Shown here piece by piece: positions 1-64,000 of a stretch of DNA of 64,000 nt. Location of the stretch: IMG/VR virus record IMGVR_UViG_3300044630_003672. The stretch is one strand, 5' to 3'. Origin of the DNA: a virus (taxonomy: Duplodnaviria > Heunggongvirae > Uroviricota > Caudoviricetes). Below the pieces are notes generated by a model, which saw only the letters and a program-made list of their open reading frames with translations, was not told the DNA's origin and did no database searches. Numbering within the stretch: the first letter of the stretch is position 1; each line of letters starts with the position of its first letter. The position numbers and the translations under genes are program-made.

Positions 1-338
1 TGAAACAAATGGTAGGTAGTAATGGTGAAGTTGATTCATACTTCCTAAACATATCGGATGGTGAACCTTACTTTCATGGAAAGGGTATGAGTTATAGTGG
101 TAGTAATGCGGCTAAACATACTCGTAAGATGATGAAATCAATTGAAGGTATGGGTATCAAAGTATTGAGTTATTTCGTTAGTGATAGTAGTTACGAAATG
201 GATGAAAATAGTAGTGGTTCAGCTAGAACATTCAAAGAGTGTTATGGACCTGCTGCTAGTTATATTAACGTAACAAATGTTAATGAGGTAGCACGTACAA
301 TGAACCGATTATTTATGAGCAAACCACAAAATTCATAA
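1..338 (+). CDS. C-terminal fragment of a von Willebrand factor A (vWA) domain protein; the gene begins upstream of the window
   Basis: ORF is open from the window edge. vWA-like motifs 'ISDGEP', 'GIKVLSYFVSD' and a C-terminal 'ASYINVTNVNEVARTMNRLF'. Sits directly upstream of an AAA_5 ATPase, matching the CobT/MoxR-partner arrangement. Confidence 0.5.
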   Translation, partial: KQMVGSNGEVDSYFLNISDGEPYFHGKGMSYSGSNAAKHTRKMMKSIEGMGIKVLSYFVSDSSYEMDENSSGSARTFKECYGPAASYINVTNVNEVARTMNRLFMSKPQNS

Positions 339-415
339 CTGATTGATTATCAACGAGTTACGAAAATCACTCCTAACTCGTTGATTTTCAACCACTTATA
401 ACCCCAAAAAATAAA

Positions 416-448
416 TTTGGTAGATTCAAAAAGATTTCGTATCTTTAC
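416..448 (+). promoter_or_regulatory. Bacteroidota-type sigma-A promoter (TTTGG -33, TATCTTTA -7)
   Basis: 'AAATTTGGTAG-N19-TATCTTTAC', about 55 nt upstream of the 505 start. Confidence 0.6.
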
Positions 449-504
449 ATAGTAAGATTGATAAGAAAGAAACATTTATTATTATATATTAAAACCCCTT
501 AATT

Positions 505-1710
505 ATGGCAAAGCCTAATGTAGACAAAATGAGTAAACAAATCTTTAAAGTTGTAAAGATTGGCTCACATTTCAAACTAGCAAATACTGCTGGTAAAATA
601 GTAGGTACACAAGGAATTGGTACTCCTACTCGTAAAAAAGCTTATGAAGCAGGTAAAGCACTTCGTAAGGTAGTTGGTAGTGGTGGTAAGATTCAATACC
701 GCTTAACCGATATGACTGAATTTGATAACTTGGTTGCTCCATTGAAAAGTAACGCCGAAGTTAATGTAGAGAAGTTGGATAATCATAAAGAGATTACCGA
801 TTTTATCCATAACGAATCGGTTAAACTTAAACCTGAAGGATTGGTTATTTCTGACTTAAAGTGGAAATACCTTATTCGTTCAGCTGTTAGAGCTAAGAAT
901 ATTATGATGACAGGACCGGCTGGTTGTGGTAAGACATTAGCGGCTAAAGCACTTACCAAAGGCTTAAAGAGACCTGATTTCTATTTCAACCTTGGTGCAA
1001 CGCAAGATGCGAGAGCAACCCTAATTGGTAACACACACTTTGATAGTAAGAAAGGTACATTCTTCGCTGAATCTGCTTTCGTAAAAGCAATTAGTACTCC
1101 AAACGCTGTTATCCTATTGGATGAGTTGAGTAGAGCACATCCTGACGCTTGGAATATTCTAATGACTGTATTGGATTTGGGACAACGTTACCTTCGTTTA
1201 GATGAGGCTGTTGATTCTCCAATTGTTAAAGTAGCTGATGGTGTTACTTTTATCGCTACCGCTAACATTGGTGGTGAATATACTTCAACTAGAGTATTGG
1301 ATAGAGCGATATTAGACCGTTTCACTACAATTGAAATGGATGTGTTGAATGATGAGCAAGAGTTGAATCTCTTAAAGTATATGTATCCGCAAGTTAATGA
1401 AGAAGATTTGAAAGCAGTTGCTGAAATTGCTACTCACACTCGTGATATTGCAAAGACAGGTGATGGTAAACTTTCAACCGGTGTTTCAACTCGTGCTAGT
1501 GTAGAAACTGCTGGGTTGTTATACGATGGTTTCAGTTTGTTTGAAGCAGCTGAAATTAGTATGTTCCCATTCTTCTCTAACGATGGTGGTGTAGATAGTG
1601 AAAGAACGTATGTGAAGCAGTTGGTTCAAAAGTATATTAAGGATGATAAAGCTGATGAGGCATTATTCACCGAACCAACCGAAGATGATAGTGAGAAGAT
1701 TGTTTGGTAA
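505..1710 (+). CDS. AAA+ ATPase, AAA_5 / CobS-MoxR-like
   Basis: Walker A 'GPAGCGKT'. 'ILLDELSRAHPDAWNILMTVLD' is the Walker B/sensor region typical of the MoxR/CobS dynein-related AAA family. Confidence 0.85.
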   Translation: MAKPNVDKMSKQIFKVVKIGSHFKLANTAGKIVGTQGIGTPTRKKAYEAGKALRKVVGSGGKIQYRLTDMTEFDNLVAPLKSNAEVNVEKLDNHKEITDFIHNESVKLKPEGLVISDLKWKYLIRSAVRAKNIMMTGPAGCGKTLAAKALTKGLKRPDFYFNLGATQDARATLIGNTHFDSKKGTFFAESAFVKAISTPNAVILLDELSRAHPDAWNILMTVLDLGQRYLRLDEAVDSPIVKVADGVTFIATANIGGEYTSTRVLDRAILDRFTTIEMDVLNDEQELNLLKYMYPQVNEEDLKAVAEIATHTRDIAKTGDGKLSTGVSTRASVETAGLLYDGFSLFEAAEISMFPFFSNDGGVDSERTYVKQLVQKYIKDDKADEALFTEPTEDDSEKIVW

Positions 1711-1735
1711 TTTAAGGGGTTAAATCCAGACATAA

Positions 1736-1767
1736 GGTGGGTGGCTTCGGCCATCCACCATTTTTTG
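1736..1767 (+). terminator. Rho-independent terminator
   Basis: GGTGGGTGGC-TTCG-GCCATCCACC stem with a UUCG tetraloop followed by TTTTTT. Confidence 0.7.
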
Positions 1768-1884
1768 TAAATCCCAAACCCAAAAAAATGGAAAAGATTA
1801 TATTAGCAGATATGGAAAGTAATGGAATTTATTTTTCAGATGAAATTAAAAAAGAATTAGAAAAAGAAAGAGAGGAAATGTATT

Positions 1885-2550
1885 GTGAATACAGTGGATT
1901 ACTTTCGGTTAAAGCATACGAATATGTTAAAGAAGGCAAATGAAAATGAGGTAGTTGATTCCTTTGAGAAAAAGAAAAGGATTAGAGATGCCGCTAAATA
2001 CTATGGCTTATTTTTAGAATCATTGGGATTTGATTATGAGGCTGACCCACAAACAATAGAAACTCCTTTGAGGGTAGCTAAAGCTTGGGTAGATGATTTA
2101 GTAAAAGGTAGTATGACTGAAGCACCGAATATAACTACATTCCCAAATGAAGAAGGGTATGATGGTATTGTTATTCAGACGGGTATCAAAGTGAACTCAA
2201 TGTGCGCACACCACAACTTACCGTTCTATGGTTATGCAGCTGTGGCTTATCTTCCTGAAAAGAATGTGATTGGATTGAGTAAGTTGAATAGGGTTGTTGA
2301 TTGGTTTAGTAGAAGGCCACAAATGCAAGAATCACTAACTGCACAAATACATAAGTTCTTAACTGATAAGTTAGAGTGTGAAAGTGTAGCTGTATCAATT
2401 AGTGGACATCACCTTTGTTGTGGTATGAGAGGTATTCAACATCCTGATTCTTTAATGACTACAAACAAATTTAGTGGAAGATTTTTGGATAGTGATAACT
2501 TGATTAGAGAAGAATTTATGAACGCAATTAAAATGAATAATTTAAAGTAA
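1885..2550 (+). CDS. folE: GTP cyclohydrolase I (FolE)
   Basis: Collinear with FolE over the full length. Catalytic motifs 'SMCAHHNLPF', 'VIGLSKLNRVVDWFSRRPQMQE' and 'SGHHLCCGMRG'. The start could also be Met14 (1924). Confidence 0.9.
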   Translation: MNTVDYFRLKHTNMLKKANENEVVDSFEKKKRIRDAAKYYGLFLESLGFDYEADPQTIETPLRVAKAWVDDLVKGSMTEAPNITTFPNEEGYDGIVIQTGIKVNSMCAHHNLPFYGYAAVAYLPEKNVIGLSKLNRVVDWFSRRPQMQESLTAQIHKFLTDKLECESVAVSISGHHLCCGMRGIQHPDSLMTTNKFSGRFLDSDNLIREEFMNAIKMNNLK

Positions 2551-2554
2551 TAAT

Positions 2555-2797
2555 ATGAAAGTAAATTTAAGCTTACTTAGCAAGATGAGGTCATTCATCG
2601 GATTTGAAATTGGACATAGTGGTTATTTAAAGAAAAACGATGAGGGATATCCTGTATTAGTAAGAACCATTGAATTCAGTTTGGGATTTCTATTCGGATG
2701 GGTATCATTTGAATTTAATAGTGGAAGACAAATTAATTTAGATGAAATAAATCAACAATTAAGAGAAGAAGTATTAAAAGGTAAAAAAATCGGATAA
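2555..2797 (+). CDS. hypothetical protein
   Basis: 80-aa ORF packed immediately after folE. Confidence 0.4.
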   Translation: MKVNLSLLSKMRSFIGFEIGHSGYLKKNDEGYPVLVRTIEFSLGFLFGWVSFEFNSGRQINLDEINQQLREEVLKGKKIG

Positions 2798-2944
2798 TAT
2801 GAATAAGGATACAACAAAAGATTGGATGGATAAGTTAGTGAAAAATTATCGCATACCAGAAGAACAACCCAAAGAAAAGAAAGAACCTGTAAAGTTACTC
2901 AAAGAGTCCCAACTTCGTATCATTATGGAGAGGGATAAAAAAGA

Positions 2945-2978
2945 TTTGGTTAATAAGAAATAATTTCGTATATTTGTA
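2945..2978 (+). promoter_or_regulatory. Bacteroidota-type promoter
   Basis: 'GATTTGGTTAA-N19-TATATTTGTAT'. Confidence 0.6.
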
Positions 2979-2991
2979 TAAATTAATTAAG

Positions 2992-3255
2992 ATGAAAACA
3001 TTTAAAGATTTGGAATTCAACCCGCACCCTAATCACTTGGGTGGTGTTCAAGCTCGTATCTATTTTGATAATGGGTATGGTGCTAGTGTAGTTAAAACTC
3101 CACATACCTACGGTGGTGATATGGGATTGTATGAATTAGCGGTGTTTGGTAAGGATGGGCACATAGCATATGATACACCAGTTACTAATGATGTGGAAGG
3201 TTATTTGAGTGAAGATGATGTAACAAAAATATTGGAACAAATTCAAGAACTATAA
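2992..3255 (+). CDS. hypothetical protein
   Basis: The ORF track starts at a TTG (2974) that lies inside the -7 box. The first ATG (2992, 'MKTFKDLEF') just after the promoter is the more likely start. Confidence 0.5.
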   Translation: MKTFKDLEFNPHPNHLGGVQARIYFDNGYGASVVKTPHTYGGDMGLYELAVFGKDGHIAYDTPVTNDVEGYLSEDDVTKILEQIQEL

Positions 3256-3256
3256 A

Positions 3257-3673
3257 ATGAAGTTATACAACAATAGTGATATGAGATTTGCAGGAACTAA
3301 AAGACAACAATATACATCGGAGAGAGTTCGTAAAATGAGAATGGAACGAGCACTTGTTAAGGCTAAAAAAGATGGTGTGAGTGATTCACAAGTACAAACC
3401 TATTTGGGTAAGTTACAAGCTGCCGGACATATGAAAGTGAGTGGTTTTAAGAAAATGAGTATTGATAGTAAACCGATGGGTATAGGTGTTCAACCTGATA
3501 CGGCATATCTTAAAACTATGAATGTAGAATTTGAGATGTATAATCAGCAGGGTATGAACGATAGACCACATTTTGCAGGGTATCTTCGTTCAGCATCGGA
3601 ATCAGATAAACAATATCAATTAAAAGGATGGTTCAATGAAGATGGTACAATCAGAATTGAACTTGTAAACTAA
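3257..3673 (+). CDS. hypothetical protein
   Basis: 138-aa ORF, tightly packed with its neighbours. Confidence 0.5.
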   Translation: MKLYNNSDMRFAGTKRQQYTSERVRKMRMERALVKAKKDGVSDSQVQTYLGKLQAAGHMKVSGFKKMSIDSKPMGIGVQPDTAYLKTMNVEFEMYNQQGMNDRPHFAGYLRSASESDKQYQLKGWFNEDGTIRIELVN

Positions 3674-3677
3674 TATT

Positions 3678-3872
3678 ATGGCACAATGTAAATGTTGCAA
3701 AAGAGAAAAAGATTTAAGAATGGGTTATTGCTTTGATTGTGTTGAAGCCGAATCTATTATTGAAACAGGATTGGATATGTATGATTCCGAAATTGAAAAG
3801 GTGGATGGACTTACAAACGGAATGAGTAAGTTACAACATATTCTTAAAAATTATATTATTATTAATAAATAA
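3678..3872 (+). CDS. small Cys-rich (zinc-ribbon-like) protein
   Basis: 'CKCCKREKD...CFDC' cysteine pairs. Confidence 0.4.
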   Translation: MAQCKCCKREKDLRMGYCFDCVEAESIIETGLDMYDSEIEKVDGLTNGMSKLQHILKNYIIINK

Positions 3873-3875
3873 ATT

Positions 3876-4367
3876 ATGGGATATAATCCTTATAGATGGT
3901 GGACTAAGGGTAGACCTAACAAACCACTAAAAGCAGAAGCACCATTGTTATTAAAAATACGAAATGGTGATTTTGATTATTCGTATATGTTCGGTGAAGC
4001 TAAAGAGATGAGAGATACTTCTCAAAAAGCATACGAACAGGCTTATAAAAATTATGGTGGTACTGACGAGAAGAATAGAGAACAGGCTGCATTAGAAGCA
4101 AGTAGAATGAAACGTATCAAATCTATTAAGTTAGAGTTGGAAGCTGCCAGAGATGAGGAAATGATATTGTGGAAATTGAGAATGGAATTAAAAAAGGAAT
4201 TCGGAAAGGATTTATGGGATAAGGCAATGGAGAGAAGTAGGGGGAAGGGAACGTTGGAAGATTTATATGAATGGTATCGTAAGAATAGCAGAGTAAAGAA
4301 CCCACAATCAATACAGGATATTCAGTTGAGAAAACCGAATACCAAAGGATTGGAATATTTATTCTAA
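3876..4367 (+). CDS. hypothetical protein (charged, coiled-coil-like)
   Basis: 163-aa ORF. Confidence 0.5.
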   Translation: MGYNPYRWWTKGRPNKPLKAEAPLLLKIRNGDFDYSYMFGEAKEMRDTSQKAYEQAYKNYGGTDEKNREQAALEASRMKRIKSIKLELEAARDEEMILWKLRMELKKEFGKDLWDKAMERSRGKGTLEDLYEWYRKNSRVKNPQSIQDIQLRKPNTKGLEYLF

Positions 4368-4380
4368 ATGAAACGTTAAT

Positions 4381-4581
4381 ATGAAAAATTTGATAAAACT
4401 AGATTCAATTAATGTATGGGTTGGACCGTTGGGTATTATGAATTGTGATGATAACGGCTTACCAATATTAGAAGAATCAAAAAGTTGGGATAATATAGAG
4501 CCGGAATGGTTTCAACAATTATCTAACGAAGATAAAGAAAAAATAAACACAATTATTAATAACAAAAACAACAAAGATTAG
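4381..4581 (+). CDS. hypothetical protein
   Basis: 66-aa ORF. Confidence 0.4.
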   Translation: MKNLIKLDSINVWVGPLGIMNCDDNGLPILEESKSWDNIEPEWFQQLSNEDKEKINTIINNKNNKD

Positions 4582-4583
4582 TT

Positions 4584-4862
4584 ATGGAAATCACAAAGAG
4601 CAGATTCGGACAAGAAAGAAGTATTGAAAGAATTAATCTAAACAAAGTGAGAGTTTTAGGTGAATCACAATTTGTTCGTAAATCAACAAATAAGAATGGT
4701 GATGTAACCCTATTTGATTTTGAAGGTGGACCTGCTTACACGTTAGGCGGTAAGTTATCATTTGAAAAAATGTTATGGAAAATCAATGGAATTGAACCAA
4801 TGGAAAGTGGTTATAAAGACTTGTATGAAGTGAACCTTCATATAGAACCAATTTGGAGATAA
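4584..4862 (+). CDS. hypothetical protein
   Basis: 92-aa ORF. Confidence 0.45.
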   Translation: MEITKSRFGQERSIERINLNKVRVLGESQFVRKSTNKNGDVTLFDFEGGPAYTLGGKLSFEKMLWKINGIEPMESGYKDLYEVNLHIEPIWR

Positions 4863-4863
4863 T

Positions 4864-5055
4864 ATGGAATTAGACCCGATACAACAAGCGGAGTTGGACA
4901 GATTAAACAAAGCATTGGCTAATCAATCCATTCAGCCCGAAGATAAGAAGAAACTTACCCAAAAGAAATTCAATCCTAAAACGGGTGAATTGCAACTATT
5001 TGTTGATAATGGTAAGGGTGGTGTAAAGATGGCATCGGTGAATATCTTCGAATAA
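4864..5055 (+). CDS. hypothetical protein
   Basis: 63-aa ORF whose start overlaps the previous stop (ATAATG). Confidence 0.4.
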   Translation: MELDPIQQAELDRLNKALANQSIQPEDKKKLTQKKFNPKTGELQLFVDNGKGGVKMASVNIFE

Positions 5056-5229
5056 CGAAATCCGAAGGATGAGTCGTAAGGGGAAAAATTTTTGATAGTT
5101 CATACTTATTGGTATGAAACTATTATTACTAAAGATTGAAGCAGCCTTAATTACGTTTGGAATAGCGATGTATGAGTATTTCAAAGGTGGTAACAGGCCT
5201 TGGTATTAAGAAACTAAAAATACAATAAT

Positions 5230-5640
5230 ATGGCATACGGAGAAAAGGTAATAGACCATTACCAAAACCCGCGCAATGTTGGTACGTTGGATAAAAGTAA
5301 ATCAACAGTGGGGACTGGGTTAGTTGGAGCACCTGAATGTGGTGATGTAATGAGACTCCAAATAGAGATTGAAGATGGAATCATAACCGATGCGAAATTT
5401 AAAACGTTTGGATGTGGTTCGGCAATTGCTGCATCTTCCCTAGCAACTGAATGGTTAAAGGGTAAGAGTGTGGATGAGGCGGCAAAGTTAGATAATATGG
5501 ATTTGGTTGAGGAATTATCTCTACCACCTGTTAAGATACATTGTTCGGTTCTTGCTCAAGATGCGGTTCAAGCTGCTATTAACGATTATAGAACAAAGAA
5601 TGGTTTAGAGCCATTACAATTTGAAGAAAAACTACACTAA
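5230..5640 (+). CDS. iscU: Fe-S cluster assembly scaffold protein IscU/NifU-like
   Basis: Near-identical to bacterial IscU along its whole length: 'MAYGEKVIDHYQNPRNVG', 'GAPECGDVMRLQI', 'FKTFGCGSAIAASS' and 'LPPVKIHCSVLA', with the three conserved Cys and the His. Confidence 0.9.
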   Translation: MAYGEKVIDHYQNPRNVGTLDKSKSTVGTGLVGAPECGDVMRLQIEIEDGIITDAKFKTFGCGSAIAASSLATEWLKGKSVDEAAKLDNMDLVEELSLPPVKIHCSVLAQDAVQAAINDYRTKNGLEPLQFEEKLH

Positions 5641-5828
5641 TGAGAAGATTGTTTAGAAGCCGTTATGAGAAGAAAATAGCAGGTATATGTGGTGGGTTAG
5701 CACTTTATACAAATAGTGACCCATCGGTTTGGAGAATCGTTTTTCTAACCCTAATATTTGCACCCGTACCCGTTATTATGTTTTACTTTATAGCTTGGGC
5801 GATAATACCTAAACATCACGCATTATAA
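5640..5828 (+). CDS. PspC-domain membrane protein
   Basis: 'RSRYEKKIAGICGGLALYTNSDPSVWRIVF' followed by a TM helix, the canonical PspC domain signature. ATGA overlap with iscU. Confidence 0.7.
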   Translation: MRRLFRSRYEKKIAGICGGLALYTNSDPSVWRIVFLTLIFAPVPVIMFYFIAWAIIPKHHAL

Positions 5829-5838
5829 AATAAGAGAT

Positions 5839-6138
5839 ATGAAAGAGTTTATTCAAAAATACCAAAAAGCAATTGTAGGAACTGGCGCCGTAGCTGTGTT
5901 AGTACTATGTTACTTCCAACAAAAAGAACTGGCTAAATTAAGAAGTGAGCATGTAGAGGTATCAACCGTACCATATGTGATTGATTCTATACAACACGTA
6001 GTAGATAGTTTGGAAGATGAATTATTTATTAAACACATTACAAACGGAAGATACGAACTAACATTTGAGCACCTAAAAGAAGTGAATCCGAAATTGGGTC
6101 AAGAGATGGAAGATTGGATGTCTCACAATACTGAATAA
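5839..6138 (+). CDS. hypothetical protein (N-terminal TM)
   Basis: 99-aa ORF. Confidence 0.45.
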
Positions 6139-6140
6139 TT

Positions 6141-6473
6141 ATGGTAACACTACAACCTAAAGCATTAGAGCATGTAATTGAATTAATGGTGGAAGGTGGT
6201 TTAACACCTGATACGCATAACTTACGAGTTGGTGTGAAGGGTGGTGGGTGTAGTGGATTATCTTACACAATGGATTTTGATGATAAGATAGAACCAACCG
6301 ATGAAGTAGTTCAGGTGGATGGTGGATTGAAAGTAGTAATTGATAGAAAGAGTTTACTATATCTTTATGGTACTCAATTAACATATTCAGATGGATTAAA
6401 TGGTAAAGGATTCCAATGGGAAAATCCAAACGCTAGTAGAACCTGTGGATGTGGTGAATCATTCTCCCTATGA
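6141..6473 (+). CDS. A-type Fe-S cluster carrier (IscA/SufA/ErpA, HesB family)
   Basis: '[15 protein letters not shown]' and a C-terminal '[11 protein letters not shown]', which are the three conserved Cys of HesB/IscA. Confidence 0.85.
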
Positions 6474-6652
6474 TAAAAAATATACTGATTAAATTATTGA
6501 CCTATCTAATTATGTTACCGATAATTGCTATTGGTATAATTGTAGCTATTGTTTGGAATACATACTTAATTTTTAATTACATATTTTTTAGATTAAAAAG
6601 AAAATGGGCAGCGGGTATAAAAGAGGTCAAAAAAACGAGTCCTAAACAATAA
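6470..6652 (+). CDS. small membrane protein
   Basis: 60-aa hydrophobic ORF. Confidence 0.4.
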
Positions 6653-6663
6653 TCATACTTATA

Positions 6664-6786
6664 TGGGTAAAAAACCTAATAAGATGAGATTAACTAAAAA
6701 ACAAAAGAAGGCACGTATCCATAATAAGATAGCTAAAAAGAGTAGGGCAGTCCTTTACAAGAAGGGGTTATTTGGGAGAAAAACCT
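6664..6786 (+). CDS. small highly basic protein (41 aa)
   Basis: 'MGKKPNKMRLTKKQKKARIHNKIAKKSRAVLYKKGLFGRKT'. Below the ORF-track cutoff; K/R-rich, possibly nucleic-acid-binding. Confidence 0.3.
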
Positions 6787-6868
6787 AAAAACCTATAAGA
6801 TATTTAACTACTTGCATGCCATCCAAGAAACCACCACGAAATCGTTCTGGTGGGATTAAAAAACACCC

Positions 6869-6920
6869 ATAACCCATTGAAAATCAACTGATTATAAGTC
6901 ATTGAAAATCAATGGGTTAT
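6869..6920 (+). repeat. Stem-loop (ATAACCCATTG...CAATGGGTTAT) carrying two CATTGAAAATCAA motifs; member of the intergenic palindromic repeat family
   Basis: 11-bp perfect inverted repeat flanking an internal TTGAnnnTCAA palindrome. Confidence 0.6.
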
Positions 6921-6923
6921 TTA

Positions 6924-6957
6924 TTTGGTAGAATCGGTAAAATTTCGTATATTTGTA
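6924..6957 (+). promoter_or_regulatory. Bacteroidota-type promoter
   Basis: 'TTATTTGGTAG-N19-TATATTTGTAT'. Confidence 0.65.
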
Positions 6958-6972
6958 TATAAATAAAAAGTT

Positions 6973-7512
6973 ATGAGACGTAAGATTATTTTCATTGATG
7001 TAGATGGACCGTTGGCGTGGGGAACGTGGGGTGATGGCAGAGTTACCCTAAATGAAGCAACTAAAACTTTTACGATACCATACCCTTGGGTTGAAGAAGA
7101 TTGTCAAGCACTTGAAAAAATTTGTAATGAAACCAATGCAAGTTTGGTAGTGAGTTCAGATTGGAAAAAACATTTTAGTTTTATTCAGTTAAAGCGTATA
7201 TTTCAATACTATGGAATTACGGCACCAATTGTAGATATCACAACCCATATGAGTACCAGACAAATGGGAATTTGGAATAAGATGAGTAATTCAACTTTGG
7301 AATTTGATAGAGCACATCAAATTGTAAAATGGGCAAAGGATAATAAGATTAGTAATTGGATTGCAATTGATGATATGAAATTAAGTGCAGAGTTCAAATG
7401 GATGAAACCTCGTATTCCAATGTGGAGGCATGTGCAGGTTGATGGTGATTTTGGGATTGGTGGACGATTAAGAGATAAAATTGATGAATGTATTAATAAA
7501 TTAAACCGATAA
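6973..7512 (+). CDS. HAD-superfamily-like hydrolase (putative)
   Basis: 'IIFIDVDGPL' resembles HAD motif I (DxDG). Confidence 0.45.
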   Translation: MRRKIIFIDVDGPLAWGTWGDGRVTLNEATKTFTIPYPWVEEDCQALEKICNETNASLVVSSDWKKHFSFIQLKRIFQYYGITAPIVDITTHMSTRQMGIWNKMSNSTLEFDRAHQIVKWAKDNKISNWIAIDDMKLSAEFKWMKPRIPMWRHVQVDGDFGIGGRLRDKIDECINKLNR

Positions 7513-7514
7513 AA

Positions 7515-8795
7515 ATGAGTAAAAGACAGCAAGTTTTAGAAAACGAAAGAAAACTTATTGAGAAATTGCAGAGTGATATGTTGGATGAATTGAATCTTGA
7601 ATTAGATGGAGATGTTCCAGAAGAACTTCTTGATGCAATTAGAAATGCTCACGATGAAGCGGTTGGTAGTGGCGGTAGTGCTACTAATGAAGTAACAACC
7701 GGTCAACCATATCGTTTGAGTGATTCGGATGATTTTCCATTCGGTACTTATGTTCAAAATCAAACAGGTAGAATTGTAACAAAACATTTCCGAATTAGTG
7801 ATGAATACCAAATCAAACAGGCTCCGTTTCTTGCTATGGTTAAGGATATGGGTTTTAATAAAATTTATGTCAGAGAGTACTATGGGCACAATAATTATGG
7901 AGCAACAGAAGTGTGGGAAAAAAGAACAGGTGGTTCAGTTACATTGATTAATATATCCAATGTAATTCGTAAGTGGACGGCCAAAGTTAAGAAATCATTC
8001 AAAGATAGTATTGGTGTAGATGTACAAGTGTTTTCAAATGATGAATCTCAATTATATACCGAATTGGTTGAGAAGATTATCGGTTTAGGTAAGAAACGAA
8101 AGCACGAAAGTAATAATATCGCATTGGTTATCCAAACTCCAAGAGGATATGATACAACATCGTTTGAATTACCTGACCAGAAGTTAGATATTGAGTTGGG
8201 ATATGGTAAGGCATTTAAACCAATCCACGAAAAGATTATCAATACACTTAATAAAAAGAATGGTAAAGGATTAGTTCTATTGCATGGAACACCGGGTACT
8301 GGTAAGACTCACTACTTAAAGTATATCGCAAGTAAGATTAAGGATAAGAGAGTTCTATTCATCCCACCATACTTGGCAGATTTCATCACATCACCGGAGA
8401 TGACACCTTTCCTAATTCAAAATAGTAATTCAATTCTATTCATTGAAGATGCGGAAAGAGTAATTACGGATAGAAACAATGGTGGAGCTAATGGGGTATC
8501 AAACATCCTTAACATTACCGATGGTATATTAAGTGATATTCTAAAAATTCAAATTGTGGCAACATTCAATATGGATAAAGCTAAGATTGATTCGGCACTA
8601 TTAAGAAAGGGAAGATTGATTGCAGAACATAAATTCGATGCCTTACCAATTGATGATGCTAATAATCTAATTAAACATTTAGGTAAAGAGCATGTTGCAA
8701 CCAAACCAATGACATTAACTGAAATATATAATTTAGATGAGGCAGAATACAAATCGGAAGACAAGTATTCACCAATAGGATTTAATAGATATTAA
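7515..8795 (+). CDS. classical AAA ATPase (C-terminal AAA domain)
   Basis: Walker A 'LLHGTPGTGKTHYL', Walker B 'ILFIEDAE', second region of homology 'ALLRKGRL'. Confidence 0.8.
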   Translation: MSKRQQVLENERKLIEKLQSDMLDELNLELDGDVPEELLDAIRNAHDEAVGSGGSATNEVTTGQPYRLSDSDDFPFGTYVQNQTGRIVTKHFRISDEYQIKQAPFLAMVKDMGFNKIYVREYYGHNNYGATEVWEKRTGGSVTLINISNVIRKWTAKVKKSFKDSIGVDVQVFSNDESQLYTELVEKIIGLGKKRKHESNNIALVIQTPRGYDTTSFELPDQKLDIELGYGKAFKPIHEKIINTLNKKNGKGLVLLHGTPGTGKTHYLKYIASKIKDKRVLFIPPYLADFITSPEMTPFLIQNSNSILFIEDAERVITDRNNGGANGVSNILNITDGILSDILKIQIVATFNMDKAKIDSALLRKGRLIAEHKFDALPIDDANNLIKHLGKEHVATKPMTLTEIYNLDEAEYKSEDKYSPIGFNRY

Positions 8796-8796
8796 T

Positions 8797-9141
8797 ATGA
8801 ATTGGATTAAGACATATAAAATACATTTACTACTTGTGATAGCTACATTGGCTTTCTTTTCAACAATGGTTTATTATTTTAATTTAGTAGATGAAAACTA
8901 CGAGTTAAAAGAACGAATAATTACGTTGGAAGAAAAAGTTAATTTATTAGATAGTTATCCATACGAACATTCAAAAATAGAAAACAATGACAGAGTTACT
9001 GATTTTCCTAAACATAATGATTTTGGAAATTGTACTCAGCATAGACAATGCTGCTGTACTGGCTGCGATGGTAAAGGAACTGCCAAAAGACCAACAAAAG
9101 AAAGCACTAACATACGGTATAGCAGGAGCTTACCTTTTTAG
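8797..9141 (+). CDS. hypothetical membrane/coiled-coil protein; 3' end uncertain because it overlaps TerC
   Basis: N-terminal TM followed by a coiled coil. The last roughly 50 codons overlap the TerC frame and may not be translated. Confidence 0.35.
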   Translation: MNWIKTYKIHLLLVIATLAFFSTMVYYFNLVDENYELKERIITLEEKVNLLDSYPYEHSKIENNDRVTDFPKHNDFGNCTQHRQCCCTGCDGKGTAKRPTKESTNIRYSRSLPF

Positions 9142-9637
9142 AGGATTGGCCTTACTATTTGCATCGGTTCTTATCAAATTGGTATGGTTAAAAGTAGCAG
9201 GTGGCTTATATCTTATGTATTTAGCATATAACGCCCTATCATCAAAAGTTGAAACGGATGGTGGTAGTAAGATGACAATTAAGATACCATTCTTATCAGC
9301 ATTATGGTCTACAATCGTAGCAATTGAGATGATGGATTTGGTATTCAGTATTGATAATGTATTTGCCGCTGTTGCATTCACCCCTAACTTATGGTTGATA
9401 TGTGGTGGTGTGTTTATTGGTATCCTTGCTATGAGATTTGCAACAACAAAGTTTGTGAAAGTATTAGAGAAGAATCCAATATTGGAGAGAGTAGCATATT
9501 GGGTAATTGGAGCATTGGGATTGAAGTTAGTATCATCGTATTGGTTGCATGATTTGAATACGGAAGCGATTGATGCCGTATTTTCAATCTTAACCTTATT
9601 AGCATTTATAATTCCTTTAATAATAAAAAAGAAATAA
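8987..9637 (+). CDS. TerC-family integral membrane protein
   Basis: Repeated 'SIDNAAV' and 'FSIDNVFAAVAF' motifs with multiple TM helices. Confidence 0.8.
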   Translation: MTELLIFLNIMILEIVLSIDNAAVLAAMVKELPKDQQKKALTYGIAGAYLFRGLALLFASVLIKLVWLKVAGGLYLMYLAYNALSSKVETDGGSKMTIKIPFLSALWSTIVAIEMMDLVFSIDNVFAAVAFTPNLWLICGGVFIGILAMRFATTKFVKVLEKNPILERVAYWVIGALGLKLVSSYWLHDLNTEAIDAVFSILTLLAFIIPLIIKKK

Positions 9638-9640
9638 ATT

Positions 9641-9880
9641 ATGATTACCCCTTTTTGCTACATCGGGGCCCATAACTGGGAGTACCGAAAAGAAAAACAC
9701 GAATGTAAAGGACATCCACATGGTAGAGATGTTATTCGAGTTGTTGTTAGAGAATGTAAATGGTGTGGACATAGGGAACATCATACCCTTCCAAGAACAA
9801 ATAGGAAGTTTGGAAATTGGAAATCATTTGATGATATTGGTAAAGAAGATTGTATAGATATTAAAAGAATTTACGAATGA
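9641..9880 (+). CDS. Cys/His-rich small protein
   Basis: 'HECKGHPHG...CKWCGHREHH'. Confidence 0.45.
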   Translation: MITPFCYIGAHNWEYRKEKHECKGHPHGRDVIRVVVRECKWCGHREHHTLPRTNRKFGNWKSFDDIGKEDCIDIKRIYE

Positions 9881-10269
9881 TATTCAGAACGAGAAAATTA
9901 ATTAAGCCGGAAGATTTAAATGCCAGAGGTACACTATTTGGTGGACAGGTATTGAAGTGGATTGATGAAGAAGCATCCATATTTACAATTTGTCAATTAG
10001 GTGAACGTAGTATTGTTACAAAGGCAATGAGTGAAATCAACTTTGTAGCATCTGCAAAAACAGGTGATATCATTGAGATAGGTTGTCAGTTAGTACAATT
10101 TGGTACAACATCGGTAACAATAAGTTGTGAAGTACGAAACAAAGATACAAAACAAACAATTATCCGAATAGATAAAATTGTATTTGTTGCAGTAGATGAA
10201 AACGGAAGACCAAAGCCACACAACAAACCATCCGATGAAGATGATTTAAGATTTGAAACATATAATTAA
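9877..10269 (+). CDS. acyl-CoA thioesterase, hotdog fold (YciA-like)
   Basis: 'KPEDLNARGTLFGGQVLKWIDEEASI...GTTSVTISCEV', the hotdog thioesterase pattern. Confidence 0.8.
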   Translation: MIFRTRKLIKPEDLNARGTLFGGQVLKWIDEEASIFTICQLGERSIVTKAMSEINFVASAKTGDIIEIGCQLVQFGTTSVTISCEVRNKDTKQTIIRIDKIVFVAVDENGRPKPHNKPSDEDDLRFETYN

Positions 10270-10271
10270 TA

Positions 10272-10829
10272 ATGAAAAAAGAATGGGTATGTAGTAAATG
10301 TGGCCAATCAACTTTGGATGTTGATATAGATTATCTTATAGGATATGACCATATTTCATGTCTATTAAAAACGGGGTTACCTAAATTACAAAATTGGAAT
10401 AAGTTAGAAGGGCAAGAATTTGATGTAATGGGAGTCTCTATGAGAATGCAAAATGCCGAAGTTGATATTGAGATTGATAGATACACAGTTTGGTTAATTG
10501 ATAAGGAAGTAACAACCGAACCACTAATGAGAGTTGATATGTATTTGGCTGATAAAGAAATTGATATTAAAACATTCAGACCAGATACAATTTCACCACC
10601 ATTTCATACTCGTAAGCAAATAACCAAAGACCATATTAAAGACCCATCTATCTTTATACAAACAATTGGAATGATGATGATGGGTGACCCTGAAATAAGA
10701 AAGGTTTTGGACTACCTATCGGAAATGAATGGTAATATTGGTGCAAGAAGTGGAATGAGAGGTGGAATTGTGAATCACGTACTAAATAGTGGTATTACTA
10801 TAACATTTGGTTCAGCAAGTCTTTGGTAA
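10272..10829 (+). CDS. hypothetical protein
   Basis: 185-aa ORF. Confidence 0.5.
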   Translation: MKKEWVCSKCGQSTLDVDIDYLIGYDHISCLLKTGLPKLQNWNKLEGQEFDVMGVSMRMQNAEVDIEIDRYTVWLIDKEVTTEPLMRVDMYLADKEIDIKTFRPDTISPPFHTRKQITKDHIKDPSIFIQTIGMMMMGDPEIRKVLDYLSEMNGNIGARSGMRGGIVNHVLNSGITITFGSASLW

Positions 10830-10855
10830 TATCAATAATTTTTCGTATCTTTACA
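10822..10855 (+). promoter_or_regulatory. Bacteroidota-type promoter
   Basis: 'CTTTGGTAAT-N19-TATCTTTACATTATG'. ATG 10858 follows directly. Confidence 0.6.
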
Positions 10856-10857
10856 TT

Positions 10858-11196
10858 ATGAATTTATTAATAGGGTTTCTTTATGGATTAGTGGCACAGG
10901 TATTAACCTTTTTACAATTACAGGGTAGTATCAAATATGGTTGGTATGAAAAATATCCAATCATAATTATTTTAGCATCAATACCTTCGGGATGGTTGTT
11001 TCTAAAATCGGTACAACATTTTGTATTGGCATTTGATGGTGAGATTTGGCCATCTCGTCTTTTGGGATACGGTATTGGGGTTATTATATTTACCCTAATG
11101 AGTTGGCAATTGTTTGGTGAGCATTTAAATACTAAAACATTGGTTTGTTTGGGATTGAGTGTGGCGATAATATTGATTCAAATACTTTGGAAATGA
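10858..11196 (+). CDS. membrane protein
   Basis: Multi-TM ORF. Start moved to the ATG just after the promoter, because the track's Met 10807 precedes the promoter. Confidence 0.45.
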   Translation: MNLLIGFLYGLVAQVLTFLQLQGSIKYGWYEKYPIIIILASIPSGWLFLKSVQHFVLAFDGEIWPSRLLGYGIGVIIFTLMSWQLFGEHLNTKTLVCLGLSVAIILIQILWK

Positions 11197-11435
11197 TAAT
11201 AAACATTCTACCGGATGAATTGGAACCGGAATTTGTAAATAGTTGGAAGATGGGAGTTTTAAAAGAACCATCCATTGATTACGCTACAAACGCCATACAT
11301 TGTTGGTTTGAAGGTAATGATGTAATTATTTTCAGATTTCATAAATACGGGTGGATAAACGATAATAAGTACAATAAATATTTTGTAAACGCTGGGCCAG
11401 CGGGTATAACAATAAGAATAGAAAAAACGGCATAG
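11193..11435 (+). CDS. hypothetical protein
   Basis: ATGA overlap with the upstream stop. Confidence 0.4.
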   Translation: MIINILPDELEPEFVNSWKMGVLKEPSIDYATNAIHCWFEGNDVIIFRFHKYGWINDNKYNKYFVNAGPAGITIRIEKTA

Positions 11436-11436
11436 T

Positions 11437-12285
11437 ATGAATATAGTAGTAACAGGCGGAGTTGGTTTCGTAGGAACTAATTTAGTAAAAAGACTTCACA
11501 ACGAAGGACATAAAGTAATTGTAATTGATGATTATTCTACTGGTAAAGTAGAAAATCAAATAGAAGGAGTACGGTACTTACCAATGAATGTTGAACAAAT
11601 AGATTACATCAGCGGAGAAGAAGTTGATATATGTTTTCATTTAGCGGGATTGAGTAGAATTCAACCATCATTCGAAACCCCATCGGAGTTTTTCAGAGTT
11701 AATACATCTGGAACGGAAGCGGTTTGTGAGTGGGCTAGAAACTGGAATGTAAAGGTAGTATATTCGGGTTCATCTTCACAATGGCATGACCCATATCAAT
11801 CACCTTATGCCATGTATAAGAAGTTAGGTGAAGATATTTGTAAAATGTATCGTAAAGTATTTGGTACTAATATTGAGATAGCTCGTTTCTATAATGTGTA
11901 TGGCCCAACGGAAATAACCGAAGGTGAGTGGGCTGCTGTAATTGGATTATGGAGAGGGCAGATTACGGAAGGGAAACAGATTACAATAGTTGGTGATGGT
12001 GAGCAAAGGAGAGATTTTACGCATGTTGATGATATTGTTGATGGTTTAATTAAGATTGCATTTAGTGATGAAAAACACGAAGATGCTTGGGAATTGGGTA
12101 CTGGATTTAATTATTCAATTAATGAAGTGGCTGATATCTTTATTGAAAAATTTGGATGTGAGAAACTTTATATAGATAATCAAAAAGGAAATTACAAAGA
12201 AACACGTAGAGAGAATGATGATGCATTAAATAGGCTTGATTGGAGACCAAAGGATGTATTAAGAGAGTATATTGAAAATTTATAA
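11437..12285 (+). CDS. NAD-dependent epimerase/dehydratase (extended SDR)
   Basis: N-terminal Rossmann 'VVTGGVGFVGTNL', 'YSGSS...Y...K' catalytic region, typical of sugar-nucleotide epimerases and dehydratases. Confidence 0.8.
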   Translation: MNIVVTGGVGFVGTNLVKRLHNEGHKVIVIDDYSTGKVENQIEGVRYLPMNVEQIDYISGEEVDICFHLAGLSRIQPSFETPSEFFRVNTSGTEAVCEWARNWNVKVVYSGSSSQWHDPYQSPYAMYKKLGEDICKMYRKVFGTNIEIARFYNVYGPTEITEGEWAAVIGLWRGQITEGKQITIVGDGEQRRDFTHVDDIVDGLIKIAFSDEKHEDAWELGTGFNYSINEVADIFIEKFGCEKLYIDNQKGNYKETRRENDDALNRLDWRPKDVLREYIENL

Positions 12286-12296
12286 AAACAATAATT

Positions 12297-12455
12297 ATGA
12301 GTGCAATCGAAATTATCGGACTTTCTATGATAGCTAGTGGGTTGTTCATCGCTTACCATATGTGGAAAGCACCAATGATGGATGAGAAAACTGGAAAGAT
12401 TATAAAGGAAGGCAACAAATTATCAGACCTCTTTAAGAAAAAAAATAAGTTATGA
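12297..12455 (+). CDS. small membrane protein (52 aa)
   Basis: 'MSAIEIIGLSMIASGLFIAYHMW...'. Not in the ORF track. Confidence 0.3.
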   Translation: MSAIEIIGLSMIASGLFIAYHMWKAPMMDEKTGKIIKEGNKLSDLFKKKNKL

Positions 12456-13024
12456 AAGTAGAATTTAAAGACTCATTCTTTGAGAGCTTAGAGAAATTGG
12501 TATGGTATGATAGCAACCTATGGAAAGTTTGGTCTGCTATAAGATATGATATTCCATTGTTCTTTAAGAATGTATGGAGATTCAGAAAGGAGTTATACAA
12601 TCACCAGTGGTGGGATTATCGTTTCCATTTAGAAATGATGTATCGCTCTTTGAGTATTATGGAGAAGGGAATGAGTGAAAAAGGAATAGAAGTTGCTGAA
12701 ACCCGAAATATAAAGTTAATAAAGATGCGTAGAGCATTGGAGTTATTGAAGCATAAGTTGGATGATGATTATATCCAAAGAGCAGAGGATGAGTTGGGTA
12801 AGATAAATCGTAGTGAATTTGAGTTTGAGAAAACGGAAGATGGAAATTATAGATTGATAGATAACGATACGCCAGCTGAGAAGAAGCATGCTAGGAAAGT
12901 ATATAAGAGAGCAAGAGTTATAGAAGAAAAGGAGTGGAAGGAATTATGGGACATCTTCAAAGGGAAAAAATTTACTACTTGGGAGAAATACGATGGTAGT
13001 GATTTGAGAGGATGGTGGGACTAG
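12452..13024 (+). CDS. hypothetical protein
   Basis: 190-aa ORF. Confidence 0.5.
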   Translation: MKVEFKDSFFESLEKLVWYDSNLWKVWSAIRYDIPLFFKNVWRFRKELYNHQWWDYRFHLEMMYRSLSIMEKGMSEKGIEVAETRNIKLIKMRRALELLKHKLDDDYIQRAEDELGKINRSEFEFEKTEDGNYRLIDNDTPAEKKHARKVYKRARVIEEKEWKELWDIFKGKKFTTWEKYDGSDLRGWWD

Positions 13025-13060
13025 AAGTCCAATAGAGAGGTAAACAAACAAAAACAATAT

Positions 13061-13261
13061 ATGGTGGGAATTATTATTTTTGTTGTTGCCGCAACAGCGT
13101 TACTAAGCTGGTCATGGGTAAGAGGAATTGACCACATGAAAAAGAATCATCCTGATTACAAAGGAGAAGATTTTTTGGACTGGGGAGATGATGATGTGAC
13201 TAAAACCGCAGGTAGAGATGGTTGGGATGACAACATTGTACACACAGAAGGGGATTTTTAG
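13061..13261 (+). CDS. small membrane protein
   Basis: N-terminal TM. Confidence 0.4.
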   Translation: MVGIIIFVVAATALLSWSWVRGIDHMKKNHPDYKGEDFLDWGDDDVTKTAGRDGWDDNIVHTEGDF

Positions 13262-13340
13262 TATCAACTAAATCAATTCATTTAGGTTATGTTTAGACAT
13301 GACAAGGCAGAGTATTATCTAAAAATTAAATTATAAAAAT

Positions 13341-13904
13341 ATGTTACCATTAAAAGAAGCCATAGCTGAAAAGCACTCTTTGGCAGAAAAGATGACATTT
13401 AATCAAAGAATGTTTAAAGGAGAATTATCAAACGAAGAATACATTTTGTATTTGTGTCAGCAATTGGCAATATTTGATGCAATTGAAGTACATGAATTAC
13501 CACACCCAGCTTTAGATAGAGCTGGTAAGGTATTTGAGGACATTAAAGAATTGATGGGAGAAACTCAAATTCAAATTACACCATTGGTAGCAACGAATGA
13601 ATATCGTAAATACCTTCGTACATTGAGTAAAGAAGAAATACTTCCACACGTTTACCTAAACTACTTAGCAATTATGTTTGGTGGGCAGATGATGAAAAAG
13701 AATGTACCTGGAAGTGGTAAGATGTATGAGTTTGAGGGTGATGTTAGAGAAATTGCCGGAACGATTAGAGCAATTCAAAAAGATGAATGGGCAGATGAAG
13801 CAAACAAAGCATTGGATTACAACATAACTATATTAGATGAATTACAAAGAGTATCTGAATCAGCTAGCGTGGACGTTGAAGGAGATGGTGGAGAAGGCGC
13901 CTAA
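13341..13904 (+). CDS. heme oxygenase
   Basis: HO-family signatures 'EKHSLAEKMTF', 'YLNYLAIMFGGQMMKK' (cf. 'AHAYTRYMGDLSGGQVLKK') and 'ANKALDYNITILDEL'. Confidence 0.85.
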   Translation: MLPLKEAIAEKHSLAEKMTFNQRMFKGELSNEEYILYLCQQLAIFDAIEVHELPHPALDRAGKVFEDIKELMGETQIQITPLVATNEYRKYLRTLSKEEILPHVYLNYLAIMFGGQMMKKNVPGSGKMYEFEGDVREIAGTIRAIQKDEWADEANKALDYNITILDELQRVSESASVDVEGDGGEGA

Positions 13905-14466
13905 TTGCCAACCATTAGAAACCGAAGATTATGGATGGGATAATTTTAGATATGAATCAAAGTTATTTCGTATGGCTCACGTGGAAAGATATGGTGATGG
14001 TAAAATAGAAGTACTACACTTTACAACATTCCCACATAAAGATTCACCAGAGCCTATTTTTGGATTTGATGTTATATCAACTGAAAAAATGGTAACGGGT
14101 GCATATATGGATTTGAGTCCTGGTCTTAAAACATATCCTTTTGATGATGGTATGGATTTTAAACAAAGAAAAAAGATACCTGAATGGGCTACTGTTTTTT
14201 CCGATAGATTTATTATGTTAAAACCGGAATCCGATGAGGAATTGGTTCGTTTTTGTAATTGGGTAGTGGAAAAATACGATTGGTATCTTAATTCACTTCT
14301 TTGGTTGGAAAAGAAAACCGATAATATTGAAGGTGTAATAGAGAAACAAAATATTTATTGTCAAATACAGGCTACTAACCCAAGAACGTTTTCAGCATTG
14401 AAAGCACTAATTGGTGAGGAAAAAGCAAAGTATTTTATGGAAAACATATTATTCCCAAAGATATGA
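13837..14466 (+). CDS. ferredoxin-dependent bilin reductase (PcyA/PebS/PcyX family)
   Basis: 'FRMAHVERYGDGKIEVLHFTTFPHKDSPEPIFGFDVISTEKMVTGAYMDLSP' aligns with the FDBR core 'FRKMHLE...LDILHCVMFP...PMFGCDLVGG...ADLSP'. Start may be Met17 (13885). Confidence 0.8.
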   Translation: MNYKEYLNQLAWTLKEMVEKAPNCQPLETEDYGWDNFRYESKLFRMAHVERYGDGKIEVLHFTTFPHKDSPEPIFGFDVISTEKMVTGAYMDLSPGLKTYPFDDGMDFKQRKKIPEWATVFSDRFIMLKPESDEELVRFCNWVVEKYDWYLNSLLWLEKKTDNIEGVIEKQNIYCQIQATNPRTFSALKALIGEEKAKYFMENILFPKI

Positions 14467-14837
14467 CACCAAAAAGAATATACATAGATTTTGGCACTCC
14501 CATAGAACAATGGGCAGATGCGAATAAGGGAGTGATAATGGATTCGATATACTCTAACGTATTTGATTTTCTTCAATCAGATGAAGATGATAGAGTTATA
14601 TTACAAGTTACTCCTAAATTGGCACAAAAACCAAAAACACCACGAACATTTGAACCACCTATTAATGTTGATTTTATAATATCAAAAGATGATATAGATT
14701 TAACATTAAAGAAAATGATGGATTATTATATTGAAGTTGAGGAATATGAAAAATGTGCAGAAATACTTAAACTGCAAAATGAGAAAGATAATCCAAAACC
14801 AAAGAAAAAAAGAGGAAGAAAACCTAAAAATATTTAA
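14463..14837 (+). CDS. hypothetical protein (basic C-terminus)
   Basis: 124-aa ORF overlapping the upstream stop. Confidence 0.45.
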   Translation: MTPKRIYIDFGTPIEQWADANKGVIMDSIYSNVFDFLQSDEDDRVILQVTPKLAQKPKTPRTFEPPINVDFIISKDDIDLTLKKMMDYYIEVEEYEKCAEILKLQNEKDNPKPKKKRGRKPKNI

Positions 14838-14874
14838 ATTATATTTATATACACAAATAAATAAAGTTTAAATA

Positions 14875-15315
14875 ATGTTCGTACCAAACCATCTTCATCT
14901 TTTGGTAAAGGGTTATGTAAAGACTCCACCAAAAACAGACAAAGTGTTAAACATCTGGTTTACACAATTAGTACAAAATGTGGGAATGAAAGTAGTAGCC
15001 GGCCCCACTTCGGTTTATGTTAATGAACCGGGTAACGAAGGGATAACCGGAACTGTTACATTAGCTACATCACACGCATCAATTCACGTTTGGGATAATG
15101 AAAACCCAGCGATGTTTCAGTTTGATTTATATAGTTGTTCAAATTTTAAACCAAAAGATGTTTTAAATCATTTAGACGATTGGTTTGGATTAACCGAAGC
15201 TCATTGGCAATTTATTGACAGAAACGGGAATAATTTTAAAGTGATTGATTCTGGACACTTTAAGAAAAGTAAGATAAAACAAATAATAGATATATTTAAA
15301 AGAAAGCAGGTTTAA
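14875..15315 (+). CDS. speD: S-adenosylmethionine decarboxylase proenzyme (pyruvoyl type, SpeD/SpeH-like)
   Basis: 'GITGTVTLATSHASIHVWDNENPAMFQFDLYSCSNF' matches the SpeH core '...LLAESHISIHTWPE...DVFTCG', with the Ser at the cleavage site. Confidence 0.85.
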   Translation: MFVPNHLHLLVKGYVKTPPKTDKVLNIWFTQLVQNVGMKVVAGPTSVYVNEPGNEGITGTVTLATSHASIHVWDNENPAMFQFDLYSCSNFKPKDVLNHLDDWFGLTEAHWQFIDRNGNNFKVIDSGHFKKSKIKQIIDIFKRKQV

Positions 15316-15959
15316 TGAATTTGGATGATATTAAATATGGTAATACAACTAGAGAGCAAGAAGCTAAAGTTAAAGAGGATAGAGCCGGTATATTAAAGGC
15401 TGCTATTGAAACTGGTATTATCAAAGATGTATTAGAAAATCATCCATTTCCAGCTAACTCATCTGATGAAACAAAAAACGAATTAGAATATCTTACAAAG
15501 ATAACTAATAACGCAGATGAAGATGATATCCGTTTTTGTAAGTTGATAGAAACAAATCACTATGATTTTTTTGTTATTGTAGCAAAGAAATTGGGATTAG
15601 ATGTGAGTAAAGAAGAAATTCTAAAATGGGTTGGTGATATAGACCCTATAACGTTTTACTTAAAGGATAAATTCAATCGTCCAAGACCTTATCAATTAGC
15701 TAAAGAGTTAAGATTGGATTTACATCCGATTACCGCTACTGATGCAAATTCGGCAGCATATCCATCTGGACACACAATGGATTTTTTAGTTATACTTTAT
15801 CACTTTGGAAAGATGAATCCAGCATTAGCGGAAGAGCTTGATGATTTTTATCACGAGATAAAGAGAGCAAGAGAATTAAGTGGATTACACTATCCATCTG
15901 ATAGAAAAGTATCGGAATATATATTTAAACAATTGGTTAAACACAACCTAATAAAATAA
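15315..15959 (+). CDS. PAP2-superfamily phosphatase (putative)
   Basis: PAP2 tripartite motif 'KFNRPRP', 'YPSGHT' and 'SGLHYPSD'. Confidence 0.6.
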   Translation: MNLDDIKYGNTTREQEAKVKEDRAGILKAAIETGIIKDVLENHPFPANSSDETKNELEYLTKITNNADEDDIRFCKLIETNHYDFFVIVAKKLGLDVSKEEILKWVGDIDPITFYLKDKFNRPRPYQLAKELRLDLHPITATDANSAAYPSGHTMDFLVILYHFGKMNPALAEELDDFYHEIKRARELSGLHYPSDRKVSEYIFKQLVKHNLIK

Positions 15960-15998
15960 GTTACACACCTAAACGAAATAAACCACACATGGACGAAG

Positions 15999-16244
15999 GT
16001 GATAGTAAAAACAATAAACAAATTAAAGGACAAAAGCAATCGCTTAATGCTTTACAAAGACATGGCATTGATGTTGGCTCTATTCTTCAATCCGTTTGGA
16101 TTCGATGCCGTTCAGTATTCCCTAATACTACTGACGGGAAGTTTATGGAAAGCGAACTTCGTTTTGTATTGTATTGCGGGGTTATTTTTTGGACTTTATA
16201 TCTGGTTTACGAAGTGTTTAAATAAATTTGGTAATATCAAATAA
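15999..16244 (+). CDS. small membrane protein (alternative frame 15989..16225 less likely)
   Basis: Two TM segments. The 3' end overlaps the -33 of the next promoter. Confidence 0.35.
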   Translation: MIVKTINKLKDKSNRLMLYKDMALMLALFFNPFGFDAVQYSLILLTGSLWKANFVLYCIAGLFFGLYIWFTKCLNKFGNIK

Positions 16245-16260
16245 AATTCGTATATTTGTA
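16227..16260 (+). promoter_or_regulatory. Bacteroidota-type promoter
   Basis: 'AAATTTGGTAAT-N19-TATATTTGTAT'. Confidence 0.65.
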
Positions 16261-16265
16261 TAGAT

Positions 16266-16499
16266 ATGGAAATAAATGAGAAAATAGTAAAGCTAAAGAT
16301 TAGGGAAAAAGAATTGCAAGAACAACTTGCATATTGGGAAGCCTATCCACCTGTAAATAATATGGGAAAATGGGCTAGACAAACCAAACTTGATTCTTTA
16401 AAAGAAAAGCTAGCAAAGGTTCAGGAAAAGATTCATTTCCACGATTCTATATATTTATCTAATGAAATATATAAGGAATGGAAAAAGGATGTAAAATAG
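16266..16499 (+). CDS. hypothetical protein
   Basis: 77-aa coiled-coil-like ORF. Confidence 0.45.
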   Translation: MEINEKIVKLKIREKELQEQLAYWEAYPPVNNMGKWARQTKLDSLKEKLAKVQEKIHFHDSIYLSNEIYKEWKKDVK

Positions 16500-17203
16500 C
16501 ACAACTAACTGAAGCCTCACTGGGTAGGGTTCTCCAACACGTTCAAGGTAAAAAGAAGGTAAAAAGTTGGGGAGTTATAACTGCTTATAGATATGCAAAT
16601 ACTCCTGCTGAAAATAAAGCGGCTAACAAAATATTAGCGGATAAAATAAGAGCTAAAGGATTAGGATTTTTTGAGATGGAAGGTCATTGGCAAGAGTGTC
16701 AAGATAATAGAGTAAACTATTTTGATTGTCCAAAAGATAAATTAGTTGATTCAACCGAAATTTCCTTATTCGTTCCAAACATTTCAATTAAAGATATTCA
16801 CCAATTAGGAAATGAATTCACACAGGATTCAGTTTTGTATGGTGGCGAAGATACCAAAGGTAAAGGTGTTTTGGTTTATAAAAATGGTAGAGTAGAAAGT
16901 GTTGGGGATATGCATCCTGGTACAATGCAGCAAGCATATTCAAAAATGAGAAATACCAAACAAGTTTTCGCATTTCAAAGAAAAAAAGGTACACAAAGAA
17001 ATTTACAAAATTTACCAGGATCATCTGCAGAAAGAGATGATAAATTAATCAAAATGTTACCAAAGGATATTCTTAATAAAACTGTAAGAAATCCTGAAAC
17101 CGGTAGAGATATAAAAGTACAATCTGCGCTTAGATATCAAGATGATGCTCCTGTTAAAAAGAGTGCAATGTCATTGGTAAAGATTATGCAAAAATCTAAA
17201 TAA
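16478..17203 (+). CDS. hypothetical protein
   Basis: 241-aa ORF whose start overlaps the upstream gene. Confidence 0.5.
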   Translation: MEKGCKIAQLTEASLGRVLQHVQGKKKVKSWGVITAYRYANTPAENKAANKILADKIRAKGLGFFEMEGHWQECQDNRVNYFDCPKDKLVDSTEISLFVPNISIKDIHQLGNEFTQDSVLYGGEDTKGKGVLVYKNGRVESVGDMHPGTMQQAYSKMRNTKQVFAFQRKKGTQRNLQNLPGSSAERDDKLIKMLPKDILNKTVRNPETGRDIKVQSALRYQDDAPVKKSAMSLVKIMQKSK

Positions 17204-17206
17204 GAT

Positions 17207-17800
17207 ATGCCAGATAGGTTACGATATATAGTAGGCGGTACAATCGCAGCATCCGATATAAATACCGAATTCAATAGAGGTGGATACTTTACCATATGGG
17301 ACGCTAGAAATGGTAGTTATGGTGGTATAAATGATGCAAGTAGTTATAGACCAACTGCCAATGGGCAGAGTGGATATGCATTTTCTCATTGGTGGGGATA
17401 TACGCATAGTGCAAGTAGACCATACGTTTACATATTCAAATATGAAAGCCAAGCGAGTTGCAGTATCAGACTTTACAAATATAATGTGTATGGTGCAGCT
17501 GAGTGGAGTGAGAGATGGTATTTTTATAATATAGGCCCTTGGCATGACGCATCTAATGGTGGCGATGGTTCTAATGGTCCTGCGGCTCCTGCTAGAATGG
17601 ATGATAGAATTACTTTCTTATGGAATCATTTTGGATGGGGTAATTATTGGAAAACTACTTATAAAGCAGTATATAGTCCGATTCGCGGAAATATCATCTA
17701 TTGGGGATGTGACCCAGCTGGATACCAAAGATATGCAGAAGTAAATCCAATATGGAGTGGTGAACCTTTATATACTTATGCAGTAGAATACTATTGTTAA
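17207..17800 (+). CDS. hypothetical protein, Trp/Tyr/Gly-rich
   Basis: 197-aa ORF with an unusually aromatic composition (WWGY, WYFYN, YWGCD). Confidence 0.5.
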   Translation: MPDRLRYIVGGTIAASDINTEFNRGGYFTIWDARNGSYGGINDASSYRPTANGQSGYAFSHWWGYTHSASRPYVYIFKYESQASCSIRLYKYNVYGAAEWSERWYFYNIGPWHDASNGGDGSNGPAAPARMDDRITFLWNHFGWGNYWKTTYKAVYSPIRGNIIYWGCDPAGYQRYAEVNPIWSGEPLYTYAVEYYC

Positions 17801-17818
17801 AAAATTAATTAATATATT

Positions 17819-18094
17819 ATGAAAACTTATGTTGTAACCGGCGAAAGCCATATCTGCTTTGATGATGAAGAAAAAACGATAATTTCAATTACTAATTCAT
17901 CCAGAGTTGATAACTCTGCTATTGCATATACAAAAGACCCAATGGCATTTAGAGCTGTATATGAACACGCAATGTCTGAAATATCCGGTAGTGATAGACC
18001 GGTTGGTTCGGCGCCATTATTCCAAACTGATACGGAAGAACTTTTTAATTCAGTAAGAGAATTGGTACTTAATAAGCTGAACGCATTAGTTTAA
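17819..18094 (+). CDS. hypothetical protein
   Basis: 91-aa ORF. Confidence 0.45.
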   Translation: MKTYVVTGESHICFDDEEKTIISITNSSRVDNSAIAYTKDPMAFRAVYEHAMSEISGSDRPVGSAPLFQTDTEELFNSVRELVLNKLNALV

Positions 18095-18101
18095 AAATAA
18101 A

Positions 18102-18135
18102 TTTGGCGGATTCGTATATTTTTTGTATATTTACA
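18102..18135 (+). promoter_or_regulatory. Bacteroidota-type promoter
   Basis: 'ATTTGGCGGA-N20-TATATTTAC'. Confidence 0.5.
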
Positions 18136-18213
18136 TATACTTATAAATTCTTATGTGCGTAACTCATTGATAATCAATGAATTAAAAAAGTTATCCACAT
18201 TTTGAAAAAAAGA

Positions 18214-18247
18214 TTTGGCCGTTTCAAAAAAATGTACTATCTTTACA
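18214..18247 (+). promoter_or_regulatory. Bacteroidota-type promoter driving tRNA-Met
   Basis: 'GATTTGGCCG-N19-TATCTTTAC', 20 nt upstream of the tRNA. Confidence 0.6.
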
Positions 18248-18266
18248 AAGTTCTTTAAAATAATAT

Positions 18267-18338
18267 CGTGAGGTAGAGCAGTGGTAGCTCGCCAGGCTCA
18301 TAACCTGGAGGCCGGTGGTTCGAATCCATCCCTCGCAA
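18267..18338 (+). tRNA. tRNA-Met(CAT), initiator-like
   Basis: Cloverleaf by hand-folding: D 'GAGC/GCTC', anticodon loop 'CTCATAA', T-loop 'TTCGAAT'. C1:A72 mismatch as in bacterial initiator tRNA. Confidence 0.8.
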
Positions 18339-18449
18339 CAAAATCTATAATAGTGGTATCTGATACTGACAGCTCTTTGGGAGTGATGGGTGTGAAAGCA
18401 GATTGAAAAGGGTACAACCCAACCCCATTATAATAGATTTAAAAAAAGA

Positions 18450-18483
18450 TTTGGTAGTTTGAAAAAACTTTCGTATCTTTAAC
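18450..18483 (+). promoter_or_regulatory. Bacteroidota-type promoter (tandem unit 1)
   Basis: 'GATTTGGTAGTTTGAAAAAACTTTCGTATCTTTA'. Confidence 0.6.
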
Positions 18484-18570
18484 AAAGTTAAGGTTGAAGC
18501 CAACAATAATAAAACCGATTGTGTGAGGGGCGCAAGCTCCTAATAAAGCCGGATACCTTAATAACTTTTA
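18484..18570 (+). ncRNA. candidate short promoter-driven transcript (sRNA 1)
   Basis: 87-nt segment between tandem promoters containing a GNRA hairpin 'GGGGCGCAAGCTCC'. No ORF. Confidence 0.3.
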
Positions 18571-18588
18571 AAAAAAGATTTGGTAGTT

Positions 18589-18612
18589 TGAAAAAATTAT
18601 CGTATCTTTATG
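18589..18612 (+). promoter_or_regulatory. Bacteroidota-type promoter (tandem unit 2)
   Basis: Near-identical copy: 'GATTTGGTAGTTTGAAAAAATTATCGTATCTTTA'. Confidence 0.6.
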
Positions 18613-18669
18613 AAGATTCAAAAATAAAGTAGTTGATTGGTTTGACCAGAAAACAAAATTGAGAATCTT
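18613..18669 (+). ncRNA. candidate short transcript (sRNA 2)
   Basis: Flanked by the inverted repeat AAGATTC...GAATCTT, with an internal TGGTTTGACCA hairpin. Confidence 0.3.
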
Positions 18670-18679
18670 TAAAAATAAA

Positions 18680-18713
18680 TTTGGTAGTTTGAAAAAGATT
18701 TCGTATCTTTATA
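18680..18713 (+). promoter_or_regulatory. Bacteroidota-type promoter (tandem unit 3)
   Basis: 'AAATTTGGTAGTTTGAAAAAGATTTCGTATCTTTA'. Confidence 0.6.
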
Positions 18714-18749
18714 AAGTTATCAAATAACAAAGTTCTTTACATTATTGAA

Positions 18750-19700
18750 ATAATTTACACATAATAACTTCGTGTTATATAGTGTACAAAATGGCCGCCT
18801 ATGGTCATTAAATAAACTACGAAAGTAGGATAAAGTGAAATGTTTGGTTAAGCATTTTGCGGTTCATATCCCTGTAAGGTTATGAGCTTGAGTAGGCAAG
18901 TGAGATATCATTTGGGCTTTGTATGTGAGGGTAACACTGTAGCAGAAGAGTTTGGGTGACTGAGCAATTGTAGATTGTTCAGTTGAGTTCGGAAGAACGA
19001 TAAGAATAACTCATAGGATTATTGTAAGAAATAGAAAGCTAATCCCTTTTTATTATTGCGTGATTCAATACCAAAGTGGTCTTGACAATCAAGCTATCCG
19101 AAAGGACGTAAGATAAGACTGTGTACGGGTGGTGCCGTTACTATCCTTTAATATGGGACACCAATCCCTATTAATGAAGATGACTTGAAGTATGGCGTTG
19201 AGATAACGCATCGGGTAGTATAGTATTCTGTTCTTCAAAAGGGGACAGAGCTAGTGGTGAACCGCTACCTGAATCCATCTACGAACCAAAACTTTTATCA
19301 AATGCGGATTTGATTATTCAATTATAAATAAAAGCAAAAGTGTTCATCAGTTGTGACCGAAAGGTGCATACATAGTTGGGAGTTGTTCCCAGCCACAAAC
19401 GCCCGCAAGGCGAATGTGATATCTACGAAAAGCTTATAGACCCGCAAGGTTTAATCAGTTCGGCAGGATTGAATAAGGGGAGTAATAGGTGAGTAAGTTA
19501 CAACTTTAAGAGTGGTTAATCTATAATAACCTGCATTGACTGGTACATCTCAAAAGGATGTGGAAACGAAAGGAAACAAAATAATCTTTCTAAAGCTAGT
19601 TATCCCAACGTATATTCTCAGCGTTTTTACTTTCTCAATGGTTGCATATTGGTTCGATTCCAATAGAGAGAGCTACTAACAACTGAAAAGTTGTTCGTTT
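18750..19700 (+). ncRNA. candidate large structured non-coding RNA (ORF-free, GC-enriched, about 0.9 kb)
   Basis: No ORF longer than about 60 aa on the + strand. Locally higher GC than the genome. Repeated GNRA-closed hairpins (CCGCAAGG twice), a T-arm-like 'ATTGGTTCGATTCCAAT' near the 3' end, and a strong terminator at 20013. Confidence 0.4.
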
Positions 19701-20012
19701 CATATCTTAATTTTTATTACAACTTGAAAAGGGGGGCATATCAATATGTTCCCCAATTTAAGCCTGATAAAACTAACAAAGATTCGGAAAATAAAATTAT
19801 TATATACTTATATAAACAAACAGTGATGAAAACTTTAACACTACATACAAATTGTTCGCAACCTACATTGAGAAATGAGTGGGCTGGGATTCGTATGTTT
19901 AGTACGTTAAGTAATCCGGCAAACTTAAATTTAGGCAAGGTGGATTATATTAGTACGAAGCAGTTAGAGGACACTGATGTTGGGTAATTACATAACTTAA
20001 CTTAAATAGAAA

Positions 20013-20049
20013 GACCTCTAACTGAATAAAATCGGTTAGAGGTTTTTTC
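20013..20049 (+). terminator. Rho-independent terminator
   Basis: ACCTCTAAC-N12-GTTAGAGGT stem followed by TTTTTT. Confidence 0.75.
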
Positions 20050-20056
20050 GTTTTAA

Positions 20057-20128
20057 GCTCCTTTGGCGCAGCGGTAGCGCAGCAGACTGTTAATCTGTTG
20101 GTCCTTGGTTCGAATCCAAGAGGGAGCG
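20057..20128 (+). tRNA. tRNA-Asn(GTT)
   Basis: Acceptor GCTCCTT/AGGGAGC, anticodon loop CTGTTAA, T-arm CTTGG-TTCGAAT-CCAAG. Confidence 0.8.
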
Positions 20129-20161
20129 CAAGATTAAGTTCTTTGACATATTGGATAAGTA

Positions 20162-20236
20162 GGAAGTTTAGCTCAGTTGGTTTAGAGCATCACGTTTACA
20201 CCGTGAGGGTCATAGGTTCGAATCCTGTAACTTCCA
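20162..20236 (+). tRNA. tRNA-Val(TAC)
   Basis: Acceptor GGAAGTT/AACTTCC, anticodon loop TTTACAC. Confidence 0.85.
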
Positions 20237-20341
20237 CAACATGTTCCATACACATTCCTACAATCTCTCAGTTGAAAGCTGTTGTAGGATTGAGTGAGTA
20301 GCACGATAGGGCTATCAAATGTGAGTTATATGGAACGCCAT

Positions 20342-20423
20342 TGGGGTATCGCATAGTGGCAATTGCGGCTGACTGTAAATCAGCTCTCATTTGAGTTCGG
20401 CGGTTCGAGTCCGTCTACCCCAA
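20342..20423 (+). tRNA. tRNA-Tyr(GTA), long variable arm
   Basis: Acceptor TGGGGTA/TACCCCA, anticodon stem GCTGA/TCAGC, loop CTGTAAA. Confidence 0.75.
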
Positions 20424-20427
20424 CACC

Positions 20428-20500
20428 GGTGATGAAGCTAACTAGGTAGAAGCGAAAGACTGAAAATCTTTAGGAAGTGGTTCGATACCACTCATTACCA
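20428..20500 (+). tRNA. tRNA-Phe(GAA)
   Basis: Acceptor GGTGATG/CATTACC, anticodon stem AAAGA/TCTTT, loop CTGAAAA, T-arm AGTGG-TTCGATA-CCACT. Position 8 is atypical. Confidence 0.55.
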
Positions 20501-20522
20501 CTTAACAATTAAAAAAACAATT

Positions 20523-20732
20523 ATGGCAGATTTTAATCATGGAGTTGGTACATTAATAAAAGAGTTGGTGACACCAAAAGGAAAAATTGAAATGGGTAGT
20601 AAAGGAATAGTAACTGCGTATCTACCAGAAGATGGTAAGTTCGCAGTAGATTTTGGAAATGGACAATGGATAACATTTGATAAAATATCATTGGACGAAT
20701 ATTGTAAAATAGAATTAGAAGATAACAATTAA
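20523..20732 (+). CDS. hypothetical protein
   Basis: 69-aa ORF between tRNAs. Confidence 0.4.
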   Translation: MADFNHGVGTLIKELVTPKGKIEMGSKGIVTAYLPEDGKFAVDFGNGQWITFDKISLDEYCKIELEDNN

Positions 20733-20772
20733 AAACAAATACTATGGAAAGTGACAAGTATGACAAAAGTCA

Positions 20773-20846
20773 GACCTCTTAGCTCAGTTGGTTAGAGCAC
20801 TATACTTTTAATATAGGAGTCAATGGTTCGAATCCATTAGGGGTCA
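20773..20846 (+). tRNA. tRNA-Lys(TTT)
   Basis: Acceptor GACCTCT/AGGGGTC, anticodon loop CTTTTAA. Confidence 0.85.
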
Positions 20847-20921
20847 CAAAAAGTTCCGAACTTAATATTGAGTTAAAATAATGATGTACACATTATACGA
20901 TAGGATGGAAACTTATCACAT

Positions 20922-20995
20922 TGGGAATTAGCGTAGTCAGGTATCGCGCTAGCTTTGGGAGCTAGAGGCCGTAGGTTCGAATCCTGCATTCCCAA
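20922..20995 (+). tRNA. tRNA-Pro(TGG)
   Basis: Anticodon stem CTAGC/GCTAG, loop TTTGGGA, T-arm GTAGG-TTCGAAT-CCTGC. Confidence 0.75.
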
Positions 20996-21043
20996 CCGAT
21001 ATGGTTCGCACTACACAGCATTGGGAAATAGGAAGTGCAAAAT

Positions 21044-21117
21044 TGGAATATAGCTCAATTGGTTAGAGCATCCGTCTGATACGCGGAAGGTTAAAAGTTC
21101 GATTCTTTTTATTCCAA
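21044..21117 (+). tRNA. tRNA-Ile(GAT)
   Basis: Acceptor TGGAATA/TATTCCA, anticodon loop CTGATAC. Confidence 0.85.
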
Positions 21118-21123
21118 CAATAT

Positions 21124-21194
21124 ATCGGTGTAGTGTAATGGTAGCATACCAGTCTCCAAAACTGTTTGTGAGGGTTCGAGTCCTTCCACCGGTG
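21124..21194 (+). tRNA. tRNA-Trp(CCA)
   Basis: Anticodon loop CTCCAAA, T-loop TTCGAGT, acceptor ATCGGTG/CACCGGT. Confidence 0.7.
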
Positions 21195-21198
21195 CTAT

Positions 21199-21271
21199 GG
21201 CTCTTTGGTGTAATGGATTAGCACACGAAGCTACGGACTTCGGAGTATGGGTTCGAATCCTTTAGGGGCTA
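21199..21271 (+). tRNA. tRNA-Arg(ACG)
   Basis: Anticodon stem CGAAG/CTTCG, loop CTACGGA. The acceptor has several G-U pairs. Confidence 0.7.
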
Positions 21272-21277
21272 CAAAAT

Positions 21278-21348
21278 GGCGAGTTGTTAGAGTGGTTATA
21301 TGGAGCTCTGCAAAAGCTTTTACACAAGTTCGAATCTTGTACTCGCCT
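21278..21348 (+). tRNA. tRNA-Cys(GCA)
   Basis: Acceptor GGCGAGT/ACTCGCC, anticodon loop CTGCAAA, T-arm ACAAG-TTCGAAT-CTTGT. Confidence 0.7.
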
Positions 21349-21356
21349 CTTGATAT

Positions 21357-21428
21357 TGTGGGGAGATTAGGTAATCCGTTTGGTCTCATAAGCCAGATAT
21401 TCAGGTTCGATTCCTGGCCCCGCAACCA
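21357..21428 (+). tRNA. tRNA with CAT anticodon (elongator Met or Ile2-lysidine); encoded CCA; compact D-arm
   Basis: Acceptor TGTGGGG/CCCCGCA plus ACCA, anticodon loop CTCATAA, T-loop TTCGATT. The D region is short, so the fold is uncertain. Confidence 0.5.
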
Positions 21429-21431
21429 AAT

Positions 21432-21506
21432 GGTGTTTGAAGCATTAAGGTGATGCGCTAGTTTGTGGAGCTAGATAAGACGGTTCGATACCGTCCTTAC
21501 ACCCCA
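21432..21506 (+). tRNA. tRNA-His(GTG) with G-1
   Basis: Extra 5' G opposite discriminator C73. D-stem GCAT/ATGC, anticodon loop TTGTGGA, T-arm GACGG-TTCGATA-CCGTC, encoded CCA. Confidence 0.7.
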
Positions 21507-21508
21507 AC

Positions 21509-21597
21509 GGAGAATTGCCCGAGTGGACGATGGGGCCGGTTTGCTAAACCGTTGTACGATGAAAGTTGTACCGTTGGTTCGAATCCAACATTCTCCG
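21509..21597 (+). tRNA. tRNA-Ser(GCT), long variable arm
   Basis: Acceptor GGAGAAT/ATTCTCC, anticodon loop TTGCTAA, T-arm GTTGG-TTCGAAT-CCAAC. Confidence 0.8.
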
Positions 21598-21760
21598 CAT
21601 TAAATTGGACATTATGAAAAATGATAAGTTTGAAATTAATAGACGAAGTAATAAGTTATACCGAATAAGAAAAATAATAAGAGAAAACGGAGCTTGTATG
21701 ATATGTATAAGACGTTTGAAAGGTGGTATAAAAAAATATAAAACCTATTGTTAAAATAGA

Positions 21761-21794
21761 TTTGGTTATATCAGATATTATTCGTATATTTGTA
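21761..21794 (+). promoter_or_regulatory. Bacteroidota-type promoter driving the tRNA-Glu/Thr block
   Basis: 'GATTTGGTTATATCAGATATTATTCGTATATTTGTAT', 17 nt upstream of the tRNA. Confidence 0.65.
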
Positions 21795-21810
21795 TAACAT
21801 TAACATTAAC

Positions 21811-21882
21811 GCTCTGTTCGACTAAGGGTTAGGTCACATCCCTTTCACGGATGTAATACGGGTTCGAATCCCGTACAGAGTA
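21811..21882 (+). tRNA. tRNA-Glu(TTC)
   Basis: Acceptor GCTCTGT/ACAGAGT, anticodon stem CATCC/GGATG, loop CTTTCAC. Confidence 0.85.
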
Positions 21883-21982
21883 CAAAGGTTGATTGGGATA
21901 AGCATATTAGTATGCATAAATCGGTTAGAAATGCCAATCATAAAAGTAGATGTCCACGCACCCATCTTCTACTTTCCTAAAC

Positions 21983-22055
21983 GCCCGAGTAGCTCAGCAG
22001 GTAGAGCAACTGATTTGTAATCAGTAGGTCGCAAGTTCGATTCTTGTCTTGGGCT
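21983..22055 (+). tRNA. tRNA-Thr(TGT)
   Basis: Acceptor GCCCGAG/CTTGGGC, anticodon stem ACTGA/TCAGT, loop TTTGTAA. Confidence 0.85.
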
Positions 22056-22092
22056 CACATTATCGTTCTTTGACATATAGGAGAAATAAATT

Positions 22093-22350
22093 ATGGAAAT
22101 ATTATCATTCGTTTTAGGAATGTCTGTAGTGGTGGTTATCGCAGTGTCGATAGTTGCTGTTATTGGGCTTGTTAAGGCAAGAAAAATAGAAAAAGAATTA
22201 GAAAGCATCGGCGAAGATTTGTATCGTCAAGTTGATAGAAATCAAACTGACTTTAATCGTAGAGCAGATGAATTAGAAAATCACATCTTTTCTCAATTAG
22301 ATTCGAGATTGGATAAATTAGAACAAAAATTAACTAACAATAAAAAATAA
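22093..22350 (+). CDS. small membrane-anchored coiled-coil protein
   Basis: N-terminal TM (VVVVIAVSIVAVIGLV) followed by a charged coiled coil. Confidence 0.45.
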   Translation: MEILSFVLGMSVVVVIAVSIVAVIGLVKARKIEKELESIGEDLYRQVDRNQTDFNRRADELENHIFSQLDSRLDKLEQKLTNNKK

Positions 22351-22369
22351 AAATTAGTTAAAGAACGAT

Positions 22370-22440
22370 AATGTAATTTGGAGAGTTAGTTAATCGGTAT
22401 AATGTTGCCTTGTCACGGCAATGTGACGGGTTCGATTCCC
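22370..22440 (+). tRNA. tRNA-Asp(GTC)
   Basis: Acceptor GGAGAGT/ACTTTCC, anticodon stem TTGCC/GGCAA, loop TTGTCAC. Confidence 0.8.
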
Positions 22441-22442
22441 GT

Positions 22443-22544
22443 ACTTTCCGCAAGTAGTAAGAGCAGACGAAAGTTTAGTTTATGGTCAGTGCGCATATTC
22501 CATAGACGGCCGGTAGAAACATTGAGATATTAGACGTAGTATCT
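22443..22544 (+). ncRNA. structured inter-tRNA spacer (possible small RNA or processing element)
   Basis: 9-bp closing helix TAGTAAGAG...CTCTTACTA plus an inner hairpin GAGATA-N10-TATCTC. Confidence 0.3.
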
Positions 22545-22546
22545 CT

Positions 22547-22620
22547 CTTACTATATGGTTCGGTAGCTCAGCTGGATAGAGCACAAACCTTCTAAGTTTG
22601 GGGTCAAAGGTTCGAATCCT
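22547..22620 (+). tRNA. tRNA-Arg(TCT)
   Basis: Acceptor GGTTCGG/CCGAATC, anticodon stem CAAAC/GTTTG, loop CTTCTAA. Confidence 0.85.
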
Positions 22621-22648
22621 TTCCGAATCACTAAATAAAAAATAAGTT

Positions 22649-23098
22649 ATGAGAAAAGTTATTCTTTTATTCTTAACTGTTATTATGTTTATTCCACATA
22701 ATATGATTGACTCCGAAATGAGTGAGGAAGAAGTTGCGGATATAATGATAGAAAAGAAACACATACCTTATGATGTAGTTACGGTTACAACATATACGGT
22801 ATCCGCCGGCCAAACCGATTCAACTCCCTTAATTACCGCAAGTGGTTATAAGTTGGATAGTCTTAATCCAAAGAAACAAAAGGTAATAGCGATTAGTAGA
22901 GACCTGAAACGAAAGTATAAGTTTGGACAAAAAGTAAGAGTGAAGGGTGCTGGAAAATTAGATGGTGTTTATACTGTCAGAGATTTGATGGCAAAGAGGT
23001 GGAGAAAAAAAATTGATATATTAATTAATCCTGATGAGAGTGGAACTAAAATCAGAAGGGTTAAAATATATAATATAAAAAAGGATTTGGATAATTAA
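22649..23098 (+). CDS. 3D-domain protein (MltA/YuiC-like cell-wall-binding or lytic domain) with an N-terminal signal/TM
   Basis: 'TVTTYTVSAGQTDSTPLITASGYKL...VIAISRDL...GQKVRV...GVYTVRDLMAKRWRKKIDIL' matches the 3D-domain consensus. Confidence 0.65.
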   Translation: MRKVILLFLTVIMFIPHNMIDSEMSEEEVADIMIEKKHIPYDVVTVTTYTVSAGQTDSTPLITASGYKLDSLNPKKQKVIAISRDLKRKYKFGQKVRVKGAGKLDGVYTVRDLMAKRWRKKIDILINPDESGTKIRRVKIYNIKKDLDN

Positions 23099-23119
23099 AT
23101 TATTATTCGTATCTTTGTA
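23086..23119 (+). promoter_or_regulatory. Bacteroidota-type promoter driving the tRNA-Leu/Ala/Met/Gly block
   Basis: 'GATTTGGATAATTAAATTATTATTCGTATCTTTGTAT'. Confidence 0.6.
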
Positions 23120-23142
23120 TAGTTATTAAAAATAGTATCGCC

Positions 23143-23228
23143 GCCGGGGTGATGGAATGGTAGACATGAAAGACTTAAAATCTTTTGAGCAGAAATCGCT
23201 CGTGTGGGTTCGAATCCCATCCCCGGTA
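23143..23228 (+). tRNA. tRNA-Leu(TAA), long variable arm
   Basis: Acceptor GCCGGGG/CCCCGGT, D-loop GAATGGTAGA, anticodon stem AAAGA/TCTTT, loop CTTAAAA. Confidence 0.8.
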
Positions 23229-23239
23229 CGTTCACTTAT

Positions 23240-23313
23240 GGGGAAGTAGCTCAGTTGGCTAGAGCACCTGCCTTGCACGCAGGGGGTCATGGGTTCGAAT
23301 CCCTTCTTCTCCA
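23240..23313 (+). tRNA. tRNA-Ala(TGC)
   Basis: Acceptor GGGGAAG/CTTCTCC, anticodon stem CCTGC/GCAGG, loop CTTGCAC. Confidence 0.8.
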
Positions 23314-23317
23314 CATC

Positions 23318-23391
23318 GGACCTATAGCTCATTCGGTTAGAGCAAATGACTCATAATCATTAGGTGCTTGGTTCGATTCCAAGTGGGTCCA
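23318..23391 (+). tRNA. tRNA-Met(CAT), third CAT species
   Basis: Acceptor GGACCTA/TGGGTCC, anticodon stem AATGA/TCATT, loop CTCATAA. Confidence 0.8.
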
Positions 23392-23448
23392 CAATAGGTG
23401 TCTAAAGCATTAAAGACTTAATGATGGTAATAGCCTCACCTATTAATT

Positions 23449-23524
23449 GCGGAAGTAGCTCATTTGGTAGAGCATGACCTTGCCAAGGTCAGGGTGGCCA
23501 GTTCGAGCCTGGTCTTCCGCTCCA
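23449..23524 (+). tRNA. tRNA-Gly(GCC), encoded CCA
   Basis: Acceptor GCGGAAG/CTTCCGC, anticodon loop TTGCCAA, T-loop TTCGAGC. Confidence 0.8.
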
Positions 23525-23579
23525 AAGCAGATAAAACGTGTAGTAACTGCAGGAATGATATCTTCCACTACACTCTTTA

Positions 23580-23652
23580 GCGAGAGTAGCTCATTTGGTA
23601 GAGCGGTAGCCTTCCAAGCTTCAGGTGGCCAGTTCGAGCCTGGTCTCTCGCT
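23580..23652 (+). tRNA. tRNA-Gly(TCC)
   Basis: Acceptor GCGAGAG/CTCTCGC, anticodon loop CTTCCAA; paralogous to the GCC copy. Confidence 0.75.
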
Positions 23653-23788
23653 CAAGTGGGCCTGTTAGTATTAGGCCGCAAGAAGAATAGATGTTTTTCA
23701 ATTACTAAAACTCAAGTACCCATACCGCTAGCGATGGGCTAAGTAAGATACAATTTCGCACTGCGGGAAGTAGAATGCTTGAGATTAT

Positions 23789-23860
23789 TGCCCGATGATG
23801 TAATGGTTAGCATCACAGATTTTGATTCTGTTCGTATTGGTTCGAGTCCAGTTCGGGTAA
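23789..23860 (+). tRNA. tRNA-Gln(TTG)
   Basis: Acceptor TGCCCGA/TCGGGTA, anticodon stem ACAGA/TCTGT, loop TTTTGAT. Confidence 0.75.
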
Positions 23861-23879
23861 CTCATTAAAAACAAATGTT

Positions 23880-24143
23880 ATGTTTATTACTTATTATGTA
23901 ATGTGTTTCATCTATTGTGTTATAATGTCAATACGAAAATGGAATAGAGATGTAATGGCTGGTGGATTAGGTATTTCACCTGGATTAGATTCTATGGCTC
24001 TATTGATTATGTGTTGGATATTAGCGCCAGTAGATATATTCTTAACTTGGGTTAGAATATATAAAGAAGCAGAAGAAGCTAGAAGAAAGCATGCCGATAC
24101 CGAAAATAGTTTAGACGGTAAAAGCGAAGAAAAAGTATTCTAA
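23880..24143 (+). CDS. small membrane protein
   Basis: Two TM segments. 87-aa ORF between tRNAs. Confidence 0.4.
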   Translation: MFITYYVMCFIYCVIMSIRKWNRDVMAGGLGISPGLDSMALLIMCWILAPVDIFLTWVRIYKEAEEARRKHADTENSLDGKSEEKVF

Positions 24144-24160
24144 TTATTAGAGTACTTAAC

Positions 24161-24245
24161 GGAGAAATGGCAGAGTGGTTGAATGCACCGGTCTTGAAAA
24201 CCGGCAACTGTAACAGGTTCTGGGGTTCGAATCCCTGTTTCTCCG
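24161..24245 (+). tRNA. tRNA-Ser(TGA), long variable arm
   Basis: Acceptor GGAGAAA/TTTCTCC, anticodon stem CCGGT/ACCGG, loop CTTGAAA. Confidence 0.8.
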
Positions 24246-24436
24246 CAAAAATTGTTAGATGGTGAAATTGGTTATCTATGTTATAACCTGGCAAACACAC
24301 CCACTCGTCTCGTGGGCGAGGATAAAGAAATAGAAAAGTAATATGGGGTTGACCACCAGCTTGCAAGCACTAAATGTTACTTTTTGAATCTCCTCCTGTA
24401 TGGTTCGAATCCTACTCTAACAGCATACTTATTGTT

Positions 24437-24985
24437 ATGAACGTTATATTATTTGTTGCATTAGAAAATGAGTTTCCAAAGGAAAAAGCACCGGAAGGTG
24501 TTAAAGTTGTTTATACTGGTGTTGGAAAAGTAAATGCGGCTATAAAAGCAACTGAAACTCTTAAAGATTTAGACCCCAAAGATGTAGTAGTTATAAACTA
24601 CGGAAGTGCGGGTGGGCATGCCGTTATGGTTGGTAGTTTATTTAAGTGTAAAACATTTGTCCAAAACGATATGGACGCTAGACCATTTGCAGATAAAACA
24701 AAAACACCATTTGATAATGAAATATTGATGGGTAATATTGATTTCAATGGATTGGGATATAATATATGTTATACACAAGACCATTTTCAAACCACACCAT
24801 CTGTAATATGTGATATGGAAGCATACTCAATTGCAAAGGTATGTAAGATTTATGGATTTGATTTTACTGCATACAAATATGTAAGTGATAGCGGTAATCC
24901 GGATGATTGGGAAGCTAATCACAACAAAGGAATTGAATTATTTTTAAAATCATTACAAAAATATGCCCTGATGGTGGAACGGTAG
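24437..24985 (+). CDS. mtnN: 5'-methylthioadenosine/S-adenosylhomocysteine nucleosidase (MtnN/Pfs family)
   Basis: PNP_UDP_1 fold: 'VVYTGVGKVNAA', 'INYGSAGG', 'DMEAYSIAKVCKIYGFDFTAYKYVSDSGN'. Start set to 'MNVILFVALENEF', because the longer ORF overlaps a tRNA-like remnant. Confidence 0.8.
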   Translation: MNVILFVALENEFPKEKAPEGVKVVYTGVGKVNAAIKATETLKDLDPKDVVVINYGSAGGHAVMVGSLFKCKTFVQNDMDARPFADKTKTPFDNEILMGNIDFNGLGYNICYTQDHFQTTPSVICDMEAYSIAKVCKIYGFDFTAYKYVSDSGNPDDWEANHNKGIELFLKSLQKYALMVER

Positions 24986-25045
24986 ACACATCAGTTTTAG
25001 GAACTGATATCGAGAGGTGTGAGAGTTCGAATCTCTCTTGGGGCA
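24965..25045 (+). tRNA. tRNA-Leu(TAG), long variable arm
   Basis: Acceptor GCCCTGA/TTGGGGC, D-loop GAACGGTAGA, anticodon stem TCAGT/ACTGA, loop TTTAGGA. Overlaps the last codons of mtnN. Confidence 0.75.
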
Positions 25046-25061
25046 CAAACAACTTAATAAT

Positions 25062-25757
25062 ATGATAGTATTTTTTAAAGATTATAAACGAACTGATAGA
25101 ACTTATTTATCGGTTCAATCGGTGAGACATCTTTTTCCTAATATTGATATAAGATGTCTTTTTTTATATGATAATGATATAAGCGAATACATTCAATACA
25201 TACCAAAGTTTTTAGAATTAGGAGTATCAATTTATTTTGATAAGAAGAAATGGAATTTTGGAAATACATCTGCAGCAGGTTCTACATTAAATGGATTTTA
25301 CTTTACTGAAGGTATAAATAAAATACAGGCTCTAACTAGAGAATATGATAAAGTTCTAATATTAGATGAAGATTCATTTTTTACAAGCGGTGAAACAATT
25401 AGATTTCTTTTAGATAATACATTTGATTTAGCATGTGGAGATTGGCCCGCACCACCGTGGCCTCCAATTGCATATGCAACTAGACCATCGTATGAAGTTA
25501 ATGCTTGTACACTTGCAATAAATCCTAAAAAATTAAATCATCTATTTCCAATTCTCGAAAGAAATGAATCTATTGAAATATTATTAGGACATGAATTATA
25601 TGATAAAACAAAACAAATAGAAAATTCAATTATATTAGAACTTCCTACTAGAAAATATACGGATTATTGTGGGGATGGATTACATACAAATAATGTAATA
25701 GAAATTGAAGCAGAATTAAACAGAGTAAATATACCTTTTAAACGAATATATGAGTAA
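25062..25757 (+). CDS. hypothetical protein, possibly a nucleotide-sugar transferase
   Basis: 'VLILDEDSFF' is a DxD-like motif. First gene of an operon of seven consecutive CDSs with overlapping junctions. Confidence 0.45.
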   Translation: MIVFFKDYKRTDRTYLSVQSVRHLFPNIDIRCLFLYDNDISEYIQYIPKFLELGVSIYFDKKKWNFGNTSAAGSTLNGFYFTEGINKIQALTREYDKVLILDEDSFFTSGETIRFLLDNTFDLACGDWPAPPWPPIAYATRPSYEVNACTLAINPKKLNHLFPILERNESIEILLGHELYDKTKQIENSIILELPTRKYTDYCGDGLHTNNVIEIEAELNRVNIPFKRIYE

Positions 25758-26181
25758 AATATTATACACCGGTGGAACATTTGACATATTACATTATGGC
25801 CACATGAACTTTCTTAAACAATGTTCTAAAATAGCTGATAAAGTAATAGTATCACTAAACACAGATGAGTTTATTGAATACTATAAAGGTAAACCACCAA
25901 TTATGACTTACGAAGAACGAAAGAAGTCTTTGGAGTTTTGTAAGTTTGTTGATGAGGTTATTCCTAACATCGGGGGTGCAGATAGTAAACCATCAATATT
26001 ACAAGTTAAACCTGATATCATAGCAATTGGTGATGATTGGGCAAAGAAAGATTATTATACACAAATGCAATTCACACAGGATTGGCTGGATGAAAATGAT
26101 ATTGTATTAGTTTACCTATCATACACCAGAGGAATCAGTACAACCGAAATTAAAAAAAGAATAACAAATGGCACAATATAA
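25750..26181 (+). CDS. cytidylyltransferase-family nucleotidyltransferase (TagD / RfaE-domain-II-like)
   Basis: N-terminal 'YTGGTFDILHYGHMNFL', the (H/T)xGH nucleotidyltransferase motif. Confidence 0.8.
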   Translation: MSKILYTGGTFDILHYGHMNFLKQCSKIADKVIVSLNTDEFIEYYKGKPPIMTYEERKKSLEFCKFVDEVIPNIGGADSKPSILQVKPDIIAIGDDWAKKDYYTQMQFTQDWLDENDIVLVYLSYTRGISTTEIKKRITNGTI

Positions 26182-26980
26182 CGAAACATTAAATTACATT
26201 AATAAGTTTACATATACTAGACCAAAGATAGGATTGGTATTGGGTTCAGGATTAGGTGATGTGGCTAACGATATAGATATTACAGCTACAATACCATATA
26301 AAGATATTCCGGGTTTTATCACACCAACGATTGAAGGGCATAGTGGTAATTTAATATTTGGTACACTTGATGGAGTACCGGTAGTAGCACTTCAGGGTAG
26401 AAATCATTATTACGAAGGATATACAATGCAAGAAATTACATACCCAATACGAATACTGAAAATGTTAGGTATCGAAAGATTGATAACATCCAACGCAACG
26501 GGTGGTATGAATCCTAACTTTGAAATTGGTGATGTGATGTTTGTAAATGACCATATTAATCTAATGGGTGATAATCCATTGTTAGGTCCAAATGATGATT
26601 CAATGGGACCTCGTTTTTTAGATGTTAGTGCGGCATATGATAAGGAAATGATTGAAGTAGCGAAACAATGTGAAGTTGATATTAGAACGCATGAAGGAGT
26701 ATTGATAGCAGTATCCGGTCCAAACTATGAAACGCCAGCAGAGTATAGATATATGAGTATAATAGGTGGAGATGCAGTTGGGATGTCAACTATACCTGAA
26801 GTATTAGTTGCTAGACATATGGGGGTTAAAGTATTCTCAATGTCTTTGATTACTGATTTAGGAGTTGCAGGTAAGATAGTAGAAATAACGCACGAAGAAG
26901 TGCAAAGAGTAGCAAATGAAAGTGCAGATAAAATGAGTTTAATAGTAAAACACATAGTATCTCACTTTGGTAAAAAATAA
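26168..26980 (+). CDS. purine nucleoside phosphorylase (PunA/XapA type)
   Basis: 'GSGLGDVA', 'IPGFITPTIEGHSGNLIFG', 'LQGRNHYYEGY', 'GPNYETPAEYRYMSIIGGDAVGMSTIPEVLVARHMG': a full-length PNP. Confidence 0.9.
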   Translation: MAQYNETLNYINKFTYTRPKIGLVLGSGLGDVANDIDITATIPYKDIPGFITPTIEGHSGNLIFGTLDGVPVVALQGRNHYYEGYTMQEITYPIRILKMLGIERLITSNATGGMNPNFEIGDVMFVNDHINLMGDNPLLGPNDDSMGPRFLDVSAAYDKEMIEVAKQCEVDIRTHEGVLIAVSGPNYETPAEYRYMSIIGGDAVGMSTIPEVLVARHMGVKVFSMSLITDLGVAGKIVEITHEEVQRVANESADKMSLIVKHIVSHFGKK

Positions 26981-26985
26981 AATAT

Positions 26986-27441
26986 ATGAAGTACAAAAAA
27001 TTGTATGGTAAAGAAGAATTTGAACTTATCCCTTATGTTAAAAATTATTTGGAAAACAATGATGGAATTGAAATTCTTATTGGATGCGATTCCCAAAACT
27101 TTGCAGATAAAACAATATATGCGGTTGTTGTGGCTTTGTACACTACCGGAAAAGGTGCGCATGTACTTTATAGAAGATGGAAAGCAGATAGAGAGTTTAC
27201 TCGTTCAGTTAGATTATTGAATGAAGTTTGGTATGCAATTGAAACTGCGGAATTTTTAAAAGAAGCTGGTATTCCAAAACCAAAATGGATTGATATTGAT
27301 TTAAATCCAGACCCACGCTTTAAATCAAATGAAGTGTTTAGACAAGCGGTTGGTTTAGTAGAAGGTATGGGATATGAAGTTAGATATAAAACATTAGGTC
27401 CAATTGCAACTTATGCGGCTGACCATTTAGTTAAAATATAA
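26986..27441 (+). CDS. hypothetical protein (DUF458/YkuK-like 'IGCDSQ' motif)
   Basis: 151-aa ORF with the motif 'EILIGCDSQ'. Confidence 0.4.
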   Translation: MKYKKLYGKEEFELIPYVKNYLENNDGIEILIGCDSQNFADKTIYAVVVALYTTGKGAHVLYRRWKADREFTRSVRLLNEVWYAIETAEFLKEAGIPKPKWIDIDLNPDPRFKSNEVFRQAVGLVEGMGYEVRYKTLGPIATYAADHLVKI

Positions 27442-27442
27442 T

Positions 27443-28168
27443 ATGAAAGTAGCAATTGTATTAACAGGACATTGTAGAGATTTTGAATTAGTATTTGCTA
27501 ATTTAGAAGAACATTTATTTAAAAAATATAATGCAGATGTTTATTTTAATACTTGGGATGTCAATCAACATTCTATCAATAGTGTTGGTAAGTTTAATTT
27601 AGCATATCATCCAGTTGATAAAGATAGTTTAATATCAAAATTAAAACCATATCTTAAAAATTATAACTTTGAATCTTGGGAAAATTATGAAAAAAATAGA
27701 TTCCCTAATATTTCATTTTTAGATAGAGATGATGATGTGTTTAAAGTAAATCCAAGAGCAATATATCATGGAACTTATTATGTTGAAAGAATAAGAGACC
27801 AATGGTGGATGGTTAAGCGTGCTTGGGATTTAATAGAAAATCCACATCAGTACGATGTTATAATGAGAGTAAGATTTGACATGTTATTCCATCAGATTGA
27901 ACTCAAAAAAGCTAAATTCGTAGTTCCAAAAAGTAACATTGAATTCTATAAAATAGAAACACATTGGAGCGATTATTTTGCGTATGGTGAACCCGATGCG
28001 ATGTACAAATATTTTCATATGTTTGATTCAATAGAAAATATGTATGTTGATTATAATATAGATATTACACATGCAGAACAAATGCATGAGTGGTATATGA
28101 AAGAGTATGGTGACAAAGTGCAATCTTTTATTGATTGGGAAATTTTATATGAAAAGGTTAAAAAATAA
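27443..28168 (+). CDS. hypothetical protein
   Basis: 241-aa ORF, translationally coupled. Confidence 0.5.
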   Translation: MKVAIVLTGHCRDFELVFANLEEHLFKKYNADVYFNTWDVNQHSINSVGKFNLAYHPVDKDSLISKLKPYLKNYNFESWENYEKNRFPNISFLDRDDDVFKVNPRAIYHGTYYVERIRDQWWMVKRAWDLIENPHQYDVIMRVRFDMLFHQIELKKAKFVVPKSNIEFYKIETHWSDYFAYGEPDAMYKYFHMFDSIENMYVDYNIDITHAEQMHEWYMKEYGDKVQSFIDWEILYEKVKK

Positions 28169-28171
28169 AAT

Positions 28172-28888
28172 ATGATAAATGATTTAACAATTATAATACA
28201 AGGAAGATGTGAAGATGAGCCATTGAAAATGTGGATTGAAAATTATTCAAATCATAAAGTTATCATATCAACTTGGAATGATTATACTATACCATTTGAA
28301 ATACCATCAAATTGGAAAGTGGTAAAAGCAGATGGAGTTGATTTTGAATTCGCCGGACAGGGACATATGCAAAACTTAGAATATCAATTGGTATCAACTT
28401 TAAATGGATTGAATTTAACTGAAACAAAATATGCTATTAAAGTTAGAGGTGATGAATACTGGACCGATATTGATAAGATGTTCCATTCATTAAAGTCAGA
28501 TGAAAAACTATTATGTAGTTCTATGTTTTTTAGACCATTGAATTGTCCATATCCATTTCACATAGGAGACCATATAATATGTGGTACTGTTGAGAATATG
28601 AAAATCATGTTTAATAAAACAAAAGACAATCTAATTAACAATTTAAGGAATAATAATACACCTGAATCAAGTCTTGGTATGGCATATGTTCAACAAAAAG
28701 AAAACTATTCAATTGAAAAAATGTTTGATATATGTAACACTATATCTTGGGATAGTTATATGAAAAAATGGTTTGACATATTTGATATTAATGAACTTAA
28801 ACCATACATAGCAACTCAAAAAGACAGAGGTATTCGGGTTCATTATAGAAGTAATTTCAAAAATACAGGATGTATAACTGAATTTTAA
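28172..28888 (+). CDS. hypothetical protein
   Basis: 238-aa ORF. Confidence 0.5.
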   Translation: MINDLTIIIQGRCEDEPLKMWIENYSNHKVIISTWNDYTIPFEIPSNWKVVKADGVDFEFAGQGHMQNLEYQLVSTLNGLNLTETKYAIKVRGDEYWTDIDKMFHSLKSDEKLLCSSMFFRPLNCPYPFHIGDHIICGTVENMKIMFNKTKDNLINNLRNNNTPESSLGMAYVQQKENYSIEKMFDICNTISWDSYMKKWFDIFDINELKPYIATQKDRGIRVHYRSNFKNTGCITEF

Positions 28889-28899
28889 ACAAATGATAT

Positions 28900-29109
28900 A
28901 TGCCAGAAAATGAAACAAAAATTAATGATGGACACTATTTAGAATTGATGGACAGATTGCATGTTATAATGTGTACCCTAAATGACCATTGTGTAGAACA
29001 TCCATTAACGGAAACTGATAGTGAACTTAAATTTCAATTGGAATACGCATTAGGAAGATTATGGGATGTATATCAATATGTTGGTAATATGGAAGAAACT
29101 AAAAAATAA
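28900..29109 (+). CDS. hypothetical protein
   Basis: 69-aa ORF. Confidence 0.4.
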   Translation: MPENETKINDGHYLELMDRLHVIMCTLNDHCVEHPLTETDSELKFQLEYALGRLWDVYQYVGNMEETKK

Positions 29110-29114
29110 AATAT

Positions 29115-30650
29115 ATGAAAATTGTTATAGTAGGTGGGGGAACAGCGGGTTGGTTGACTGCGGCATTCTTTGCAAATCAAAACCAATTATACAAACAGGA
29201 TAGATTAGAGCAAATAGATATTACTGTAATTGAAAGTTCCGATATACCAATTATCGGGGCCGGAGAAGGAACTACTGCGTTAATGCAACAAATGGTAGCT
29301 ACTCGTTTTTCTGCTTTGAAAAAAACTGAATTTAACTTTTTTAAAGGGTCACGTGCAGTGCCAAAATACGGAATACGTTTTAAAGATTGGAATGGGGTTG
29401 GTACTGAATTTTTAAGTCCCATACAACCGTCTGAAACCGCGGGATATAACGTAGATAGTGAATTTCTTGCTTCCTGTATGCAGGGTAATTTTTATGATTC
29501 ATCCATAGCGGGACATTTTATGTCCAGAGGAATATCGGATTATCACATTAACGGTAAAGAAAATATGGGTATACATGGTTATCACTTTGATGCCCATAAA
29601 GTTGGTGAATATTTTAAAAGTGTTTGTATAGAAAACGGTGTAAAACACATAGATGCTAAAGTTGATGATGTTAATATAAATCCAATAACAGGTGAATGTG
29701 ATAGCGTAAAATTGGAAGGTAACTTAATTCCGTTAGAGGCAGACTTTTGGATAGATTGTACTGGATTTCATAAGAAGTTAATTAATAAAATGGGTGCAAA
29801 ATGGATAAGTTATTCAAATGAACTTCCCGTAAATTCCGCATTACCTTATATACATCAATACGAAAAAGGACCGGAAGAAGCTAAATTAGAAACTTTGGCT
29901 TGGTCAATGCCGAATGGTTGGATGTGGCAAATACCAACGCAAGAAAGATATGGATGTGGTTATGTATATTGCGATAAATTTGTAAGTGATGATAAGGCGC
30001 TTGAAGAATTGGAAAAAACAACTGGTAGGAAAATACAACCGATAAGAAAATTAAGTTTTGATCCAGGTAGATTAGATAAATTTTGGATTAAAAATGTTGT
30101 AGCGATAGGATTATCATCTTCATTTTTAGAACCACTTCAAGCTACGTCAATTCATACAACGTTATTACAAGTTGATACGTTATTCAGTAATTTCTTTTCT
30201 TTAAATAAAAAAGAATTTTTTTTAGAACAAAATTTAAAACGATACAATGAGGTTATGGGAACTCTGGTAGATGAGTATAAAGACCTAATACGAATCCATT
30301 ACTATAATAAACGAAATGATTCAGAATTTTGGAAGTTTTGTAATAACGAATTACCAATGAGTGATTTTGTAAAAAATATCATAGAAATTTGTAAATATAG
30401 AAGTCCTTCTACATTTGATTTTTCCAGTTACAATGGTTCATCTGGTTGGGGTGTTTGGTGTTGGACATTGTACGGATTGGAAACTCTATCTAAACCCGCA
30501 GTATTTAATACATTAAAAAAATATTCTCTTATACATTATACAAAACAACTACACACTAAAATTATAAGACGTGCGGATGAAGGAGCTAAGTTATTACAAA
30601 CACAGGAACAATTTATAAAGAATTTAATGTCAGGAAAATTTTATAGTTAA
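29115..30650 (+). CDS. flavin-dependent halogenase (tryptophan halogenase family)
   Basis: N-terminal FAD motif 'MKIVIVGGGTAGWLTAAFF'. Halogenase-specific 'GWMWQIP' (WxWxIP) and 'FWIDCTGF'. Length 511 aa, typical of PrnA/RebH/VirX1-type enzymes. Confidence 0.85.
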   Translation: MKIVIVGGGTAGWLTAAFFANQNQLYKQDRLEQIDITVIESSDIPIIGAGEGTTALMQQMVATRFSALKKTEFNFFKGSRAVPKYGIRFKDWNGVGTEFLSPIQPSETAGYNVDSEFLASCMQGNFYDSSIAGHFMSRGISDYHINGKENMGIHGYHFDAHKVGEYFKSVCIENGVKHIDAKVDDVNINPITGECDSVKLEGNLIPLEADFWIDCTGFHKKLINKMGAKWISYSNELPVNSALPYIHQYEKGPEEAKLETLAWSMPNGWMWQIPTQERYGCGYVYCDKFVSDDKALEELEKTTGRKIQPIRKLSFDPGRLDKFWIKNVVAIGLSSSFLEPLQATSIHTTLLQVDTLFSNFFSLNKKEFFLEQNLKRYNEVMGTLVDEYKDLIRIHYYNKRNDSEFWKFCNNELPMSDFVKNIIEICKYRSPSTFDFSSYNGSSGWGVWCWTLYGLETLSKPAVFNTLKKYSLIHYTKQLHTKIIRRADEGAKLLQTQEQFIKNLMSGKFYS

Positions 30651-31081
30651 TGAATACAAATATACAAAAGGTTATAGACCATTTAGAAATGAATGTGAAA
30701 AGCAAAATTGCACCATCACCAATTCACGGGATAGGTGTATTTGCAATTAAAGATATAAAAAAAGGAGAGCAAGTATTTCCACAATGGGATGGAGAAACGG
30801 GTGTGTATATGCTTCCCAAAGATAAATTAAAAAATTTACCAGAAGGGGTACAAGACCTTTTGGATATGTATTTTATAAACGAAGATTGTGGTTATAAATT
30901 ATTTAGATTGTTTAAAGGGATAAATTTCATTTGTCATTCGGTATCGTATTGTAATTCGGCATATCCAAATGAAGAAAATATTAATATAACAACAGATGGA
31001 GTTGCAACTAGGGATATAATAGCAGGTGAAGAAATATTAGAATGGTACACTGCCAATTTAGATTTGGAAAATTCAAAATAG
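30650..31081 (+). CDS. SET-domain-like protein (putative methyltransferase)
   Basis: 'IHGIGVFAIKDIKKGEQVF' (GxG region), 'ICHSVSYCNSAYPN' (NHSC-like) and 'GEEILEWY' (ELxxDY-like). The stop of the halogenase overlaps the start. Confidence 0.45.
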   Translation: MNTNIQKVIDHLEMNVKSKIAPSPIHGIGVFAIKDIKKGEQVFPQWDGETGVYMLPKDKLKNLPEGVQDLLDMYFINEDCGYKLFRLFKGINFICHSVSYCNSAYPNEENINITTDGVATRDIIAGEEILEWYTANLDLENSK

Positions 31082-31117
31082 AACTATATATTTATATAAA
31101 CAATAAATATTAATACT

Positions 31118-31444
31118 ATGGGAGAACATCACGTAACATTACAAATTGGAGAAGATAATTTAGTAACAGGAATTAATCCTGCATTTACTACAATTAAAGA
31201 TGACGTTCAATATGATAATTGTGTAATTTGTGGAAAGAAAACACAATATAAAACAAGCACACATATTGATATAAGAACTGGATATGTAGAAGGAGTTGGA
31301 CAACTTTGTGGTATTTGTTATACCAAAGGAAGTTCAGCGGGTAGAGAACTTATTTCAATACCTAAATACCTAGTTGAACAATATCCTAATGATATGGAAT
31401 TGGGTGGAGCTGTAAGGCAATATTATTGGGAAAATTATGGATAA
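31118..31444 (+). CDS. hypothetical Cys-containing protein
   Basis: 'CVICGKK...CGICY'. Confidence 0.45.
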   Translation: MGEHHVTLQIGEDNLVTGINPAFTTIKDDVQYDNCVICGKKTQYKTSTHIDIRTGYVEGVGQLCGICYTKGSSAGRELISIPKYLVEQYPNDMELGGAVRQYYWENYG

Positions 31445-31445
31445 T

Positions 31446-31546
31446 TCATAACTCATTGATTTTCAACACATTCATAACTCATTGATTTTCAATGGGTTAT
31501 TTTTTGCCCAAAAATTCTTGATTGAGAATCAATTAGTTACGCTTTT
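31446..31546 (+). repeat. Intergenic repeat block: 2x 'TTCATAACTCATTGATTTTCAA', then the conserved 37-bp element 'AAAAATTCTTGATTGAGAATCAATTAGTTACGCTTTT'
   Basis: The 37-bp element recurs at 35575 and 63035. It contains TTGAnnnTCAA palindromes. Confidence 0.7.
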
Positions 31547-31571
31547 AGGGGTAAAAATAGTCCCTTAAATA

Positions 31572-31605
31572 TTTGGTAGATTGGTAACTATTTTGTAGTT
31601 TTAGG
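31572..31605 (+). promoter_or_regulatory. Class-2 promoter (TTTGGTAG -33 / TAGTTTTA -7) within a conserved roughly 75-bp leader
   Basis: 'CCCTTAAATATTTGGTAG-N19-TAGTTTTAGG'. Same architecture at 35639 and 40284. Confidence 0.55.
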
Positions 31606-31624
31606 TATAATAAAGATTGAAAAT

Positions 31625-31879
31625 ATGAGTAGTTTTGAAACAAATTTAGGTATTATAGTGGGTTCACATTTGAACGATGCTATGATTGAAGTAAGTATTA
31701 ACCCGCAATTAGCTAAACGAAGATTGAAGTTTGTTAAAGCAATAACATTCTTTAATGAAGATTTGACTAAAGGTGTAACCGATGACTATTGTGATTGGTT
31801 ATGGAATGAATTATTTGAATATCAAAGATGGGGTGGTCCTTATGTTAAAGGTACAATTTACTTAATTGATAATAAATAA
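31625..31879 (+). CDS. hypothetical protein
   Basis: 84 aa. Confidence 0.4.
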   Translation: MSSFETNLGIIVGSHLNDAMIEVSINPQLAKRRLKFVKAITFFNEDLTKGVTDDYCDWLWNELFEYQRWGGPYVKGTIYLIDNK

Positions 31880-31885
31880 TAAAAT

Positions 31886-32164
31886 ATGAATAAGCTAGTT
31901 TTTAAAGTTAATGAGAAGGCTTGTGTAGCTTTCCTTAAAAAGTATCCTTTGGTATGTAACCTTATGGAAAATTCGGATGGTAAAGATTTGATGTCCGGTT
32001 ATAAGAAGTTCTTAAAGTTAAAGGATATGAACGAATCAAAGTTAGGCGGTAGACCTGAATGTATCGGTTCAGTATCATTTGGTACAAAAACATTCTATAA
32101 GTACGATTGGGATGCTTGTAGTGGTTGGGCTGAATTATTTCAATATTATAAAAGTAAAAAATAA
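31886..32164 (+). CDS. hypothetical protein
   Basis: 92 aa. Confidence 0.45.
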   Translation: MNKLVFKVNEKACVAFLKKYPLVCNLMENSDGKDLMSGYKKFLKLKDMNESKLGGRPECIGSVSFGTKTFYKYDWDACSGWAELFQYYKSKK

Positions 32165-32168
32165 GAAT

Positions 32169-32900
32169 ATGAATTTAAGTATTAAAGAGATTAACGAACT
32201 CATTTATTCGTTGGGTATTACCTACCATAATGGTAACTTTGTTAATAAAGAAGTTAATGAATCTTTGTTAGAAAAATTATATGGTGAATTGAATTCTAAA
32301 ATAGCCGAAGAAGCTATTGATGAAGAAGTTAGTGAATCAGATTGGTTTGATGAACCAACTCAATCACAATTGGATGCTATTCAAAGATGGCTTAAAAATG
32401 GTGATGATTATGAAGATTGGGATTGGGATGGAAAGACCTTAACTATATACAACTGTAATGGTGGTATTGAAAAATATACCTATCAGGACCTTTTAGATGT
32501 GAATGTGTTTGATAATACGAATTCACATTTTGTAAGTAACGAAGAAGCCGATGAAGATTATCGTTCAACGTTGCAACAAGATTCAGATAGATATGAATCA
32601 TCGGTTAGTAAAGATTACGATAACCACTTAAAAAATATAAGAGAACGTGGATATATTACACAAGCTCTTTTAGATTATGTGGATAGGAAAGGTGCAGTAT
32701 CGCATGGTGAATTGGAAACATACTACAAACAACTTACCGGTTCTAATAGTTTCTCACACATTTTACAATCATTGAGAACTCCTTATAAGAATCGTAAAAC
32801 ACAAAGATATATAGCTAAAGAAGGTAAAAGATATACCGATGCTAAATATATCATTAAGGTAGCGAATCCATCAAATTGGGTAGTAGTTGAAATTGATTAA
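32169..32900 (+). CDS. hypothetical acidic protein
   Basis: Start moved to Met31 (MNLSIKEINE) to avoid overlapping the upstream gene. Confidence 0.5.
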   Translation: MNLSIKEINELIYSLGITYHNGNFVNKEVNESLLEKLYGELNSKIAEEAIDEEVSESDWFDEPTQSQLDAIQRWLKNGDDYEDWDWDGKTLTIYNCNGGIEKYTYQDLLDVNVFDNTNSHFVSNEEADEDYRSTLQQDSDRYESSVSKDYDNHLKNIRERGYITQALLDYVDRKGAVSHGELETYYKQLTGSNSFSHILQSLRTPYKNRKTQRYIAKEGKRYTDAKYIIKVANPSNWVVVEID

Positions 32901-32941
32901 TTAAAACAATAAAAATAGTAATAAATAAAAACGATAAAGAT

Positions 32942-33154
32942 ATGAATGTTACAAAAATAAGTAGTTTGACCGGTAAAGAAAATACATTAAACATTGATGT
33001 TACGCCGGAGCAATTGCTTAGAATTGAAAGTAGACGGAATACTTCTGAATTAATTCAGAATATTGTTCCCAACTTATCTATGGAAGATAGAGAGTTTCTT
33101 ATGACGGGAATTACACACGAGGAATGGATTAGAATGTTTGGAGAAATTGATTAA
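32942..33154 (+). CDS. hypothetical protein
   Basis: 70 aa. Confidence 0.4.
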   Translation: MNVTKISSLTGKENTLNIDVTPEQLLRIESRRNTSELIQNIVPNLSMEDREFLMTGITHEEWIRMFGEID

Positions 33155-33176
33155 TTAAAACAATAAAAATAAAGTT

Positions 33177-33440
33177 ATGGATATTAGAGAACAATGTAGA
33201 GAGCGAGCTACTCAATTCGCTATTGATTATGGGTTCACAAATGTAAGTGAACATATTTTGGATGTTATGGTTTCTATTATGTGTACACGTGATAAGAGTT
33301 CCTACGCCGGTGGCGGGTTTGTACAGGCCGTAGTTGATAACAACTTGTACCTTGCTATGAGTAGAGCAGATGTCGATTGTAGAAACAACATTTATTTATT
33401 AACAATGTGTAAAGCTAATTGCTTTGTTGGTGGGTTTTAA
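33177..33440 (+). CDS. hypothetical protein
   Basis: 87 aa. Confidence 0.4.
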   Translation: MDIREQCRERATQFAIDYGFTNVSEHILDVMVSIMCTRDKSSYAGGGFVQAVVDNNLYLAMSRADVDCRNNIYLLTMCKANCFVGGF

Positions 33441-33458
33441 AAATTAAAAATAAAAATT

Positions 33459-33728
33459 ATGAGTAACGAAAAATTTAATTTCTACATTGATAAGAAAATA
33501 ACAATGTGGGTAAGGGAACATCACACAATTGAATGTGAGACATTGGATGAAGCTAAAACTAAAATGATTGAGTGTTTCAAAAATGATAATTTTGATAATA
33601 CCTATGAAGATAGTGAAAGTTTATATGGTACTGAAACCGATATGGAACCCGGTGATAATGGTGGCGAATCAACTGCTGAATTATTTTATAGTGATACCGA
33701 TGAATTATTAACAACAAACATATCATAA
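33459..33728 (+). CDS. hypothetical acidic protein
   Basis: 89 aa. Confidence 0.4.
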   Translation: MSNEKFNFYIDKKITMWVREHHTIECETLDEAKTKMIECFKNDNFDNTYEDSESLYGTETDMEPGDNGGESTAELFYSDTDELLTTNIS

Positions 33729-33729
33729 A

Positions 33730-33945
33730 ATGAAAGCATTAGAAGCATTTTTAATTGTAGTAGGATTGCTGTTATTATCAGCAATCATTTTGGCATTTCC
33801 AACAATGTGGTTATGGAATTGGTTGATGCCTAATATATTTGGTGTAACGCAAATTACATTATATCAAGCTATGGGTATAAACTTTTTGGCAAATATTCTT
33901 TTCAAATCAAATGTAACTATTAAAAGAGAAAACAATGACAAATAG
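33730..33945 (+). CDS. small membrane protein
   Basis: Two TM segments. Confidence 0.4.
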   Translation: MKALEAFLIVVGLLLLSAIILAFPTMWLWNWLMPNIFGVTQITLYQAMGINFLANILFKSNVTIKRENNDK

Positions 33946-34111
33946 TATTACAATAGATGAACAAATGGATATTGAATTGATATTAGAAGAAGCATCTGCA
34001 TATGGATTGAGAGTAGAAGTTGAGGAATACGCACAAAGATATATTAGTGAAGGTTTTACACCCGTAGAGGCATACCAACATGCATATTATGAATGGATTA
34101 AATAATAAATT

Positions 34112-34426
34112 ATGTTAATAGAAAATTGGAATAAAATTTATGGTGAACATCTTTATACTAACAATGTAATGTATGAAGTTTGTAAAGATACTATGACAGT
34201 TGCACCACAATCACATACATTAAGACTGAATCCTGTTAGTGGTGGTAATCAGGATAATAAAGCATTTACTATTGTTATTACGATGTTGGATAAACGTATT
34301 GCATGCGGTGTCTATATAGATAACCAATGGAATCCAATTGAGATATTTGATATGTCTAAATTAGACCTAAAAAGAATGGATACATTTAAAAAGCTGTTAT
34401 CAGCTAAAATACAAAATTATGAATAA
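34112..34426 (+). CDS. hypothetical protein
   Basis: 104 aa. Confidence 0.45.
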   Translation: MLIENWNKIYGEHLYTNNVMYEVCKDTMTVAPQSHTLRLNPVSGGNQDNKAFTIVITMLDKRIACGVYIDNQWNPIEIFDMSKLDLKRMDTFKKLLSAKIQNYE

Positions 34427-34787
34427 AAAAGAAGTGGAGAGATTGGCTGAATTATATTTTGATAGGACTGTTGAACTTTTGGGTGAAAGTAAATACCATA
34501 CACATACGCCGTATTTAGTTATAGAAAAAACTCCGGAATCGGAAGGTATAGATAACGAATGGCATGGTGAGTATGACCCAGAAGAAAACGAAATTATAAT
34601 CTATTCAAAAAATATAACATCAAAAAGTGATTTGGCAAAAACAATAGTGCACGAATACACACATTATTTACAGGATCCTAGATGGATGACACGCTATTAT
34701 AATATGGGATACAAATACAATAATCACCCATACGAAAAACAGGCATTTATAATGGAAGATTTAAATTGGTATAAAGTATGCAAATAG
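34419..34787 (+). CDS. small HExxH-motif protein (putative metallopeptidase-like), paralogous to 61906
   Basis: 'TIVHEYTHYLQD...NNHPYEKQAFIME' compared with 61906 'TILHEWTHAQQS...NNPYEIQAREN'. Confidence 0.5.
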   Translation: MNKKEVERLAELYFDRTVELLGESKYHTHTPYLVIEKTPESEGIDNEWHGEYDPEENEIIIYSKNITSKSDLAKTIVHEYTHYLQDPRWMTRYYNMGYKYNNHPYEKQAFIMEDLNWYKVCK

Positions 34788-34990
34788 AATTTTTAAACGC
34801 TAACAACTCTTTGTGGATAGTGAAAAGAAAGTTCAAAGCAGATAGTTGGTTTGTGCAAGGTTTATTCTCAAACAAATTCAATGCACAAGAAGTATGTGAA
34901 TACTATTGTGTAGAAAAACTATTGAGAGGACCGGATGATACCCACTATTTAGTAAACGAAGTATCCGAAGCTGAAATAGTAAATGATTAA
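34778..34990 (+). CDS. hypothetical protein
   Basis: 70 aa. Confidence 0.4.
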   Translation: MQIEFLNANNSLWIVKRKFKADSWFVQGLFSNKFNAQEVCEYYCVEKLLRGPDDTHYLVNEVSEAEIVND

Positions 34991-35008
34991 CTTAATATTT
35001 ATACACTT

Positions 35009-35335
35009 ATGAAATATAATCCTGAACAAGAATTAACCGATGAGCAAATGAAGGAATTATCCGAAGATGCTTTCTTTGAATATTTGGATAGTAAATCGGC
35101 ATACCTAAAAGAACAATCAGTACCTTTGGACCAGTATCACGTTAAGAAGTTCGCATCAGTAACTATGGGTGGGAATCTGTCAACAAAGCAATTAAAAAGA
35201 GCAAAAGAAATTGGTAGAGAAGGTGAGATGGTTCGTAATGATAAGTTAAAAGAAGCGGCTAAACATATTACCGCAAAAGTTCCTGAATTAAATGTGAGGG
35301 GACATAAAACACATCGTTCACAGTGGATAGATTAA
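35009..35335 (+). CDS. hypothetical protein
   Basis: 108 aa. Confidence 0.45.
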   Translation: MKYNPEQELTDEQMKELSEDAFFEYLDSKSAYLKEQSVPLDQYHVKKFASVTMGGNLSTKQLKRAKEIGREGEMVRNDKLKEAAKHITAKVPELNVRGHKTHRSQWID

Positions 35336-35352
35336 TTAATAAATTATAACCT

Positions 35353-35520
35353 ATGGGTAAGTTTTATGAGAATTTAGATGACCTAATAAATTTGGTTAAG
35401 AAATTAGAAAAAAAAGATGAAGTTGCTATATTCATTTTAAGAGTAATAGCTTATGCAAAGGAGCACCCGGAATTATCAGTTCATCAGATAATAAAGGACG
35501 TTAAAAAGGAGAGATTCTAA
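35353..35520 (+). CDS. small hypothetical protein (55 aa)
   Basis: Not in the track. Fills a gap before a repeat block. Confidence 0.3.
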   Translation: MGKFYENLDDLINLVKKLEKKDEVAIFILRVIAYAKEHPELSVHQIIKDVKKERF

Positions 35521-35612
35521 CTCGTTGATAATCAATGAGTTATAAATCATTGAAAATCAATCAGTTACGCCCCCTAAAAAATTCTTGATTGAGAATCAAT
35601 TAGTTACGTCTT
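35515..35612 (+). repeat. Intergenic repeat block: AACTCGTTGATAATCAATGAGTT palindrome, CATTGAAAATCAAT palindrome, conserved 37-bp element
   Basis: Near-perfect dyad AACTCGTTGAT-AA-TCAATGAGTT. The 37-bp element is identical to the one at 31510 except for one base. Confidence 0.7.
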
Positions 35613-35638
35613 TACCCCTAAAAATAACCCCTAAAATA

Positions 35639-35672
35639 TTTGGTAGTTTCATGCCTTTTTTGTAGTTTTACG
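35639..35672 (+). promoter_or_regulatory. Class-2 promoter
   Basis: 'CCCCTAAAATATTTGGTAG-N19-TAGTTTTACGATGTAATAAAA'. Confidence 0.55.
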
Positions 35673-35693
35673 ATGTAATAAAACTTAAAAATT

Positions 35694-36224
35694 ATGGCTA
35701 CAAGCAATTTCCACAATGTAAACGCTACCCACATTTTCGCGTGTTCATTAGAGAACGAATGGGATTATGAAGATTTAGTAGATAATCTTACTTATGAATT
35801 TAAAAACCACGCCGATTGGTACGATGGTAACAAAAGTGACCCGCACGAATGTAGAAGTTTTCCTTCACGTGTTTTGGGTTCATTAACAAAAGAGTTTTCA
35901 TACAACGATTTCAGTTTAGAAGTTTGGGTTTCACCTGTTATTCGTAGTGGTTACTATGAAGGTGTGAATTTGGATTGGAACGCTCATTATTTTATCAATG
36001 GTGATGAATATGAGATTGGTGAATTAGAAAATGGTATTGGATACAATACAGCTTTATCAAATTCTAAAATCAAAGCTTACGCTTTATTGGCTGAGAAAAA
36101 AGCTGAGAAGTTAAGGAATGAATTAGTTGAAGTAACTGAAAATATATTCAAAGATTATTCTATGAAGTTAGGAGTTACCGCTAGATTCTCTAATGGTGAA
36201 ACAATTTATCATAAAGTTGCCTAA
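35694..36224 (+). CDS. hypothetical protein
   Basis: 176 aa. Confidence 0.5.
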   Translation: MATSNFHNVNATHIFACSLENEWDYEDLVDNLTYEFKNHADWYDGNKSDPHECRSFPSRVLGSLTKEFSYNDFSLEVWVSPVIRSGYYEGVNLDWNAHYFINGDEYEIGELENGIGYNTALSNSKIKAYALLAEKKAEKLRNELVEVTENIFKDYSMKLGVTARFSNGETIYHKVA

Positions 36225-36225
36225 T

Positions 36226-36393
36226 ATGAATTACAAAACAACACATGATATTGAAATAGTATCACAGTCAGGTGATAAGATTATAATTAAAGGATTGAGT
36301 TATTCGACTATTATGATAATAGCAAATAGTAATCCTGAATTAAAATCAATCACAATTACAAAACAATACGAAAAGAAAATTAGTAAATATTAA
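36226..36393 (+). CDS. hypothetical protein
   Basis: Start adjusted to the Met that follows the upstream stop. Confidence 0.35.
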   Translation: MNYKTTHDIEIVSQSGDKIIIKGLSYSTIMIIANSNPELKSITITKQYEKKISKY

Positions 36394-36396
36394 GTT

Positions 36397-36609
36397 ATGA
36401 ATAAGATAGAAGAATTAAAATCGGTTATTGGGAAAGATACTTCTCAAAATCAATCACCAACTTGTAGAGCAAGATTGGTTAAAGTAAACAAAGTGAATTC
36501 AACATTTGAATCAGTTCCATCACCTTACAATAAGTTTCCTAAACCGGAGTTTGTTGGTGTTAAGTACAAAGTACCGAATTGGATTGCTTGGAATAGTTTC
36601 TTTTATTAA
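36397..36609 (+). CDS. hypothetical protein
   Basis: 70 aa. Confidence 0.4.
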   Translation: MNKIEELKSVIGKDTSQNQSPTCRARLVKVNKVNSTFESVPSPYNKFPKPEFVGVKYKVPNWIAWNSFFY

Positions 36610-36626
36610 TCGTTAAAAATTAAGTT

Positions 36627-36842
36627 ATGATAAAAAGTAAAAAACAAAGTTTAGGAATTGAAATTGATTTGACGGGACCTGATGGTAACGCGTTTATGTT
36701 AATTGGTAGAGCTAGTAATTTGGCTAAACAATTGGGATTAGATAGTAAAGCTATCCAAGCCGAAATGATGAAAGGTGACTATGAACATTTAGTAGCAACC
36801 TTTGATAAACACTTCGGACATTTTGTAACCCTATATAGATAA
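36627..36842 (+). CDS. hypothetical protein
   Basis: 71 aa. Confidence 0.4.
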   Translation: MIKSKKQSLGIEIDLTGPDGNAFMLIGRASNLAKQLGLDSKAIQAEMMKGDYEHLVATFDKHFGHFVTLYR

Positions 36843-36846
36843 TACA

Positions 36847-37188
36847 ATGAGAAGATTTCGTTCACACTTTCCACCGGTATCCTTTCAAGGTATATTCAGT
36901 AAACAATGGTATATCATATGTAGTTCCGCTGGTGATGGTTGGGTAAAAGTAGATAGAAGTTATAGATGGGATGAGTTGGAAAAACTTTGGGATAAAATTG
37001 AGTATGGTGTTAAAGATAAAGTAAAACCTGTTAAGAAAGAACGTAAGGAATACGAAGTAGCAGGTAGTAAAGGTAATACCTACAAAGTGATAAATGATGA
37101 AGGTGTTTGGAATTGTAGTTGTCCTGCGCATAGTTTCGGACGTGGTAAAGATTGTAAACATATTATATTAATAAAAAATAAAAAGTAA
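36847..37188 (+). CDS. SWIM-type zinc-finger protein
   Basis: 'CSCPAHSFGRGKDCKHI' fits the CxCx(n)CxH SWIM motif. Confidence 0.55.
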   Translation: MRRFRSHFPPVSFQGIFSKQWYIICSSAGDGWVKVDRSYRWDELEKLWDKIEYGVKDKVKPVKKERKEYEVAGSKGNTYKVINDEGVWNCSCPAHSFGRGKDCKHIILIKNKK

Positions 37189-37191
37189 GTT

Positions 37192-37638
37192 ATGGGATTT
37201 TTTAGTTGGAAAACGCAAGATACCGATAAGAGTATCGCTAACAAATATTCTATTCGTAGAACGTTTAGAGTACAAATGATGGATAACAAAGGTAATGTAT
37301 GGACCGAAGATGATTACGATGGTTATGGTGTATTTGGTGGTAAGGATTATTATGAATTACTTGCTGAAATGAATGGAGTAACATCGGTTTATGAGGGTGG
37401 TGAAAAATATACCTTTGATATGAGACAAGAGGGTATTAGTTTAGCATTTGGTAAAAACAATGGCAGTGGAGTTGGAACGGATGGTGTGTACTATCCTAAT
37501 TTAGTGGAGCAAGCTGATGGTTGGGTTTATCAAATGAGTGGACCTGATAGTTGTGATGAGCAGGGATTCTTTTATGGTGATGATGATGAAGATGAGAATA
37601 ATGATATGTGGGATGATGAAGAAGATTATGAATCATAA
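37192..37638 (+). CDS. hypothetical protein with an acidic C-terminal tail
   Basis: 'GDDDEDENNDMWDDEEDYES'. Confidence 0.5.
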   Translation: MGFFSWKTQDTDKSIANKYSIRRTFRVQMMDNKGNVWTEDDYDGYGVFGGKDYYELLAEMNGVTSVYEGGEKYTFDMRQEGISLAFGKNNGSGVGTDGVYYPNLVEQADGWVYQMSGPDSCDEQGFFYGDDDEDENNDMWDDEEDYES

Positions 37639-37676
37639 AAATAAATTATTAATAAACAAAAATAAAAATTAAAGTT

Positions 37677-38135
37677 ATGGGATTAGACATGTATTTGTAC
37701 AAAAAGAATTACATTTGGCAAGGTGAATGGGTAAAGCCGGAAATTAAGCAAGAAGTTCTTGTAAAGAAAGGTGGTGATGTAGATACCACAATTAAACCTA
37801 ATAGGGTTAAGTATGTAGTTGAGGAAGTTGGTTATTGGAGAAAAGCTAATCAAATTCACAATTGGTTTGTTGACAATGTGCAGGATGGTAAAGATGAGTG
37901 TCAAGAATCTTATGTGAGTAGAGAGAAGTTAGAAGAATTGCTTGGGATATGTAGGATTGTAAAGATTGATAAAAGAAAAGCTGAACAATTGTTACCTACA
38001 CAAAGCGGTTTCTTTTTTGGTAGTACTGGATACGATGAGTATTACTACCAAGATATTGATAACACAATTGAAATTTTAGAAGAAGCGCTTAGTGATGAAT
38101 CGGCTGACGATTTCGCATATAGGGCAAGTTGGTAA
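37677..38135 (+). CDS. hypothetical protein
   Basis: 152 aa. Confidence 0.5.
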   Translation: MGLDMYLYKKNYIWQGEWVKPEIKQEVLVKKGGDVDTTIKPNRVKYVVEEVGYWRKANQIHNWFVDNVQDGKDECQESYVSREKLEELLGICRIVKIDKRKAEQLLPTQSGFFFGSTGYDEYYYQDIDNTIEILEEALSDESADDFAYRASW

Positions 38136-38154
38136 ACAAATTAAATTATAAGTT

Positions 38155-38646
38155 ATGGGAGTTGATATTTCAGGCAGAAAGCCTACAACAAACGAAGGTG
38201 ATTATTTTAGGGCTAATTGGTGGGGTTGGAGACCTATCAATTACATTTGCCAATTAGCAGCTGAACAATCAAAGTTAAAGATTGATTTCTCTTATTGGGG
38301 TTCAAACGATGGTAAAGGATTGAGAACACAAAAGCAATGTGATAAGTTGGCAGATGCTATTGAACTACTTATATCTAATAGTGCCACTTACAATGAATAT
38401 ATGGTTGATAATGATGACCGTATTCAAATAGTATTGGGTGCTTGGTGCGAAGCCGGTACTGGTAAATTTATTGGTTCTGAAAAGGAAACCGAATTAAATC
38501 AGCAGTATGAGTATGGTAGTATCCTTTTTAGTTCGGTTGTAACTAAAGATGGTATGGTAGTAGAATCGGCACATAGTACATCATTAGGTAGAATAAAAGA
38601 GTTCGTTACGTTCTTGAGAGGATGTGGTGGATTTGAAATTTGGTAA
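38155..38646 (+). CDS. hypothetical protein
   Basis: 163 aa. Confidence 0.5.
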   Translation: MGVDISGRKPTTNEGDYFRANWWGWRPINYICQLAAEQSKLKIDFSYWGSNDGKGLRTQKQCDKLADAIELLISNSATYNEYMVDNDDRIQIVLGAWCEAGTGKFIGSEKETELNQQYEYGSILFSSVVTKDGMVVESAHSTSLGRIKEFVTFLRGCGGFEIW

Positions 38647-38649
38647 GTT

Positions 38650-39069
38650 ATGGGAAAAGTATTTGAAAGTGAATTTCATAAAGGAGTGATTGTAGCGGTT
38701 GTTGATAAGGGTGATTATCAATATCAACAACTCGCACCACTATTCAATGAGTATGGTTATGGGTTTGTAGCACCTGACCAAAAGTTGATATTCATTGATG
38801 GTGACCAATCTGCTTCAACACAAAAGATAGTAGAGGCACATGAAGTTGGGCATATAGTATTCAATCATACGGGTATTAAAGGTCCAAATGATGAAGCTGA
38901 AGCTGATAGTTGGGCAATTCTAACTTTAAGAAAGTATGGATATTCGGTAGAAGCTGATAAGTTGATTATTGAATTCAGAAAAAGACATGGTTATTCATAT
39001 AATCATGCTCAAAACAAAAGAAACAAAATAAAAGTATTGAGTACGATTTTTGTGAATCAAATAGTATAG
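38650..39069 (+). CDS. HExxH-motif protein (ImmA/IrrE-like metallopeptidase motif)
   Basis: 'IVEAHEVGHIVFNH'. Confidence 0.45.
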   Translation: MGKVFESEFHKGVIVAVVDKGDYQYQQLAPLFNEYGYGFVAPDQKLIFIDGDQSASTQKIVEAHEVGHIVFNHTGIKGPNDEAEADSWAILTLRKYGYSVEADKLIIEFRKRHGYSYNHAQNKRNKIKVLSTIFVNQIV

Positions 39070-39070
39070 A

Positions 39071-39104
39071 TTTGGTAGATTCAAAATAATTTCGTATATT
39101 TGTA
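39071..39104 (+). promoter_or_regulatory. Bacteroidota-type promoter
   Basis: 'GATTTGGTAGATTCAAAATAATTTCGTATATTTGTAA' followed by 'AAACCCCTTAATATG'. Confidence 0.65.
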
Positions 39105-39117
39105 AAAACCCCTTAAT

Positions 39118-39738
39118 ATGAAACGTTATACAAAAAATGATAAAGCATTCATTCAGTTCGTAAAGGATGAGTGTAAACGCTTGGGTGTAAAGAACCACAT
39201 TAAAGATGTGGCTTATGTAAAGTTATCACCTACAATTAGATGTAGTGGATACTTTGATGAGGCGGATCCTGAAAAAGGTGCTATACTGGCAGCTTCAATG
39301 GGTAAGCCGGATGGATTGGAAATATTGGTTCACGAATATTGTCACCTTACACAATGGCAAGATGGATTTCATTTGTGGAAAAAAGCAGGTAGAGCATTAC
39401 CTGTTATTGATGAGTGGTTGGAAGGTAAGTACAAAAGACCTCAAACATTGAACAAAGCATTTGAAATTGCTATTGGTTTGGAAAGGGATAATGAGATGAG
39501 AAGTGTACGAATGATTAACGAATGGGGATTGAGTATTGATACCGATAAGTACATTAAGAGAGCTAATGCATATTTGATGTTCTACAATTGGTTAAAACAA
39601 TCTAGAAAATGGAGTAAACCAGGTAACCAGCCATATAACAACAAACGTTTAGTGGCAGCAATGCCGGCTAACTTTAAAATGGATTATAGTAAGTTACCCA
39701 AAAAGTTTGAAAGAATTTATAGGGAAGAAAATATTTAA
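39118..39738 (+). CDS. HExxH-motif protein
   Basis: 'LEILVHEYCHLTQW'. Confidence 0.5.
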   Translation: MKRYTKNDKAFIQFVKDECKRLGVKNHIKDVAYVKLSPTIRCSGYFDEADPEKGAILAASMGKPDGLEILVHEYCHLTQWQDGFHLWKKAGRALPVIDEWLEGKYKRPQTLNKAFEIAIGLERDNEMRSVRMINEWGLSIDTDKYIKRANAYLMFYNWLKQSRKWSKPGNQPYNNKRLVAAMPANFKMDYSKLPKKFERIYREENI

Positions 39739-39739
39739 T

Positions 39740-40084
39740 ATGGGAAAACTAAAAGAAACGTTACTCAATAACTTAACGCCGGAAGAAATGGATGAACGAT
39801 TTGAAATTTCGGCATTTGAATATGTAGAATATATGGAAAATTATAAACAACAAAGTGAACAATTACCCGATGAGGTGGTTGGACAATTAATTCAGGAACA
39901 AACTGAATTGGAAAACGAATTTTATGCTCAATCTGAAATTGATGACATAAACGATAGTATAAAGTTAAAGTACACAGATAACGATATTTTATATGTGTTG
40001 GATGGGTTAGCAGGGCCTGTTTTAACCAGTATGATAATGGGTAAATTGAACGATGTTTGGAATACCAAAAATGGTGTAGAATAA
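39740..40084 (+). CDS. hypothetical acidic protein
   Basis: Start adjusted to Met12, which follows the upstream stop. Confidence 0.45.
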   Translation: MGKLKETLLNNLTPEEMDERFEISAFEYVEYMENYKQQSEQLPDEVVGQLIQEQTELENEFYAQSEIDDINDSIKLKYTDNDILYVLDGLAGPVLTSMIMGKLNDVWNTKNGVE

Positions 40085-40185
40085 CCTATTTTTAACGAAT
40101 CCTGAAGGGTTTCTTGGTGTTGGTAGGGTTAGACATCCTTTATTGGAAAATAACCCCTAAAATTACCTAGAAACCCTTTAATATG

Positions 40186-40256
40186 TAATCCGTTGATTAT
40201 CAATGAGTTACGAATATTTGATTTTATTACCCATAAGTCATTGATTTTCAATGAAC
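40186..40256 (+). repeat. Intergenic repeat block (CGTTGATTATCAATGAGTTACG; CATTGATTTTCAATG)
   Basis: Two TTGAnnnTCAA dyads. Confidence 0.65.
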
Positions 40257-40283
40257 TTTTTTTAAAGATTTTACCCTAAAAAT

Positions 40284-40316
40284 TTGGTGGTCTCAATGTA
40301 ATTTTGTAGTTTTACT
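40284..40316 (+). promoter_or_regulatory. Class-2 promoter
   Basis: 'ACCCTAAAAATTTGGTGG-N18-TAGTTTTACTATGTAATAAAA'. Confidence 0.5.
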
Positions 40317-40336
40317 ATGTAATAAAATTTAAAATT

Positions 40337-40564
40337 ATGATGAATTCTCAAAATCCAATTATCAACCGAATGAATGTTGATAACATTAATGTTCTTCTTG
40401 CCGAACTTCAAAAGTATCCAATCGCTATTCAAAATTGTATTGATGATTTGTGTGATTCGGATAGTTGGTTAAATTTGAAGTACGATACAGTATGTACTTT
40501 GAATGATGTGTTCAAATGTGGATATACCCCAACACAAATTTCTAATTTATTCAATAACAAATAA
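40337..40564 (+). CDS. hypothetical protein
   Basis: 75 aa. Confidence 0.4.
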   Translation: MMNSQNPIINRMNVDNINVLLAELQKYPIAIQNCIDDLCDSDSWLNLKYDTVCTLNDVFKCGYTPTQISNLFNNK

Positions 40565-40579
40565 TTAAAACCCCTTATT

Positions 40580-40939
40580 ATGAGTTTACCTTTCAATTTG
40601 AATTCAGTATTAGCAACCGCTTCTTTGGTAGAAGGGTTCGATGTAGTTAGAAACACTTTCCCGGTTGAGGGAAGATATTCTAAAAGAATTATAACTTACG
40701 CCGATGCGGTGTATGAAGCACTTAATGATGTAGCCGAAGATTACCAAGATTGGCCGAGTGACCAGGGATTTGGTTCATCTGATATGACCTATGTTCGTAA
40801 ATCATTTATTGATACGATGATTAGTTTGGCTAACCTTAATGGTTACTATATGACCGATTTCAAACCTTACTTAAAAGTAGTTGAGTATAACGAAATTGAG
40901 AAGGAAGAATATGACCTTCGTAGAGAGCAAGGAATTTAA
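40580..40939 (+). CDS. hypothetical protein
   Basis: Preceded by 'AAACCCCTTATTATG'. Confidence 0.45.
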   Translation: MSLPFNLNSVLATASLVEGFDVVRNTFPVEGRYSKRIITYADAVYEALNDVAEDYQDWPSDQGFGSSDMTYVRKSFIDTMISLANLNGYYMTDFKPYLKVVEYNEIEKEEYDLRREQGI

Positions 40940-41101
40940 TTAAAATAAAATATAAGATATGAAAAGTATATGGTATAAAAATTGGGAAGGTAAATGGACT
41001 AAATCTGACCTTAAACCTACCAAAGCTAATTTAGAGTATGTTCGTAAGAATTTAGCTCTTAACGGTCAATGTGAAATATTTGTAAAATAAAAAATAAAGT
41101 T

Positions 41102-41338
41102 ATGAATTTATATGAAGTAAATGGATTTTATGGTACCCGAAATAGAGGTACTATTTTTGTATATGAAACAAACAGCGGCAAACGTTGGTATTGTGTAGAA
41201 GGTAGTTGTAATATCAATTGTACCTATGATGAGATTAACGAAGGTTGTAATGTTGAAAGACTTTCGGACATTGATACAATGAGTAGTAGAGATGGAATTT
41301 ATTCAGTAAGAGATTTATACGATTTTGTAATTAGTTAA
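41102..41338 (+). CDS. hypothetical protein
   Basis: 78 aa. Confidence 0.4.
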   Translation: MNLYEVNGFYGTRNRGTIFVYETNSGKRWYCVEGSCNINCTYDEINEGCNVERLSDIDTMSSRDGIYSVRDLYDFVIS

Positions 41339-41348
41339 AAATAAAATT

Positions 41349-41514
41349 ATGGCACAGCCAAAAGCAAGTAATGCAAAAAGTCACTTTTACATTTCACTGT
41401 TTAAAAGTGTATTAAGATTAGGAGCATGTTATTTCCTATTCAATCAACAATTTGGTAATTCAGCAATCACATTTGGATTGGCTGAGATATTAGGAATCAT
41501 TGAAGAATTGTAAA
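41349..41514 (+). CDS. small membrane protein (55 aa)
   Basis: Not in the track; hydrophobic. Confidence 0.3.
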
Positions 41515-41524
41515 CTTTTAGAAA

Positions 41525-41719
41525 ATGAAAAGTACATTAAAGAATCACACTTATCAATGTAAATGTGGAGCACTAACAAAAGAATTGGTTTGGGATAAAG
41601 AACTACCTACCGCGAAGTTTAAATGTATTGAATGTGGAAAGGTACTTAATAGTGATAATTTATTGACGGTAAGTAAAGCTCAGGTGACGAGTATTAGGAC
41701 ACCAACAAAAAATAGATAG
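41525..41719 (+). CDS. zinc-ribbon protein
   Basis: 'CKCG...CIECG'. Confidence 0.4.
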   Translation: MKSTLKNHTYQCKCGALTKELVWDKELPTAKFKCIECGKVLNSDNLLTVSKAQVTSIRTPTKNR

Positions 41720-41720
41720 T

Positions 41721-42440
41721 ATGAAAATAGATTATAAAATAACCGAAGTTAGAGATAGAGTATTCGCTGTAACTATTGAAGATGCCTATGATAGAGCTAT
41801 GACCTTTTGTAGAGTTCAAGAGTTTTATGAATCACCTAACCCTGATTTTAGAGGTAAGCACTTTAACATTTGGGATTATATTGAATGGTATAGCCGTACA
41901 AAGAAAGGTGCTTTTACTTACGCGTTTGATTGGGGTGGGTTTAATATTCCATTGAAAACTGCATGGGAATGTTATGAAGGTAAAGAAAACCGAAACCCAA
42001 AAAATAGTTACAATGGTGTTCGTTCAATGCCTGATACTTGGAAAAGTAAATGGGATGAAACGATGAGCGATATTGTAGGTACTATTGAATTAAAGATGTT
42101 CAATAAAAAGAATACTCGTAACTGGAACGCTTATATTATCGGAGCTAAGGATATGGAAGGTGATACATTTCAGCACGAAGTTGCACATGGTTTGTATTAC
42201 ACTAACAAAGAGTATAAGGAGTTAATGAATGAAATTACTCAAACAATTCCTTTGAAAGATTATACGAAATTCCGTCAAAATTTATTGGATATGGGATATA
42301 CTGAAAGTGTGATTGATGATGAGATTCAAGCATATTTAAGTTGGGGATGGGACTACGCTAAATTTAGTAAGGGTGTGAGTAAAAAACTTTGTAAACAATT
42401 GAATAAAGAGTACCGAAAGGTATTCAGTAGATATTTATAG
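41721..42440 (+). CDS. hypothetical protein with an HExxH motif
   Basis: 'FQHEVAHGLYY'. Confidence 0.5.
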   Translation: MKIDYKITEVRDRVFAVTIEDAYDRAMTFCRVQEFYESPNPDFRGKHFNIWDYIEWYSRTKKGAFTYAFDWGGFNIPLKTAWECYEGKENRNPKNSYNGVRSMPDTWKSKWDETMSDIVGTIELKMFNKKNTRNWNAYIIGAKDMEGDTFQHEVAHGLYYTNKEYKELMNEITQTIPLKDYTKFRQNLLDMGYTESVIDDEIQAYLSWGWDYAKFSKGVSKKLCKQLNKEYRKVFSRYL

Positions 42441-42630
42441 GTATGGATGGATTAACAATTTTATTAGTATGGATTCTTCTAAGCTTTCCTATTGTTAGAC
42501 ATGTTAATAGGAAAATGGAAGAAACGGATGATGAGCTTAGATATAAGACATCATTTCAATTAGTACTATTTATTAGAGCTCAATTTGAAGTACCAAAATG
42601 GTATTTAATTCAGCTCACAAAACTTTTAAA

Positions 42631-43011
42631 ATGAGAAAAAAGAAATTAACCGCAGGTGAAAAAAATATGAGAATAAACGAGCAAAGATTTGCTTTGATTA
42701 TTCTATTATGTAATGTATTGGATAGTGAAAAAGGTGTTAGTGGAAGTATCAAATCTGCTATGTGTGCATCTTTACTCAATATGATGGAAGTTAGTTTTAT
42801 AGATGGTGATGATGAACCACTTGCAAATCTTATCAACAATTCTATTGATAGATTTTGTTTAGAAATTGAGGAAAAGAAGGGTGTTGAAAACTATCGTGCA
42901 CAATTAATGGAAAGTGTAAAAGAAGCTAGAGTATTGGTTGATAAACTAAATGAGAAAGTAAAAAGAATTAAGGATGGTGAAGATATCCTTAAAAATATTT
43001 GTTTAAATTAA
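42631..43011 (+). CDS. hypothetical protein
   Basis: Start adjusted to Met12. Confidence 0.4.
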   Translation: MRKKKLTAGEKNMRINEQRFALIILLCNVLDSEKGVSGSIKSAMCASLLNMMEVSFIDGDDEPLANLINNSIDRFCLEIEEKKGVENYRAQLMESVKEARVLVDKLNEKVKRIKDGEDILKNICLN

Positions 43012-43033
43012 TACTTATATAAAAATAAAAACT

Positions 43034-43297
43034 ATGGAAAAACAAACAGCAAGAATAGTAAATATCGGCTTGGCAGGACAACCAGAACACGCAGTTCTTC
43101 AAATTACTGAAAACTTAAAGTGTGTTCAATTTTCTGAAATTAAGTATGTAAGCGAAAATGAAGGAGCTAATATAAGACAAGTTTCATTAGTTGATGCAGT
43201 TTTAGACCAACCTGAAATTTTGTACATACTTAATGTGTTAAAGCATACGGTTGAAGTTTCTATTAATGAAAACAATGAAGCAACTATTTACTTTTAA
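43034..43297 (+). CDS. hypothetical protein
   Basis: 87 aa. Confidence 0.4.
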   Translation: MEKQTARIVNIGLAGQPEHAVLQITENLKCVQFSEIKYVSENEGANIRQVSLVDAVLDQPEILYILNVLKHTVEVSINENNEATIYF

Positions 43298-43426
43298 TTA
43301 GAAAAAATGTTACGAAAATTAGAATGGTGGTTTGATTACTACTTTGCTTGGATGTTCTATAACGGAATGCAACAAGACCGATATGTACAATATATGAGGG
43401 ATAAATGGCCCGATAAAATAAAAGAT

Positions 43427-43459
43427 TTTGAAAATTAAAATTAATTTCGTATCTTTGTT
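43427..43459 (+). promoter_or_regulatory. Bacteroidota-type promoter
   Basis: 'GATTTTGAAAATTAAAATTAATTTCGTATCTTTGTTA'. Confidence 0.55.
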
Positions 43460-43473
43460 ACAACTAATATGTT

Positions 43474-44235
43474 ATGAGAATTACGCACATTTCGGATACA
43501 CACAATAAGCATAATCAACTTAATGGTAAATTGCCTGGTGGACAACTATTAATCCATTCAGGCGATTTCACGTCTATTGGTAGAAAGCACGAAGTGGAAA
43601 AGTTTATTGAATGGTTTGATAAGCAGGATTATACACACAAAGTGTTTATAGCTGGTAACCACGACCTTACATTTCAAAGTGAACGAATGTACGAAGAAAA
43701 ATCTGCATACTTTGAGAGAAGGGTATTTGATACGCCGGGTAGTGAAGGTAAACCCGATTGGTTAATTGAGTTATTAGATAATTTACCCGATAACGTTTAT
43801 TATTTAGAGAATAGTTCTATTAAGTTAGAAGGTATTAACATTTGGGGTTCACCACATTCACCGTCTTTTGGATATGGGTGGGCATTTAATAAAGATAGGG
43901 GGCATGATATAACACAATGTTGGAATGAAATACCAATGGATACCGATATTGTTATTACACATACTCCAATATACGGATACAATGATAGGGCATCTAATAC
44001 GAATCAAAATGTAGGATGTTCAGATTTATATCACCGATTAAGAGAAGTGCAACCACACTTACATTTTGCGGGACATATACATGAGGCATATGGTTGGAAA
44101 ACTATGGGATTGACTAAGTGGCATGATTTGCATACTTTTAATGGATGTAGTTGCAATTTAAGATATGAGGCTGAAAATAATCCGATTAGCTTCAATTATA
44201 ATTTTGAAACTGGTGAGATTGAATTTTTAATGTAG
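43474..44235 (+). CDS. calcineurin-like metallophosphoesterase
   Basis: Full MPP motif series: 'HISDTH', 'HSGDFT', 'AGNHD', 'ITHTP', 'AGHIHE'. Confidence 0.8.
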   Translation: MRITHISDTHNKHNQLNGKLPGGQLLIHSGDFTSIGRKHEVEKFIEWFDKQDYTHKVFIAGNHDLTFQSERMYEEKSAYFERRVFDTPGSEGKPDWLIELLDNLPDNVYYLENSSIKLEGINIWGSPHSPSFGYGWAFNKDRGHDITQCWNEIPMDTDIVITHTPIYGYNDRASNTNQNVGCSDLYHRLREVQPHLHFAGHIHEAYGWKTMGLTKWHDLHTFNGCSCNLRYEAENNPISFNYNFETGEIEFLM

Positions 44236-44239
44236 AGTT

Positions 44240-44677
44240 ATGAAAAAACAAAAAATAAGATTGTATTTGGATGATATTAGAACTCCAATTGCAGAAGATT
44301 GGACAATTGTCAGAAGTTATGATGACTTTGTAGCACATATTAGATTGAATGGTTTAGAAAATTATGAAGTGATTTCATTAGACCACGATTTAGGTGAACA
44401 AGCTACAGATGAATTTTATAACAATGCACTTCCAAATTACAAATTGAATTACGATAATATAGTAAATGAAAAAACTGGATATGATTGTGCTAAATGGTTG
44501 GTGGCTGAAAGTATGACTAAAAATATACCTTTACCACAAATCTATGTACATTCGGCTAACCCAATTGGTTCAGCTAATATAATGGGGTATGTAAACAATT
44601 ATTTAATGAGTTGTAAGTTACCTCAAACCTGTATAAGAATAAGAGTAGAAAATAAAATAGAAGAAAACAATTTATAA
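44240..44677 (+). CDS. hypothetical protein
   Basis: 145 aa. Confidence 0.45.
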   Translation: MKKQKIRLYLDDIRTPIAEDWTIVRSYDDFVAHIRLNGLENYEVISLDHDLGEQATDEFYNNALPNYKLNYDNIVNEKTGYDCAKWLVAESMTKNIPLPQIYVHSANPIGSANIMGYVNNYLMSCKLPQTCIRIRVENKIEENNL

Positions 44678-44694
44678 AAACAAAAACAAATGTT

Positions 44695-45075
44695 ATGGGA
44701 CTTAAAAAACAATTTTTAGCTAAAATTAAAGAGTATTATCCTGATTTCAATTCAGAAACTTCGGAAGTTGAAATTGAGTTTTGTGGTGGTGGTGATAACT
44801 TTGATTCATTTCATTCAATTCACGTATCCGATTATAAAGACGGAAAGTGGTCAGAGGTAAAAGGTGATTGGGATATGAGTGAAGGCGATGATATTGATTT
44901 CTTATTTGAAATTATTGATGCAACCGGTGTGGTGTATAATTTCAATAATGCCGGTACAACAGGCCGTATTCGTTATGAAGATGGTGAGTTGACTTGTGAA
45001 ACAACTGTATCCGATGATTACTATGGTGAGTTGGAAGAAGATGAAGATGACGATATTGTAGAAACTCAAAACTAA
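44695..45075 (+). CDS. hypothetical acidic protein
   Basis: 126 aa. Confidence 0.45.
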   Translation: MGLKKQFLAKIKEYYPDFNSETSEVEIEFCGGGDNFDSFHSIHVSDYKDGKWSEVKGDWDMSEGDDIDFLFEIIDATGVVYNFNNAGTTGRIRYEDGELTCETTVSDDYYGELEEDEDDDIVETQN

Positions 45076-45081
45076 TTTAAA

Positions 45082-45486
45082 GTGGCAAATCCCTTAAAAC
45101 ATTCTCAATCATCCGTTAAGTTATGGGGTGGCAAGGTAGAAGATTACTTACCACTTCATAACAAAATGGATAGTAGTAAAAAATACTTTTCCGATAATAG
45201 ACATCGTGCATTGACACATAATATGTTTTTTATCTTCGAAGTTATGATACCAATTTTTGGCGAGTATATCCATAATTCAGATGGTAAATTAGTTTCGGTA
45301 AAAGATATATGTGAGTGGCATATATTAGAAGATTTTGGTAAAAAATATATTCCAAACGTATCCGATTATTTGGGTGAGATGGAAATAAAAAGCTGGATGG
45401 CTAACGGCATAGGTGAACCACCGGCTTCACAAAAGAAAATGAAAATGGTAACCGGACGTGTTACTAGAGTTATAAAAATAGATTAA
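45082..45486 (+). CDS. hypothetical protein
   Basis: 134 aa. Confidence 0.45.
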   Translation: MANPLKHSQSSVKLWGGKVEDYLPLHNKMDSSKKYFSDNRHRALTHNMFFIFEVMIPIFGEYIHNSDGKLVSVKDICEWHILEDFGKKYIPNVSDYLGEMEIKSWMANGIGEPPASQKKMKMVTGRVTRVIKID

Positions 45487-45487
45487 T

Positions 45488-45793
45488 ATGACAAAGAAAG
45501 AACGTGAATTATATTTAGGTGGTGGTGCTAATATAAATGTAAAAGCCGCCAAAGTAGTAACTATTCACAATAACTTAAAATTAACTACAATTGGTGATGG
45601 TGCTATTAGTTTAGATGTAAAAATTGAAGCTGACTTTGATAATATTCCTGAAAAATATCAAGAGGTATTCTTGAATATGATGAGTGCTAAATACTTGGAT
45701 ACGGTTTCATTTGGAGATAATCCGTTCTCACAATGTGTACCACCGCCAAAGAAAAAATGGTGGCAGTTTTGGAAAGCTAATGTAAATATTTAA
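45488..45793 (+). CDS. hypothetical protein
   Basis: 101 aa. Confidence 0.45.
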   Translation: MTKKERELYLGGGANINVKAAKVVTIHNNLKLTTIGDGAISLDVKIEADFDNIPEKYQEVFLNMMSAKYLDTVSFGDNPFSQCVPPPKKKWWQFWKANVNI

Positions 45794-45794
45794 T

Positions 45795-46754
45795 ATGAAA
45801 GTAACCGTAGTAGTACGAACATGCAATAGACCAGAGTTTTTAAAAGAGGCATTGGCGTCAATTGAATTACAATCACATACTGATTGGGAAGTATTAATGT
45901 TTGATGATTCTGCATCTGATATTAATTTTTCAATTTATAAATGGTTTAAGCAAAGAAATTCTGATAAGAGAGTTTTGTATATGAGTACTAAATCTAGTTA
46001 TGATTTATTTCAAAATAGCTGGATTCTATCACCAGAACTTTCATTGGGAGAAATAATGATTAGATTAGATGATGATGATATTCTATTAAATGATTCTTTG
46101 AAATTTTTAGTAGATGTTTATACTACTAATAGTGAATTAGATTTTACATATGGTTCATCTATATTTTTTAATGATAATAAACTAACATCATTAGTTGAAA
46201 CCAAAAATCCATTTGAGCACGAAAAAACAAGAGCTATGTGGGCAGGTTATACTATTCCAAACAATAGTCCGTGGACAAATCCGTGGCAATTTATAGATAA
46301 TTACTTTGAAACCCCGCAACATTATACTTCAATAATTCATGCGGCAAAAGCAAATCAATTATCAATTTATCATTCATATTCAATGAGAACTTCTTCGGTA
46401 AAAAGAGTTAAAGATAAAATAAATCTAACATCTTTTTTTGTTGATGATCTTGAATTTTTGGGAAGTTTAGATTATTTAGGATTGGGACATAATTCAATAA
46501 AAAAGATTTTGTGTTTTGTAAGAACGCATAATCAAGGTAGAGTTTCCGATTATAATAAAGAAGTAAACGGACAAACTATGTATCAGGAAAATTTTAGAAT
46601 ACGTGATAAAGTTGATTATTTGAGACCTTCTGGATTTTTATCAAAAATAATTCCTATTCAAAATTCCGAAAATTATAACAATGGTATTTGTCAGGATATA
46701 ACTAATAAATTTATAGACCTGAATCAAAAAATACATGCCATCATAACTGATTGA
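45795..46754 (+). CDS. glycosyltransferase family 2 (GT-A fold)
   Basis: N-terminal 'VTVVVRTCNRPEFLKEALASIELQSHTDWEVLMFDDSASD' and a DDDD acidic motif. Confidence 0.75.
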   Translation: MKVTVVVRTCNRPEFLKEALASIELQSHTDWEVLMFDDSASDINFSIYKWFKQRNSDKRVLYMSTKSSYDLFQNSWILSPELSLGEIMIRLDDDDILLNDSLKFLVDVYTTNSELDFTYGSSIFFNDNKLTSLVETKNPFEHEKTRAMWAGYTIPNNSPWTNPWQFIDNYFETPQHYTSIIHAAKANQLSIYHSYSMRTSSVKRVKDKINLTSFFVDDLEFLGSLDYLGLGHNSIKKILCFVRTHNQGRVSDYNKEVNGQTMYQENFRIRDKVDYLRPSGFLSKIIPIQNSENYNNGICQDITNKFIDLNQKIHAIITD

Positions 46755-46795
46755 TAATCAATGACTTATAACTTATTGGTTCTCAATGAGTTATA
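46745..46795 (+). repeat. Intergenic repeat block (TGATTGATAATCAATGACTTAT ... CTCAATGAGTTAT)
   Basis: TTGAnnnTCAA dyad family. Confidence 0.6.
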
Positions 46796-46925
46796 CATAT
46801 AAACTGGCCTAATATGGTGGGTGGTATATTCACCTTACTTGTGTATTTTAGGGGAAATTTGGGGTGTTTCTGTACGTTTTATCACCTTAAATTACCCTAA
46901 TTCCCCAAAAAAACTTCAAAATAAA

Positions 46926-46959
46926 TTTGGCCGTTTCAGGCTTTTTTCGTATCTTTACG
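46926..46959 (+). promoter_or_regulatory. Bacteroidota-type promoter
   Basis: 'AAATTTGGCCGTTTCAGGCTTTTTTCGTATCTTTAC'. Confidence 0.6.
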
Positions 46960-46980
46960 TTGTATTAAAAATTTAAAGAT

Positions 46981-47451
46981 ATGAAACAATTACCTATTCA
47001 GTTGCCGGATTCCTTTATTAAGGGATTGGTATGTAAAGTTCACGTTTCCCTTAATGGTAAAACCGGAACAAAAGAATTAAAAGTATGTAGTGTAAAAGCT
47101 CGTTCAATTACTTTTATAGAAGTTGATAGAGAAAATCGCCAAAACATTTTCCGTAAAGTAGATAGAAAAGATATTGTTAATTTCAAACCTACAGCGATTT
47201 GTGAAATTACTGTTAGGGATGGTATCTTACCTGTTAAGTGGGAAAGTGCTTGGGATAGTATCGGACAACCTACACAACAAATTAGAGGTAGAGGTTTAGC
47301 ATCACAATTCAGTAAACATTTTAGTACCCATTCAAAAGGTTGGGCCCCAACAATAAAAGCCCCTATGGGTTCATCAATTGATGCTCTTGCAGCTAATCCA
47401 TCTTGGAAAAACTCAACAACAAATTCAGCTGCTGGTTTTCCAATGGTATAA
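46981..47451 (+). CDS. hypothetical protein
   Basis: 156 aa. Confidence 0.45.
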   Translation: MKQLPIQLPDSFIKGLVCKVHVSLNGKTGTKELKVCSVKARSITFIEVDRENRQNIFRKVDRKDIVNFKPTAICEITVRDGILPVKWESAWDSIGQPTQQIRGRGLASQFSKHFSTHSKGWAPTIKAPMGSSIDALAANPSWKNSTTNSAAGFPMV

Positions 47452-47463
47452 AAATTATAAGAT

Positions 47464-47727
47464 ATGAATATGAAAGTAAATGTAAACAAATTAGAAATGA
47501 CTAGTTGTGTTAAATGTGGTAATGATATGCCACTTTTACGATTCACAAAGTATGGTTATAGAAGTTGTGTGAATTGTAGTACAACACAAAGAGTTGGTGG
47601 GGTAGCAATAGCTAACCACAAAACTGGTAATGAAATTCAGATAATGCCGATGGAAGATGCAAATAGATTGTATAAGTTATCACAAAGGCAGGGATATGGT
47701 GTTTGTAAAGGTATGAAACATAATTAG
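47464..47727 (+). CDS. C4-type zinc-finger protein (TraR/DksA-like)
   Basis: 'CVKCGNDMPLLRFTKYGYRSCVNCS'. Confidence 0.45.
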   Translation: MNMKVNVNKLEMTSCVKCGNDMPLLRFTKYGYRSCVNCSTTQRVGGVAIANHKTGNEIQIMPMEDANRLYKLSQRQGYGVCKGMKHN

Positions 47728-47728
47728 C

Positions 47729-48070
47729 ATGGTTAAGAAAATAGAAAATTTTGAAAAATTATATCGTTCCGAACTCTTTGCTAAGAATGGTGATGTGTTT
47801 GTGATAGCCCCTAATAATATTATTCGTACAAGTAGTGAGCCGGAACTGATTGAATACTTTGATATAAAAAGAGTAGTTGCTCCTGTTTCAAATGTGAAAT
47901 ATTCAGTAGGTATATTCGCGGATAATATAAACAAAATGAATAAGGTTTGTGTTTATAAAAAAGGTGAATCTACGCCGGCATTAATAGAAGATTATGTTAG
48001 TAAAGTTCATTTTAGAAAAAAGGATTACTTTAAAACTTATGTAGTAACCCTAATAAATAAATTATTATGA
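47729..48070 (+). CDS. hypothetical protein
   Basis: 113 aa. Confidence 0.45.
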   Translation: MVKKIENFEKLYRSELFAKNGDVFVIAPNNIIRTSSEPELIEYFDIKRVVAPVSNVKYSVGIFADNINKMNKVCVYKKGESTPALIEDYVSKVHFRKKDYFKTYVVTLINKLL

Positions 48071-48429
48071 TAGTAGGTATAGAAAAAATAAAAGGAAGTG
48101 AGTTTAATTTTCCAATAGCCCATGCAAATGAAGCTGTATATAAAGTTGAGAGTGTAAATACTTTGGATAAAGTAGGTTCATCAAACGGTAATTGGGGAGC
48201 AGTTGTATTAGCTAAATTTGAAAACAAAGGTACAAACTATCTTGTTCCGCCGCATGTTGTATTTAGCATTGAATATGATACTGAAATAGTACCAACATAT
48301 AAAATAACGGCTATGACCAATGAAGGGCATAATGGTAAGGTAGAAGTTAATAATGGTGCACTCAAAACACCTGAATTATTTTTTAAAGTATTAAAAAGTT
48401 TGGCTGAAATTATTAATCAAAAAATGTAA
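48067..48429 (+). CDS. hypothetical protein
   Basis: 120 aa. Confidence 0.45.
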   Translation: MIVGIEKIKGSEFNFPIAHANEAVYKVESVNTLDKVGSSNGNWGAVVLAKFENKGTNYLVPPHVVFSIEYDTEIVPTYKITAMTNEGHNGKVEVNNGALKTPELFFKVLKSLAEIINQKM

Positions 48430-48440
48430 AAAAATAAGAT

Positions 48441-49553
48441 ATGAAGTTAGAAACAATTTACAAAAAAACAAAGACAGGCGCTACTCAAGAGTGGACAATT
48501 GAAGTAGTGAGTAACAAATACCGAACCCATAGTGGACAAGTTGGTGGGGCAATCACTACAAACGAATGGACAGTAGTGTATGGTAAGAATGTAGGTAAAG
48601 CAAATGGTACTACCGATAATGAACAAGCTCTTAAAGAAGCTGAAGCTAAACGTACAAAGAAATTAGAGAGTGGTTACTTTGAGAATATCAAACACATCAA
48701 TAAGACTCAATACTTTGAACCAATGTTAGCGGCTAAGTGGGATGATTATAAAGATAAGGTTACATATCCAATATTCTCACAGCCAAAGCTAGATGGTATT
48801 CGTTGTATAGTTACAAAGGATGGTATGTTTAGTAGAAATGGTAAACCAATCATTTCAGCACCACACATTAGAGAGAGTTTGAATAGTGTATTTGAAACGC
48901 ACCCTACATTGATATTGGATGGTGAGTTATATGCTGATAAGTTCGCTAACGATTTCAATGCAATTGTATCGTTGGTTAAGAAAACAAAACCAACCGATGC
49001 TGATTTGCTTGAAAGTAAAAAGAATATTCAGTATTGGATTTATGATATACCAAGTAATAGTTCAAACTTTGGTGAACGTTGTTATGCATTGGACCAGTTA
49101 TTTGATGTTGAACTTGATTCGTTTGAAAAACATTGTGTATTAGTTGAAACCGATACGTGTAATAGCGAAGATGAAGTTATGGAATTGTATGGTGAGTATG
49201 TAGATAAAGGATTCGAAGGCCAGATGTTACGATTGGATAGTAAGTATGAGAATAAGAGAAGCAAATCTTTATTGAAACATAAATCATTTGTGGACGAAGA
49301 ATATATCATTAAAGATATTTGTGAGGGTGAGGGTAATAGAACTGGAACTGCCGGTTATATGGTATTTGAAACCGCAGATGGTAAACCTTTCAAATCAAAT
49401 GTAAAGGGGACATGGGAAGAAACTGCTGAAATGTTAAAGAGTAAAAAGAAACTAATAGGTAAACAAGCAACGATTAAGTATTTCAATTTAACACCGGATG
49501 GTATTCCTCGTTTTCCTTTTGTAATTAATATTGATAGAGCAAGTTATGAGTAA
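48441..49553 (+). CDS. ATP-dependent DNA ligase (phage T7-type)
   Basis: Motif I 'QPKLDGIRCIV' (KxDG), 'LILDGELYA' and 'EGQMLRLDSKY...KSLLKHK', the nucleotidyltransferase plus OB-fold motif order. Confidence 0.9.
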   Translation: MKLETIYKKTKTGATQEWTIEVVSNKYRTHSGQVGGAITTNEWTVVYGKNVGKANGTTDNEQALKEAEAKRTKKLESGYFENIKHINKTQYFEPMLAAKWDDYKDKVTYPIFSQPKLDGIRCIVTKDGMFSRNGKPIISAPHIRESLNSVFETHPTLILDGELYADKFANDFNAIVSLVKKTKPTDADLLESKKNIQYWIYDIPSNSSNFGERCYALDQLFDVELDSFEKHCVLVETDTCNSEDEVMELYGEYVDKGFEGQMLRLDSKYENKRSKSLLKHKSFVDEEYIIKDICEGEGNRTGTAGYMVFETADGKPFKSNVKGTWEETAEMLKSKKKLIGKQATIKYFNLTPDGIPRFPFVINIDRASYE

Positions 49554-49941
49554 AAAGAAACCCGATTTAGTTGTATGGGATGAGGAACGCGGTTACTATC
49601 CAAGAGAATTAGTCTATGGTAGTAACAATGGAGCACCTGCTATTAAATTAGAAGATGTTGGTGGTTGGAAACAAATACAAGCTCAAAACGCTAATAAGAT
49701 ATTCACTAAAAAGTATGAGGAAATAAAAGATGAATTCAAAAAATTAGTGGATGAAGTTAGTTGGAATGAATTTGTATATTCAGTAACTTACAACTTTATA
49801 CCTGTAATAGGTGAAACATATTATCTATACGAAAAAAATGATGGTAGTCCATTCCTTTCATTAATAGCACCTGATGAATGGAATATGAAATTTATAGGTG
49901 CAACAAGATTAGAATCCAATAACAAATGGATAAAGTTATGA
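49531..49941 (+). CDS. hypothetical protein
   Basis: 136 aa. Confidence 0.45.
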   Translation: MIEQVMSKKKPDLVVWDEERGYYPRELVYGSNNGAPAIKLEDVGGWKQIQAQNANKIFTKKYEEIKDEFKKLVDEVSWNEFVYSVTYNFIPVIGETYYLYEKNDGSPFLSLIAPDEWNMKFIGATRLESNNKWIKL

Positions 49942-50504
49942 AAAATTTAATAGTAATTGGGCATCCAAACAAAGAAAGTTTTTGCACCAATGGTATTGCA
50001 AAGACAATCAAAGAAACTCTTGAGAAAAATAAGCAAGAAGTATTTGTAATTGATTTGTATGCAGAAAACAAAACGTTTGAATTCCATAAAGATAAAGTTA
50101 GTGAATACAAACAATTAATTACTTGGGCTGATAAGATTTACTTCGTATCACCGGTATATTGGTTTAGATGTTCGCCGGCTATGGAATCATTCTTTGACCA
50201 AATCTTTACACCTGGATTTGCATATAAGTTTACGCCTGTTACAAAGGTGTATGGATATCCAACTCCTTTGTTAAGTGACAAAAAAGTAAGAACTTATTTA
50301 ACACATGGTGCACCTGCTTTACCTGTTATGACACTTTATTTGAATTCGGTAAAATTAAGATTGGTGATGGGTGTATATTCATTTGTGTTCGGTTGGTTCA
50401 AAACAAAGACAAGACAATTTTGGAGTGTGCCATTTGTTTCTCACAATGACAGATTAGTTTATTTGGAAAAAGTAAAAGAAGATGTTAAAAAAGATTTAAA
50501 GTAA
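49938..50504 (+). CDS. flavodoxin-like-fold NAD(P)H-dependent oxidoreductase (Flavodoxin_2 family)
   Basis: 'MKNLIVIGHPNKESF...ELITWADKIYFVSPVYWFRCSPAMESFFDQIF'. ATGA overlap with the upstream gene. Confidence 0.7.
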   Translation: MKNLIVIGHPNKESFCTNGIAKTIKETLEKNKQEVFVIDLYAENKTFEFHKDKVSEYKQLITWADKIYFVSPVYWFRCSPAMESFFDQIFTPGFAYKFTPVTKVYGYPTPLLSDKKVRTYLTHGAPALPVMTLYLNSVKLRLVMGVYSFVFGWFKTKTRQFWSVPFVSHNDRLVYLEKVKEDVKKDLK

Positions 50505-50839
50505 TGAAATACATAATCACATATATTGTATTCCTATTCGCTTTGTATTTAGGAATTGGAATTAAAAAAATATTCAAACGTTATAAAATGTTCTTGGACA
50601 AAAATTATTGGACAGATTATAATGTGATTGAATTCTTTGCATGGTTTGCCAAAGCAATCATTATCATTCCAGGTTTAATATTTGGCATTGAGATTTGGCA
50701 ATTTCATTTCTTAACATTGATTACATCCTCTTTGTTAATTTGGGCATCAATGAGAAAGGATTTACCTACATTGATTGCATTCAATACGATATGGATAGTG
50801 ATTTCATTAACAATATTAGTAAGACATTTAATACCTTAA
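50504..50839 (+). CDS. membrane protein
   Basis: Three or four TM helices. Confidence 0.45.
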   Translation: MKYIITYIVFLFALYLGIGIKKIFKRYKMFLDKNYWTDYNVIEFFAWFAKAIIIIPGLIFGIEIWQFHFLTLITSSLLIWASMRKDLPTLIAFNTIWIVISLTILVRHLIP

Positions 50840-50840
50840 T

Positions 50841-51125
50841 ATGAATCCAACACAAATAGCACAACAAATGGTAGCTCAATTAAATCAGCAACCAATGATG
50901 TTTTCTACAAAAGCAAAACCTATATTTGTAATTAGAGTACCACAAGCTATGAGCAGTACCGAAATTAGACAAGTTAGGGATAGTATGTTTAAAGACGATA
51001 TTAAAGATGATTATCACATATTAGTAGTACCGGCCAACGTTGATGAATTTGAGTTTGAAATGTATAACGCCGATAAGATTGAAGTGCAAGAGTGGAATAA
51101 GTTAGTTAATAAGATTCTTAAATAA
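50841..51125 (+). CDS. hypothetical protein
   Basis: 94 aa. Confidence 0.45.
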   Translation: MNPTQIAQQMVAQLNQQPMMFSTKAKPIFVIRVPQAMSSTEIRQVRDSMFKDDIKDDYHILVVPANVDEFEFEMYNADKIEVQEWNKLVNKILK

Positions 51126-51126
51126 A

Positions 51127-51160
51127 TTTGGTATATTCAAAATAATTTCGTATATTTGTA
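51127..51160 (+). promoter_or_regulatory. Bacteroidota-type promoter
   Basis: 'AAATTTGGTATATTCAAAATAATTTCGTATATTTGTAA'. Confidence 0.65.
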
Positions 51161-51179
51161 AAATAAAACATAAAATAAA

Positions 51180-51467
51180 ATGATAGATTTTTTAAAAAAG
51201 TACAAAACGCAAATCTTTAATATCATTACGATATTTTTGATTTTAGAATTCGTAATTTATCCTGGTCTTACAAAGGCCGATACCGTATCAAACATATTAG
51301 CAGGTATTGGATTTTTGTTATTGATTGTATGGGGTGGATTAGCACTTTACAGCTATATAACATCGGATAAAGGTGGTATAGTTGATAAAGAGGAATTGAA
51401 GGAAGCTCAAAAAATATTAGATGAGCAAAGTAAACCAAAACGTAAGTACACTAAAAAAACAAAGTAA
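51180..51467 (+). CDS. membrane protein
   Basis: Two TM segments and a basic C-terminus. Confidence 0.4.
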   Translation: MIDFLKKYKTQIFNIITIFLILEFVIYPGLTKADTVSNILAGIGFLLLIVWGGLALYSYITSDKGGIVDKEELKEAQKILDEQSKPKRKYTKKTK

Positions 51468-51468
51468 T

Positions 51469-52395
51469 ATGGCATTCGAATCGTTTGAAGAAAGGTATGC
51501 TCGCCAACAAAAAGAGCGTGAAGAACAATTACAACAATATAAATTAGAACAACAATTAAAAATTAAAAAGATGACAAAGATTATCGGTGGTAGTATCGTT
51601 GGATTATTTCTAATGGTATTTTTATTTAAGTCTTGCGAAAGAATTGATGCAGGACACGTGGGTGTTAAAGTAAACCTTTATGGTGATAACAAAGGTGTAA
51701 GTGATGTGACTGAAGTAACTGGTATGGTATTCTATAATCCAATTACACATTCAATCTATGAGTTCCCTACATTCATTCAACACAAAGAATATACAGGTGA
51801 AAATTCATTTGTAGTAAATAGTAAAGATGGTAGTGAGTTTCACGTTTCACCAATCATTAACTATTCAGTAAAGAGAGAGAAAGTTCCATCAATCTTCGCT
51901 AAATATCGTAGAAGTTTGGACCAAATAGAAGAAGGGTTTTTGAAAACATCCGTATTTGACGCATTCAGATTGGCAACCAACAAATATACAGCTGATGAAT
52001 TAATTGGTAATAGACAAGCATATGAAGTTGAGGTTCGTAAGATATTAGAAGGGCAACTATTAGCAGAAGGATTTATTGTTAATCAGTTTACATCAAATTT
52101 AGTATATCCTGAAACATTCAAAACGGCAATTGAGGCTAAGAATAACGCAGTTCAGGCGGCATTGATGGCTGAAAATAAAGTAAAAACTGCCGAAGCTGAA
52201 GCAAAGATTAAAGTAGCAACTGCGGAAGGTAACGCACAAGCATTACTTACATCGGCAAAAGCTGAAGCTGAAGCAAATAGAATGAAGCAACAAACATTGA
52301 CACCATTACTTATTCAATTAGAATATGTACAAAAGTGGGATGGTAAATTGCCAGTATATGGTACTGTACCGCAGTTGTTTAAAAGCATTCAATAA
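51469..52395 (+). CDS. SPFH/Band-7 (prohibitin/HflK-like) membrane protein
   Basis: TM followed by 'IDAGHVGVKVNLYG...', an SPFH core and an Ala/Glu-rich coiled coil 'AEAEAKIKVATAEGNAQALL'. Confidence 0.8.
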   Translation: MAFESFEERYARQQKEREEQLQQYKLEQQLKIKKMTKIIGGSIVGLFLMVFLFKSCERIDAGHVGVKVNLYGDNKGVSDVTEVTGMVFYNPITHSIYEFPTFIQHKEYTGENSFVVNSKDGSEFHVSPIINYSVKREKVPSIFAKYRRSLDQIEEGFLKTSVFDAFRLATNKYTADELIGNRQAYEVEVRKILEGQLLAEGFIVNQFTSNLVYPETFKTAIEAKNNAVQAALMAENKVKTAEAEAKIKVATAEGNAQALLTSAKAEAEANRMKQQTLTPLLIQLEYVQKWDGKLPVYGTVPQLFKSIQ

Positions 52396-52410
52396 TAAAA
52401 TAATTACATA

Positions 52411-52438
52411 AAGTCTTGGTAATTCCAAGACTTTTTTG
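52411..52438 (+). terminator. Rho-independent terminator
   Basis: AAGTCTTGG-TAATT-CCAAGACTT followed by TTTTTT, directly abutting the next promoter's -7 box. Confidence 0.8.
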
Positions 52439-52448
52439 TATATTTGTA
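52415..52448 (+). promoter_or_regulatory. Bacteroidota-type promoter overlapping the terminator
   Basis: -7 'TATATTTGTAT' at 52439; -33-like 'CTTGG' 19 nt upstream. Confidence 0.5.
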
Positions 52449-52487
52449 TAAATTAACAAACAAAAATAAGCATGGAGGCTTAAACCA

Positions 52488-52748
52488 ATGAAGTGTATTA
52501 AATGTATTAAACAAACAAAGAGCTACGATTTGGATGAAATTCGTAGAACCGATGACCAGGACGCAGAAGAAAAAGTAAGGAGTGGCGTTTGGAAATTTAT
52601 TCCTAAACAAGAATGGAAGGGAACATTGAAAACCGCAATAGTAAAGAATGATACGATTGTATCACCGGATGAAACCGATGAATTAACTATTGCCGAAAAA
52701 CAATTGAAAGGTAAAAAGAAAAAAGTAAAAGATGACAAAGGAAAATAG
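52488..52748 (+). CDS. hypothetical protein
   Basis: 86 aa, N-terminal 'CIKCIK'. Confidence 0.4.
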   Translation: MKCIKCIKQTKSYDLDEIRRTDDQDAEEKVRSGVWKFIPKQEWKGTLKTAIVKNDTIVSPDETDELTIAEKQLKGKKKKVKDDKGK

Positions 52749-52749
52749 T

Positions 52750-53313
52750 ATGAAGATTGTTGAATTGTATCCAGAAATGTTTACATTCACAGTTAGAGGA
52801 TATGAGCACAATATGTTTGAAAAAACATACAATAAAGCGTTAGCGTATATCCATAAAAATATAAAGTGGACTCGTAAAATTGATTACATCCAACAAACAA
52901 ATCCGTATAGATATGAGTTTGAAGTTGGTAATGGTTGGTTTAAAATTATTTACGAATTAGTGGATGGTATCAAAGTTAATGACTTAAAAAAAGGTGACTG
53001 GATTACAAAGGTTACACAATGCAAAGAAAAATTCGGTGGGTTACGTTTCTATGTGACAGGTACATCCGATAAAAATTGGGCATTGATTAGAAACGCCGAA
53101 CAAAAATCATATGGAGTATGTGAGGAAAGCGGTTCAGAAGTTGAAGTTGGAATTTGGAATAACGGATGGGTTCGAACTATTTGCCGTAATTACGCTTTAA
53201 AAATGTATTATGACATGGTTGATAGGGGTGAAGCTAAAAAAAGTTTTGATGAATATTGGAAACCACGCGAAGCATCTGCAACTATTGAAACACCAAAGAA
53301 AAAAAGAAAATAA
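52750..53313 (+). CDS. hypothetical protein
   Basis: Start adjusted to 'MKIVELYPEM'. Confidence 0.45.
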   Translation: MKIVELYPEMFTFTVRGYEHNMFEKTYNKALAYIHKNIKWTRKIDYIQQTNPYRYEFEVGNGWFKIIYELVDGIKVNDLKKGDWITKVTQCKEKFGGLRFYVTGTSDKNWALIRNAEQKSYGVCEESGSEVEVGIWNNGWVRTICRNYALKMYYDMVDRGEAKKSFDEYWKPREASATIETPKKKRK

Positions 53314-53576
53314 TGAGTTTAGCTCAAAGAGAAGTTTGGGACAAAGGATTAAAAGAAACACAAATGAGTAATAAACACATTGAAATAGTACGATATGATA
53401 ATGCTAAGATTCATATTAGAGAATATGTAGGTGAAAGAGTTTTATCACCGGTTACATATCAGCCGGCAATTATCAAAATGATTGGAGCAAGATTATTGGT
53501 TATTAATCCTGATAATCAAGAAGAGTACTATGACTGTAGATATGAGGATTGTACTATTAAAAGAGTGAATGGATAA
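53313..53576 (+). CDS. hypothetical protein
   Basis: 87 aa. Confidence 0.4.
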   Translation: MSLAQREVWDKGLKETQMSNKHIEIVRYDNAKIHIREYVGERVLSPVTYQPAIIKMIGARLLVINPDNQEEYYDCRYEDCTIKRVNG

Positions 53577-53722
53577 TAAAATAATAAATTATGAAAGAAA
53601 AATTAACAAAAGCATTAGAAACATTCGGATACCTAGCTGTAATAGGGTTAGGATTTTATATTCTATATTTTGGATTTAGAATGTTCTGGATACTTTTACA
53701 ATCAATTTTAAAATAAAACAAT

Positions 53723-54337
53723 ATGTTAGCATGGATTTTCCTATTCGTAGTATTAGCATTCGTTGGTAAGCTAGTTTACGATGTACAACAAAAGAAAAAC
53801 AAACCAACAAAAAACGAAGATGGATTTGATAAGGATGCACTTCAAAAGTTAGCAGGTATTATACCAACGAATCCTAATGATGAAGTTCGCCAATTTTTAG
53901 TTAATAACAATATTATTGACGAGGAAAAACTTAAAGAGGAATTAAGGAAGGGAGAATTTCCAGCACCAGACCCATCAATACCGGTAACTACGGCAAAACT
54001 AACTACAATTGGTGGCAGTTATGGGGATAGTGACCCATTGGCACAGGTTCCAATGAGTAGAGTATCGGACGAAGGTAAAAAGAAAATGGCTGAAATTGCT
54101 AAGCAAGATATTTCCGATAGATTGGATGCACAAACTAAACAAATGATTGAATCAGAATTAGGTCCTGTTATTGACCAATTAGCAAAAGATGTATTAGTAG
54201 AATCGGCTGATAAGGACAGAGTTTCAATTGTTAATAAAATCCAACCTAAAAAGAAAAACCCTAAACAAATGGACGGAATTAAAACCGATGCACCATTTGT
54301 AAAAACAAAAAAGAAAACAACAAAACCAAAAGCATAA
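53723..54337 (+). CDS. hypothetical protein (N-terminal TM, Lys-rich tail)
   Basis: 204 aa. Confidence 0.45.
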   Translation: MLAWIFLFVVLAFVGKLVYDVQQKKNKPTKNEDGFDKDALQKLAGIIPTNPNDEVRQFLVNNNIIDEEKLKEELRKGEFPAPDPSIPVTTAKLTTIGGSYGDSDPLAQVPMSRVSDEGKKKMAEIAKQDISDRLDAQTKQMIESELGPVIDQLAKDVLVESADKDRVSIVNKIQPKKKNPKQMDGIKTDAPFVKTKKKTTKPKA

Positions 54338-54930
54338 TGATTGACGATATAATTGTGATTGACGATTTTTTACCAAAATCTACCCAAGACAAATTAGAAG
54401 AACTTTTTAGTTCTACAAGATTGTCATGGATATTTTTTAAAGATATCGCTTTACCTTTATCTGAAATAAAAAGATTGGGTATTAAACAATTAACACCTGG
54501 TATAGCATGTTACATCAAACAGGATAATCCGCGTTTTGTAAATGATTCATTATTAAATGAAGTGAAAATTATACCAAATGAAGCTTGTAAAAAAATTGGA
54601 AAAGAATGTAAAGAAATTTATAACGCAAGAAGTTTTATGCATTTTCCATTGGCAAGTGAATTACGAAAGGAATATGACAATCCGCATATTGATATTGGTT
54701 ACGAACATCTTGTTTGTTTATATTATGTAAACGATACCGATGGGGATACGTTTATATTCAATAGAACAAAAAATGATGGACCGATTTCAAAAGATGCAAA
54801 GCCTGAAATACTAAAAAGAGTAAGTCCAAAAAAAGGTAGAGTAGTGTTATTCAATGGAAATAGATACCATTCAAGCTCTGGACCTTCAAAGGATACTCGA
54901 TGTATTATAAACTTTAATGTAAAAATTTAA
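54337..54930 (+). CDS. 2OG-Fe(II) oxygenase superfamily protein (putative)
   Basis: HxD...H...R arrangement: 'PHIDIGYEH', 'GNRYHSSS', 'TRCII'. Confidence 0.55.
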   Translation: MIDDIIVIDDFLPKSTQDKLEELFSSTRLSWIFFKDIALPLSEIKRLGIKQLTPGIACYIKQDNPRFVNDSLLNEVKIIPNEACKKIGKECKEIYNARSFMHFPLASELRKEYDNPHIDIGYEHLVCLYYVNDTDGDTFIFNRTKNDGPISKDAKPEILKRVSPKKGRVVLFNGNRYHSSSGPSKDTRCIINFNVKI

Positions 54931-54941
54931 CAAAAACAATA

Positions 54942-55253
54942 ATGAGCAAAGAAACATTTCAATTAGCAAAGCCGTTAGCGGACAGAGTACTTATTGAGAA
55001 AGAAGAAGTACAAACAAAAACAACAGGTGGTATTATCATTCCAGAAACCGCTAGAGCAGAAGATACAAAGATTGGAGTTGTAGTTTCAGTTGGTGAAGGT
55101 ATATACACAAACGATGGGGTTAAAATTCCAATGAGTGTGAAAGTAGGCGATAAGGTTATGATGCCACAAATCGGGACTGCACAAATTGTGAAACTAGAAA
55201 ACAAAGAATATTATTTATTCAGAGAACAAGAATTATTAATGATTATAAAATAA
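54942..55253 (+). CDS. groES: co-chaperonin GroES (Hsp10)
   Basis: Collinear with GroES: 'AKPLADRVLIEKEE...TTGGIIIPETA...GVVVSVGEG...VKVGDKV...EYYLFREQELLMIIK'. Confidence 0.9.
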   Translation: MSKETFQLAKPLADRVLIEKEEVQTKTTGGIIIPETARAEDTKIGVVVSVGEGIYTNDGVKIPMSVKVGDKVMMPQIGTAQIVKLENKEYYLFREQELLMIIK

Positions 55254-55258
55254 AAATT

Positions 55259-55705
55259 ATGGCAACAAAAGTATTATTTAAAACAGCAAAAGGTAACATG
55301 GTAGTCGAACTATATGACGAGACACCAATTGCATCTGGTAACTTTAAAAAATTAGTTGAAAAAGGATTTTACAATGGATTAAACTTTCATAGAGTTATTC
55401 CAAACTTTATGGTTCAAGGTGGATGTCCGAACGGTAGAGGTGATGGCGGACCTGGTTATACAATTCCGTGTGAGGTGAATGCACCAAAGCAATTTCATGA
55501 TAGGGGTGTATTAAGTATGGCACACGCCGGTCGAAATACTGGTGGTTCACAATTCTTTATTTGTCACAATAGAGCAGGAGTTGCACATTTGGACGGCAAT
55601 CACACTTGCTTCGGTAAAGTAATTGAAGGGGTTGAAGTGGTTGATTTTATCAGACAAGGTGATTCTATTATTTCAATTGAAGTGATTAATGAAACAAACA
55701 TTTAA
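55259..55705 (+). CDS. peptidyl-prolyl cis-trans isomerase, cyclophilin type
   Basis: 'FHRVIPNFMVQGGCP', 'GVLSMAHAGRNTGGSQFFI' and 'LDGNHTCFGKVIEG', the canonical cyclophilin core. Confidence 0.9.
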   Translation: MATKVLFKTAKGNMVVELYDETPIASGNFKKLVEKGFYNGLNFHRVIPNFMVQGGCPNGRGDGGPGYTIPCEVNAPKQFHDRGVLSMAHAGRNTGGSQFFICHNRAGVAHLDGNHTCFGKVIEGVEVVDFIRQGDSIISIEVINETNI

Positions 55706-55708
55706 TTT

Positions 55709-55912
55709 ATGAATGCATACCACATTTTAGTTATAACAGGCGAATCTTATATGAATCGTAAAGTTGAAGCAGATGGAATATCTTGGTCAGACTCCGGTCT
55801 TTACGAATTTTGGAAACGAAATGAGCAGGGTAAAGCAATTGGAATTGCATATTATCCAGTTAGTAGAACAATTATTGACAATATAGAATTTAACATTGAA
55901 GAAAATGATTGA
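55709..55912 (+). CDS. hypothetical protein
   Basis: 67 aa. Confidence 0.4.
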   Translation: MNAYHILVITGESYMNRKVEADGISWSDSGLYEFWKRNEQGKAIGIAYYPVSRTIIDNIEFNIEEND

Positions 55913-56147
55913 GTTAAAAGAATGGATTAAAGACGGGATTGATATTCGTAAAACAAACGAGGGGTATGTAGTATTCACAATACCAACACAGCATTTCAAT
56001 ATCAAAGAGTTGGACGAATTAACACCTGAAAGATTCAGTAAGGAAGTTGAAAGGCAAGATAAAGCTAATGAACTTACAATTGAATTATTAGGTGAAGCAT
56101 TTGGTAAAAGAGTTGAAGCCGGATTATTTAAAGATTTATTTGATTAG
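55896..56147 (+). CDS. hypothetical protein
   Basis: 83 aa. Confidence 0.4.
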   Translation: MKKMIELKEWIKDGIDIRKTNEGYVVFTIPTQHFNIKELDELTPERFSKEVERQDKANELTIELLGEAFGKRVEAGLFKDLFD

Positions 56148-56149
56148 TT

Positions 56150-56371
56150 ATGAATTGGGATATATTCGGATACATAGGAACTGTAGTGGTCCTTTATTCG
56201 TTCACAATAGAAAACATTTACCGATTGCGTTTAATAAATTCAATCGGTTCTATGTTTTGGATAGTTTACGGATTGGGTATTATGGCGGGACCTACAATTG
56301 TAGTTAATGCTTGTGTATTAATGATTCACATTTATTGGTTTATAAAACATCGTAAAGAATGGCAAAAATAA
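56150..56371 (+). CDS. small membrane protein
   Basis: Two TM segments. Confidence 0.4.
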   Translation: MNWDIFGYIGTVVVLYSFTIENIYRLRLINSIGSMFWIVYGLGIMAGPTIVVNACVLMIHIYWFIKHRKEWQK

Positions 56372-56586
56372 TTTATTTAGAGGACACAATTGCTTTGATG
56401 GCGAATACCGGAAAAATGAATGTAGTAAAACAAATAGCGAAGTTGGGCGAGTTTACTCAAACAAAAGATGGGTATCGTTATATAGTTTTGGACGAAGATA
56501 AACGAAACGATATCTGTCCAATACATAGTACATTATTGAATGAGGACGGAAGTTGTAACAAATGTTTAGATGATAATAACAAATAA
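56359..56586 (+). CDS. hypothetical protein
   Basis: 75 aa. Confidence 0.4.
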   Translation: MAKIIYLEDTIALMANTGKMNVVKQIAKLGEFTQTKDGYRYIVLDEDKRNDICPIHSTLLNEDGSCNKCLDDNNK

Positions 56587-56587
56587 A

Positions 56588-56932
56588 ATGATATTAAAAA
56601 ATCCTGAAAAGTTATTAAAAACAATTATACCAAGTGCAACCGGTAATTTGATTTGGTGTGTAACAAACGTCAATGTAACGATGGATGACGAAATTACATA
56701 TGTATTTCAATTCCAAACGCAAGTGCCTGTTATAAGTTCACCTAATCAGCAATACTATTCTATGACTCGTGCAAGAATTGAGGAAGCTAAGTTAAGTTTT
56801 TATAGAGTTCAACATGAAAATACATATGAATTGTTTTGTTATGGACAAGTACAACGTGGATATTGTACCGATATAGACACAATGGATAAATTTATTGATG
56901 TATTAAGATATATGCTACCAAACACTTATTAA
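56588..56932 (+). CDS. hypothetical protein
   Basis: Start adjusted to 'MILKNPEKL'. Confidence 0.4.
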   Translation: MILKNPEKLLKTIIPSATGNLIWCVTNVNVTMDDEITYVFQFQTQVPVISSPNQQYYSMTRARIEEAKLSFYRVQHENTYELFCYGQVQRGYCTDIDTMDKFIDVLRYMLPNTY

Positions 56933-56933
56933 G

Positions 56934-57230
56934 ATGCTAACAATAGAAAACGAAAAAAAGTTATTAGGTACTATATTGCATGGTAGCGGAAGTGCCGGTC
57001 CAATGGAATGGGTTGTAACTTCAATAAGACCACATTTGAATCACTATGTAATTTTTATTGAGCAAACTGAAAATGGTTGGGACAAGAAAATAGTTTTGGA
57101 CAGAAGTTTTTCACCGTTTAAACTTGGACACCAATACAAATTAGAATGTGGAAATGAAAAAAAGTATATACACAGAGACGATATGAAAAATATTGATATA
57201 TTCAGTAATCATTTAGAATCATTTATTTAG
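56934..57230 (+). CDS. 'MLTIENI' family paralog 1
   Basis: Starts with the conserved 'ATGCTAACAATAGAAAAC'. N-terminal 'MLTIEN', then W-V-V...Y-I-I...G pattern. Confidence 0.55.
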   Translation: MLTIENEKKLLGTILHGSGSAGPMEWVVTSIRPHLNHYVIFIEQTENGWDKKIVLDRSFSPFKLGHQYKLECGNEKKYIHRDDMKNIDIFSNHLESFI

Positions 57231-57231
57231 T

Positions 57232-57540
57232 ATGCTAACAATAGTAAACATAGAAAAACTTTACAAACAGGATGTAGGTGAATGGAGAATAGGTAAAGTA
57301 GTAACATTGGATAGTGCATACCTAATTGAATTAAGAAAATCCAATGGCCTACGATTGCAAGTTAATTTAGAACGAACCGCAATAGGTAAGAGTGATTCGG
57401 CACTTTATGAATTATGGTTTTGGTCTAATCAATCGGGAAGTGGAATACCAATTAGAAGGATATTAAATAAACCGGATTTGAAGTTAGGCACTGTATATGT
57501 GACTGATTTGATAAAAGATATGTTAGAATCTTTAAAATAA
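57232..57540 (+). CDS. 'MLTIENI' family paralog 2
   Basis: 'MLTIVNIEKLYKQDVGEWRIGKVV...'. Confidence 0.55.
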   Translation: MLTIVNIEKLYKQDVGEWRIGKVVTLDSAYLIELRKSNGLRLQVNLERTAIGKSDSALYELWFWSNQSGSGIPIRRILNKPDLKLGTVYVTDLIKDMLESLK

Positions 57541-57545
57541 AAAAT

Positions 57546-57674
57546 ATGAGTATAGAATTTCAATTTATTTGGGGCTTCTTAATAGGAGCCGGAGTTGGTG
57601 CACTAATTGCATTATTTGTGGCACAACGAATGGTAAAAAGAGTAATTAAAAAAGTATTAAATAGTTTCGGATGA
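57546..57674 (+). CDS. small membrane protein (42 aa)
   Basis: 'MSIEFQFIWGFLIGAGVGALIALFVAQRMVKR'. Not in the track. Confidence 0.3.
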   Translation: MSIEFQFIWGFLIGAGVGALIALFVAQRMVKRVIKKVLNSFG

Positions 57675-57979
57675 GTATAAACATTTCAACGGATAGTAGA
57701 CACCTTACAATGAAGGGTAATGGTAAAGTACAAATCAAAACTTCAATACAAATATACGGAACAGGTACTAAAATGCCTGTAACTGTTGAAGCTGATTTTA
57801 CAAACATCCCGCATCACTTACATCAAATCTATTATCAATCCTTAATAAGTCAATACAATACATCCGTCAATGTATATAACAATACAAAGGATGACGAACC
57901 GAAAACAATAAGAGAAAAAAAGAGTGAATGGCGGTTGAATAGGATTGTGGACATAATTAGTAAAGCAATATCTAAATAA
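57671..57979 (+). CDS. hypothetical protein
   Basis: 102 aa; interrupts the paralog array. Confidence 0.4.
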   Translation: MSINISTDSRHLTMKGNGKVQIKTSIQIYGTGTKMPVTVEADFTNIPHHLHQIYYQSLISQYNTSVNVYNNTKDDEPKTIREKKSEWRLNRIVDIISKAISK

Positions 57980-57988
57980 ATAAATCGT

Positions 57989-58186
57989 ATGAATGTTACA
58001 ATAGACGATATCAAAGGAATAGAGCAAGAATTAGACGTAGAATTAACAAAGGAGCAAAGGGATACGATATTAAAGCAATATCAAAGAGTAGTAATGGACA
58101 ATGCGGATAATTGGAATGTTATTTTAAAAGACCTAATAAACGGAATGAATGTTGACAATAGAAAACATACAAAATATAGACGGTAA
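57989..58186 (+). CDS. hypothetical protein
   Basis: 65 aa. Confidence 0.35.
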   Translation: MNVTIDDIKGIEQELDVELTKEQRDTILKQYQRVVMDNADNWNVILKDLINGMNVDNRKHTKYRR

Positions 58187-58475
58187 GGAATTCCAATTGA
58201 GTAGCGGACGGAAGTTTATAATTGGTATCGCAAGAGCATATTATGACCATTATAGTTTTGGGGTATTTCCTTTGATGGAAAACAATGTGGCAAGTATAAA
58301 CGATGGTATTGTATATAAATTGATGCGAACTATAAGGAATAGTAGGGGATATGAAATGACATCGGCAAAACTAAAACAAAATGTTTATGTAACGCCGGAA
58401 AACCTTACAATGAAAAACTTCATATTAGAGTTACACATACAAACTGGAATGATATATGCTCACAATAGAAAATAG
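58149..58475 (+). CDS. 'MLTIENI' family paralog 3
   Basis: 'MLTIENIQNIDGKEFQLSSGRKFIIGI'. Confidence 0.5.
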   Translation: MLTIENIQNIDGKEFQLSSGRKFIIGIARAYYDHYSFGVFPLMENNVASINDGIVYKLMRTIRNSRGYEMTSAKLKQNVYVTPENLTMKNFILELHIQTGMIYAHNRK

Positions 58476-58779
58476 AGGACGGTTAATAAGTGATTCGTTT
58501 TATGATAAGATGGGTATGTATTGGGTAGTGGACAAAATTATAGATGACACCGATGAATACCTAATCTTAATTGAAAATAGAAAAGGCCCAAAAGAAATAT
58601 TTGCTTTGAATAAACAAAACCTACATGGAATTGGATATGAATTTGGAATATCAGCAGGTGGGCCGGGTATGCAAAGAATGTATAAGATTAAAACATACAT
58701 ACCAATTGAAACTATAAGTGATAAGAGGTTATTGATAAAACGAATGACTGAAATGATTGATACCTCATACGATATATAA
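58456..58779 (+). CDS. 'MLTIENI' family paralog 4
   Basis: 'MLTIENRGRLISDSFYDKMGMYWVVDKIIDDTDEYLILIENRKG'. Confidence 0.55.
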   Translation: MLTIENRGRLISDSFYDKMGMYWVVDKIIDDTDEYLILIENRKGPKEIFALNKQNLHGIGYEFGISAGGPGMQRMYKIKTYIPIETISDKRLLIKRMTEMIDTSYDI

Positions 58780-58789
58780 AAAATAATAT

Positions 58790-59113
58790 ATGCTAAAAAT
58801 AAAAAACATACAAAAGATAGTAGGAAAAAAAATACATACACCACATGCACATTGGGTAGTAATGAGTATAGAGGAACAAAAGCATGATTATATTATTAAA
58901 GTAAGATTTGAGTATGGTACTACATTTGGCGTAAAGCATCCAAAGTATGTAAACTTTAAACTATTAAGATATAATGAATTTAGTAGTACGTTAGGTGAGT
59001 GGAAAATGTATAATGACCAAGATAATGGTTATACAATACTAACAAAAGGTTACTTACAATTGAAAATGTTTGTTGGTATATTGGGTGGTCAATTGCATAG
59101 TTTCAGTAATTAA
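58790..59113 (+). CDS. 'MLTIENI' family paralog 5 (divergent N-terminus, MLKIKNI)
   Basis: 'HWVVMSIEEQKHDYIIKVRFEYG'. Confidence 0.5.
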   Translation: MLKIKNIQKIVGKKIHTPHAHWVVMSIEEQKHDYIIKVRFEYGTTFGVKHPKYVNFKLLRYNEFSSTLGEWKMYNDQDNGYTILTKGYLQLKMFVGILGGQLHSFSN

Positions 59114-59123
59114 AACAAATAAT

Positions 59124-59447
59124 ATGCTAACAATAGAAAATACATATAAGATATTAGATGTACCAATAGTTAAGAATCGTGTTGTAGAATATTATATAAG
59201 AAATACTACTCAATATGAAAGAGCATATCAAATACATTTAAGATGTCCGCGTAAATCAAAATCTGACGAGTTATTAGTTTTACTTAGAACTTCGGACGTA
59301 TTTGGTCCTAATATGGAAACAACCTACGCGATGTATGATAATAGTAATCCTACGAGTAGAATATATTTAAGAACAAAGGATATATCGGACATGAGACAGT
59401 TTGTAAGCTCAATAGAATTTTTAGTAAACAAATATATACTATGCTAA
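59124..59447 (+). CDS. 'MLTIENI' family paralog 6
   Basis: Start set to the internal 'MLTIENTYKILDV' (ATGCTAACAATAGAAAAT). The track's longer start overlaps paralog 5. Confidence 0.5.
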   Translation: MLTIENTYKILDVPIVKNRVVEYYIRNTTQYERAYQIHLRCPRKSKSDELLVLLRTSDVFGPNMETTYAMYDNSNPTSRIYLRTKDISDMRQFVSSIEFLVNKYILC

Positions 59448-59749
59448 CAATACAAAACATAGATAAAATAATAAATGTGGGTTCATCTATTAACATATGG
59501 TATATAAGTGAAGCGATAGAAACAACCGATGTTTATAAGGATGTATATGCATTTGCTGTTTCTGTAAACGGTAAGGTACAAAATGTATTTTATTTGAATA
59601 GAGAGAGCCAATATGTAAGTGGCAGAAACGAACCCGTTTATAGGTTATATAAAGATTTTGACCAAAGTAAAGTAAATAGATGGTTGAGTATGCATCAAAT
59701 AACGCCGTATTTTATAGGAAACTTAATTGATAAAATGTTAAAAGAATAG
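59441..59749 (+). CDS. 'MLTIENI' family paralog 7
   Basis: 'MLTIQNIDKIINVGSSINIWYISEAIE'. Confidence 0.55.
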   Translation: MLTIQNIDKIINVGSSINIWYISEAIETTDVYKDVYAFAVSVNGKVQNVFYLNRESQYVSGRNEPVYRLYKDFDQSKVNRWLSMHQITPYFIGNLIDKMLKE

Positions 59750-59750
59750 T

Positions 59751-60077
59751 ATGCTAACAATAGAAAACATAAACATACTCAATAGTAAGTTTGCCGGTAC
59801 ACCCGAATGGCGGATAGGTGAAATGTTTATAGGTGAACAAAACTATATATTTGTAATCCATAAACGGGTAGGTTATTGGACAATCGGGGGTTTTAGGCGT
59901 GATGAGTTGACTATAAAATTGAATAGAGTAAAAACAATAGGTGGGTATGTAATGGAGACCGGACTAGTAAAACAAAGCTTTCATGGACGTTCGGCATGGG
60001 ATATAGAGTATATGAGGACCATAAGTAGTTTTACTTTTTGCTTGGACACTCATATAAAAAATATAGTAAATCAATAA
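59751..60077 (+). CDS. 'MLTIENI' family paralog 8
   Basis: 'MLTIENINILNSKFAGTPEWRIGEMFIGEQNYIFVIHKRVG'. Confidence 0.55.
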   Translation: MLTIENINILNSKFAGTPEWRIGEMFIGEQNYIFVIHKRVGYWTIGGFRRDELTIKLNRVKTIGGYVMETGLVKQSFHGRSAWDIEYMRTISSFTFCLDTHIKNIVNQ

Positions 60078-60080
60078 AAT

Positions 60081-60236
60081 ATGAATAACGAACTAAAAAC
60101 AAAAGATATATTAGAGGGGATAACCTTTATATTAATGATAGTAGCTACAATAGGTATGTTTTGCCTGTTATATGAAGTAAAGGAATTGAGGGAACTAACA
60201 AAGGGTGCAAGTAATTTCCGAACTATAAGAAAATAA
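60081..60236 (+). CDS. small membrane protein (51 aa)
   Basis: 'MNNELKTKDILEGITFILMIVATIGMFCLLYEV...'. Not in the track. Confidence 0.3.
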   Translation: MNNELKTKDILEGITFILMIVATIGMFCLLYEVKELRELTKGASNFRTIRK

Positions 60237-60435
60237 AATCGGACAATAGTAATACATAGTATAATACATATAGTATATTCAGTACTTGTAGTATATATCG
60301 TATCGGTGAATCGGTGTTCGGGTCGATAGGGAAAATTTTTGATAGTGTCTGCCTTGATTAATAGAGAATGGATTAATAGGAAATAAAAATAAGATTTGAA
60401 TATATATTTATAACAAACAATTAAAAACAAATAGT

Positions 60436-60708
60436 ATGGCAATAGATTTTAGTACAAACACGGATACATGGTGGCAAGAATCATTTGAAAGGTATATCAC
60501 TGGTGGTGGGGGTTTTGGAGTTACTGCTGGTATGGGGTTTGAAGCAATAGAGAAACATTACAAGGCGTGTATACCAGCGGATTTTGTAGATAGGGAATTG
60601 ATAACTACTCCAACCGAATGGGTTATAAGAGGGACACATCCAAGAGTTGGTCCATTTCGTTTAAGTGTTCAAAGAGCTGATAGGAGTTGGGAGTTTGTTT
60701 GGGAATAA
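60436..60708 (+). CDS. hypothetical protein (Gly-rich, locally GC-rich)
   Basis: 90 aa. Confidence 0.4.
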   Translation: MAIDFSTNTDTWWQESFERYITGGGGFGVTAGMGFEAIEKHYKACIPADFVDRELITTPTEWVIRGTHPRVGPFRLSVQRADRSWEFVWE

Positions 60709-61012
60709 GAGCGGACGTAGATAAAAATAATTATAGTACAGATGTTAATAGTAGTAATAGTAATAGGAATGTTAGTAGGGTATGGAATAGGTCAGTATAT
60801 AGTAGACAGATACATAAACGAAAATCATAAGGATATAAACAAAGACTAATAGATAATGGGATTAATAACGTTAATAGTAGTAATACTGATATATAGGGAA
60901 ATAAGGAGACAAAATAAAAACAAATAAGTTATGGGAATAGTAATAGGGTTAATAGGTATAATGACTGTATGGTGTGTAATAGACCTAATAAAACAAATCA
61001 ATAGAATAGAAG

Positions 61013-61204
61013 ATGCCGAGTAATGAAATAAACCTCTTTGATATCCTTGCTCTAATAGGTTTTATAGGGTTCTACATAACCTTAAAGATATTGGTATATA
61101 GTAAGGAATACGGTACAAAAGAAAACAAAAAAGATATCGTAATCCGTAGGGGAACTGAATGGGATTACGAACATAAACCAAATGAAAACAAAAAGAATAA
61201 ATAA
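61013..61204 (+). CDS. small membrane protein
   Basis: N-terminal TM. Confidence 0.35.
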   Translation: MPSNEINLFDILALIGFIGFYITLKILVYSKEYGTKENKKDIVIRRGTEWDYEHKPNENKKNK

Positions 61205-61264
61205 GGGGCGTATTAAAGGTAATGGGTCCGAGCTCCTATTGATAACCGCATTAATTACAATGTT

Positions 61265-61459
61265 ATGGATACTAATCACACACACGGTTTAACACAAAGG
61301 GAACGCCTTGAACTTCAACATAAAATACAACGTCTCCAATGGTTATTAAAAGAATGTATTGGGATTGAGGAATACGAGCTTTGTACCCAAATACGAAACC
61401 TAATCAATAAAAAATACGAGTTACTCGCTACCAATAGTACAACAAACGAAATAGAATAG
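61265..61459 (+). CDS. hypothetical protein
   Basis: 64 aa. Confidence 0.35.
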   Translation: MDTNHTHGLTQRERLELQHKIQRLQWLLKECIGIEEYELCTQIRNLINKKYELLATNSTTNEIE

Positions 61460-61835
61460 GGATACTTAAATGGTCCCTTTTTTGTGTCCGAATATTGATA
61501 GTACGATGGTGAGCAAAAGGGTGTTGGGACTTGCGTTGAAACTTGATAAAACCCTATTTTGATACTACTAAAATTTAATTACGTTTTAAGGGGTAAGTGT
61601 CACAATTTTTAATGAAATGTAATTTGATAGTACAAAGTAATTGAAAACCGATGGGTGTCAATGAAAACACACTTTAACACAAAATCCCACTTTTTACCAC
61701 TTCACAATAAAAACGATGTCAAAATTAGTATATGTCAGTCATAATGTGAGGTATATACGAATTCTTTTCCACGCAAAAAAATTTTTTTATATGAATTTAA
61801 TACACTATACTACTGTAACCCTTACTGGCATTAGA

Positions 61836-61869
61836 TTTGGTGGAATGGATTTTTTTTCGTATATTTGTA
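61836..61869 (+). promoter_or_regulatory. Bacteroidota-type promoter
   Basis: 'GATTTGGTGGAATGGATTTTTTTTCGTATATTTGTAT'. Confidence 0.65.
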
Positions 61870-61905
61870 TATCTAATTAATCTATTTAAAATCTAAAAGA
61901 TATTT

Positions 61906-62262
61906 ATGCGTGTAAGTAATAAAATAGGAATGAAGTTTGATTGTAACCGTTTATGGAATTGGGCTCATGAAAAACTGGGTGAAAGCAGATGTGGAGCAAT
62001 TGCTTTTTACTGGGATACCAAAGAGGATGCCGAATGTGGTTACTACGATTGGGAAAAAACAATTTGGATTAATTTAGCACAATGTAAACGAATGGTGGCG
62101 GTTCAGAAAACAATTCTACACGAATGGACACATGCACAACAGTCATACCGCTGGTACAATCATTATCAAATTAAATACGGGTACAAAAATAACCCATACG
62201 AAATACAAGCAAGGGAAAACGAAAAACTTGTCAAACGTGCATACAGAAAGAAAGGAAAGTAA
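61906..62262 (+). CDS. small HExxH-motif protein, paralog of 34419
   Basis: 'ILHEWTHAQQSYRWYNHYQIKYGYKNNPYEIQAREN'. Confidence 0.5.
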   Translation: MRVSNKIGMKFDCNRLWNWAHEKLGESRCGAIAFYWDTKEDAECGYYDWEKTIWINLAQCKRMVAVQKTILHEWTHAQQSYRWYNHYQIKYGYKNNPYEIQARENEKLVKRAYRKKGK

Positions 62263-62326
62263 AGAAAAAAAGACTCATAAAAATACTCATGTCAAACCAG
62301 GTGAGCAAGTGGCATCAAATCGTGCC

Positions 62327-62602
62327 ATGCATAACGATATGAGGTTAATGGAAAATGGTGAGGGTGAATACGATGCGGTTGTCATAAGAGGTGACAGGTA
62401 TGCATTGATAAGAGGTGAATACATCCCTATTGGTTCAAATTTCCATTATCCGAAAGTCTGGGGTAGGAAATACGCCGCCACTACATTGGTCCAAACGATT
62501 ATGGCGGACAAACGTAAACAAATAGAGGATGCCGAAAGGGAACTTCTAAAACTACAAAGGTGTTTAGATAAAATAAATGAGTGGTCCGATACTGACCTAT
62601 AA
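62327..62602 (+). CDS. hypothetical protein
   Basis: Start set to the first Met after the upstream stop. The track's 62132 start overlaps 61906 out of frame. Confidence 0.35.
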   Translation: MHNDMRLMENGEGEYDAVVIRGDRYALIRGEYIPIGSNFHYPKVWGRKYAATTLVQTIMADKRKQIEDAERELLKLQRCLDKINEWSDTDL

Positions 62603-62885
62603 TGTTATATATGCTTACAGAACTTCAAATGATTCAACGGGCTGTCCAATTAGGTATGGACGAAGAGTTAGTTAGTTATGCCAAACAAATAAAAAGACAA
62701 CTGGAAACCGATGGTGACACGGCAGACTGGTTGGATTGTTTAGAGATGGCATATAACGAATTGATTATCAACTAATTAAAAAGTTATCCACACCTGTTGG
62801 AAATATCAGGTATTTTTCGTAACTTTAGGGAGTGGAGGGCGGGGTACGTCCTTTGAGTGAGACCCCCAATAACGGATATTATGTT

Positions 62886-63066
62886 AAGTCCACAACTCGT
62901 TGATAATCAATGTGTTACGATGGAAAAACCCCTAAATCGCCTATAAATTATATTATGTTAAGTCCGGCTGCCGCAAGTGGTTGATAATCAATGACTTACC
63001 AAGATCCAGCTTTTTACCAAAAAATTCTTGATTGAGTATCAACGAGTTACGCTTTGGGGACCAAAA
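62886..63066 (+). repeat. Intergenic repeat block: tandem 'ATTATGTTAAGTCC...GTTGATAATCAATG(T/A)(G/C)TTAC' units plus the conserved element 'AAAAAATTCTTGATTGAGTATCAACGAGTTACGCTTTGGGG'
   Basis: Two direct copies about 77 bp apart, each containing a TTGAnnnTCAA dyad. Third copy of the 37-bp element. Confidence 0.7.
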
Positions 63067-63132
63067 AAAGTGGATAAAAAGCTTGGATATATTAAAAAAT
63101 AGGTGTAGTTTTGGTATATAAGATTAAGAGAT

Positions 63133-63240
63133 ATGACACACATTACAATTTTAGAGTTCGTCCTTATAAGTGGAGTTTCACTTTTTGGATATGTTTTAGG
63201 TAAAACCGTTTATGAGTACTATTTCAAAACTTCTAAATAA
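63133..63240 (+). CDS. tiny membrane peptide (35 aa)
   Basis: Not in the track; single TM. Confidence 0.25.
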   Translation: MTHITILEFVLISGVSLFGYVLGKTVYEYYFKTSK

Positions 63241-63245
63241 CCCCT

Positions 63246-63362
63246 ATGTTAAAGACAATCCTTTGGTTTGGTATCGTTTTCGTTGCTTTTGTTATTAGAG
63301 AGCCGAACATCGGGTATCCAAAAGTTGTGGATGACCAGAATGGTGTTCACATTAAGTATTAA
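63246..63362 (+). CDS. tiny membrane peptide (38 aa)
   Basis: Not in the track; single TM. Confidence 0.25.
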   Translation: MLKTILWFGIVFVAFVIREPNIGYPKVVDDQNGVHIKY

Positions 63363-63381
63363 AATTTAAACCCCTTATTAT

Positions 63382-63660
63382 ATGATTAGTTCAAAAATGC
63401 GTGCAGAAATTCAAAAAATGAGTTCACTTGACTTGAAGTTGTTGAATTCCTATGTAGTATCCCTATTAAAAGAATCTCGATTAGATAGGGCGTATGAAGT
63501 TAAAAACCAATTAAGAGTTGGTGACAACGTTAAAGTGAATTCACCCAGAGTACAAGGTTCGACTGGTTCAGTAATTGAAATCAATCGTACCCGTTGTAAA
63601 GTCCGATTTGGTATTGGTACATTTAACGTACCTTTGAGTATGGTTGAAATTGTTAAGTAA
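63382..63660 (+). CDS. hypothetical protein
   Basis: Preceded by 'AAACCCCTTATTATATG'. Confidence 0.45.
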   Translation: MISSKMRAEIQKMSSLDLKLLNSYVVSLLKESRLDRAYEVKNQLRVGDNVKVNSPRVQGSTGSVIEINRTRCKVRFGIGTFNVPLSMVEIVK

Positions 63661-63678
63661 TCCGTTAAACCCCTTATT

Positions 63679-63978
63679 ATGAGAAAAATCACAAAAGAAT
63701 CTATTGACAAGTTTTTAAGTAAAGAGACCTTCCGCAAATCTAATATGAGTGTAGAAGAGTCCTATGGTATATATAAGCTCAGATTGCATGGTAATACTAT
63801 TGCAACTATTGACGAGCTAGGAGTATTGAGTATAACAAACGCTGGATGGTCCTCAAACACTACAAAAGAACGTCTGAATGGTATACCCGGCGTACACATC
63901 AAACAAAAGAATTGGAATTGGTACCTGAATGGTGAGGAATGGAATGGTAGTTGGAAGCGTATTGGTATGGTGAAGTAA
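63679..63978 (+). CDS. hypothetical protein
   Basis: Preceded by 'AAACCCCTTATTATG'. Confidence 0.45.
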   Translation: MRKITKESIDKFLSKETFRKSNMSVEESYGIYKLRLHGNTIATIDELGVLSITNAGWSSNTTKERLNGIPGVHIKQKNWNWYLNGEEWNGSWKRIGMVK

Positions 63979-64000
63979 TTTAATAACCCCTTTAATTTAA

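Follow-up and report, generated by a model that had tools for sequence, protein, structure and literature searches.

IHF modulates the λ pL and Mu Pe promoters by bending the DNA upstream of them, and homodimeric IHF-like proteins, such as BHFa, are known in Bacteroidota. Bacillus phage SPO1 encodes its own HU-family protein, TF1, which requires hydroxymethyluracil DNA and has preferred binding sites close to early promoters. The RIP/RIB elements (BIME-1) of E. coli have an IHF site between two REP palindromes. Background on REP and BIME repeats is given in PMC2817692. In an IHF site, WATCAA begins near the centre and TTR follows 4 bp further 3', and the proline kinks fall at two ApA steps separated by 9 bp (PMC1874591); the T in the middle of TTR is T44, and the kinks are again 9 bp apart (bioRxiv 10.1101/382655). 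Classical HU/IHF-like proteins of Bacteroidota serve as integration host factors (PMC5499826). Cassettes of a promoter-early stem-loop (PeSL) have been described in T4-type phages (Arbiol et al. 2010, PMC2839356; Comeau et al. 2014, PMC4122927).

The stretch of DNA analysed here (the window; 64,000 nt), from a large uncultured phage, contains 21 exact matches to TTGANNNTCAA, where 2.78 are expected and none of 100 shuffles reaches 21. Eighteen of these TTGAnnnTCAA matches and a degenerate copy at 46767 belong to one family of palindromes, 19 copies in all and each 25–29 bp long, with the consensus (c/t)(a/g)TAAsTc(a/g)TTGA-www-TCAA(c/t)gAsTTA(c/t)(g/a), held in eight intergenic loci (334–400, 6868–6921, 18158–18186, 31447–31541, 35516–35608, 40184–40260, 46742–46795 and 62752–63051). 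The initial annotation had recognized a dispersed TTGAnnnTCAA family, and this stands except for the matches at 19082, 31815 and 61308, which lie outside the family in a number that fits chance expectation. It had also listed the gaps with palindromes as the only long noncoding ones; 18 gaps of at least 90 bp exist outside the tRNA/GOLLD region, only eight of them with palindromes, and the copy at 18158 had been missed. Copies are arrayed at a regular spacing of 25–26 or 48–50 bp. Within one genome they differ at all N positions and none are near-identical; the four N positions are nevertheless non-random here (consensus yGAs) and the outer c–g/y–r positions are semi-conserved. The features of the window are as follows (palindromes are given without a strand).

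334–362: palindrome 1a, IHF-type cores on both strands; the TAA of the left arm is the stop codon of ORF 9–338
372–400: palindrome 1b, core on the − strand; 30 bp from its centre to the downstream −33 element at 416
416–447, + strand: Bacteroidetes-type promoter TTTGG-N19-TATCTTTA; next gene, AAA/CbbQ-type ATPase, at 505–1710
6868–6921: palindromes 2a and 2b, 4 bp overlap, 25 bp period, + strand cores in both; orthologues in L194–L197
6924–6955, + strand: promoter ahead of the HAD_SAK_2 gene
18158–18186: palindrome 3, cores on both strands
18191–18199, + strand: perfect DnaA box TTATCCACA, 5 nt past palindrome 3, inside the shared 17-mer TTAAAAAGTTATCCACA
18214–18245, + strand: promoter ahead of tRNA-Met
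31447–31501: palindromes 4a and 4b (4b, 31473–31501)
31510–31546, + strand: 37 bp asymmetric element, copy 1; centre 45 bp upstream of the −33 element
31572–31603, + strand: promoter of a second subclass (TTTTGTAGTTTTA; repeat D11)
35516–35569: palindromes 5a and 5b, 25 bp period; 5a supplies the TAA stop codon of ORF 35353–35520
35577–35613, + strand: 37 bp asymmetric element, copy 2; 45 bp upstream of the −33 element
35639–35670, + strand: promoter, second subclass
40184–40212: palindrome 6a, cores on both strands
40232–40260: palindrome 6b, T-rich tail; −33 element 37 bp downstream
40283–40314, + strand: promoter, second subclass
46742–46795: palindromes 7a and 7b, 7b degenerate (TTGGttcTCAA); overlap the stop codon of ORF 45795–46754; place kept in L056 and L029
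46926–46957, + strand: promoter ahead of ORF 46981–47451
62752–62780: palindrome 8a, overlapping the stop codon of ORF 62602–62775
62784–62792, + strand: the other perfect DnaA box; surrounding 17-mer identical to that at 18191
62891–62919: palindrome 8b
62972–63000: palindrome 8c
63020–63056, + strand: 37 bp asymmetric element, copy 3; 46 bp upstream of the −33 element
63083–63113, + strand: promoter TTGG-N19-TAGTTTTG, ahead of the ORF starting at 63135

A promoter-like site does follow every palindrome block, as had been proposed, and all of these are of the Bacteroidetes type (TTTG-N20-TAnnTTTR). The form TTTGG-N19-TAnnTTTR has 21 matches in the window, all on the + strand, versus 0.41 expected; sigma-70 sites are not enriched there (85 found, 94 expected). 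The palindromes lie directly 3' of the stop codon of the preceding gene, one to four per site-bearing promoter and 17–170 bp upstream of the −33 element. None overlaps the −33/−7 elements, and the distances to the promoter (17, 30, 37, 42, 45 bp and more) show no helical phasing. Palindromes are found upstream of only about nine of the roughly 24 promoters in the window; as most promoters lack them, the earlier claim that they partition the genome into transcription modules was overstated. The near-identical 37 bp element reported at three loci is real (31510, 35577 and 63020; repeat family D12), and its similarity runs on for ∼94 nt to include the downstream promoter. It has a single + strand core, AATCAATTAGTTA, with AAAAATTCTTGA in place of the left half-site, and this one-core element is fused to one promoter subclass at a fixed 45–46 bp.

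Base for base, the conserved positions of each half-site match the E. coli IHF consensus WATCAANNNNTTR, which is proteobacterial and may not be that of the host. WATCAANNNNTTR has 33 matches in the window (10.4 expected), 25 of them inside palindromes, and at least one perfect IHF core is present in 18 of the 19 copies. Among 173 non-redundant sites, only the columns T-C-A-A and T-T-A are invariant; four variable columns separate the two blocks, and W/A immediately precedes the first. In TTGAnnnTCAA the TT step is 9 bp from the AA step, the spacing of IHF kink sites, because two inverted IHF cores share the central base. This agreement with the IHF consensus (WATCAA-N4-TTR, 9 bp kinks) favours an architectural DNA-bending protein over a classical phage HTH repressor. 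Our preferred reading, with a probability of roughly 0.55, is that the palindromes are high-affinity symmetric sites for an IHF/HU-family protein that bends DNA, set ahead of some of the host-type (early-like) promoters. Each half-site would be an IHF core, W-ATCAA-NNNN-TTA, inverted relative to its partner about the shared base; the TT and AA steps would be the counterparts of the two proline-intercalation kinks, a TTR clamp element would lie on both flanks and the symmetry would suit a homodimeric IHF-like protein. By bending the DNA sharply ahead of the promoter, the bound protein would modulate it, and at two loci the IHF-type site would be partnered by a DnaA box, much as origin- or DARS-like modules are built. 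From the sequence we infer which protein binds, that it bends the DNA and that transcription is affected. The binder is most probably encoded by the host; a phage copy located beyond the window is less probable. Neither the window with its sampled flanks nor any phage locus of the palindrome family yielded an HU/IHF gene, and the sole match to such a gene was on a contig with fewer than two palindrome sites (L089). The semi-conserved N (yGAs) and outer positions hint at an extra or different specificity relative to IHF, and variable distances to the promoter without phasing are not what a strict bend-activator geometry predicts.

Whether the symmetry serves a protein or a hairpin is indicated by the pattern of change. 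In 14 orthologous site clusters from close relatives, the 14 core positions took four changes (0.29 per position), compared with 1.38 per position at N, 1.67 in the loop and 1.40 in the flanks; the consensus positions thus change about fivefold more slowly than the rest (binomial p = 1.3 × 10⁻⁴ for the deficit). Were the palindromes RNA or single-stranded DNA hairpins, that is, intrinsic (bidirectional) terminators, RNA processing or stability elements, or the stem-loop half of a T4-type PeSL, their placement straight after stop codons and before promoters would be right. Copy 4b at 31473 is the sole copy to pass a terminator scan (12 bp stem then TTTTT), those at 6893 and 40232 have T-rich tails, and several bacterial copies follow a tRNA gene and precede a T-run (for example L166 and L131, with no mobile-element gene nearby), where a terminator role may apply. 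However, variable arm positions pair barely above expectation (83 versus 70, 77 versus 72 and 102 versus 79), so that there is no arm covariation, and G:T and A:C mismatches are equally common, with no strand bias. The 13 bp arms hold 2–7 non-Watson–Crick positions in 15 of the 19 copies and 3–7 true mismatches in nine; hairpin energies over the 19 copies run from 0 to −11.9 kcal/mol (1–7 mismatches per 13 pairs), and on the + strand ten are weaker than −5.6 kcal/mol. In relatives, the N positions of the arms accumulate substitutions at the neutral rate, with pairing not restored, while the fixed positions are conserved; moreover, terminators need no single sequence kept across phages of 26–50% GC. 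The bidirectional terminators suggested earlier fit at most one to three of the 19 copies, and we consider the hairpin explanation as a whole very doubtful. The lack of covariation, the weak hairpins and the slow-changing consensus positions argue instead for protein contacts on double-stranded DNA. The dimeric DNA-binding regulator of the initial annotation survives to this extent, with near-independent arms and selection on fixed half-site positions rather than on pairing, but not as a classical HTH repressor, given the IHF-consensus match; its observation is partly confirmed and its interpretation partly supported. Nor do the copies behave as a MITE-like mobile repeat, the other suggestion made. 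Mobile or recombinogenic repeats (MITE- or REP-like, or recombinase targets) spreading within and between phage genomes and driving modular shuffling would account for a dispersed, intergenic family often paired into larger inverted structures, for the heavily shuffled gene order in relatives and for one Saprospiraceae MAG with 12 copies within a repeated element, several at contig ends. Against this, N positions vary between the copies of one genome, orthologous copies keep their location in relatives of 44–85% protein identity, and the window contains no recognizable transposase or RAYT gene. Mapped cassette breakpoints in close relatives fall inside promoter repeats and none in palindromes (a three-gene indel breaks inside the promoter at 6924–6955), and most shuffling junctions in L001 lack a palindrome. 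Such mobility is extremely improbable.

The distribution of the site bears on the two other explanations. Among IMG/VR viral contigs of 26–50% GC, ∼57 loci carry this palindrome, with Bacteroidetes-type promoters in some and TTGACA-type promoters in others. The strict palindrome is found at 68 places in bacterial genomes (∼0.1 by chance, by our own estimate), 56 of them in Bacteroidota or Fibrobacterota and 11 lying 0–15 nt 3' of a tRNA or tmRNA gene. At L175 and L182 a tRNA-like 3' end, at which ARAGORN called no tRNA, is followed by the palindrome and then directly by a tyrosine integrase gene; at L176 and L183 excisionase-like HTH_17 and primase-like genes adjoin it. These tRNA and integrase settings, together with the DnaA boxes, are contexts typical of IHF. 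Operators or boundary sites of a sequence-specific dimeric or tetrameric protein outside the HU family (phage-encoded outside the window, or of a Bacteroidota-specific family such as HU-HIG), silencing or insulating early transcription units, would make the IHF likeness partly coincidental. Two conserved blocks per half-site, semi-conserved N (yGAs) and outer cg/ta pairs in excess of the IHF consensus, regular spacing suggestive of cooperative binding and the same site in phages whose hosts differ in promoter type are in keeping with this, as is the large HU-HIG expansion in Bacteroidetes, proposed to recognise invading DNA (PMC5499826). We think it unlikely, however: the phage-encoded HTH protein that the initial annotation would have looked for is not among the 88 small ORFs of the window, which gave no HTH, RHH, HU or other DNA-binding Pfam family, the sites leave the −33/−7 elements free, and a phage-specific regulator leaves unexplained the single sites beside integrase genes and tRNAs in bacterial chromosomes of several phyla. 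Loci 18158–18199 and 62752–62792 could also be parts of phage replication origins or DnaA-titrating modules, each an IHF-type site with a DnaA box, the other copies being auxiliary. The only two perfect DnaA boxes of the window each lie 5 nt past a palindrome in an identical 17-mer, palindromes with double DnaA boxes recur in L009, L041 and L096, perfect boxes are ∼30-fold enriched within 60 bp of palindromes in the phage loci, and IHF–DnaA cooperation is canonical at oriC and DARS2 (PMC10380432 and PMC11724364). Yet DnaA-like boxes (at most one mismatch) are not enriched window-wide (29 versus 29.7), the cumulative GC skew has no turn within the window and most palindrome loci lack a DnaA box, and we hold an origin role to be quite improbable.

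With the palindromes taken as IHF/HU-family sites, the proposed arrangement resembles TF1 in placing such a protein at specific sites beside phage early promoters; TF1 is phage-encoded, whereas neither the window nor the sampled flanks yielded an HU-family gene. Like RIP/RIB elements, these are dispersed intergenic composite repeats with IHF-type sites and G+C-rich palindromes: in the higher-GC relatives L078, L038, L087 and L111, two IHF-type palindromes flank a G+C-rich hairpin ∼20 nt long. The arrangement is inverted (IHF–hairpin–IHF rather than REP–IHF–REP), the elements are phage-borne with no RAYT transposase seen, and the low-GC window is without the G+C-rich hairpin. PeSL cassettes have the same layout, in which an inverted repeat is followed closely by AT-rich sequence, a host-type early promoter and a gene start; also shared are the setting among many small same-strand ORFs, tRNAs and accessory genes, and the indels or moves of cassettes between close relatives with junctions within the repeated element. 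PeSL stem-loops, however, are lineage-specific G+C-containing terminators, whereas the palindromes keep one sequence across very different phages, are mostly poor hairpins and terminators with protein-site-like conservation, have breakpoints in the promoter half rather than in the palindrome and precede Bacteroidetes-type, not sigma-70, promoters. IHF sites in Proteobacteria and their phages (λ attP H', H1 and H2; WATCAANNNNTTR) have a core in one half and an A-tract in the opposite half, whereas the palindromes are symmetric with core and TTR on both halves, are semi-conserved at N (yGAs) and are arrayed in two to four copies with a 25 or ∼48 bp period, in hosts inferred to be Bacteroidota or other FCB bacteria, whose HU/IHF binding specificity is not described in the papers found. 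The conserved bases and their spacing are nonetheless identical, the TT/AA kink steps are likewise 9 bp apart with W at the dyad, and both kinds of site are found in att arms by integrase genes, by DnaA boxes and upstream of promoters.

The reading best supported by our analysis, to which we give a probability of about 0.55, is that the TTGAnnnTCAA palindromes are putative architectural sites of the IHF/HU type, symmetric and placed ahead of some, but not all, early-type promoters. The repeats themselves are real: the pattern TTGANNNTCAA has 21 matches in the window against 2.78 expected. The family consists of 18 exact matches and one degenerate copy, 19 palindromes of 25–29 bp at eight loci with the consensus yrTAAsTcrTTGA-www-TCAAygAsTTAyr, and the other three TTGANNNTCAA matches agree with the chance expectation. 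The loci are as follows.

334–400: palindromes, with the stop codon of the upstream gene (336–338) inside
6868–6921: palindromes
18158–18186: palindrome
31447–31541: palindromes, including the 37-bp variant (31510, + strand)
35516–35608: palindromes, with the upstream stop codon (35518–35520) inside and the 37-bp variant (35577, + strand)
40184–40260: palindromes
46742–46795: palindromes, with the upstream stop codon (46752–46754) inside
62752–63051: palindromes, with the upstream stop codon (62773–62775) inside and the 37-bp variant (63020, + strand)

The sites come right after the stop codon of the preceding gene, and the conserved TAA of the left arm doubles as that codon at 336 and 35518. 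The 37-bp element is also real and its three copies lie within a 94-nt repeat (D12) that takes in the next promoter. The observation made in the initial annotation is thus genuine, but its exclusivity was overstated: the palindromes do not mark the only long non-coding gaps, since away from the tRNA region 18 gaps reach 90 bp or more and just eight of these have palindromes, and the copy at 18158 had been missed. A promoter does follow each block as had been claimed, but it is of the Bacteroidetes type.

Column and pairing statistics were calculated for a non-redundant set of 173 sites, taken from the window and from those IMG/VR loci that have two copies or more. The near-invariant columns are T2 A3 A4, T9 T10 G11 A12, T16 C17 A18 A19 and T24 T25 A26; the columns between these blocks vary, and the two arms are nearly independent. 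Watson–Crick pairs at the variable arm positions number 83 (70 expected), 77 (72 expected) and 102 (79 expected), and G:T and A:C mismatches are equal in frequency. The window copies have 1–7 non-Watson–Crick positions per 13 potential pairs and fold energies of 0 to −11.9 kcal/mol (all 19 copies), with T-rich tails in three only. Substitutions were counted between closely related genomes, over 14 clusters of orthologous sites: the 14 conserved positions changed at 0.29 substitutions per position (four changes), compared with 1.38 for the N positions, 1.67 for the loop and 1.40 for 40 flanking positions (p = 1.3e-4 for fewer changes at the conserved positions). Changes at N positions occurred without compensation in the opposite arm. 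With arms that are nearly independent, N changes uncompensated, conserved positions slow to change and hairpins mostly poor, the pattern is characteristic of double-stranded DNA contacted at fixed positions and not of a hairpin, in RNA or DNA, kept by selection. The contig L004 gave no informative difference from the window, since their intergenic regions are identical.

These data bear directly on the two alternatives raised in the initial annotation. An intrinsic terminator needs a stable G+C-containing hairpin and a U-tract; three copies do have T-rich tails and one of the ten copies covered by a terminator scan of 31000–47500 passes, but the arms do not covary and the hairpins are mostly weak, so that bidirectional terminators are unlikely for most copies. 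A MITE- or REP-like mobile repeat would explain the dispersal of the family but is expected to leave near-identical copies, polymorphic in presence and flanked by target-site duplications; here the N positions differ between copies, and orthologous copies are retained in relatives. For attC (RYYYAAC/GTTRRRY), dif/Xer and serine-recombinase sites and for Fur and FNR boxes, the length, the central spacing or the arrangement of conserved positions is wrong. The remaining proposal, that the palindromes are operators of a dimeric regulator, stands as far as fixed contacts on duplex DNA are concerned, while the conserved bases are rather those of an IHF/HU-type architectural site.

Each half-site, W-A-T-C-A-A-N4-T-T-A, is the IHF consensus WATCAANNNNTTR, a consensus from E. 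coli, the hosts here being inferred to be Bacteroidota/FCB. It has 33 matches in the window (10.4 expected), 25 of them inside palindromes, and on one strand or both a perfect WATCAA core begins at the site centre in 18 of the 19 copies. Across the 173 sites, columns 14–19 read W, A (more often than T), T, C, A, A, and TTR lies exactly 4 bp 3′ of the core, with T in 171 sites at column 24, T in all 173 at column 25 and A (163) or G (8) at column 26; the four columns between core and TTR are variable. In IHF sites, WATCAA begins near the centre and TTR follows 4 bp further 3′ (PMC1874591). IHF kinks the DNA at two ApA steps 9 bp apart, and its body clamps each flank, with TTR on one side and often an A-tract on the other (PMC1874591; bioRxiv 10.1101/382655); the central T of TTR is position 44, which puts the W at the dyad between the kinks (bioRxiv 10.1101/382655). 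TTGAnnnTCAA has its TT and AA steps exactly 9 bp apart, with the W as the dyad. The symmetric copies have a second TTR where IHF sites may have the optional A-tract of the 5′ half, and the 37-bp variant has one core only (AATCAATTAGTTA, + strand) and contains an A5 run. In our comparison this run lies 3–4 bp further out than the A-tract of the lambda H′ site. The match to the consensus, the 9-bp spacing of the TT and AA steps and the W at the dyad together point to the palindrome being a symmetrised IHF site, in which each side has a core and a TTR. Such symmetry would be preferred by an IHF-like protein that acts as a homodimer. Functionally, an IHF-type site is one that is specifically bound and bent by about 160° by a dimer of the IHF/HU family.

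The promoter pattern TTTGG-N19-TAnnTTTR has 21 matches in the window, all on the + strand, against 0.41 expected; the sigma-70 consensus showed no enrichment. Palindromes lie upstream of about nine of the roughly 24 Bacteroidetes-type promoters, always so for a second subclass with TTTTGTAGTTTTA as the −7 region (31572, 35639, 40283 and 63083), and the 37-bp variant is fused at 45–46 bp to promoters of this subclass. Site centres are 17–170 bp upstream of the −33 element, with the promoter-proximal site mostly at 17–45 bp, and no helical phasing between site and promoter was found. An operator for a repressor of the helix–turn–helix (HTH) type fits the dyad symmetry, but the dyad is not at the core promoter, and the phage-encoded HTH regulator that the initial annotation had suggested looking for was not found in the window, whose ORFs gave no HTH, RHH or HU family (Pfam); such a regulator may lie outside the window. 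The palindrome positions are kept in related phages of 44–85% protein identity, at the CobT/CobS-like junction in the contigs L018 and L036 and, in L056 and L029, ahead of the homologue of the 46981 gene. We infer that a bound protein would bend the upstream DNA and modulate these promoters. Between 62797 and 62970 a promoter-like site (TTGG..TAACTTTA) precedes non-coding DNA rich in G+C (GGGAGTGGAGGGCGGGGTACGTCC...), after which come two copies of the direct repeat ATTATGTTAAGTCC, each just 5′ of a palindrome; this segment may encode a small RNA or bind a further protein.

The first scan of IMG/VR used a loose pattern that gave chance matches among those listed, and loci were therefore counted only with at least two PWM hits. 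Among the matches listed from this degenerate scan, the palindrome is found in at least ∼57 viral-contig loci of 26–50% G+C, usually paired at 25–26 or 48–50 bp. The low-GC loci have Bacteroidetes-type promoters beside the sites; the higher-GC loci have TTGACA-type promoters and a G+C-rich hairpin between two palindromes. In five contigs of 39–47% G+C (L078, L038, L087, L111 and L139) the palindromes flank a G+C-rich hairpin of ∼20 nt, for example gaccccttcggggtc, and the palindrome–hairpin–palindrome unit brackets nearly each gene or gene pair (DUF932, GP88, PhoH) and is followed by TTGACA-type promoters. One of these, L139, is a 139-kb contig from a ‘Saccharibacteria’ MAG that looks like such a palindrome-bearing phage. 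Cultured phages gave only single partial matches in blastn with the consensus 35-mer (e.g. Azobacteroides phage ProJPt-Bp1 and Brevundimonas phage StAshley); a PWM scan around these matches found no further copies, and they are therefore taken as chance or isolated sites.

In bacterial genomes a strict 25-mer pattern occurs at 68 places (∼0.1 chance matches estimated), of which 40 are in Bacteroidota, 16 in Fibrobacterota, six in PVC phyla and only three in Proteobacteria. Eleven of the 68 lie 0–15 nt 3′ of a tRNA or tmRNA gene. Two loci (L175 and L182) have a tRNA-like 3′ end, at which ARAGORN called no tRNA, then the palindrome and then a tyrosine integrase gene, and in two others (L176 and L183) the palindrome adjoins excisionase-like and primase-like genes. 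Att arms beside integrase genes are a classic place of IHF sites. Perfect DnaA boxes are ∼30-fold enriched within 60 bp of palindromes in the phage loci: the only two in the window (18191–18199 and 62784–62792) follow palindromes within an identical 17-mer, and three phage contigs (L009, L041 and L096) have double perfect boxes directly beside palindromes. Modules resembling an origin or DARS may include the two window copies that are paired with a DnaA box. Typical IHF contexts are thus all present, namely a tRNA or tRNA-like end with an integrase, DnaA boxes and positions upstream of promoters, and the putative IHF/HU-type palindromes are common to many uncultured phages and FCB-group mobile elements. 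In the Saprospiraceae MAG JAYUUR01 (L132, L148, L149, L153, L155, L157, L170, L172 and L174), TTTAACTCATTGATAATCAATGAGTTAAA is part of a repeated element whose flanks are conserved and which in several cases is near the end of its contig; the element is probably IS-like, with an IHF-type site near its terminus.

The window has 32% G+C over its 64 kb, with all genes on the + strand. Pfam scans of 150 and then 88 ORFs returned only accessory metabolic genes, of which there are many (tryptophan halogenase, GTP cyclohydrolase I, NifU, TerC, bilin reductase, Cpn10 and a Kyano_Gp96 domain); core genes for structure or replication are lacking in the window. Megablast of 8 kb against INPHARED gave no match to a cultured phage. 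The nearest proteins are from Microcystis phage Mel-JY01, huge uncultured phages and T4-like phages, and the only hints of a T4-type phage are the Kyano_Gp96 domain, a ligase 45% identical to that of the T4-like phage Cr30 and the cyanomyovirus-like accessory genes. Near-identical and related contigs are found across many metagenomes; L194 is 99.99% identical to window positions 1–11710 and L200 is 100% identical to 53679–64000. The window has 26 tRNA genes and a full-length GOLLD RNA. Other features are as follows.

18102–18711: 610 bp ahead of tRNA-Met and the GOLLD RNA, with five Bacteroidetes-type promoters (18102, 18214, 18450, 18579 and 18680)
18267: tRNA-Met
18340–19210 (∼870 bp): no ORF or known RNA; unannotated small RNAs possible
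19211–19624, + strand: GOLLD RNA (RF02032, 306.8 bits, model positions 1–416), between tRNA-Met and the main tRNA cluster
20057–25046: main cluster, 25 further tRNA genes
56934–60077: about eight tandem paralogous ORFs of ∼100 aa, all starting MLTIEN... (starts at 56934, 57232, 58149, 58456, 58790, 59124, 59441 and 59751); copy number varies among the relatives L198–L201

With IhfA, IhfB, HupB and TF1 as queries, six-frame phmmer searches gave no HU/IHF homologue in the window, the family loci or the extended loci; the only match was in another contig, L089, which has fewer than two PWM hits. The motif-bearing loci share no candidate binder, their recurrent neighbours being PhoH, DUF932 and GP88 and no DNA-binding regulator. 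Bacteroidota have classical HU/IHF-like proteins, among them the integration host factor of CTnDOT, and a large HU-HIG expansion (PMC5499826). Since no HU/IHF or HTH gene was found and the palindrome occurs in chromosomes and mobile elements, the evidence favours a host protein as the putative binder; the binder may also be encoded by the phage beyond the DNA sampled, which amounts to ∼90 kb of perhaps 200–250 kb of genome. A bolder version, which we consider unlikely, is that the palindromes are sites of a dedicated, undescribed protein, phage-encoded or of a Bacteroidota-specific HU-HIG type, that mimics or competes with IHF, with arrays insulating transcription and replication domains of large phages in a system common to uncultured FCB-group phages and the integrative elements of their hosts. 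We found no earlier description in the literature of symmetric IHF/HU-type sites of this form. If the IHF/HU-type reading is true, it would give the first sequence definition of a high-affinity site (symmetric, 25–29 bp) for an IHF-like protein of Bacteroidota/Fibrobacterota, derived from phage and mobile-element DNA. In these phyla it would aid the finding of att sites, of origins and of promoters under architectural regulation, and it would be useful for Bacteroidota genetic tools and for host prediction of uncultured phages. It would also mean that uncultured lake phages, a large group of them, bring in a DNA-bending protein of the host at certain defined early promoters.

A closely similar known arrangement is the promoter-early stem-loop (PeSL) cassette of T4-type phages, in which an inverted repeat, an AT-rich stretch, a host-type promoter and a gene start follow one another (PMC4122927). 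All eight palindrome loci resemble it in having a stem-loop directly upstream of a host-type early promoter and gene start, but the palindromes are not effective intrinsic terminators (one of ten scanned copies passes; three T-rich tails in 19). They differ in this from 52404–52446, a true terminator–promoter composite in which a hairpin and T-run (AAGTCTTGGtaattCCAAGACTTTTTT) overlaps the −33 element of the promoter. Cassette indels and a 48-kb relocation in the relatives L195–L197 have their junctions in the promoter repeats 2945–2976, 6924–6955, 51127–51158 and 52416–52446. A three-gene RNA-ligase cassette, absent from the window, stands between the palindromes and the HAD gene in all three relatives, with its junction inside the promoter at 6924–6955; the Band_7 cassette (window 51154–52456) stands in L196 at the promoter 2945–2976 (position 2964), with both junctions within promoter sequence. 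The shuffling breakpoints of another contig, L001, mostly do not coincide with palindromes. The promoters thus behave like PeSL recombination substrates, as the RNA-ligase and Band_7 junctions lie in promoter sequence, and the palindromes do not, because they stay in place and most shuffling junctions are without them. If correct, this would extend the PeSL idea of promoter-mediated shuffling from T4-type coliphages and vibriophages to phages with Bacteroidetes-type promoters.

Follow-up and report, generated by a model that had tools for sequence, protein, structure and literature searches.

Several systems have been described in which a heme oxygenase (HO) is paired with a ferredoxin-dependent bilin reductase (FDBR), and phage cassettes of this kind from non-photosynthetic hosts have already been published. 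Freshwater phage CB_2 (crystal bog) encodes vHemO and vPcyA, an enzyme that converts biliverdin to phycocyanobilin (PCB) (Nat Commun 2024, PMC11480375), and the reason why phages of non-photosynthetic hosts retain genes for pigment synthesis has been posed explicitly as an open question (PMC11480375). A second type pairs PcyX, which makes PEB, with a phage HO (GOS EBK42635/EBK42634; PDB 5OWG; Mosig EXVC030M); in Mosig, a Pelagibacter phage (L007), HO occupies 7394-7960 and FDBR 7947-8630. Cyanophages and cyanobacteria have PcyA with ho1 (P-SSM4, P-RSM4, Synechocystis 2D1E), and the phycobiliproteins of the cyanobacterial host use its product. Outside phages, the hemO-pcyA-alaS island of Bradyrhizobium sp. 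ORS278, a bacterial genomic island with the phytochrome gene bphP adjacent, supplies PCB to a sensor and is a model for a use other than light-harvesting, while the pre-PcyA/BBAG clusters combine FDBR and HO in non-photosynthetic lineages (PNAS 2023, PMC10151467). What is new in the locus analysed here is the clade of its enzymes, its type of HO and its putative host phylum. It would carry a type of phage cassette already on record into hosts for which no use of such pigments is known, Bacteroidota not being linked to phage bilin genes in the literature we searched, and its co-evolved HO is missing a residue considered important for catalysis.

The locus lies in a 64,000-nt stretch of a Caudoviricetes virus (IMG/VR record IMGVR_UViG_3300044630_003672; hereafter the window), which probably derives from an uncultured phage of >150 kb and whose phage-typical genes include 26 tRNAs and a SAM lyase. 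The preliminary description had recognised HO and FDBR as two overlapping genes, and both ORFs are indeed present, with Pfam matches above cutoff:

13341..13904, + strand: HO gene, 187 aa (Pfam PF01126, AF2 fold, motifs, dN/dS)
13837..14466, + strand: FDBR gene, 209 aa, PcyA-type (Pfam PF05996, triad, clade, dN/dS)
13837..13904, + strand: HO-FDBR overlap, the 3' end of HO lying out-of-frame over the 5' end of FDBR
14463..14837, + strand: ORF of 124 aa, its ATG sharing ATGA with the FDBR stop

The 68-nt overlap, in which the two frames differ, is real, since homologs with as little as ~40% identity preserve the FDBR N-terminus encoded within it (MNYxxYLxxxA); HO matches extend beyond the FDBR start in L015-L018 too, and the arrangement suggests translational coupling of the two genes. 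In gene order, overlapping ends and carriage by a phage of a heterotroph the cassette resembles the PcyX pairs, and like that of CB_2 it combines an HO with a Glu-type FDBR in a phage whose host is not a cyanobacterium. In CB_2, however, the cassette is split by a single gene and has a link to alaS, which the window lacks, and the predicted host is alphaproteobacterial, unlike the one proposed for the window phage. Cyanophage pcyA, in turn, usually does not adjoin an HO gene. The reading that we consider probable, if by no means assured, is that the pair constitutes a two-enzyme heme-to-bilin auxiliary metabolic unit of an uncultured Bacteroidota phage.

The HO matches the Pfam family Heme_oxygenase (PF01126) with E 4.3e-15 and 56.5 bits (cutoff 23), and its sequence matches in the PDB are HO-1, HO-2 and HmuO. 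An AlphaFold (AF2) model (pLDDT 78, pTM 0.78) predicts the all-helical HO fold followed by a disordered tail of ~10 residues: the best 50 Foldseek matches in the PDB are all heme oxygenases (TM 0.68-0.78, probability 1.00), with TM 0.73-0.78 to HmuO, HO-1 and HO-2. The proximal heme ligand, His12, aligns with the His of HO-2 'KEAHDRAE', and Gly114-Gly115 of the distal helix align with the GG of GDLSGGQ; none of the three residues varies among 24 homologs or across 50 loci. The site of the distal Asp, which belongs to the water network (HO-1 Asp140, HmuO Asp136), is occupied by Ile111, so that the distal motif reads AIMFGGQ, whereas Mosig has the canonical GDLSGGQ; motif comparison over the 50 loci finds I, L, M or P at this site throughout the HO clade. 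Since mutation of the distal Asp cripples HO-1 and HmuO, its absence here means that catalysis or regiospecificity may differ. The BphO-type HOs likewise have no Asp at the distal site, and that of Bradyrhizobium (IEGSTMGGQ in ORS278) is functional despite this.

For the FDBR, the match to Pfam Fe_bilin_red (PF05996) covers residues 34-207 (E 1.6e-22, 80.7 bits, cutoff 31), PHROGs returns phrog_7278 'ferredoxin oxidoreductase' (E 8.5e-23), and the top PDB matches are PcyX (5owg, E 1.8e-19) and then PcyA. All four stretches earlier quoted as its core (FRMAHVERY, IEVLHFTTFP, IFGFDVIS, AYMDLSP) are found in the 209-aa ORF. In the alignment Glu50, His61 and Asp78 correspond to Glu76, His88 and Asp105 of Synechocystis PcyA, a triad that is strictly needed for PCB synthesis (PMC13446030), and 24 diverse homologs, with identities as low as 31%, all retain them. 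The possibility, raised at the outset, of a reductase lacking the conserved Asp and His is thereby contradicted, as Asp, His and Glu are all present. The enzyme had been called 'PcyA/PebS/PcyX-like', and only the first of these names holds, by virtue of the Glu at the PcyA Glu76 site. PebS, PebA and PebB are ruled out by poor scores (blastp E 0.02-1.6 against PebB, PebA and PebS; 20 bits against the NCBIfam PebB model, cutoff 327), and PcyX, which has Asp at position 76 (PMC13446030), by Glu50 and by a clade apart from EBK42635 and Mosig. The pre-PcyA proteins (Pre-1/2/3) are without Glu76 and His88 (PMC13446030), and the window FDBR, which has both equivalents, is therefore not one of them; nor was a globin of the BBAG kind detected next to the cassette.

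Neighbour-joining trees with bootstrap, built from capped Kimura distances, place the FDBR in a separate clade (bootstrap 96-100) whose members come from metagenomes only, the deeper nodes having support below 20. The window enzyme falls within neither the cyanobacterial nor the alpha-proteobacterial PcyA clade, so that the phylogeny called for earlier did not return the grouping with cyanobacterial and cyanophage PcyA that would have spoken for a cyanophage. The clade to which the window FDBR and HO belong is large and abundant, and distinct from both PcyX and the CB_2/alpha-proteobacterial PcyA group; for neighbouring FDBR clades, cluster look-ups returned neither names nor taxa. The nearest characterised homolog is CB_2 PcyA (37.5% identity over 208 aa, 159 bits), which nevertheless groups with the alpha-proteobacterial 'PcyA*' and P0140/L052/L057, away from the window clade. 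Mosig is 34% identical in FDBR and 29% in HO. The Bradyrhizobium ORS278 enzyme, like that of the window a Glu-type PcyA found with an HO outside cyanobacteria, has 31% identity, and unlike the ORS278 island the window has no phytochrome gene; the cyanophage and cyanobacterial PcyA proteins, which share triad and fold family, have 25-29%.

We lean, with modest conviction, towards PCB as the product, in view of the complete Glu/His/Asp triad, on which PCB synthesis depends (PMC13446030), and of the PCB made by CB_2, the nearest characterised enzyme and likewise of the Glu type. PCB is not assured, because Pro182 stands at the position of PcyA Asp220, where CB_2 has Glu and PcyX also has Pro, and because the NCBIfam PcyA equivalog NF002760 scores 97.3 bits, well under its cutoff of 206. 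These same features, the distal helix altered throughout the HO clade and the sensitivity of FDBR product choice to small substitutions (PMC13446030) would all fit a different outcome, namely PEB, phytochromobilin or a two-electron bilin of the 18(1),18(2)-DHBV type, or a non-alpha biliverdin from the HO; we regard such an outcome as unlikely, though well worth bearing in mind.

In the heme-to-bilin reading, the host RNA polymerase with sigmaA would read the phage promoters, presumably early in infection, and the overlapping HO and FDBR genes would be translated together. The HO would then open host heme to biliverdin IX-alpha, Fe2+ and CO, and the FDBR, taking electrons from host ferredoxin or flavodoxin, would reduce the biliverdin by four electrons in the manner of PcyA, PCB being the most likely product. 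No ferredoxin gene is present in the window (no Fer2/Fer4 Pfam match and no Cys-motif ORF), nor does it encode a flavodoxin. Because HO and FDBR stay paired, move together and are sometimes fused, it would be the reduced bilin itself that is selected, as ligand or effector of a bilin-binding protein or as a pull on heme breakdown, and the released iron, feeding Fe-S assembly by the phage IscU and IscA, would be a co-benefit.

The pairing is close. HO lies immediately upstream of FDBR in 42 of 44 related viral loci in IMG/VR, one contig (UViG_3300032326_000687) carries a 98%-identical relative, and metagenomic proteins include natural fusions in both orders, HO-FDBR and FDBR-HO; an apparent HO-FDBR fusion in L027 proved to be an artefact of ORF calling. 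The pair also moves between unrelated phages: L001 and L004 have just HO and FDBR in common with the window. Among bacterial genomes, a GTDB scan with the single FDBR protein gave no match and one with alignment A2 gave four loci; part of an FDBR gene from a sister clade lies in a Spirosomataceae chromosome (L014).

One could also argue that iron or heme salvage is the sole selected function, the HO supplying phage Fe-S and Fe(II) enzymes with iron and the FDBR doing no more than remove inhibitory biliverdin, an iron-supply role having already been proposed (PMC11480375). The surroundings of the cassette lend themselves to this interpretation, with two Fe-S assembly genes in the early-gene region, 7-8 kb upstream:

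5230-5640, + strand: IscU scaffold (NCBIfam TIGR01999, 209 bits, cutoff 192; Pfam)
6141-6473, + strand: IscA/ErpA-like carrier (NCBIfam TIGR00049, 108 bits; Pfam)

The P0030 contigs and L006 also have IscU and IscA close to HO-FDBR, L006 with a 4Fe-4S ferredoxin in addition, and the window encodes a 2OG-Fe(II) oxygenase. Moreover, a search of the window for a bilin-binding protein (globin, GAF, CpeT) found none. We take the Isc genes as context for iron recycling, their tie to the cassette being putative. Against salvage as the whole explanation stands the maintenance of the FDBR, which with its near-constant linkage, invariant triad, and co-transfer and fusion with HO exceeds what the removal of biliverdin would call for. 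Bacteria whose HO serves iron acquisition are not known to depend on an FDBR. In relative L001, furthermore, a CpeT-type bilin-lyase homolog adjoins the HO-FDBR pair; such homologs were found only in L001-L003 and cyanophage Sf-FP1, and not in the window. On balance, salvage alone strikes us as a rather doubtful account.

Returning to a selected bilin, one could speculate further that it serves as a signal or cofactor for a phage or host protein, in a light- or redox-responsive switch, and that the HO without distal Asp represents a new type; this stronger version we put forward as speculation that will probably not hold in full. Candidate partners would include sensors resembling bacteriophytochromes or globins, and enzymes that the bilin inhibits. 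The 190-aa ORF at 12452-13024, upstream of the cassette, was examined as a possible bilin-binding partner and discarded, because its 1767 homolog clusters, against 223 for FDBR, mark it as part of the core gene set of the lineage instead of a cassette-specific gene. It has no match in Pfam, PHROGs or NCBIfam and none in isolate phages. The 14463..14837 ORF is kept downstream of FDBR in 11 related loci and its product, which has a basic, AT-hook-like C-terminus, matches no family in Pfam, PHROGs or NCBIfam; its membership in the pathway is uncertain.

That the host is a non-photosynthetic member of the Bacteroidota had been proposed from promoters of the TTTG/TAnnTTTG type, and both the promoters and the initiation signals support this. 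Strict TTTG-N18-22-TAnnTTTG sites number 13 against 3.85 expected, a count reached in none of the shuffles, and ~22 near-identical sites with the consensus aaaTTTGGTAgaTTCAAAAAnnTTTCGTATaTTTG/A, all intergenic and on the + (coding) strand, form a family with the layout TTTG-N20-TAnnTTTG, for instance TTTGGTA-N-TTCGTATATTTG. This family matches the Bacteroidetes consensus of -33 TTTG and -7 TAnnTTTG without G at 'nn' (PMC6847099; PMC9723704). SD motifs precede 4% of the window ORFs versus a background of 12%, and adenine peaks at 0.78/0.73/0.68 at positions -12/-11/-10. In both respects the window resembles Cellulophaga phage phi38:1, our Bacteroidota-phage control (SD 0.11, adenine 0.76/0.76/0.62), and differs from the cyanophages P-SSM4 (SD 0.28) and Microcystis phage Mel-JY01 (0.25) and from the SAR11-infecting, SD-using pelagiphage Mosig (0.72), in all three of which the adenine peak is absent. 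The syntenic relative L006 encodes a bS21 protein of 62 aa with Tyr54, of Bacteroidota type, whose phage matches are limited to a set that includes five >634-kb Mahaphages, predicted to infect Bacteroidetes. The sister-clade FDBR fragment in the Spirosomataceae chromosome also speaks for such a host. A Bacteroidota host is thus supported by sequence signals, chiefly promoters, initiation signals and the bS21 of a relative. If it is the true host, the question of why such phages keep bilin genes becomes open to experiment, since Flavobacteria and Cytophagia can be grown in culture and are amenable to genetics.

These signals also weigh against a cyanophage cassette that supplies chromophore to phycobilisomes or phytochromes in the manner of cyanophage ho1/pcyA/pebS. 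Some proteins do point that way: the Trp halogenase has its best isolate match in a cyanophage (36%), an AAA protein is 57% identical to one of Mel-JY01, speD and Kyano_Gp96 are also best matched in cyanophages, and a relative, L001, has the CpeT homolog. SD sequences are, in addition, little used in cyanobacteria. Both cyanophage controls, however, combine the missing adenine peak with SD usage of 25-28% versus 4% in the window, the FDBR does not group with cyanobacterial and cyanophage PcyA, the promoters are of Bacteroidota type, and no photosynthesis gene was found among the 139 window ORFs, all of which makes a cyanophage origin very improbable. Close kinship with Mel-JY01 was rejected, as just three window proteins match a 50-kb stretch of its genome, and DNA-level relatives among isolate phages were limited to tRNA-sized matches. 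Such cassettes, earlier described as known from cyanophages and from metagenomic phage contigs of uncertain host, do occur in phages of hosts other than cyanobacteria, as the pelagiphage Mosig and the literature (PMC11480375) show.

That HO and FDBR are decaying passengers without function, for which the missing distal Asp and the fragmentary Bacteroidota chromosome copy in L014 could be cited as indirect hints, is effectively refuted by their conservation, since dozens of contigs carry intact ORFs, the catalytic residues are invariant, and dN/dS against five relatives is 0.04-0.20 across both genes (0.10-0.20 for HO, 0.04-0.16 for FDBR), which means that purifying selection acts on both.

As regards transcription of the cassette, no canonical promoter immediately precedes HO, and the relevant elements are the following:

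10822..10853, + strand: nearest upstream promoter, TTTGGTAATATCAATAATTTTTCGTATCTTTA (Bacteroidota-type motif, ORF packing)
13300..13340, + strand: unique ~40-nt leader, AGGCAGAGTATTATCTAAAAATTAAATTATAAAAAT, directly upstream of the HO start (alignments)
16227..16258, + strand: next downstream promoter, family member TTTGGTAATATCAAATAAAATTCGTATATTTG, which starts the following unit

Genes follow one another closely between 10858 and 15959, so that the transcription unit that includes HO-FDBR likely begins at the promoter at 10822..10853. The HO leader was also considered as a repeated promoter motif and rejected, being present in a single copy in the window. It forms at most a weak 6-bp hairpin, with little covariation, and an operator or a non-sigmaA promoter are possibilities for its role; among relatives whose HO proteins are 13-30% divergent, its sequence is almost unchanged.

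The preliminary description named a heme oxygenase (HO) and a ferredoxin-dependent bilin reductase (FDBR), and both identities are borne out by Pfam matches above cutoff. The peptide strings quoted there lie in the second ORF, which PHROGs assigns to "ferredoxin oxidoreductase".

13341..13904, + strand, HO gene, 187 aa (Pfam Heme_oxygenase, E 4.3e-15, 56.5 bits, cutoff 23)
13837..14466, + strand, FDBR gene, 209 aa (Pfam Fe_bilin_red, E 1.6e-22, 80.7 bits, cutoff 31)

Many FDBR homologs are annotated in databases from an internal Met start (193 aa). Since the N-terminus MNYxxYLxxxA is kept in relatives down to ~40% identity, the long form, and with it the 68-nt overlap between HO and FDBR, is real. 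In the non-overlapping parts, dN/dS against five relatives is 0.10-0.20 for HO and 0.04-0.16 for FDBR.

Among solved structures the FDBR is matched best by PcyX (PDB 5OWG, E 1.8e-19) and then by PcyA. It shares with PcyX a Pro at the Asp220 position, and its score of 97 bits against the NCBIfam PcyA equivalog falls short of the cutoff (206). PcyX, whose product is PEB, has Asp at position 76 (PMC13446030), where the window FDBR has Glu50, which rules out a PcyX identity. Pre-PcyA proteins are without Glu76 and His88 (PMC13446030), and this identity is ruled out by the presence of both equivalents. Alignments to the solved structures equate Glu50, His61 and Asp78 with Glu76, His88 and Asp105 of Synechocystis PcyA, the triad strictly required for PCB formation (PMC13446030); all three are invariant across 24 FDBR homologs, to 31% identity, so that the conserved Asp and His proposed earlier as a check are in place. 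Because the full triad is present, the window FDBR is, as far as active-site residues tell, PcyA-type, and neither PcyX nor pre-PcyA.

NJ trees of 85-126 sequences, drawn from representatives of a 1.84 billion-protein search, IMG/VR loci, isolate phages and the labelled sequences of PMC11480375 Supplementary Data 6, place the window FDBR in a clade of metagenomic and viral sequences only (core-clade bootstrap 96-100; 95-97 with the metagenomic representatives P0121/P0124 included, and 81 with the sister group also added). PcyX (5OWG and Mosig, a Pelagibacter phage), cyanobacterial/cyanophage PcyA, and the "PcyA*" of the freshwater phage CB_2 and alpha-proteobacteria form separate clades, with deeper nodes not resolved; the phylogenetic check suggested earlier thus sets the window clade apart from both cyanobacterial/cyanophage PcyA and PcyX. 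Of the characterised enzymes, PcyA of phage CB_2 comes closest (37.5% identity, 159 bits); it produces PCB (PMC11480375). Given the triad and this precedent, we lean modestly towards PCB as the most likely product.

By sequence, the HO resembles solved HOs weakly (E 1e-5), and its AlphaFold model (pLDDT 78, pTM 0.78) gives TM scores of 0.73-0.78 to HmuO, HO-1, HO-2 and Synechocystis HO-1; the proximal His (His12) and distal Gly-Gly are invariant in homologs. The distal helix reads YLAIMFGGQ, whereas canonical HOs, and likewise those of Mosig and other PcyX-linked pairs, have Y(L/M)GDLSGGQ. Ile thereby stands in place of the Asp equivalent to HO-1 Asp140 and HmuO Asp136, and I/L/M/P replaces this Asp in all HOs paired with the window FDBR lineage. 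Every lineage-paired HO, in the window and the related loci L001-L057, carries NYLA(I/L)MFGGQ or another Asp-less variant of GDLSGGQ. The distal Asp is not universal in HOs, since BphO-type HOs are also without it; here the Asp-less helix still marks a co-evolved HO type, not yet characterised.

From family membership and the intact active sites, the HO would convert heme into biliverdin, Fe2+ and CO, and the FDBR would turn biliverdin into a reduced bilin. No ferredoxin gene was found in the window, so the reductant would have to be supplied by the host.

HO lies directly upstream of FDBR in 42 of the 44 IMG/VR loci encoding FDBR relatives (the other two end at a contig edge), an arrangement also seen in Mosig. 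L006 is related to the window phage by synteny; HO and FDBR are the sole genes that L001 and L004 (GC 44% and 37%, both Shine-Dalgarno (SD)-using) have in common with the window, which argues that the pair moves between phages as a unit. HO/FDBR fusion proteins occur in metagenomes in both domain orders (P0190; P0136, P0146, P0172, P0176, P0193). In L001-L003 a CpeT-family (PF06206) gene directly precedes the pair, and this three-gene unit (L001 8936-10642, on a 218-kb SD-using contig of GC 44%) suggests that phages of that lineage handle or attach bilins. On the strength of the strict retention and co-transfer, the fusions and the CpeT neighbour, we argue that the bilin itself may matter to the phage; no candidate bilin acceptor was found in the window. 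An iron-recycling benefit would fit the Fe-S cluster assembly genes nearby.

5230-5640, + strand, IscU (TIGR01999, above cutoff), phage-encoded Fe-S cluster assembly
5640-5828, PspC-domain ORF between the IscU and IscA/ErpA-like genes
6141-6473, + strand, IscA/ErpA-like carrier, phage-encoded Fe-S cluster assembly

Relatives have ribosomal protein bS21 at the PspC position instead, and L006 also a 4Fe-4S ferredoxin.

As to the host, SD-like motifs precede 4% of window ORFs (background 12%), and adenine peaks upstream at 0.78/0.73/0.68 (-12/-11/-10), a feature characteristic of Bacteroidetes (PMC6847099).

SD use and upstream adenine peak in control phages
Cellulophaga phage phi38:1 (Bacteroidota): SD 0.11; peak at -10 to -12, 0.76/0.76/0.62
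P-SSM4 (cyanobacteria): SD 0.28; no peak
Microcystis phage Mel-JY01 (cyanobacteria): SD 0.25; no peak
Mosig (SAR11): SD 0.72; no peak

The Bacteroidota-type signals claimed initially thus gain independent support, the window behaving as phi38:1 does, and the promoter claim is not only borne out but was understated: TTTG-N18-22-TAnnTTTG is found at 13 sites against 3.85 expected, and at ~22 when TAnnTTT(G/A) is allowed (consensus aaaTTTGGTAgaTTCAAAAAnnTTTCGTATaTTTG/A). These promoters match the Bacteroidetes sigmaA consensus, including no G at two variable positions (PMC6847099, PMC9723704). All are intergenic and on the + strand (e.g. 416, 2945, 6924, 10822, 16227, 18450, 18579, 18680, 21761, 23086, 39071, 43427, 46926, 51127, 61836), with an ORF or tRNA 8-26 nt downstream, and the same family is found in L006. 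Several tRNA genes have one upstream, e.g. 21761 (tRNA-Glu) and 23086 (tRNA-Leu). No canonical promoter directly precedes HO, the nearest being at 10822-10853; because genes 10858 to 15959 are tightly packed, HO-FDBR probably belongs to the unit starting there. The 40-nt leader before the HO start (13300-13340), single-copy in the window, is near-invariant in relatives with 13-30% protein divergence; only a weak hairpin is predicted nearby (13288-13305).

In L006, 4708-4896 encodes a 62-aa bS21 with Tyr54 (Bacteroidota-type). All five Mahaphages of >634 kb, predicted to infect Bacteroidetes, are among its matches in phages. A GTDB scan recovered an FDBR fragment, 51% identical to the sister-clade P0125 and without HO, in a Spirosomataceae chromosome and a Bacteroidetes MAG.

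L014 6001-6420, truncated FDBR (residues 59-198) in Spirosomataceae bacterium RE-19 chromosome c3; L012 alike

The L014 fragment sits in a gene-poor chromosome stretch, with LigA and MATE-transporter genes within a few kb, and resembles a phage DNA remnant. Across the viral loci, the low-SD, high-adenine signature is present in ~26 of 44 and absent in the rest (GC 0.37-0.46), which argues that the cassette is distributed over several host groups, among them a large block of Bacteroidota-like loci. Earlier publications already describe HO+FDBR cassettes in phages whose hosts are non-photosynthetic, namely PcyX and pelagiphages, and CB_2 with methanotroph hosts (CB_2: PMC11480375); what is new here is the enzyme clade, an HO lacking the distal Asp, and the signals of a Bacteroidota host. 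In the literature searched, no paper combines bilin reductase, phage and Bacteroidetes, and PMC11480375 makes no mention of Bacteroidetes or flavobacteria.

The window (GC 33%) carries ~139 ORFs, on the + strand only, and 26 tRNAs. It has no DNA-level relatives among isolate phages, and its best protein matches spread across jumbo/huge phages and cyanophages; an FDBR of 98% identity is encoded on an IMG/VR contig of 67.9 kb, and there are related contigs of up to 160-310 kb. Recognised genes include FolE, IscU, IscA, PspC, SAM lyase, speD, epimerase, Trp halogenase, ATP-dependent DNA ligase, Cpn10, cyclophilin and RNA-repair-like genes.

6973-7512, + strand, HAD_SAK_2 domain protein, RNA-repair-like
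12452-13024, 190-aa ORF without family match
18267-25046, + strand, 26 tRNA genes, nearly all amino acids covered
19211-19624, + strand, full-length GOLLD RNA (Rfam RF02032, 306.8 bits, gathering score 150, E 6.9e-87)
43474-44677, + strand, Metallophos phosphoesterase, then cREC_REC protein (cyclic-phosphate processing receiver), RNA-repair-like
56934-60077, ~9 ORFs in a row, each 100-108 aa, many of which begin with MLTIENI...

The GOLLD RNA is embedded in the tRNA region: the first tRNA-Met (18267-18339) precedes it, and the dense tRNA block from 20057 follows shortly downstream. Four of the promoters are stacked at 18102-18711, before the ORF-free stretch leading into this RNA. The ORF run at 56934-60077, with weak pairwise similarity (three pairs at E<1e-3), may be a fast-evolving paralog array. 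For the 190-aa ORF, public metagenomes contain 1767 clusters of homologs, the top 120 at at least 85% identity, which indicates a very abundant window phage lineage with high microdiversity.

Follow-up and report, generated by a model that had tools for sequence, protein, structure and literature searches.

A GOLLD RNA gene and its conserved flanks next to the tRNA array of an uncultivated large phage

A segment of about 0.9 kb (18750-19700) lies beside a tRNA array in the genome of an uncultivated large phage (IMG/VR record IMGVR_UViG_3300044630_003672; the whole stretch of 64,000 nt that was analysed is called the window hereafter), and it raises a simple question: what does a phage encode in a stretch of this length that holds no convincing reading frame? 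A preliminary description, made from the letters of the DNA, had read it as a candidate large structured non-coding RNA of the kind found next to phage tRNA clusters, such as GOLLD or ROOL. It had left room for a tmRNA-like or intron-like element, had suggested an Rfam scan and a covariation check in related phages, and had named a frameshifted protein gene as the discovery that would speak against an RNA. Its observations on composition hold. The longest stop-free stretch in any of the six frames of 18712-19825 measures 53 aa, which is the minimum among windows of the same size over the 64 kb (median 153 aa). The GC content, described as clearly raised, is 0.390 over 18791-19624 and 0.379 over 18750-19700 against a window mean of 0.330, and the first of these values is reached by only 3% of 834-nt windows. 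The neighbouring tRNA array is also real, as ARAGORN finds 26 tRNAs over the window: a single one at 18267-18339 and the others from 20057 onward. The surroundings are phage-like, with all large ORFs on the + strand and PHROG matches to a DNA ligase, AAA ATPases, an epimerase and a halogenase-like protein.

Identity and extent of the GOLLD gene

When the whole window was searched with Rfam 15, GOLLD (RF02032) was returned at 19211-19624 on the + strand, scoring 306.8 bits where the gathering threshold is 150, twice what is required, with an E value of 6.9e-87. The match spans positions 1-416 of the 416 positions of the model, without truncation, and it was the sole non-tRNA match above gathering scores in the 64 kb; ROOL, tmRNA and group I/II introns gave no match at these scores anywhere in the window. 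RF02032 models the conserved 3' half of GOLLD only, and the 5' half was placed by alignment with env-38, a GOLLD RNA from a marine metagenome (contig JCVI_SCAF_1096627009515) that was solved by cryo-EM as a 14-mer nanocage (PDB 9MEE; Kretsch et al. 2025, PMC12286853). The segment 18791-19624 is collinear with env-38 from end to end, through both domains, at about 74% identity over 841 columns, a value that is approximate because the reference copy, taken from the supplement of PMC12286853, is short of 17 of its 833 bases, lost in PDF extraction (residues 3-814 of that copy were aligned). From this end-to-end alignment we place the GOLLD gene at 18791-19624. Its 834 nt compare with 833 nt in env-38 and 769-847 nt in relatives, and the whole RNA falls inside the segment flagged at the outset, as the GOLLD alternative of the preliminary description had anticipated.

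The 5' domain, which makes up the 'cap' of the nanocage in env-38, occupies approximately 18791-19210 (+ strand) and aligns to env-38 residues 3 to ~413. The conserved 3' domain, the part matched by RF02032, covers 19211-19624 (+ strand) and includes a variable A/U-rich linker at ~19273-19330 (+ strand). A terminator-like hairpin reported by the scanner at 19127-19146 is a GOLLD helix inside the gene and was rejected as a terminator.

We regard 18791-19624, with near certainty, as a complete and intact GOLLD RNA gene and a close relative of env-38. It adds one more member to an established family and shows all the defining features of GOLLD that can be tested in silico. As annotation the identification itself is routine, since any Rfam scan recovers it. 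GOLLD is among the largest non-coding RNAs of bacteria and phages, and its ability to form a cage that contains no protein and exceeds a ribosome in size has been known since 2025. The family is typified by RNAs of about 800 nt, in which a less conserved 5' domain is joined to the 3' domain, and by expression that rises during lytic growth. The window offers an intact copy, closely related to the solved env-38, in its natural flanks.

Conserved structure and predicted nanocage contacts

Relatives were collected with a 16-base pattern from the 5' domain, which retrieved at least 120 IMG/VR viral contigs. With nhmmer, GOLLD was located in 119 loci, in at least 98 of them at full length, and in the relatives listed the edges of homology are constant, beginning at position 2-3 and ending at position 830-834 of 18791-19624. 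Removal of sequences more than 93% identical left 72, which, among the matches listed, are 65-91% identical to the GOLLD of the window. A clade of at least 98 full-length homologues from viral contigs thus gives depth to an alignment of the 5' domain, which is poorly modelled.

On the 72 sequences, RNAalifold gave a consensus of 179 pairs and showed compensatory double changes in 145. A RIBOSUM-scored consensus of these non-redundant full-length relatives comprised 225 pairs, 94.5% canonical, of which 164 show compensatory changes, so that the covariation check suggested at the outset comes out clearly in favour of a structured RNA. The 5' domain, which has no Rfam model, accounts for 111 pairs (95.4% canonical, 84/111 compensatory) and the 3' domain for 106 (94.2% canonical, 79/106 compensatory). 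As controls, sliding the 3' partners by 1-3 columns brought the canonical fraction down to ~40%, and column shuffles gave 75-79%. The consensus structure was derived from the same alignment as the pairing counts, and part of the excess over the slid controls is therefore expected; the compensatory counts are stronger evidence than the excess of canonical pairs. One long-range helix proposed by RNAalifold (18890-18897 with 19610-19619), in which one of eight pairs covaries and pairing is no better than in column shuffles, is not claimed here because covariation does not support it.

In the GOLLD of the window, standard pairing is kept throughout all helices at almost all positions, and for this reason we do not read it as a decayed copy. 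Decay would not be out of place in this setting: phage tRNA regions accumulate degenerate elements, and the tRNA at the 3' flank of GOLLD is itself reduced to a minihelix in the window and to degenerate cloverleaves in three related loci (L039, L031 and L037), surroundings in which a pseudogene could be carried along after it had ceased to work as an RNA. Such a remnant is nevertheless very improbable, given an RF02032 match of full length at twice the threshold, no truncation with respect to env-38, the pairing just described at nearly all covarying helix positions, intact dinucleotides at the tertiary contacts, and a predicted promoter, leader and terminator of its own.

These tertiary contacts bear on whether the intact RNA would also assemble. 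The two domains of env-38 self-assemble without protein into a D7-symmetric 14-mer, in which bridge B7 is a kissing interaction of L20 with J13/15 and bridge B8 is made by the self-complementary loop L21a, switching between GC and CG (PMC12286853). The GNRA-closed hairpins pointed out in the preliminary description are present, ACGCCCGCAAGGCG at 19399-19412 and GACCCGCAAGGTT at 19439-19451, both in the GOLLD 3' domain, and by their position and loop sequence they are placed as L20 and L21a. The J13/15 dinucleotide (19334-19335, + strand) and the L20 loop dinucleotide (19405-19406, + strand) are complementary in 71 of the 72 aligned sequences, as GC/GC in 38, GG/CC in 25, GA/TC in 4 and TC/GA in 4, with GC/GC in the window. 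The L21a loop dinucleotide (19444-19445, + strand) is a palindromic GC in most of the 72 sequences, including that of the window, and CG in 12. The nucleotides predicted to form bridges B7 and B8 are retained, which is sequence-level support for assembly; by analogy with env-38, the GOLLD of the window is likely to form a nanocage.

The resemblance to env-38 extends to the two-domain layout, to collinearity with long identical blocks (e.g. GAGCTTGAGTAGGCAAGTGAGATATC), to the same GC/GC at J13/15-L20 and the same GC at L21a, to an identical L21b loop (TCGGCAGG), and to a location downstream of tRNA-Met (for env-38, PMC12286853). Nevertheless, about a quarter of the positions differ between the two RNAs, their linker sequences are unrelated, and the GOLLD of the window carries an 18-nt hairpin insertion with respect to env-38 (19091-19108, loop GAAA) that is common to some relatives only.

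Elements flanking the gene

Upstream of GOLLD, a 44-nt promoter unit (repeat family D2) is present in five tandem copies, at 18090, 18202, 18438, 18567 and 18668, and its core has 6 matches in the window where 0.08 would be expected. Each unit consists of TTTG, a spacer of ~20 nt, and TAnnTTTA/G. The last of the five provides the predicted GOLLD promoter (18678-18711, + strand), with the -33 TTTG at 18680-18683, a 20-nt spacer and the -7 box TATCTTTA at 18704-18711; in relatives, TTTG...TAnnTTTG boxes are found in the same place upstream of GOLLD. We take this TTTG/TAnnTTTG layout to be the sigma-A promoter pattern of Bacteroidota, as described in the literature on Bacteroides and Flavobacterium promoters.

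The promoter is followed by a small hairpin read from the sequence, GTTAT-CAA-ATAAC (18716-18728, + strand), and then, ~20 nt after the -7 box, by a boxA-like motif, GTTCTTTAC (18732-18740, + strand). By its position between promoter and boxA the hairpin may be boxB-like, and in relatives its place ahead of the motif is taken by a different hairpin (e.g. TCGGAAATGTCCGA). The motif itself is a one-base variant of GTTCTTT[AG]A, and the window copy departs from this common form at position 9. Among the matches listed, 94 of 96 relatives have GTTCTTT[AG]A no more than 160 nt upstream of GOLLD, against a background of 0.009 per 160 nt, and in the relatives listed the median distance to the GOLLD 5' end is 80 nt.

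GTTCTTT[AG]A resembles the boxA of E. coli, TGCTCTTTAACAA (PMC2176067). A literature search for a published Bacteroidota boxA, supplements included, yielded the E. coli consensus only, and 16S leaders were therefore tested directly. Among 120 contigs from metagenomes that carry the 5' end of a Bacteroidota-type 16S rRNA gene, 103 had at least 400 nt upstream; GTTCTTT[AG]A was found there on the sense strand in 53/103, at a median of 136 nt before AGAGTTTG, and on the reverse strand in 0/103. From this strand-specific presence we conclude that GTTCTTT[AG]A is the boxA of Bacteroidota rrn leaders. Further boxA-like copies occur in the window at 18250-18258, before tRNA-Met, at 20138, before tRNA-Val, and at 22065, just downstream of tRNA-Thr. 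The tRNA-Met(CAT) (18267-18339, + strand; ARAGORN and Rfam) has a promoter unit of its own, where the motif lies very near the -7 box and may sit at the very start of the transcript.

Directly 5' of GOLLD comes a leader hairpin, ACACA-TAA-TAAC...GTTA-TAT-AGTGT (18756-18785, + strand; MFE -7.2 kcal/mol, z -1.7). It is kept in close relatives, where both stems, compared by eye, change in a compensatory way, the inner stem occurring as AAC/GTT, AGA/TCT and GAG/CTC and the outer stem as ACAC/GTGT, ATAC/GTAT, TTAC/GTAA and CTAT/ATAG.

This organization recalls that of rrn leaders (boxB-boxA-boxC, with NusB, NusE, NusA, NusG and SuhB), where boxA likewise comes after a strong promoter and ahead of a long structured RNA that is not translated: the GOLLD leader has an rrn-like order of a hairpin and then a boxA-like 9-mer that is also found in Bacteroidota-type 16S leaders. 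BoxA-dependent antitermination is also used for CRISPR arrays (PMC7665894). The GOLLD leader differs from the rrn and CRISPR systems in having a phage non-coding RNA as its putative target; a literature search found no paper linking GOLLD with boxA or Nus factors. On balance, we lean slightly towards boxA/Nus antitermination of the GOLLD transcript. Upstream of GOLLD in Acinetobacter phage Ab15 the boxA-like motif is absent and tRNAs flank GOLLD directly, and the boxA leader thus appears specific to the GOLLD clade of the window.

On the downstream side, a tRNA-like minihelix (19630-19672, + strand; MFE -10.9 kcal/mol) begins 6 bases past the GOLLD 3' end. It is composed of a 7-bp acceptor-like stem (CTTTCTC/GAGAGAG), a 10-nt bulge (AATGGTTGCA), a 6-bp T-like stem (TATTGG/CCAATA) and the T-loop TTCGATT. 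The T-arm-like ATTGG-TTCGATT-CCAAT remarked on in the preliminary description is found within it, at 19648-19664, and hence just outside the GOLLD RNA. Having an acceptor-like stem and a T arm only, without D and anticodon arms, 19630-19672 is called a tRNA neither by ARAGORN nor by the Rfam tRNA model at E<=1. The same minihelix is present at the same position in relative loci L032, L109, L020, L056 and L007/L060, with compensatory variants of the acceptor stem (TTATCAT/ATGATAG, TTATCTA/TAGATAA and CGCAA/TTGCG among them), the stem differing in this way in L109/L020, L056 and L007. Support from covariation is moderate, because it comes from ~6 independent sequences only, and the stability of the minihelix is modestly above that of shuffles (z -1.6), the fold not being the MFE in 2 of 6 relatives. 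In other close relatives this spot is occupied by a tRNA-Gly(UCC) or by a degenerate form of that tRNA. More broadly, among the 94 relatives listed, 48 have an intrinsic terminator in the 3' flank, its T run lying at a median of 60 nt; in 16 a called tRNA follows within 25 nt, 10 show a T-loop element, and 20 were scored as having none of these, several of the last being minihelices or degenerate cloverleaves that resemble tRNA-Gly. Acinetobacter phage Ab15, too, has a tRNA that begins 9-10 nt past GOLLD.

tRNA-like structures act as 3'-end processing signals, as in MALAT1/mascRNA, and a minihelix made of acceptor stem and T arm, with a GTTCRANYC loop, is a minimal substrate of RNase P. As in signals of this type, the element in the window has an acceptor-like stem stacked on a T arm, the loop being a canonical GGTTCGATTCC, and stands directly 3' of a long non-coding RNA, at a spot that a genuine tRNA takes in relatives; it differs from them in its bacterial phage context and in lacking D and anticodon arms. 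Processing of the GOLLD 3' end by RNase P at the minihelix would be in keeping with these features, and to our judgement it stands at an even chance.

Farther downstream, between GOLLD and the terminator, lies a small ORF of 53 aa (MKTLTLHTNCSQPTLRNEWAGIRMFS...KQLEDTDVG; 19826-19987, + strand). It is the 3' half of a 98-aa ORF that the preliminary description had set aside as low-complexity, and for this half, which lies outside the flagged interval, the dismissal does not stand: tblastn finds matches downstream of GOLLD in 10 relatives, and the ORF is complete, at 29-53 aa, in nine of these related phage contigs, for which reason it should not be discounted. It is absent from most relatives and has no PHROG match. 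Substitutions by codon position (12/7/15 and 14/8/14) show a weak bias, which makes coding probable and not certain; we therefore describe 19826-19987 as probably protein-coding. The terminator foreseen near 20013 is confirmed at 20009-20048 (+ strand), where a T run comes directly after a stem of 17 bp (dG -22.5 kcal/mol, z -6.9; 0/200 shuffles as stable). This predicted terminator is the element that closes the unit formed by GOLLD, minihelix and small ORF.

Since no terminator separates GOLLD from the small ORF, a single transcription unit runs through to 20009-20048, and the ORF recurs downstream of GOLLD in relatives. Both observations would suit another role for the stretch, that of an extended, structured 5' leader controlling the small ORF or the tRNA array, and not of an RNA product in its own right. 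However, in the 48 of 94 listed relatives counted above an intrinsic terminator, and nothing else, comes directly after GOLLD, which argues for a stand-alone product; moreover, the small ORF is missing from most relatives, and env-38 folds and assembles alone (PMC12286853). We accordingly give a regulatory leader very little weight as compared with an independent GOLLD RNA. Least credible of all, to the point of being scarcely conceivable, are the readings as an RNA of a different class (ROOL, tmRNA, group I/II intron) or as a protein gene with a frameshift: a permissive Rfam scan of 18000-20100 (E<=1, permissive filters) gave, beyond GOLLD, only tRNAs and a sub-threshold terminator-like match, which excludes ROOL and the tmRNA-like or intron-like element first entertained, ARAGORN calls no tmRNA, and a longest open frame of 53 aa together with substitutions that preserve base pairs and not a reading frame rules out a coding gene, frameshifted or otherwise.

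Proposed biogenesis, genomic context and related RNAs

The independent GOLLD RNA, considered together with its flanks, suggests to us a clade-specific and rRNA-like route of biogenesis, which we put forward tentatively, as slightly short of an even prospect. As its flanks indicate, GOLLD would be transcribed from the strong host-type promoter at 18678-18711. The boxB-like hairpin and boxA in the leader would bring in the NusB/NusE antitermination complex of the host, as happens in rRNA operons, allowing an untranslated RNA of ~0.9 kb to escape Rho termination; the leader would thereby hijack the Nus antitermination and RNA-folding complex of the host. Judging from env-38, the RNA would fold into two domains and self-assemble, protein-free, into a D7-symmetric 14-mer during infection. 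Its 3' end would be cut by RNase P at the minihelix (19630-19672), and transcripts continuing past the minihelix would end at the terminator (20009-20048), after the small ORF. Across relatives, the 3' end may be set by either termination or RNase P, that is by a terminator or by tRNA-processing enzymes acting on a tRNA or minihelix, and the micro-ORF may be a further partner.

From the conserved boxA leader, and from a 3' end that is either tRNA-like or a terminator, follow concrete, testable hypotheses on the transcription and maturation of GOLLD, and an rRNA-like route, if true, would provide the first experimental handles on the making of an 830-nt RNA that forms a 14-mer. The conserved architecture of leader and 3' end appears to be undescribed, and is possibly new.

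GOLLD lies between tRNA-Met and the main tRNA array. The arrangement of tRNA-Met upstream and tRNA-Asn downstream is that of the closest relatives listed, in which tRNA-Met is found 190-460 nt upstream of GOLLD. The literature to mid-2026 contains no described biological function for GOLLD; that it is constantly linked to tRNA genes suggests a part in the tRNA or translation programme of the phage.

As for the host, the type of promoter, the type of boxA and two genomic matches in Bacteroidota MAG bins are suggestive of Bacteroidota for this phage, and no more than suggestive. When contigs of bacterial genomes were searched with the pattern, two of the 120 matches listed proved to be real GOLLD homologues, both on short contigs, one in a Flavobacterium sp. 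MAG bin and the other in a Bacteroidetes MAG bin; the genome-based evidence is weak because all other listed matches are due to chance. The flanks would tie this GOLLD clade to Bacteroidota hosts, and it is there that one might look for cultivable pairs of phage and host. Among public phage records, the nearest are two uncultured huge phages (635 and 642 kb), both of which carry GOLLD.

Beyond this clade, the GOLLDs of Acinetobacter and Mycobacterium phages and of Lactobacillales prophages share the RF02032 3' domain and are also found in tRNA arrays. Their 5' domains are shorter than that of the window and divergent from it, and, in contrast to the window, tRNAs flank these RNAs directly, without a promoter or boxA leader of their own. 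Some GOLLDs hold a tRNA inside the J13/15 linker (PMC12990946), whereas ARAGORN calls none in that linker in the window. ROOL is likewise a large ornate phage RNA that lies near tRNA genes and forms RNA-only cages (PMC12286853), but it is unrelated to the GOLLD of the window in sequence and in structure. In Acinetobacter phage Ab15, GOLLD is overlaid by CDS annotations reading 'hypothetical protein'.

Spacers of the promoter array and a possible leader element upstream of GOLLD

The giant phage non-coding RNA GOLLD (Rfam RF02032) is preceded in the window by five tandem copies of a 44-nt promoter unit, and three of the spacers separating these units are themselves conserved among related phage contigs, each at the syntenic position 5' of GOLLD. 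The spacer at 18340-18437, which has a long closing stem (ATCTATAATAG...CCATTATAATAGA), is conserved in one relative (L072), the spacer at 18482-18566 in eight, and the spacer at 18611-18667 in three. None of the three matched an Rfam family in a permissive scan of 18000-20100 (E<=1). These spacers look like small RNAs, each with its own promoter. Two additional copies of the promoter-unit core (AATTTGGTAGATTCAAAAA-like), located at 414-432 and 39069-39087 on the + strand, lie far from the tRNA region; strong promoters of this class are thus probably employed at other sites in the phage as well.

The upstream regions of seven relatives (L031, L037, L013, L047, L056, L082 and L084) share a conserved segment, TAGGTGATGAAAGATACTCGGTAT, in the interval between the promoter and the boxA-like motif. 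This segment, which may be a further leader element, is absent from the window.

Small ORF, terminator and flanking motif downstream of GOLLD

Between GOLLD and the terminator that follows it, the + strand carries a 53-aa ORF (19826-19987, MKTLTLHT...LEDTDVG), with complete counterparts of 29-53 aa in nine relatives, among which the ends are conserved and the middle is variable. Substitutions show a weak codon-position bias, and a PHROG search with this ORF gave no match. The terminator itself (20009-20048, +) is very strong, with a 17-bp stem (dG -22.5 kcal/mol) preceded by an A-tract and followed by a T-tract; it was not detected by the consensus terminator scan. Because it ends only 8 nt before the start of tRNA-Asn, the main tRNA array must have its own promoter or depend on read-through. 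Many more distant relatives, including L082, L084, L067, L077, L003 and L030, have in common a short motif, AATGGAGC(N)ACCGG(T/C)AAAAA, placed after the GOLLD 3' end and before the terminator hairpin, and this motif is not found in the window.

BoxA-like motifs and a T-arm sequence in the tRNA region

The boxA-like motif GTTCTTT[AG]A recurs in additional exact + strand copies within the tRNA array, at 18250-18258, 20138-20146 and 22065-22073. The first two of these lie directly 5' of a tRNA gene (tRNA-Met and tRNA-Val, respectively), and the third directly 3' of tRNA-Thr. In the related loci, a tRNA follows at a distance of under 120 nt after 18 of the 55 additional + strand copies. Antitermination of the rrn type may cover the entire tRNA region. 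Outside all called tRNAs, a canonical T-arm sequence, GTATGGTTCGAATCCTAC, is present at about 24396-24415 (+), at the start of an ORF (24374-24985); the site may correspond to a missed or degenerate tRNA, or to another tRNA-like element.

Unannotated GOLLD RNAs in deposited Acinetobacter phage genomes

GOLLD RNAs were also recognised, unannotated, in Acinetobacter phage Ab15 (L363, PP763259.1; 1209-1940) and in phage vB_AciJM_313 (L364; about 1153-1944). The deposited annotation of Ab15 places short CDSs, labelled 'hypothetical protein', over the region on both strands, and that of vB_AciJM_313 leaves it as an empty gap extending from tRNA-Gln to tRNA-Pro.
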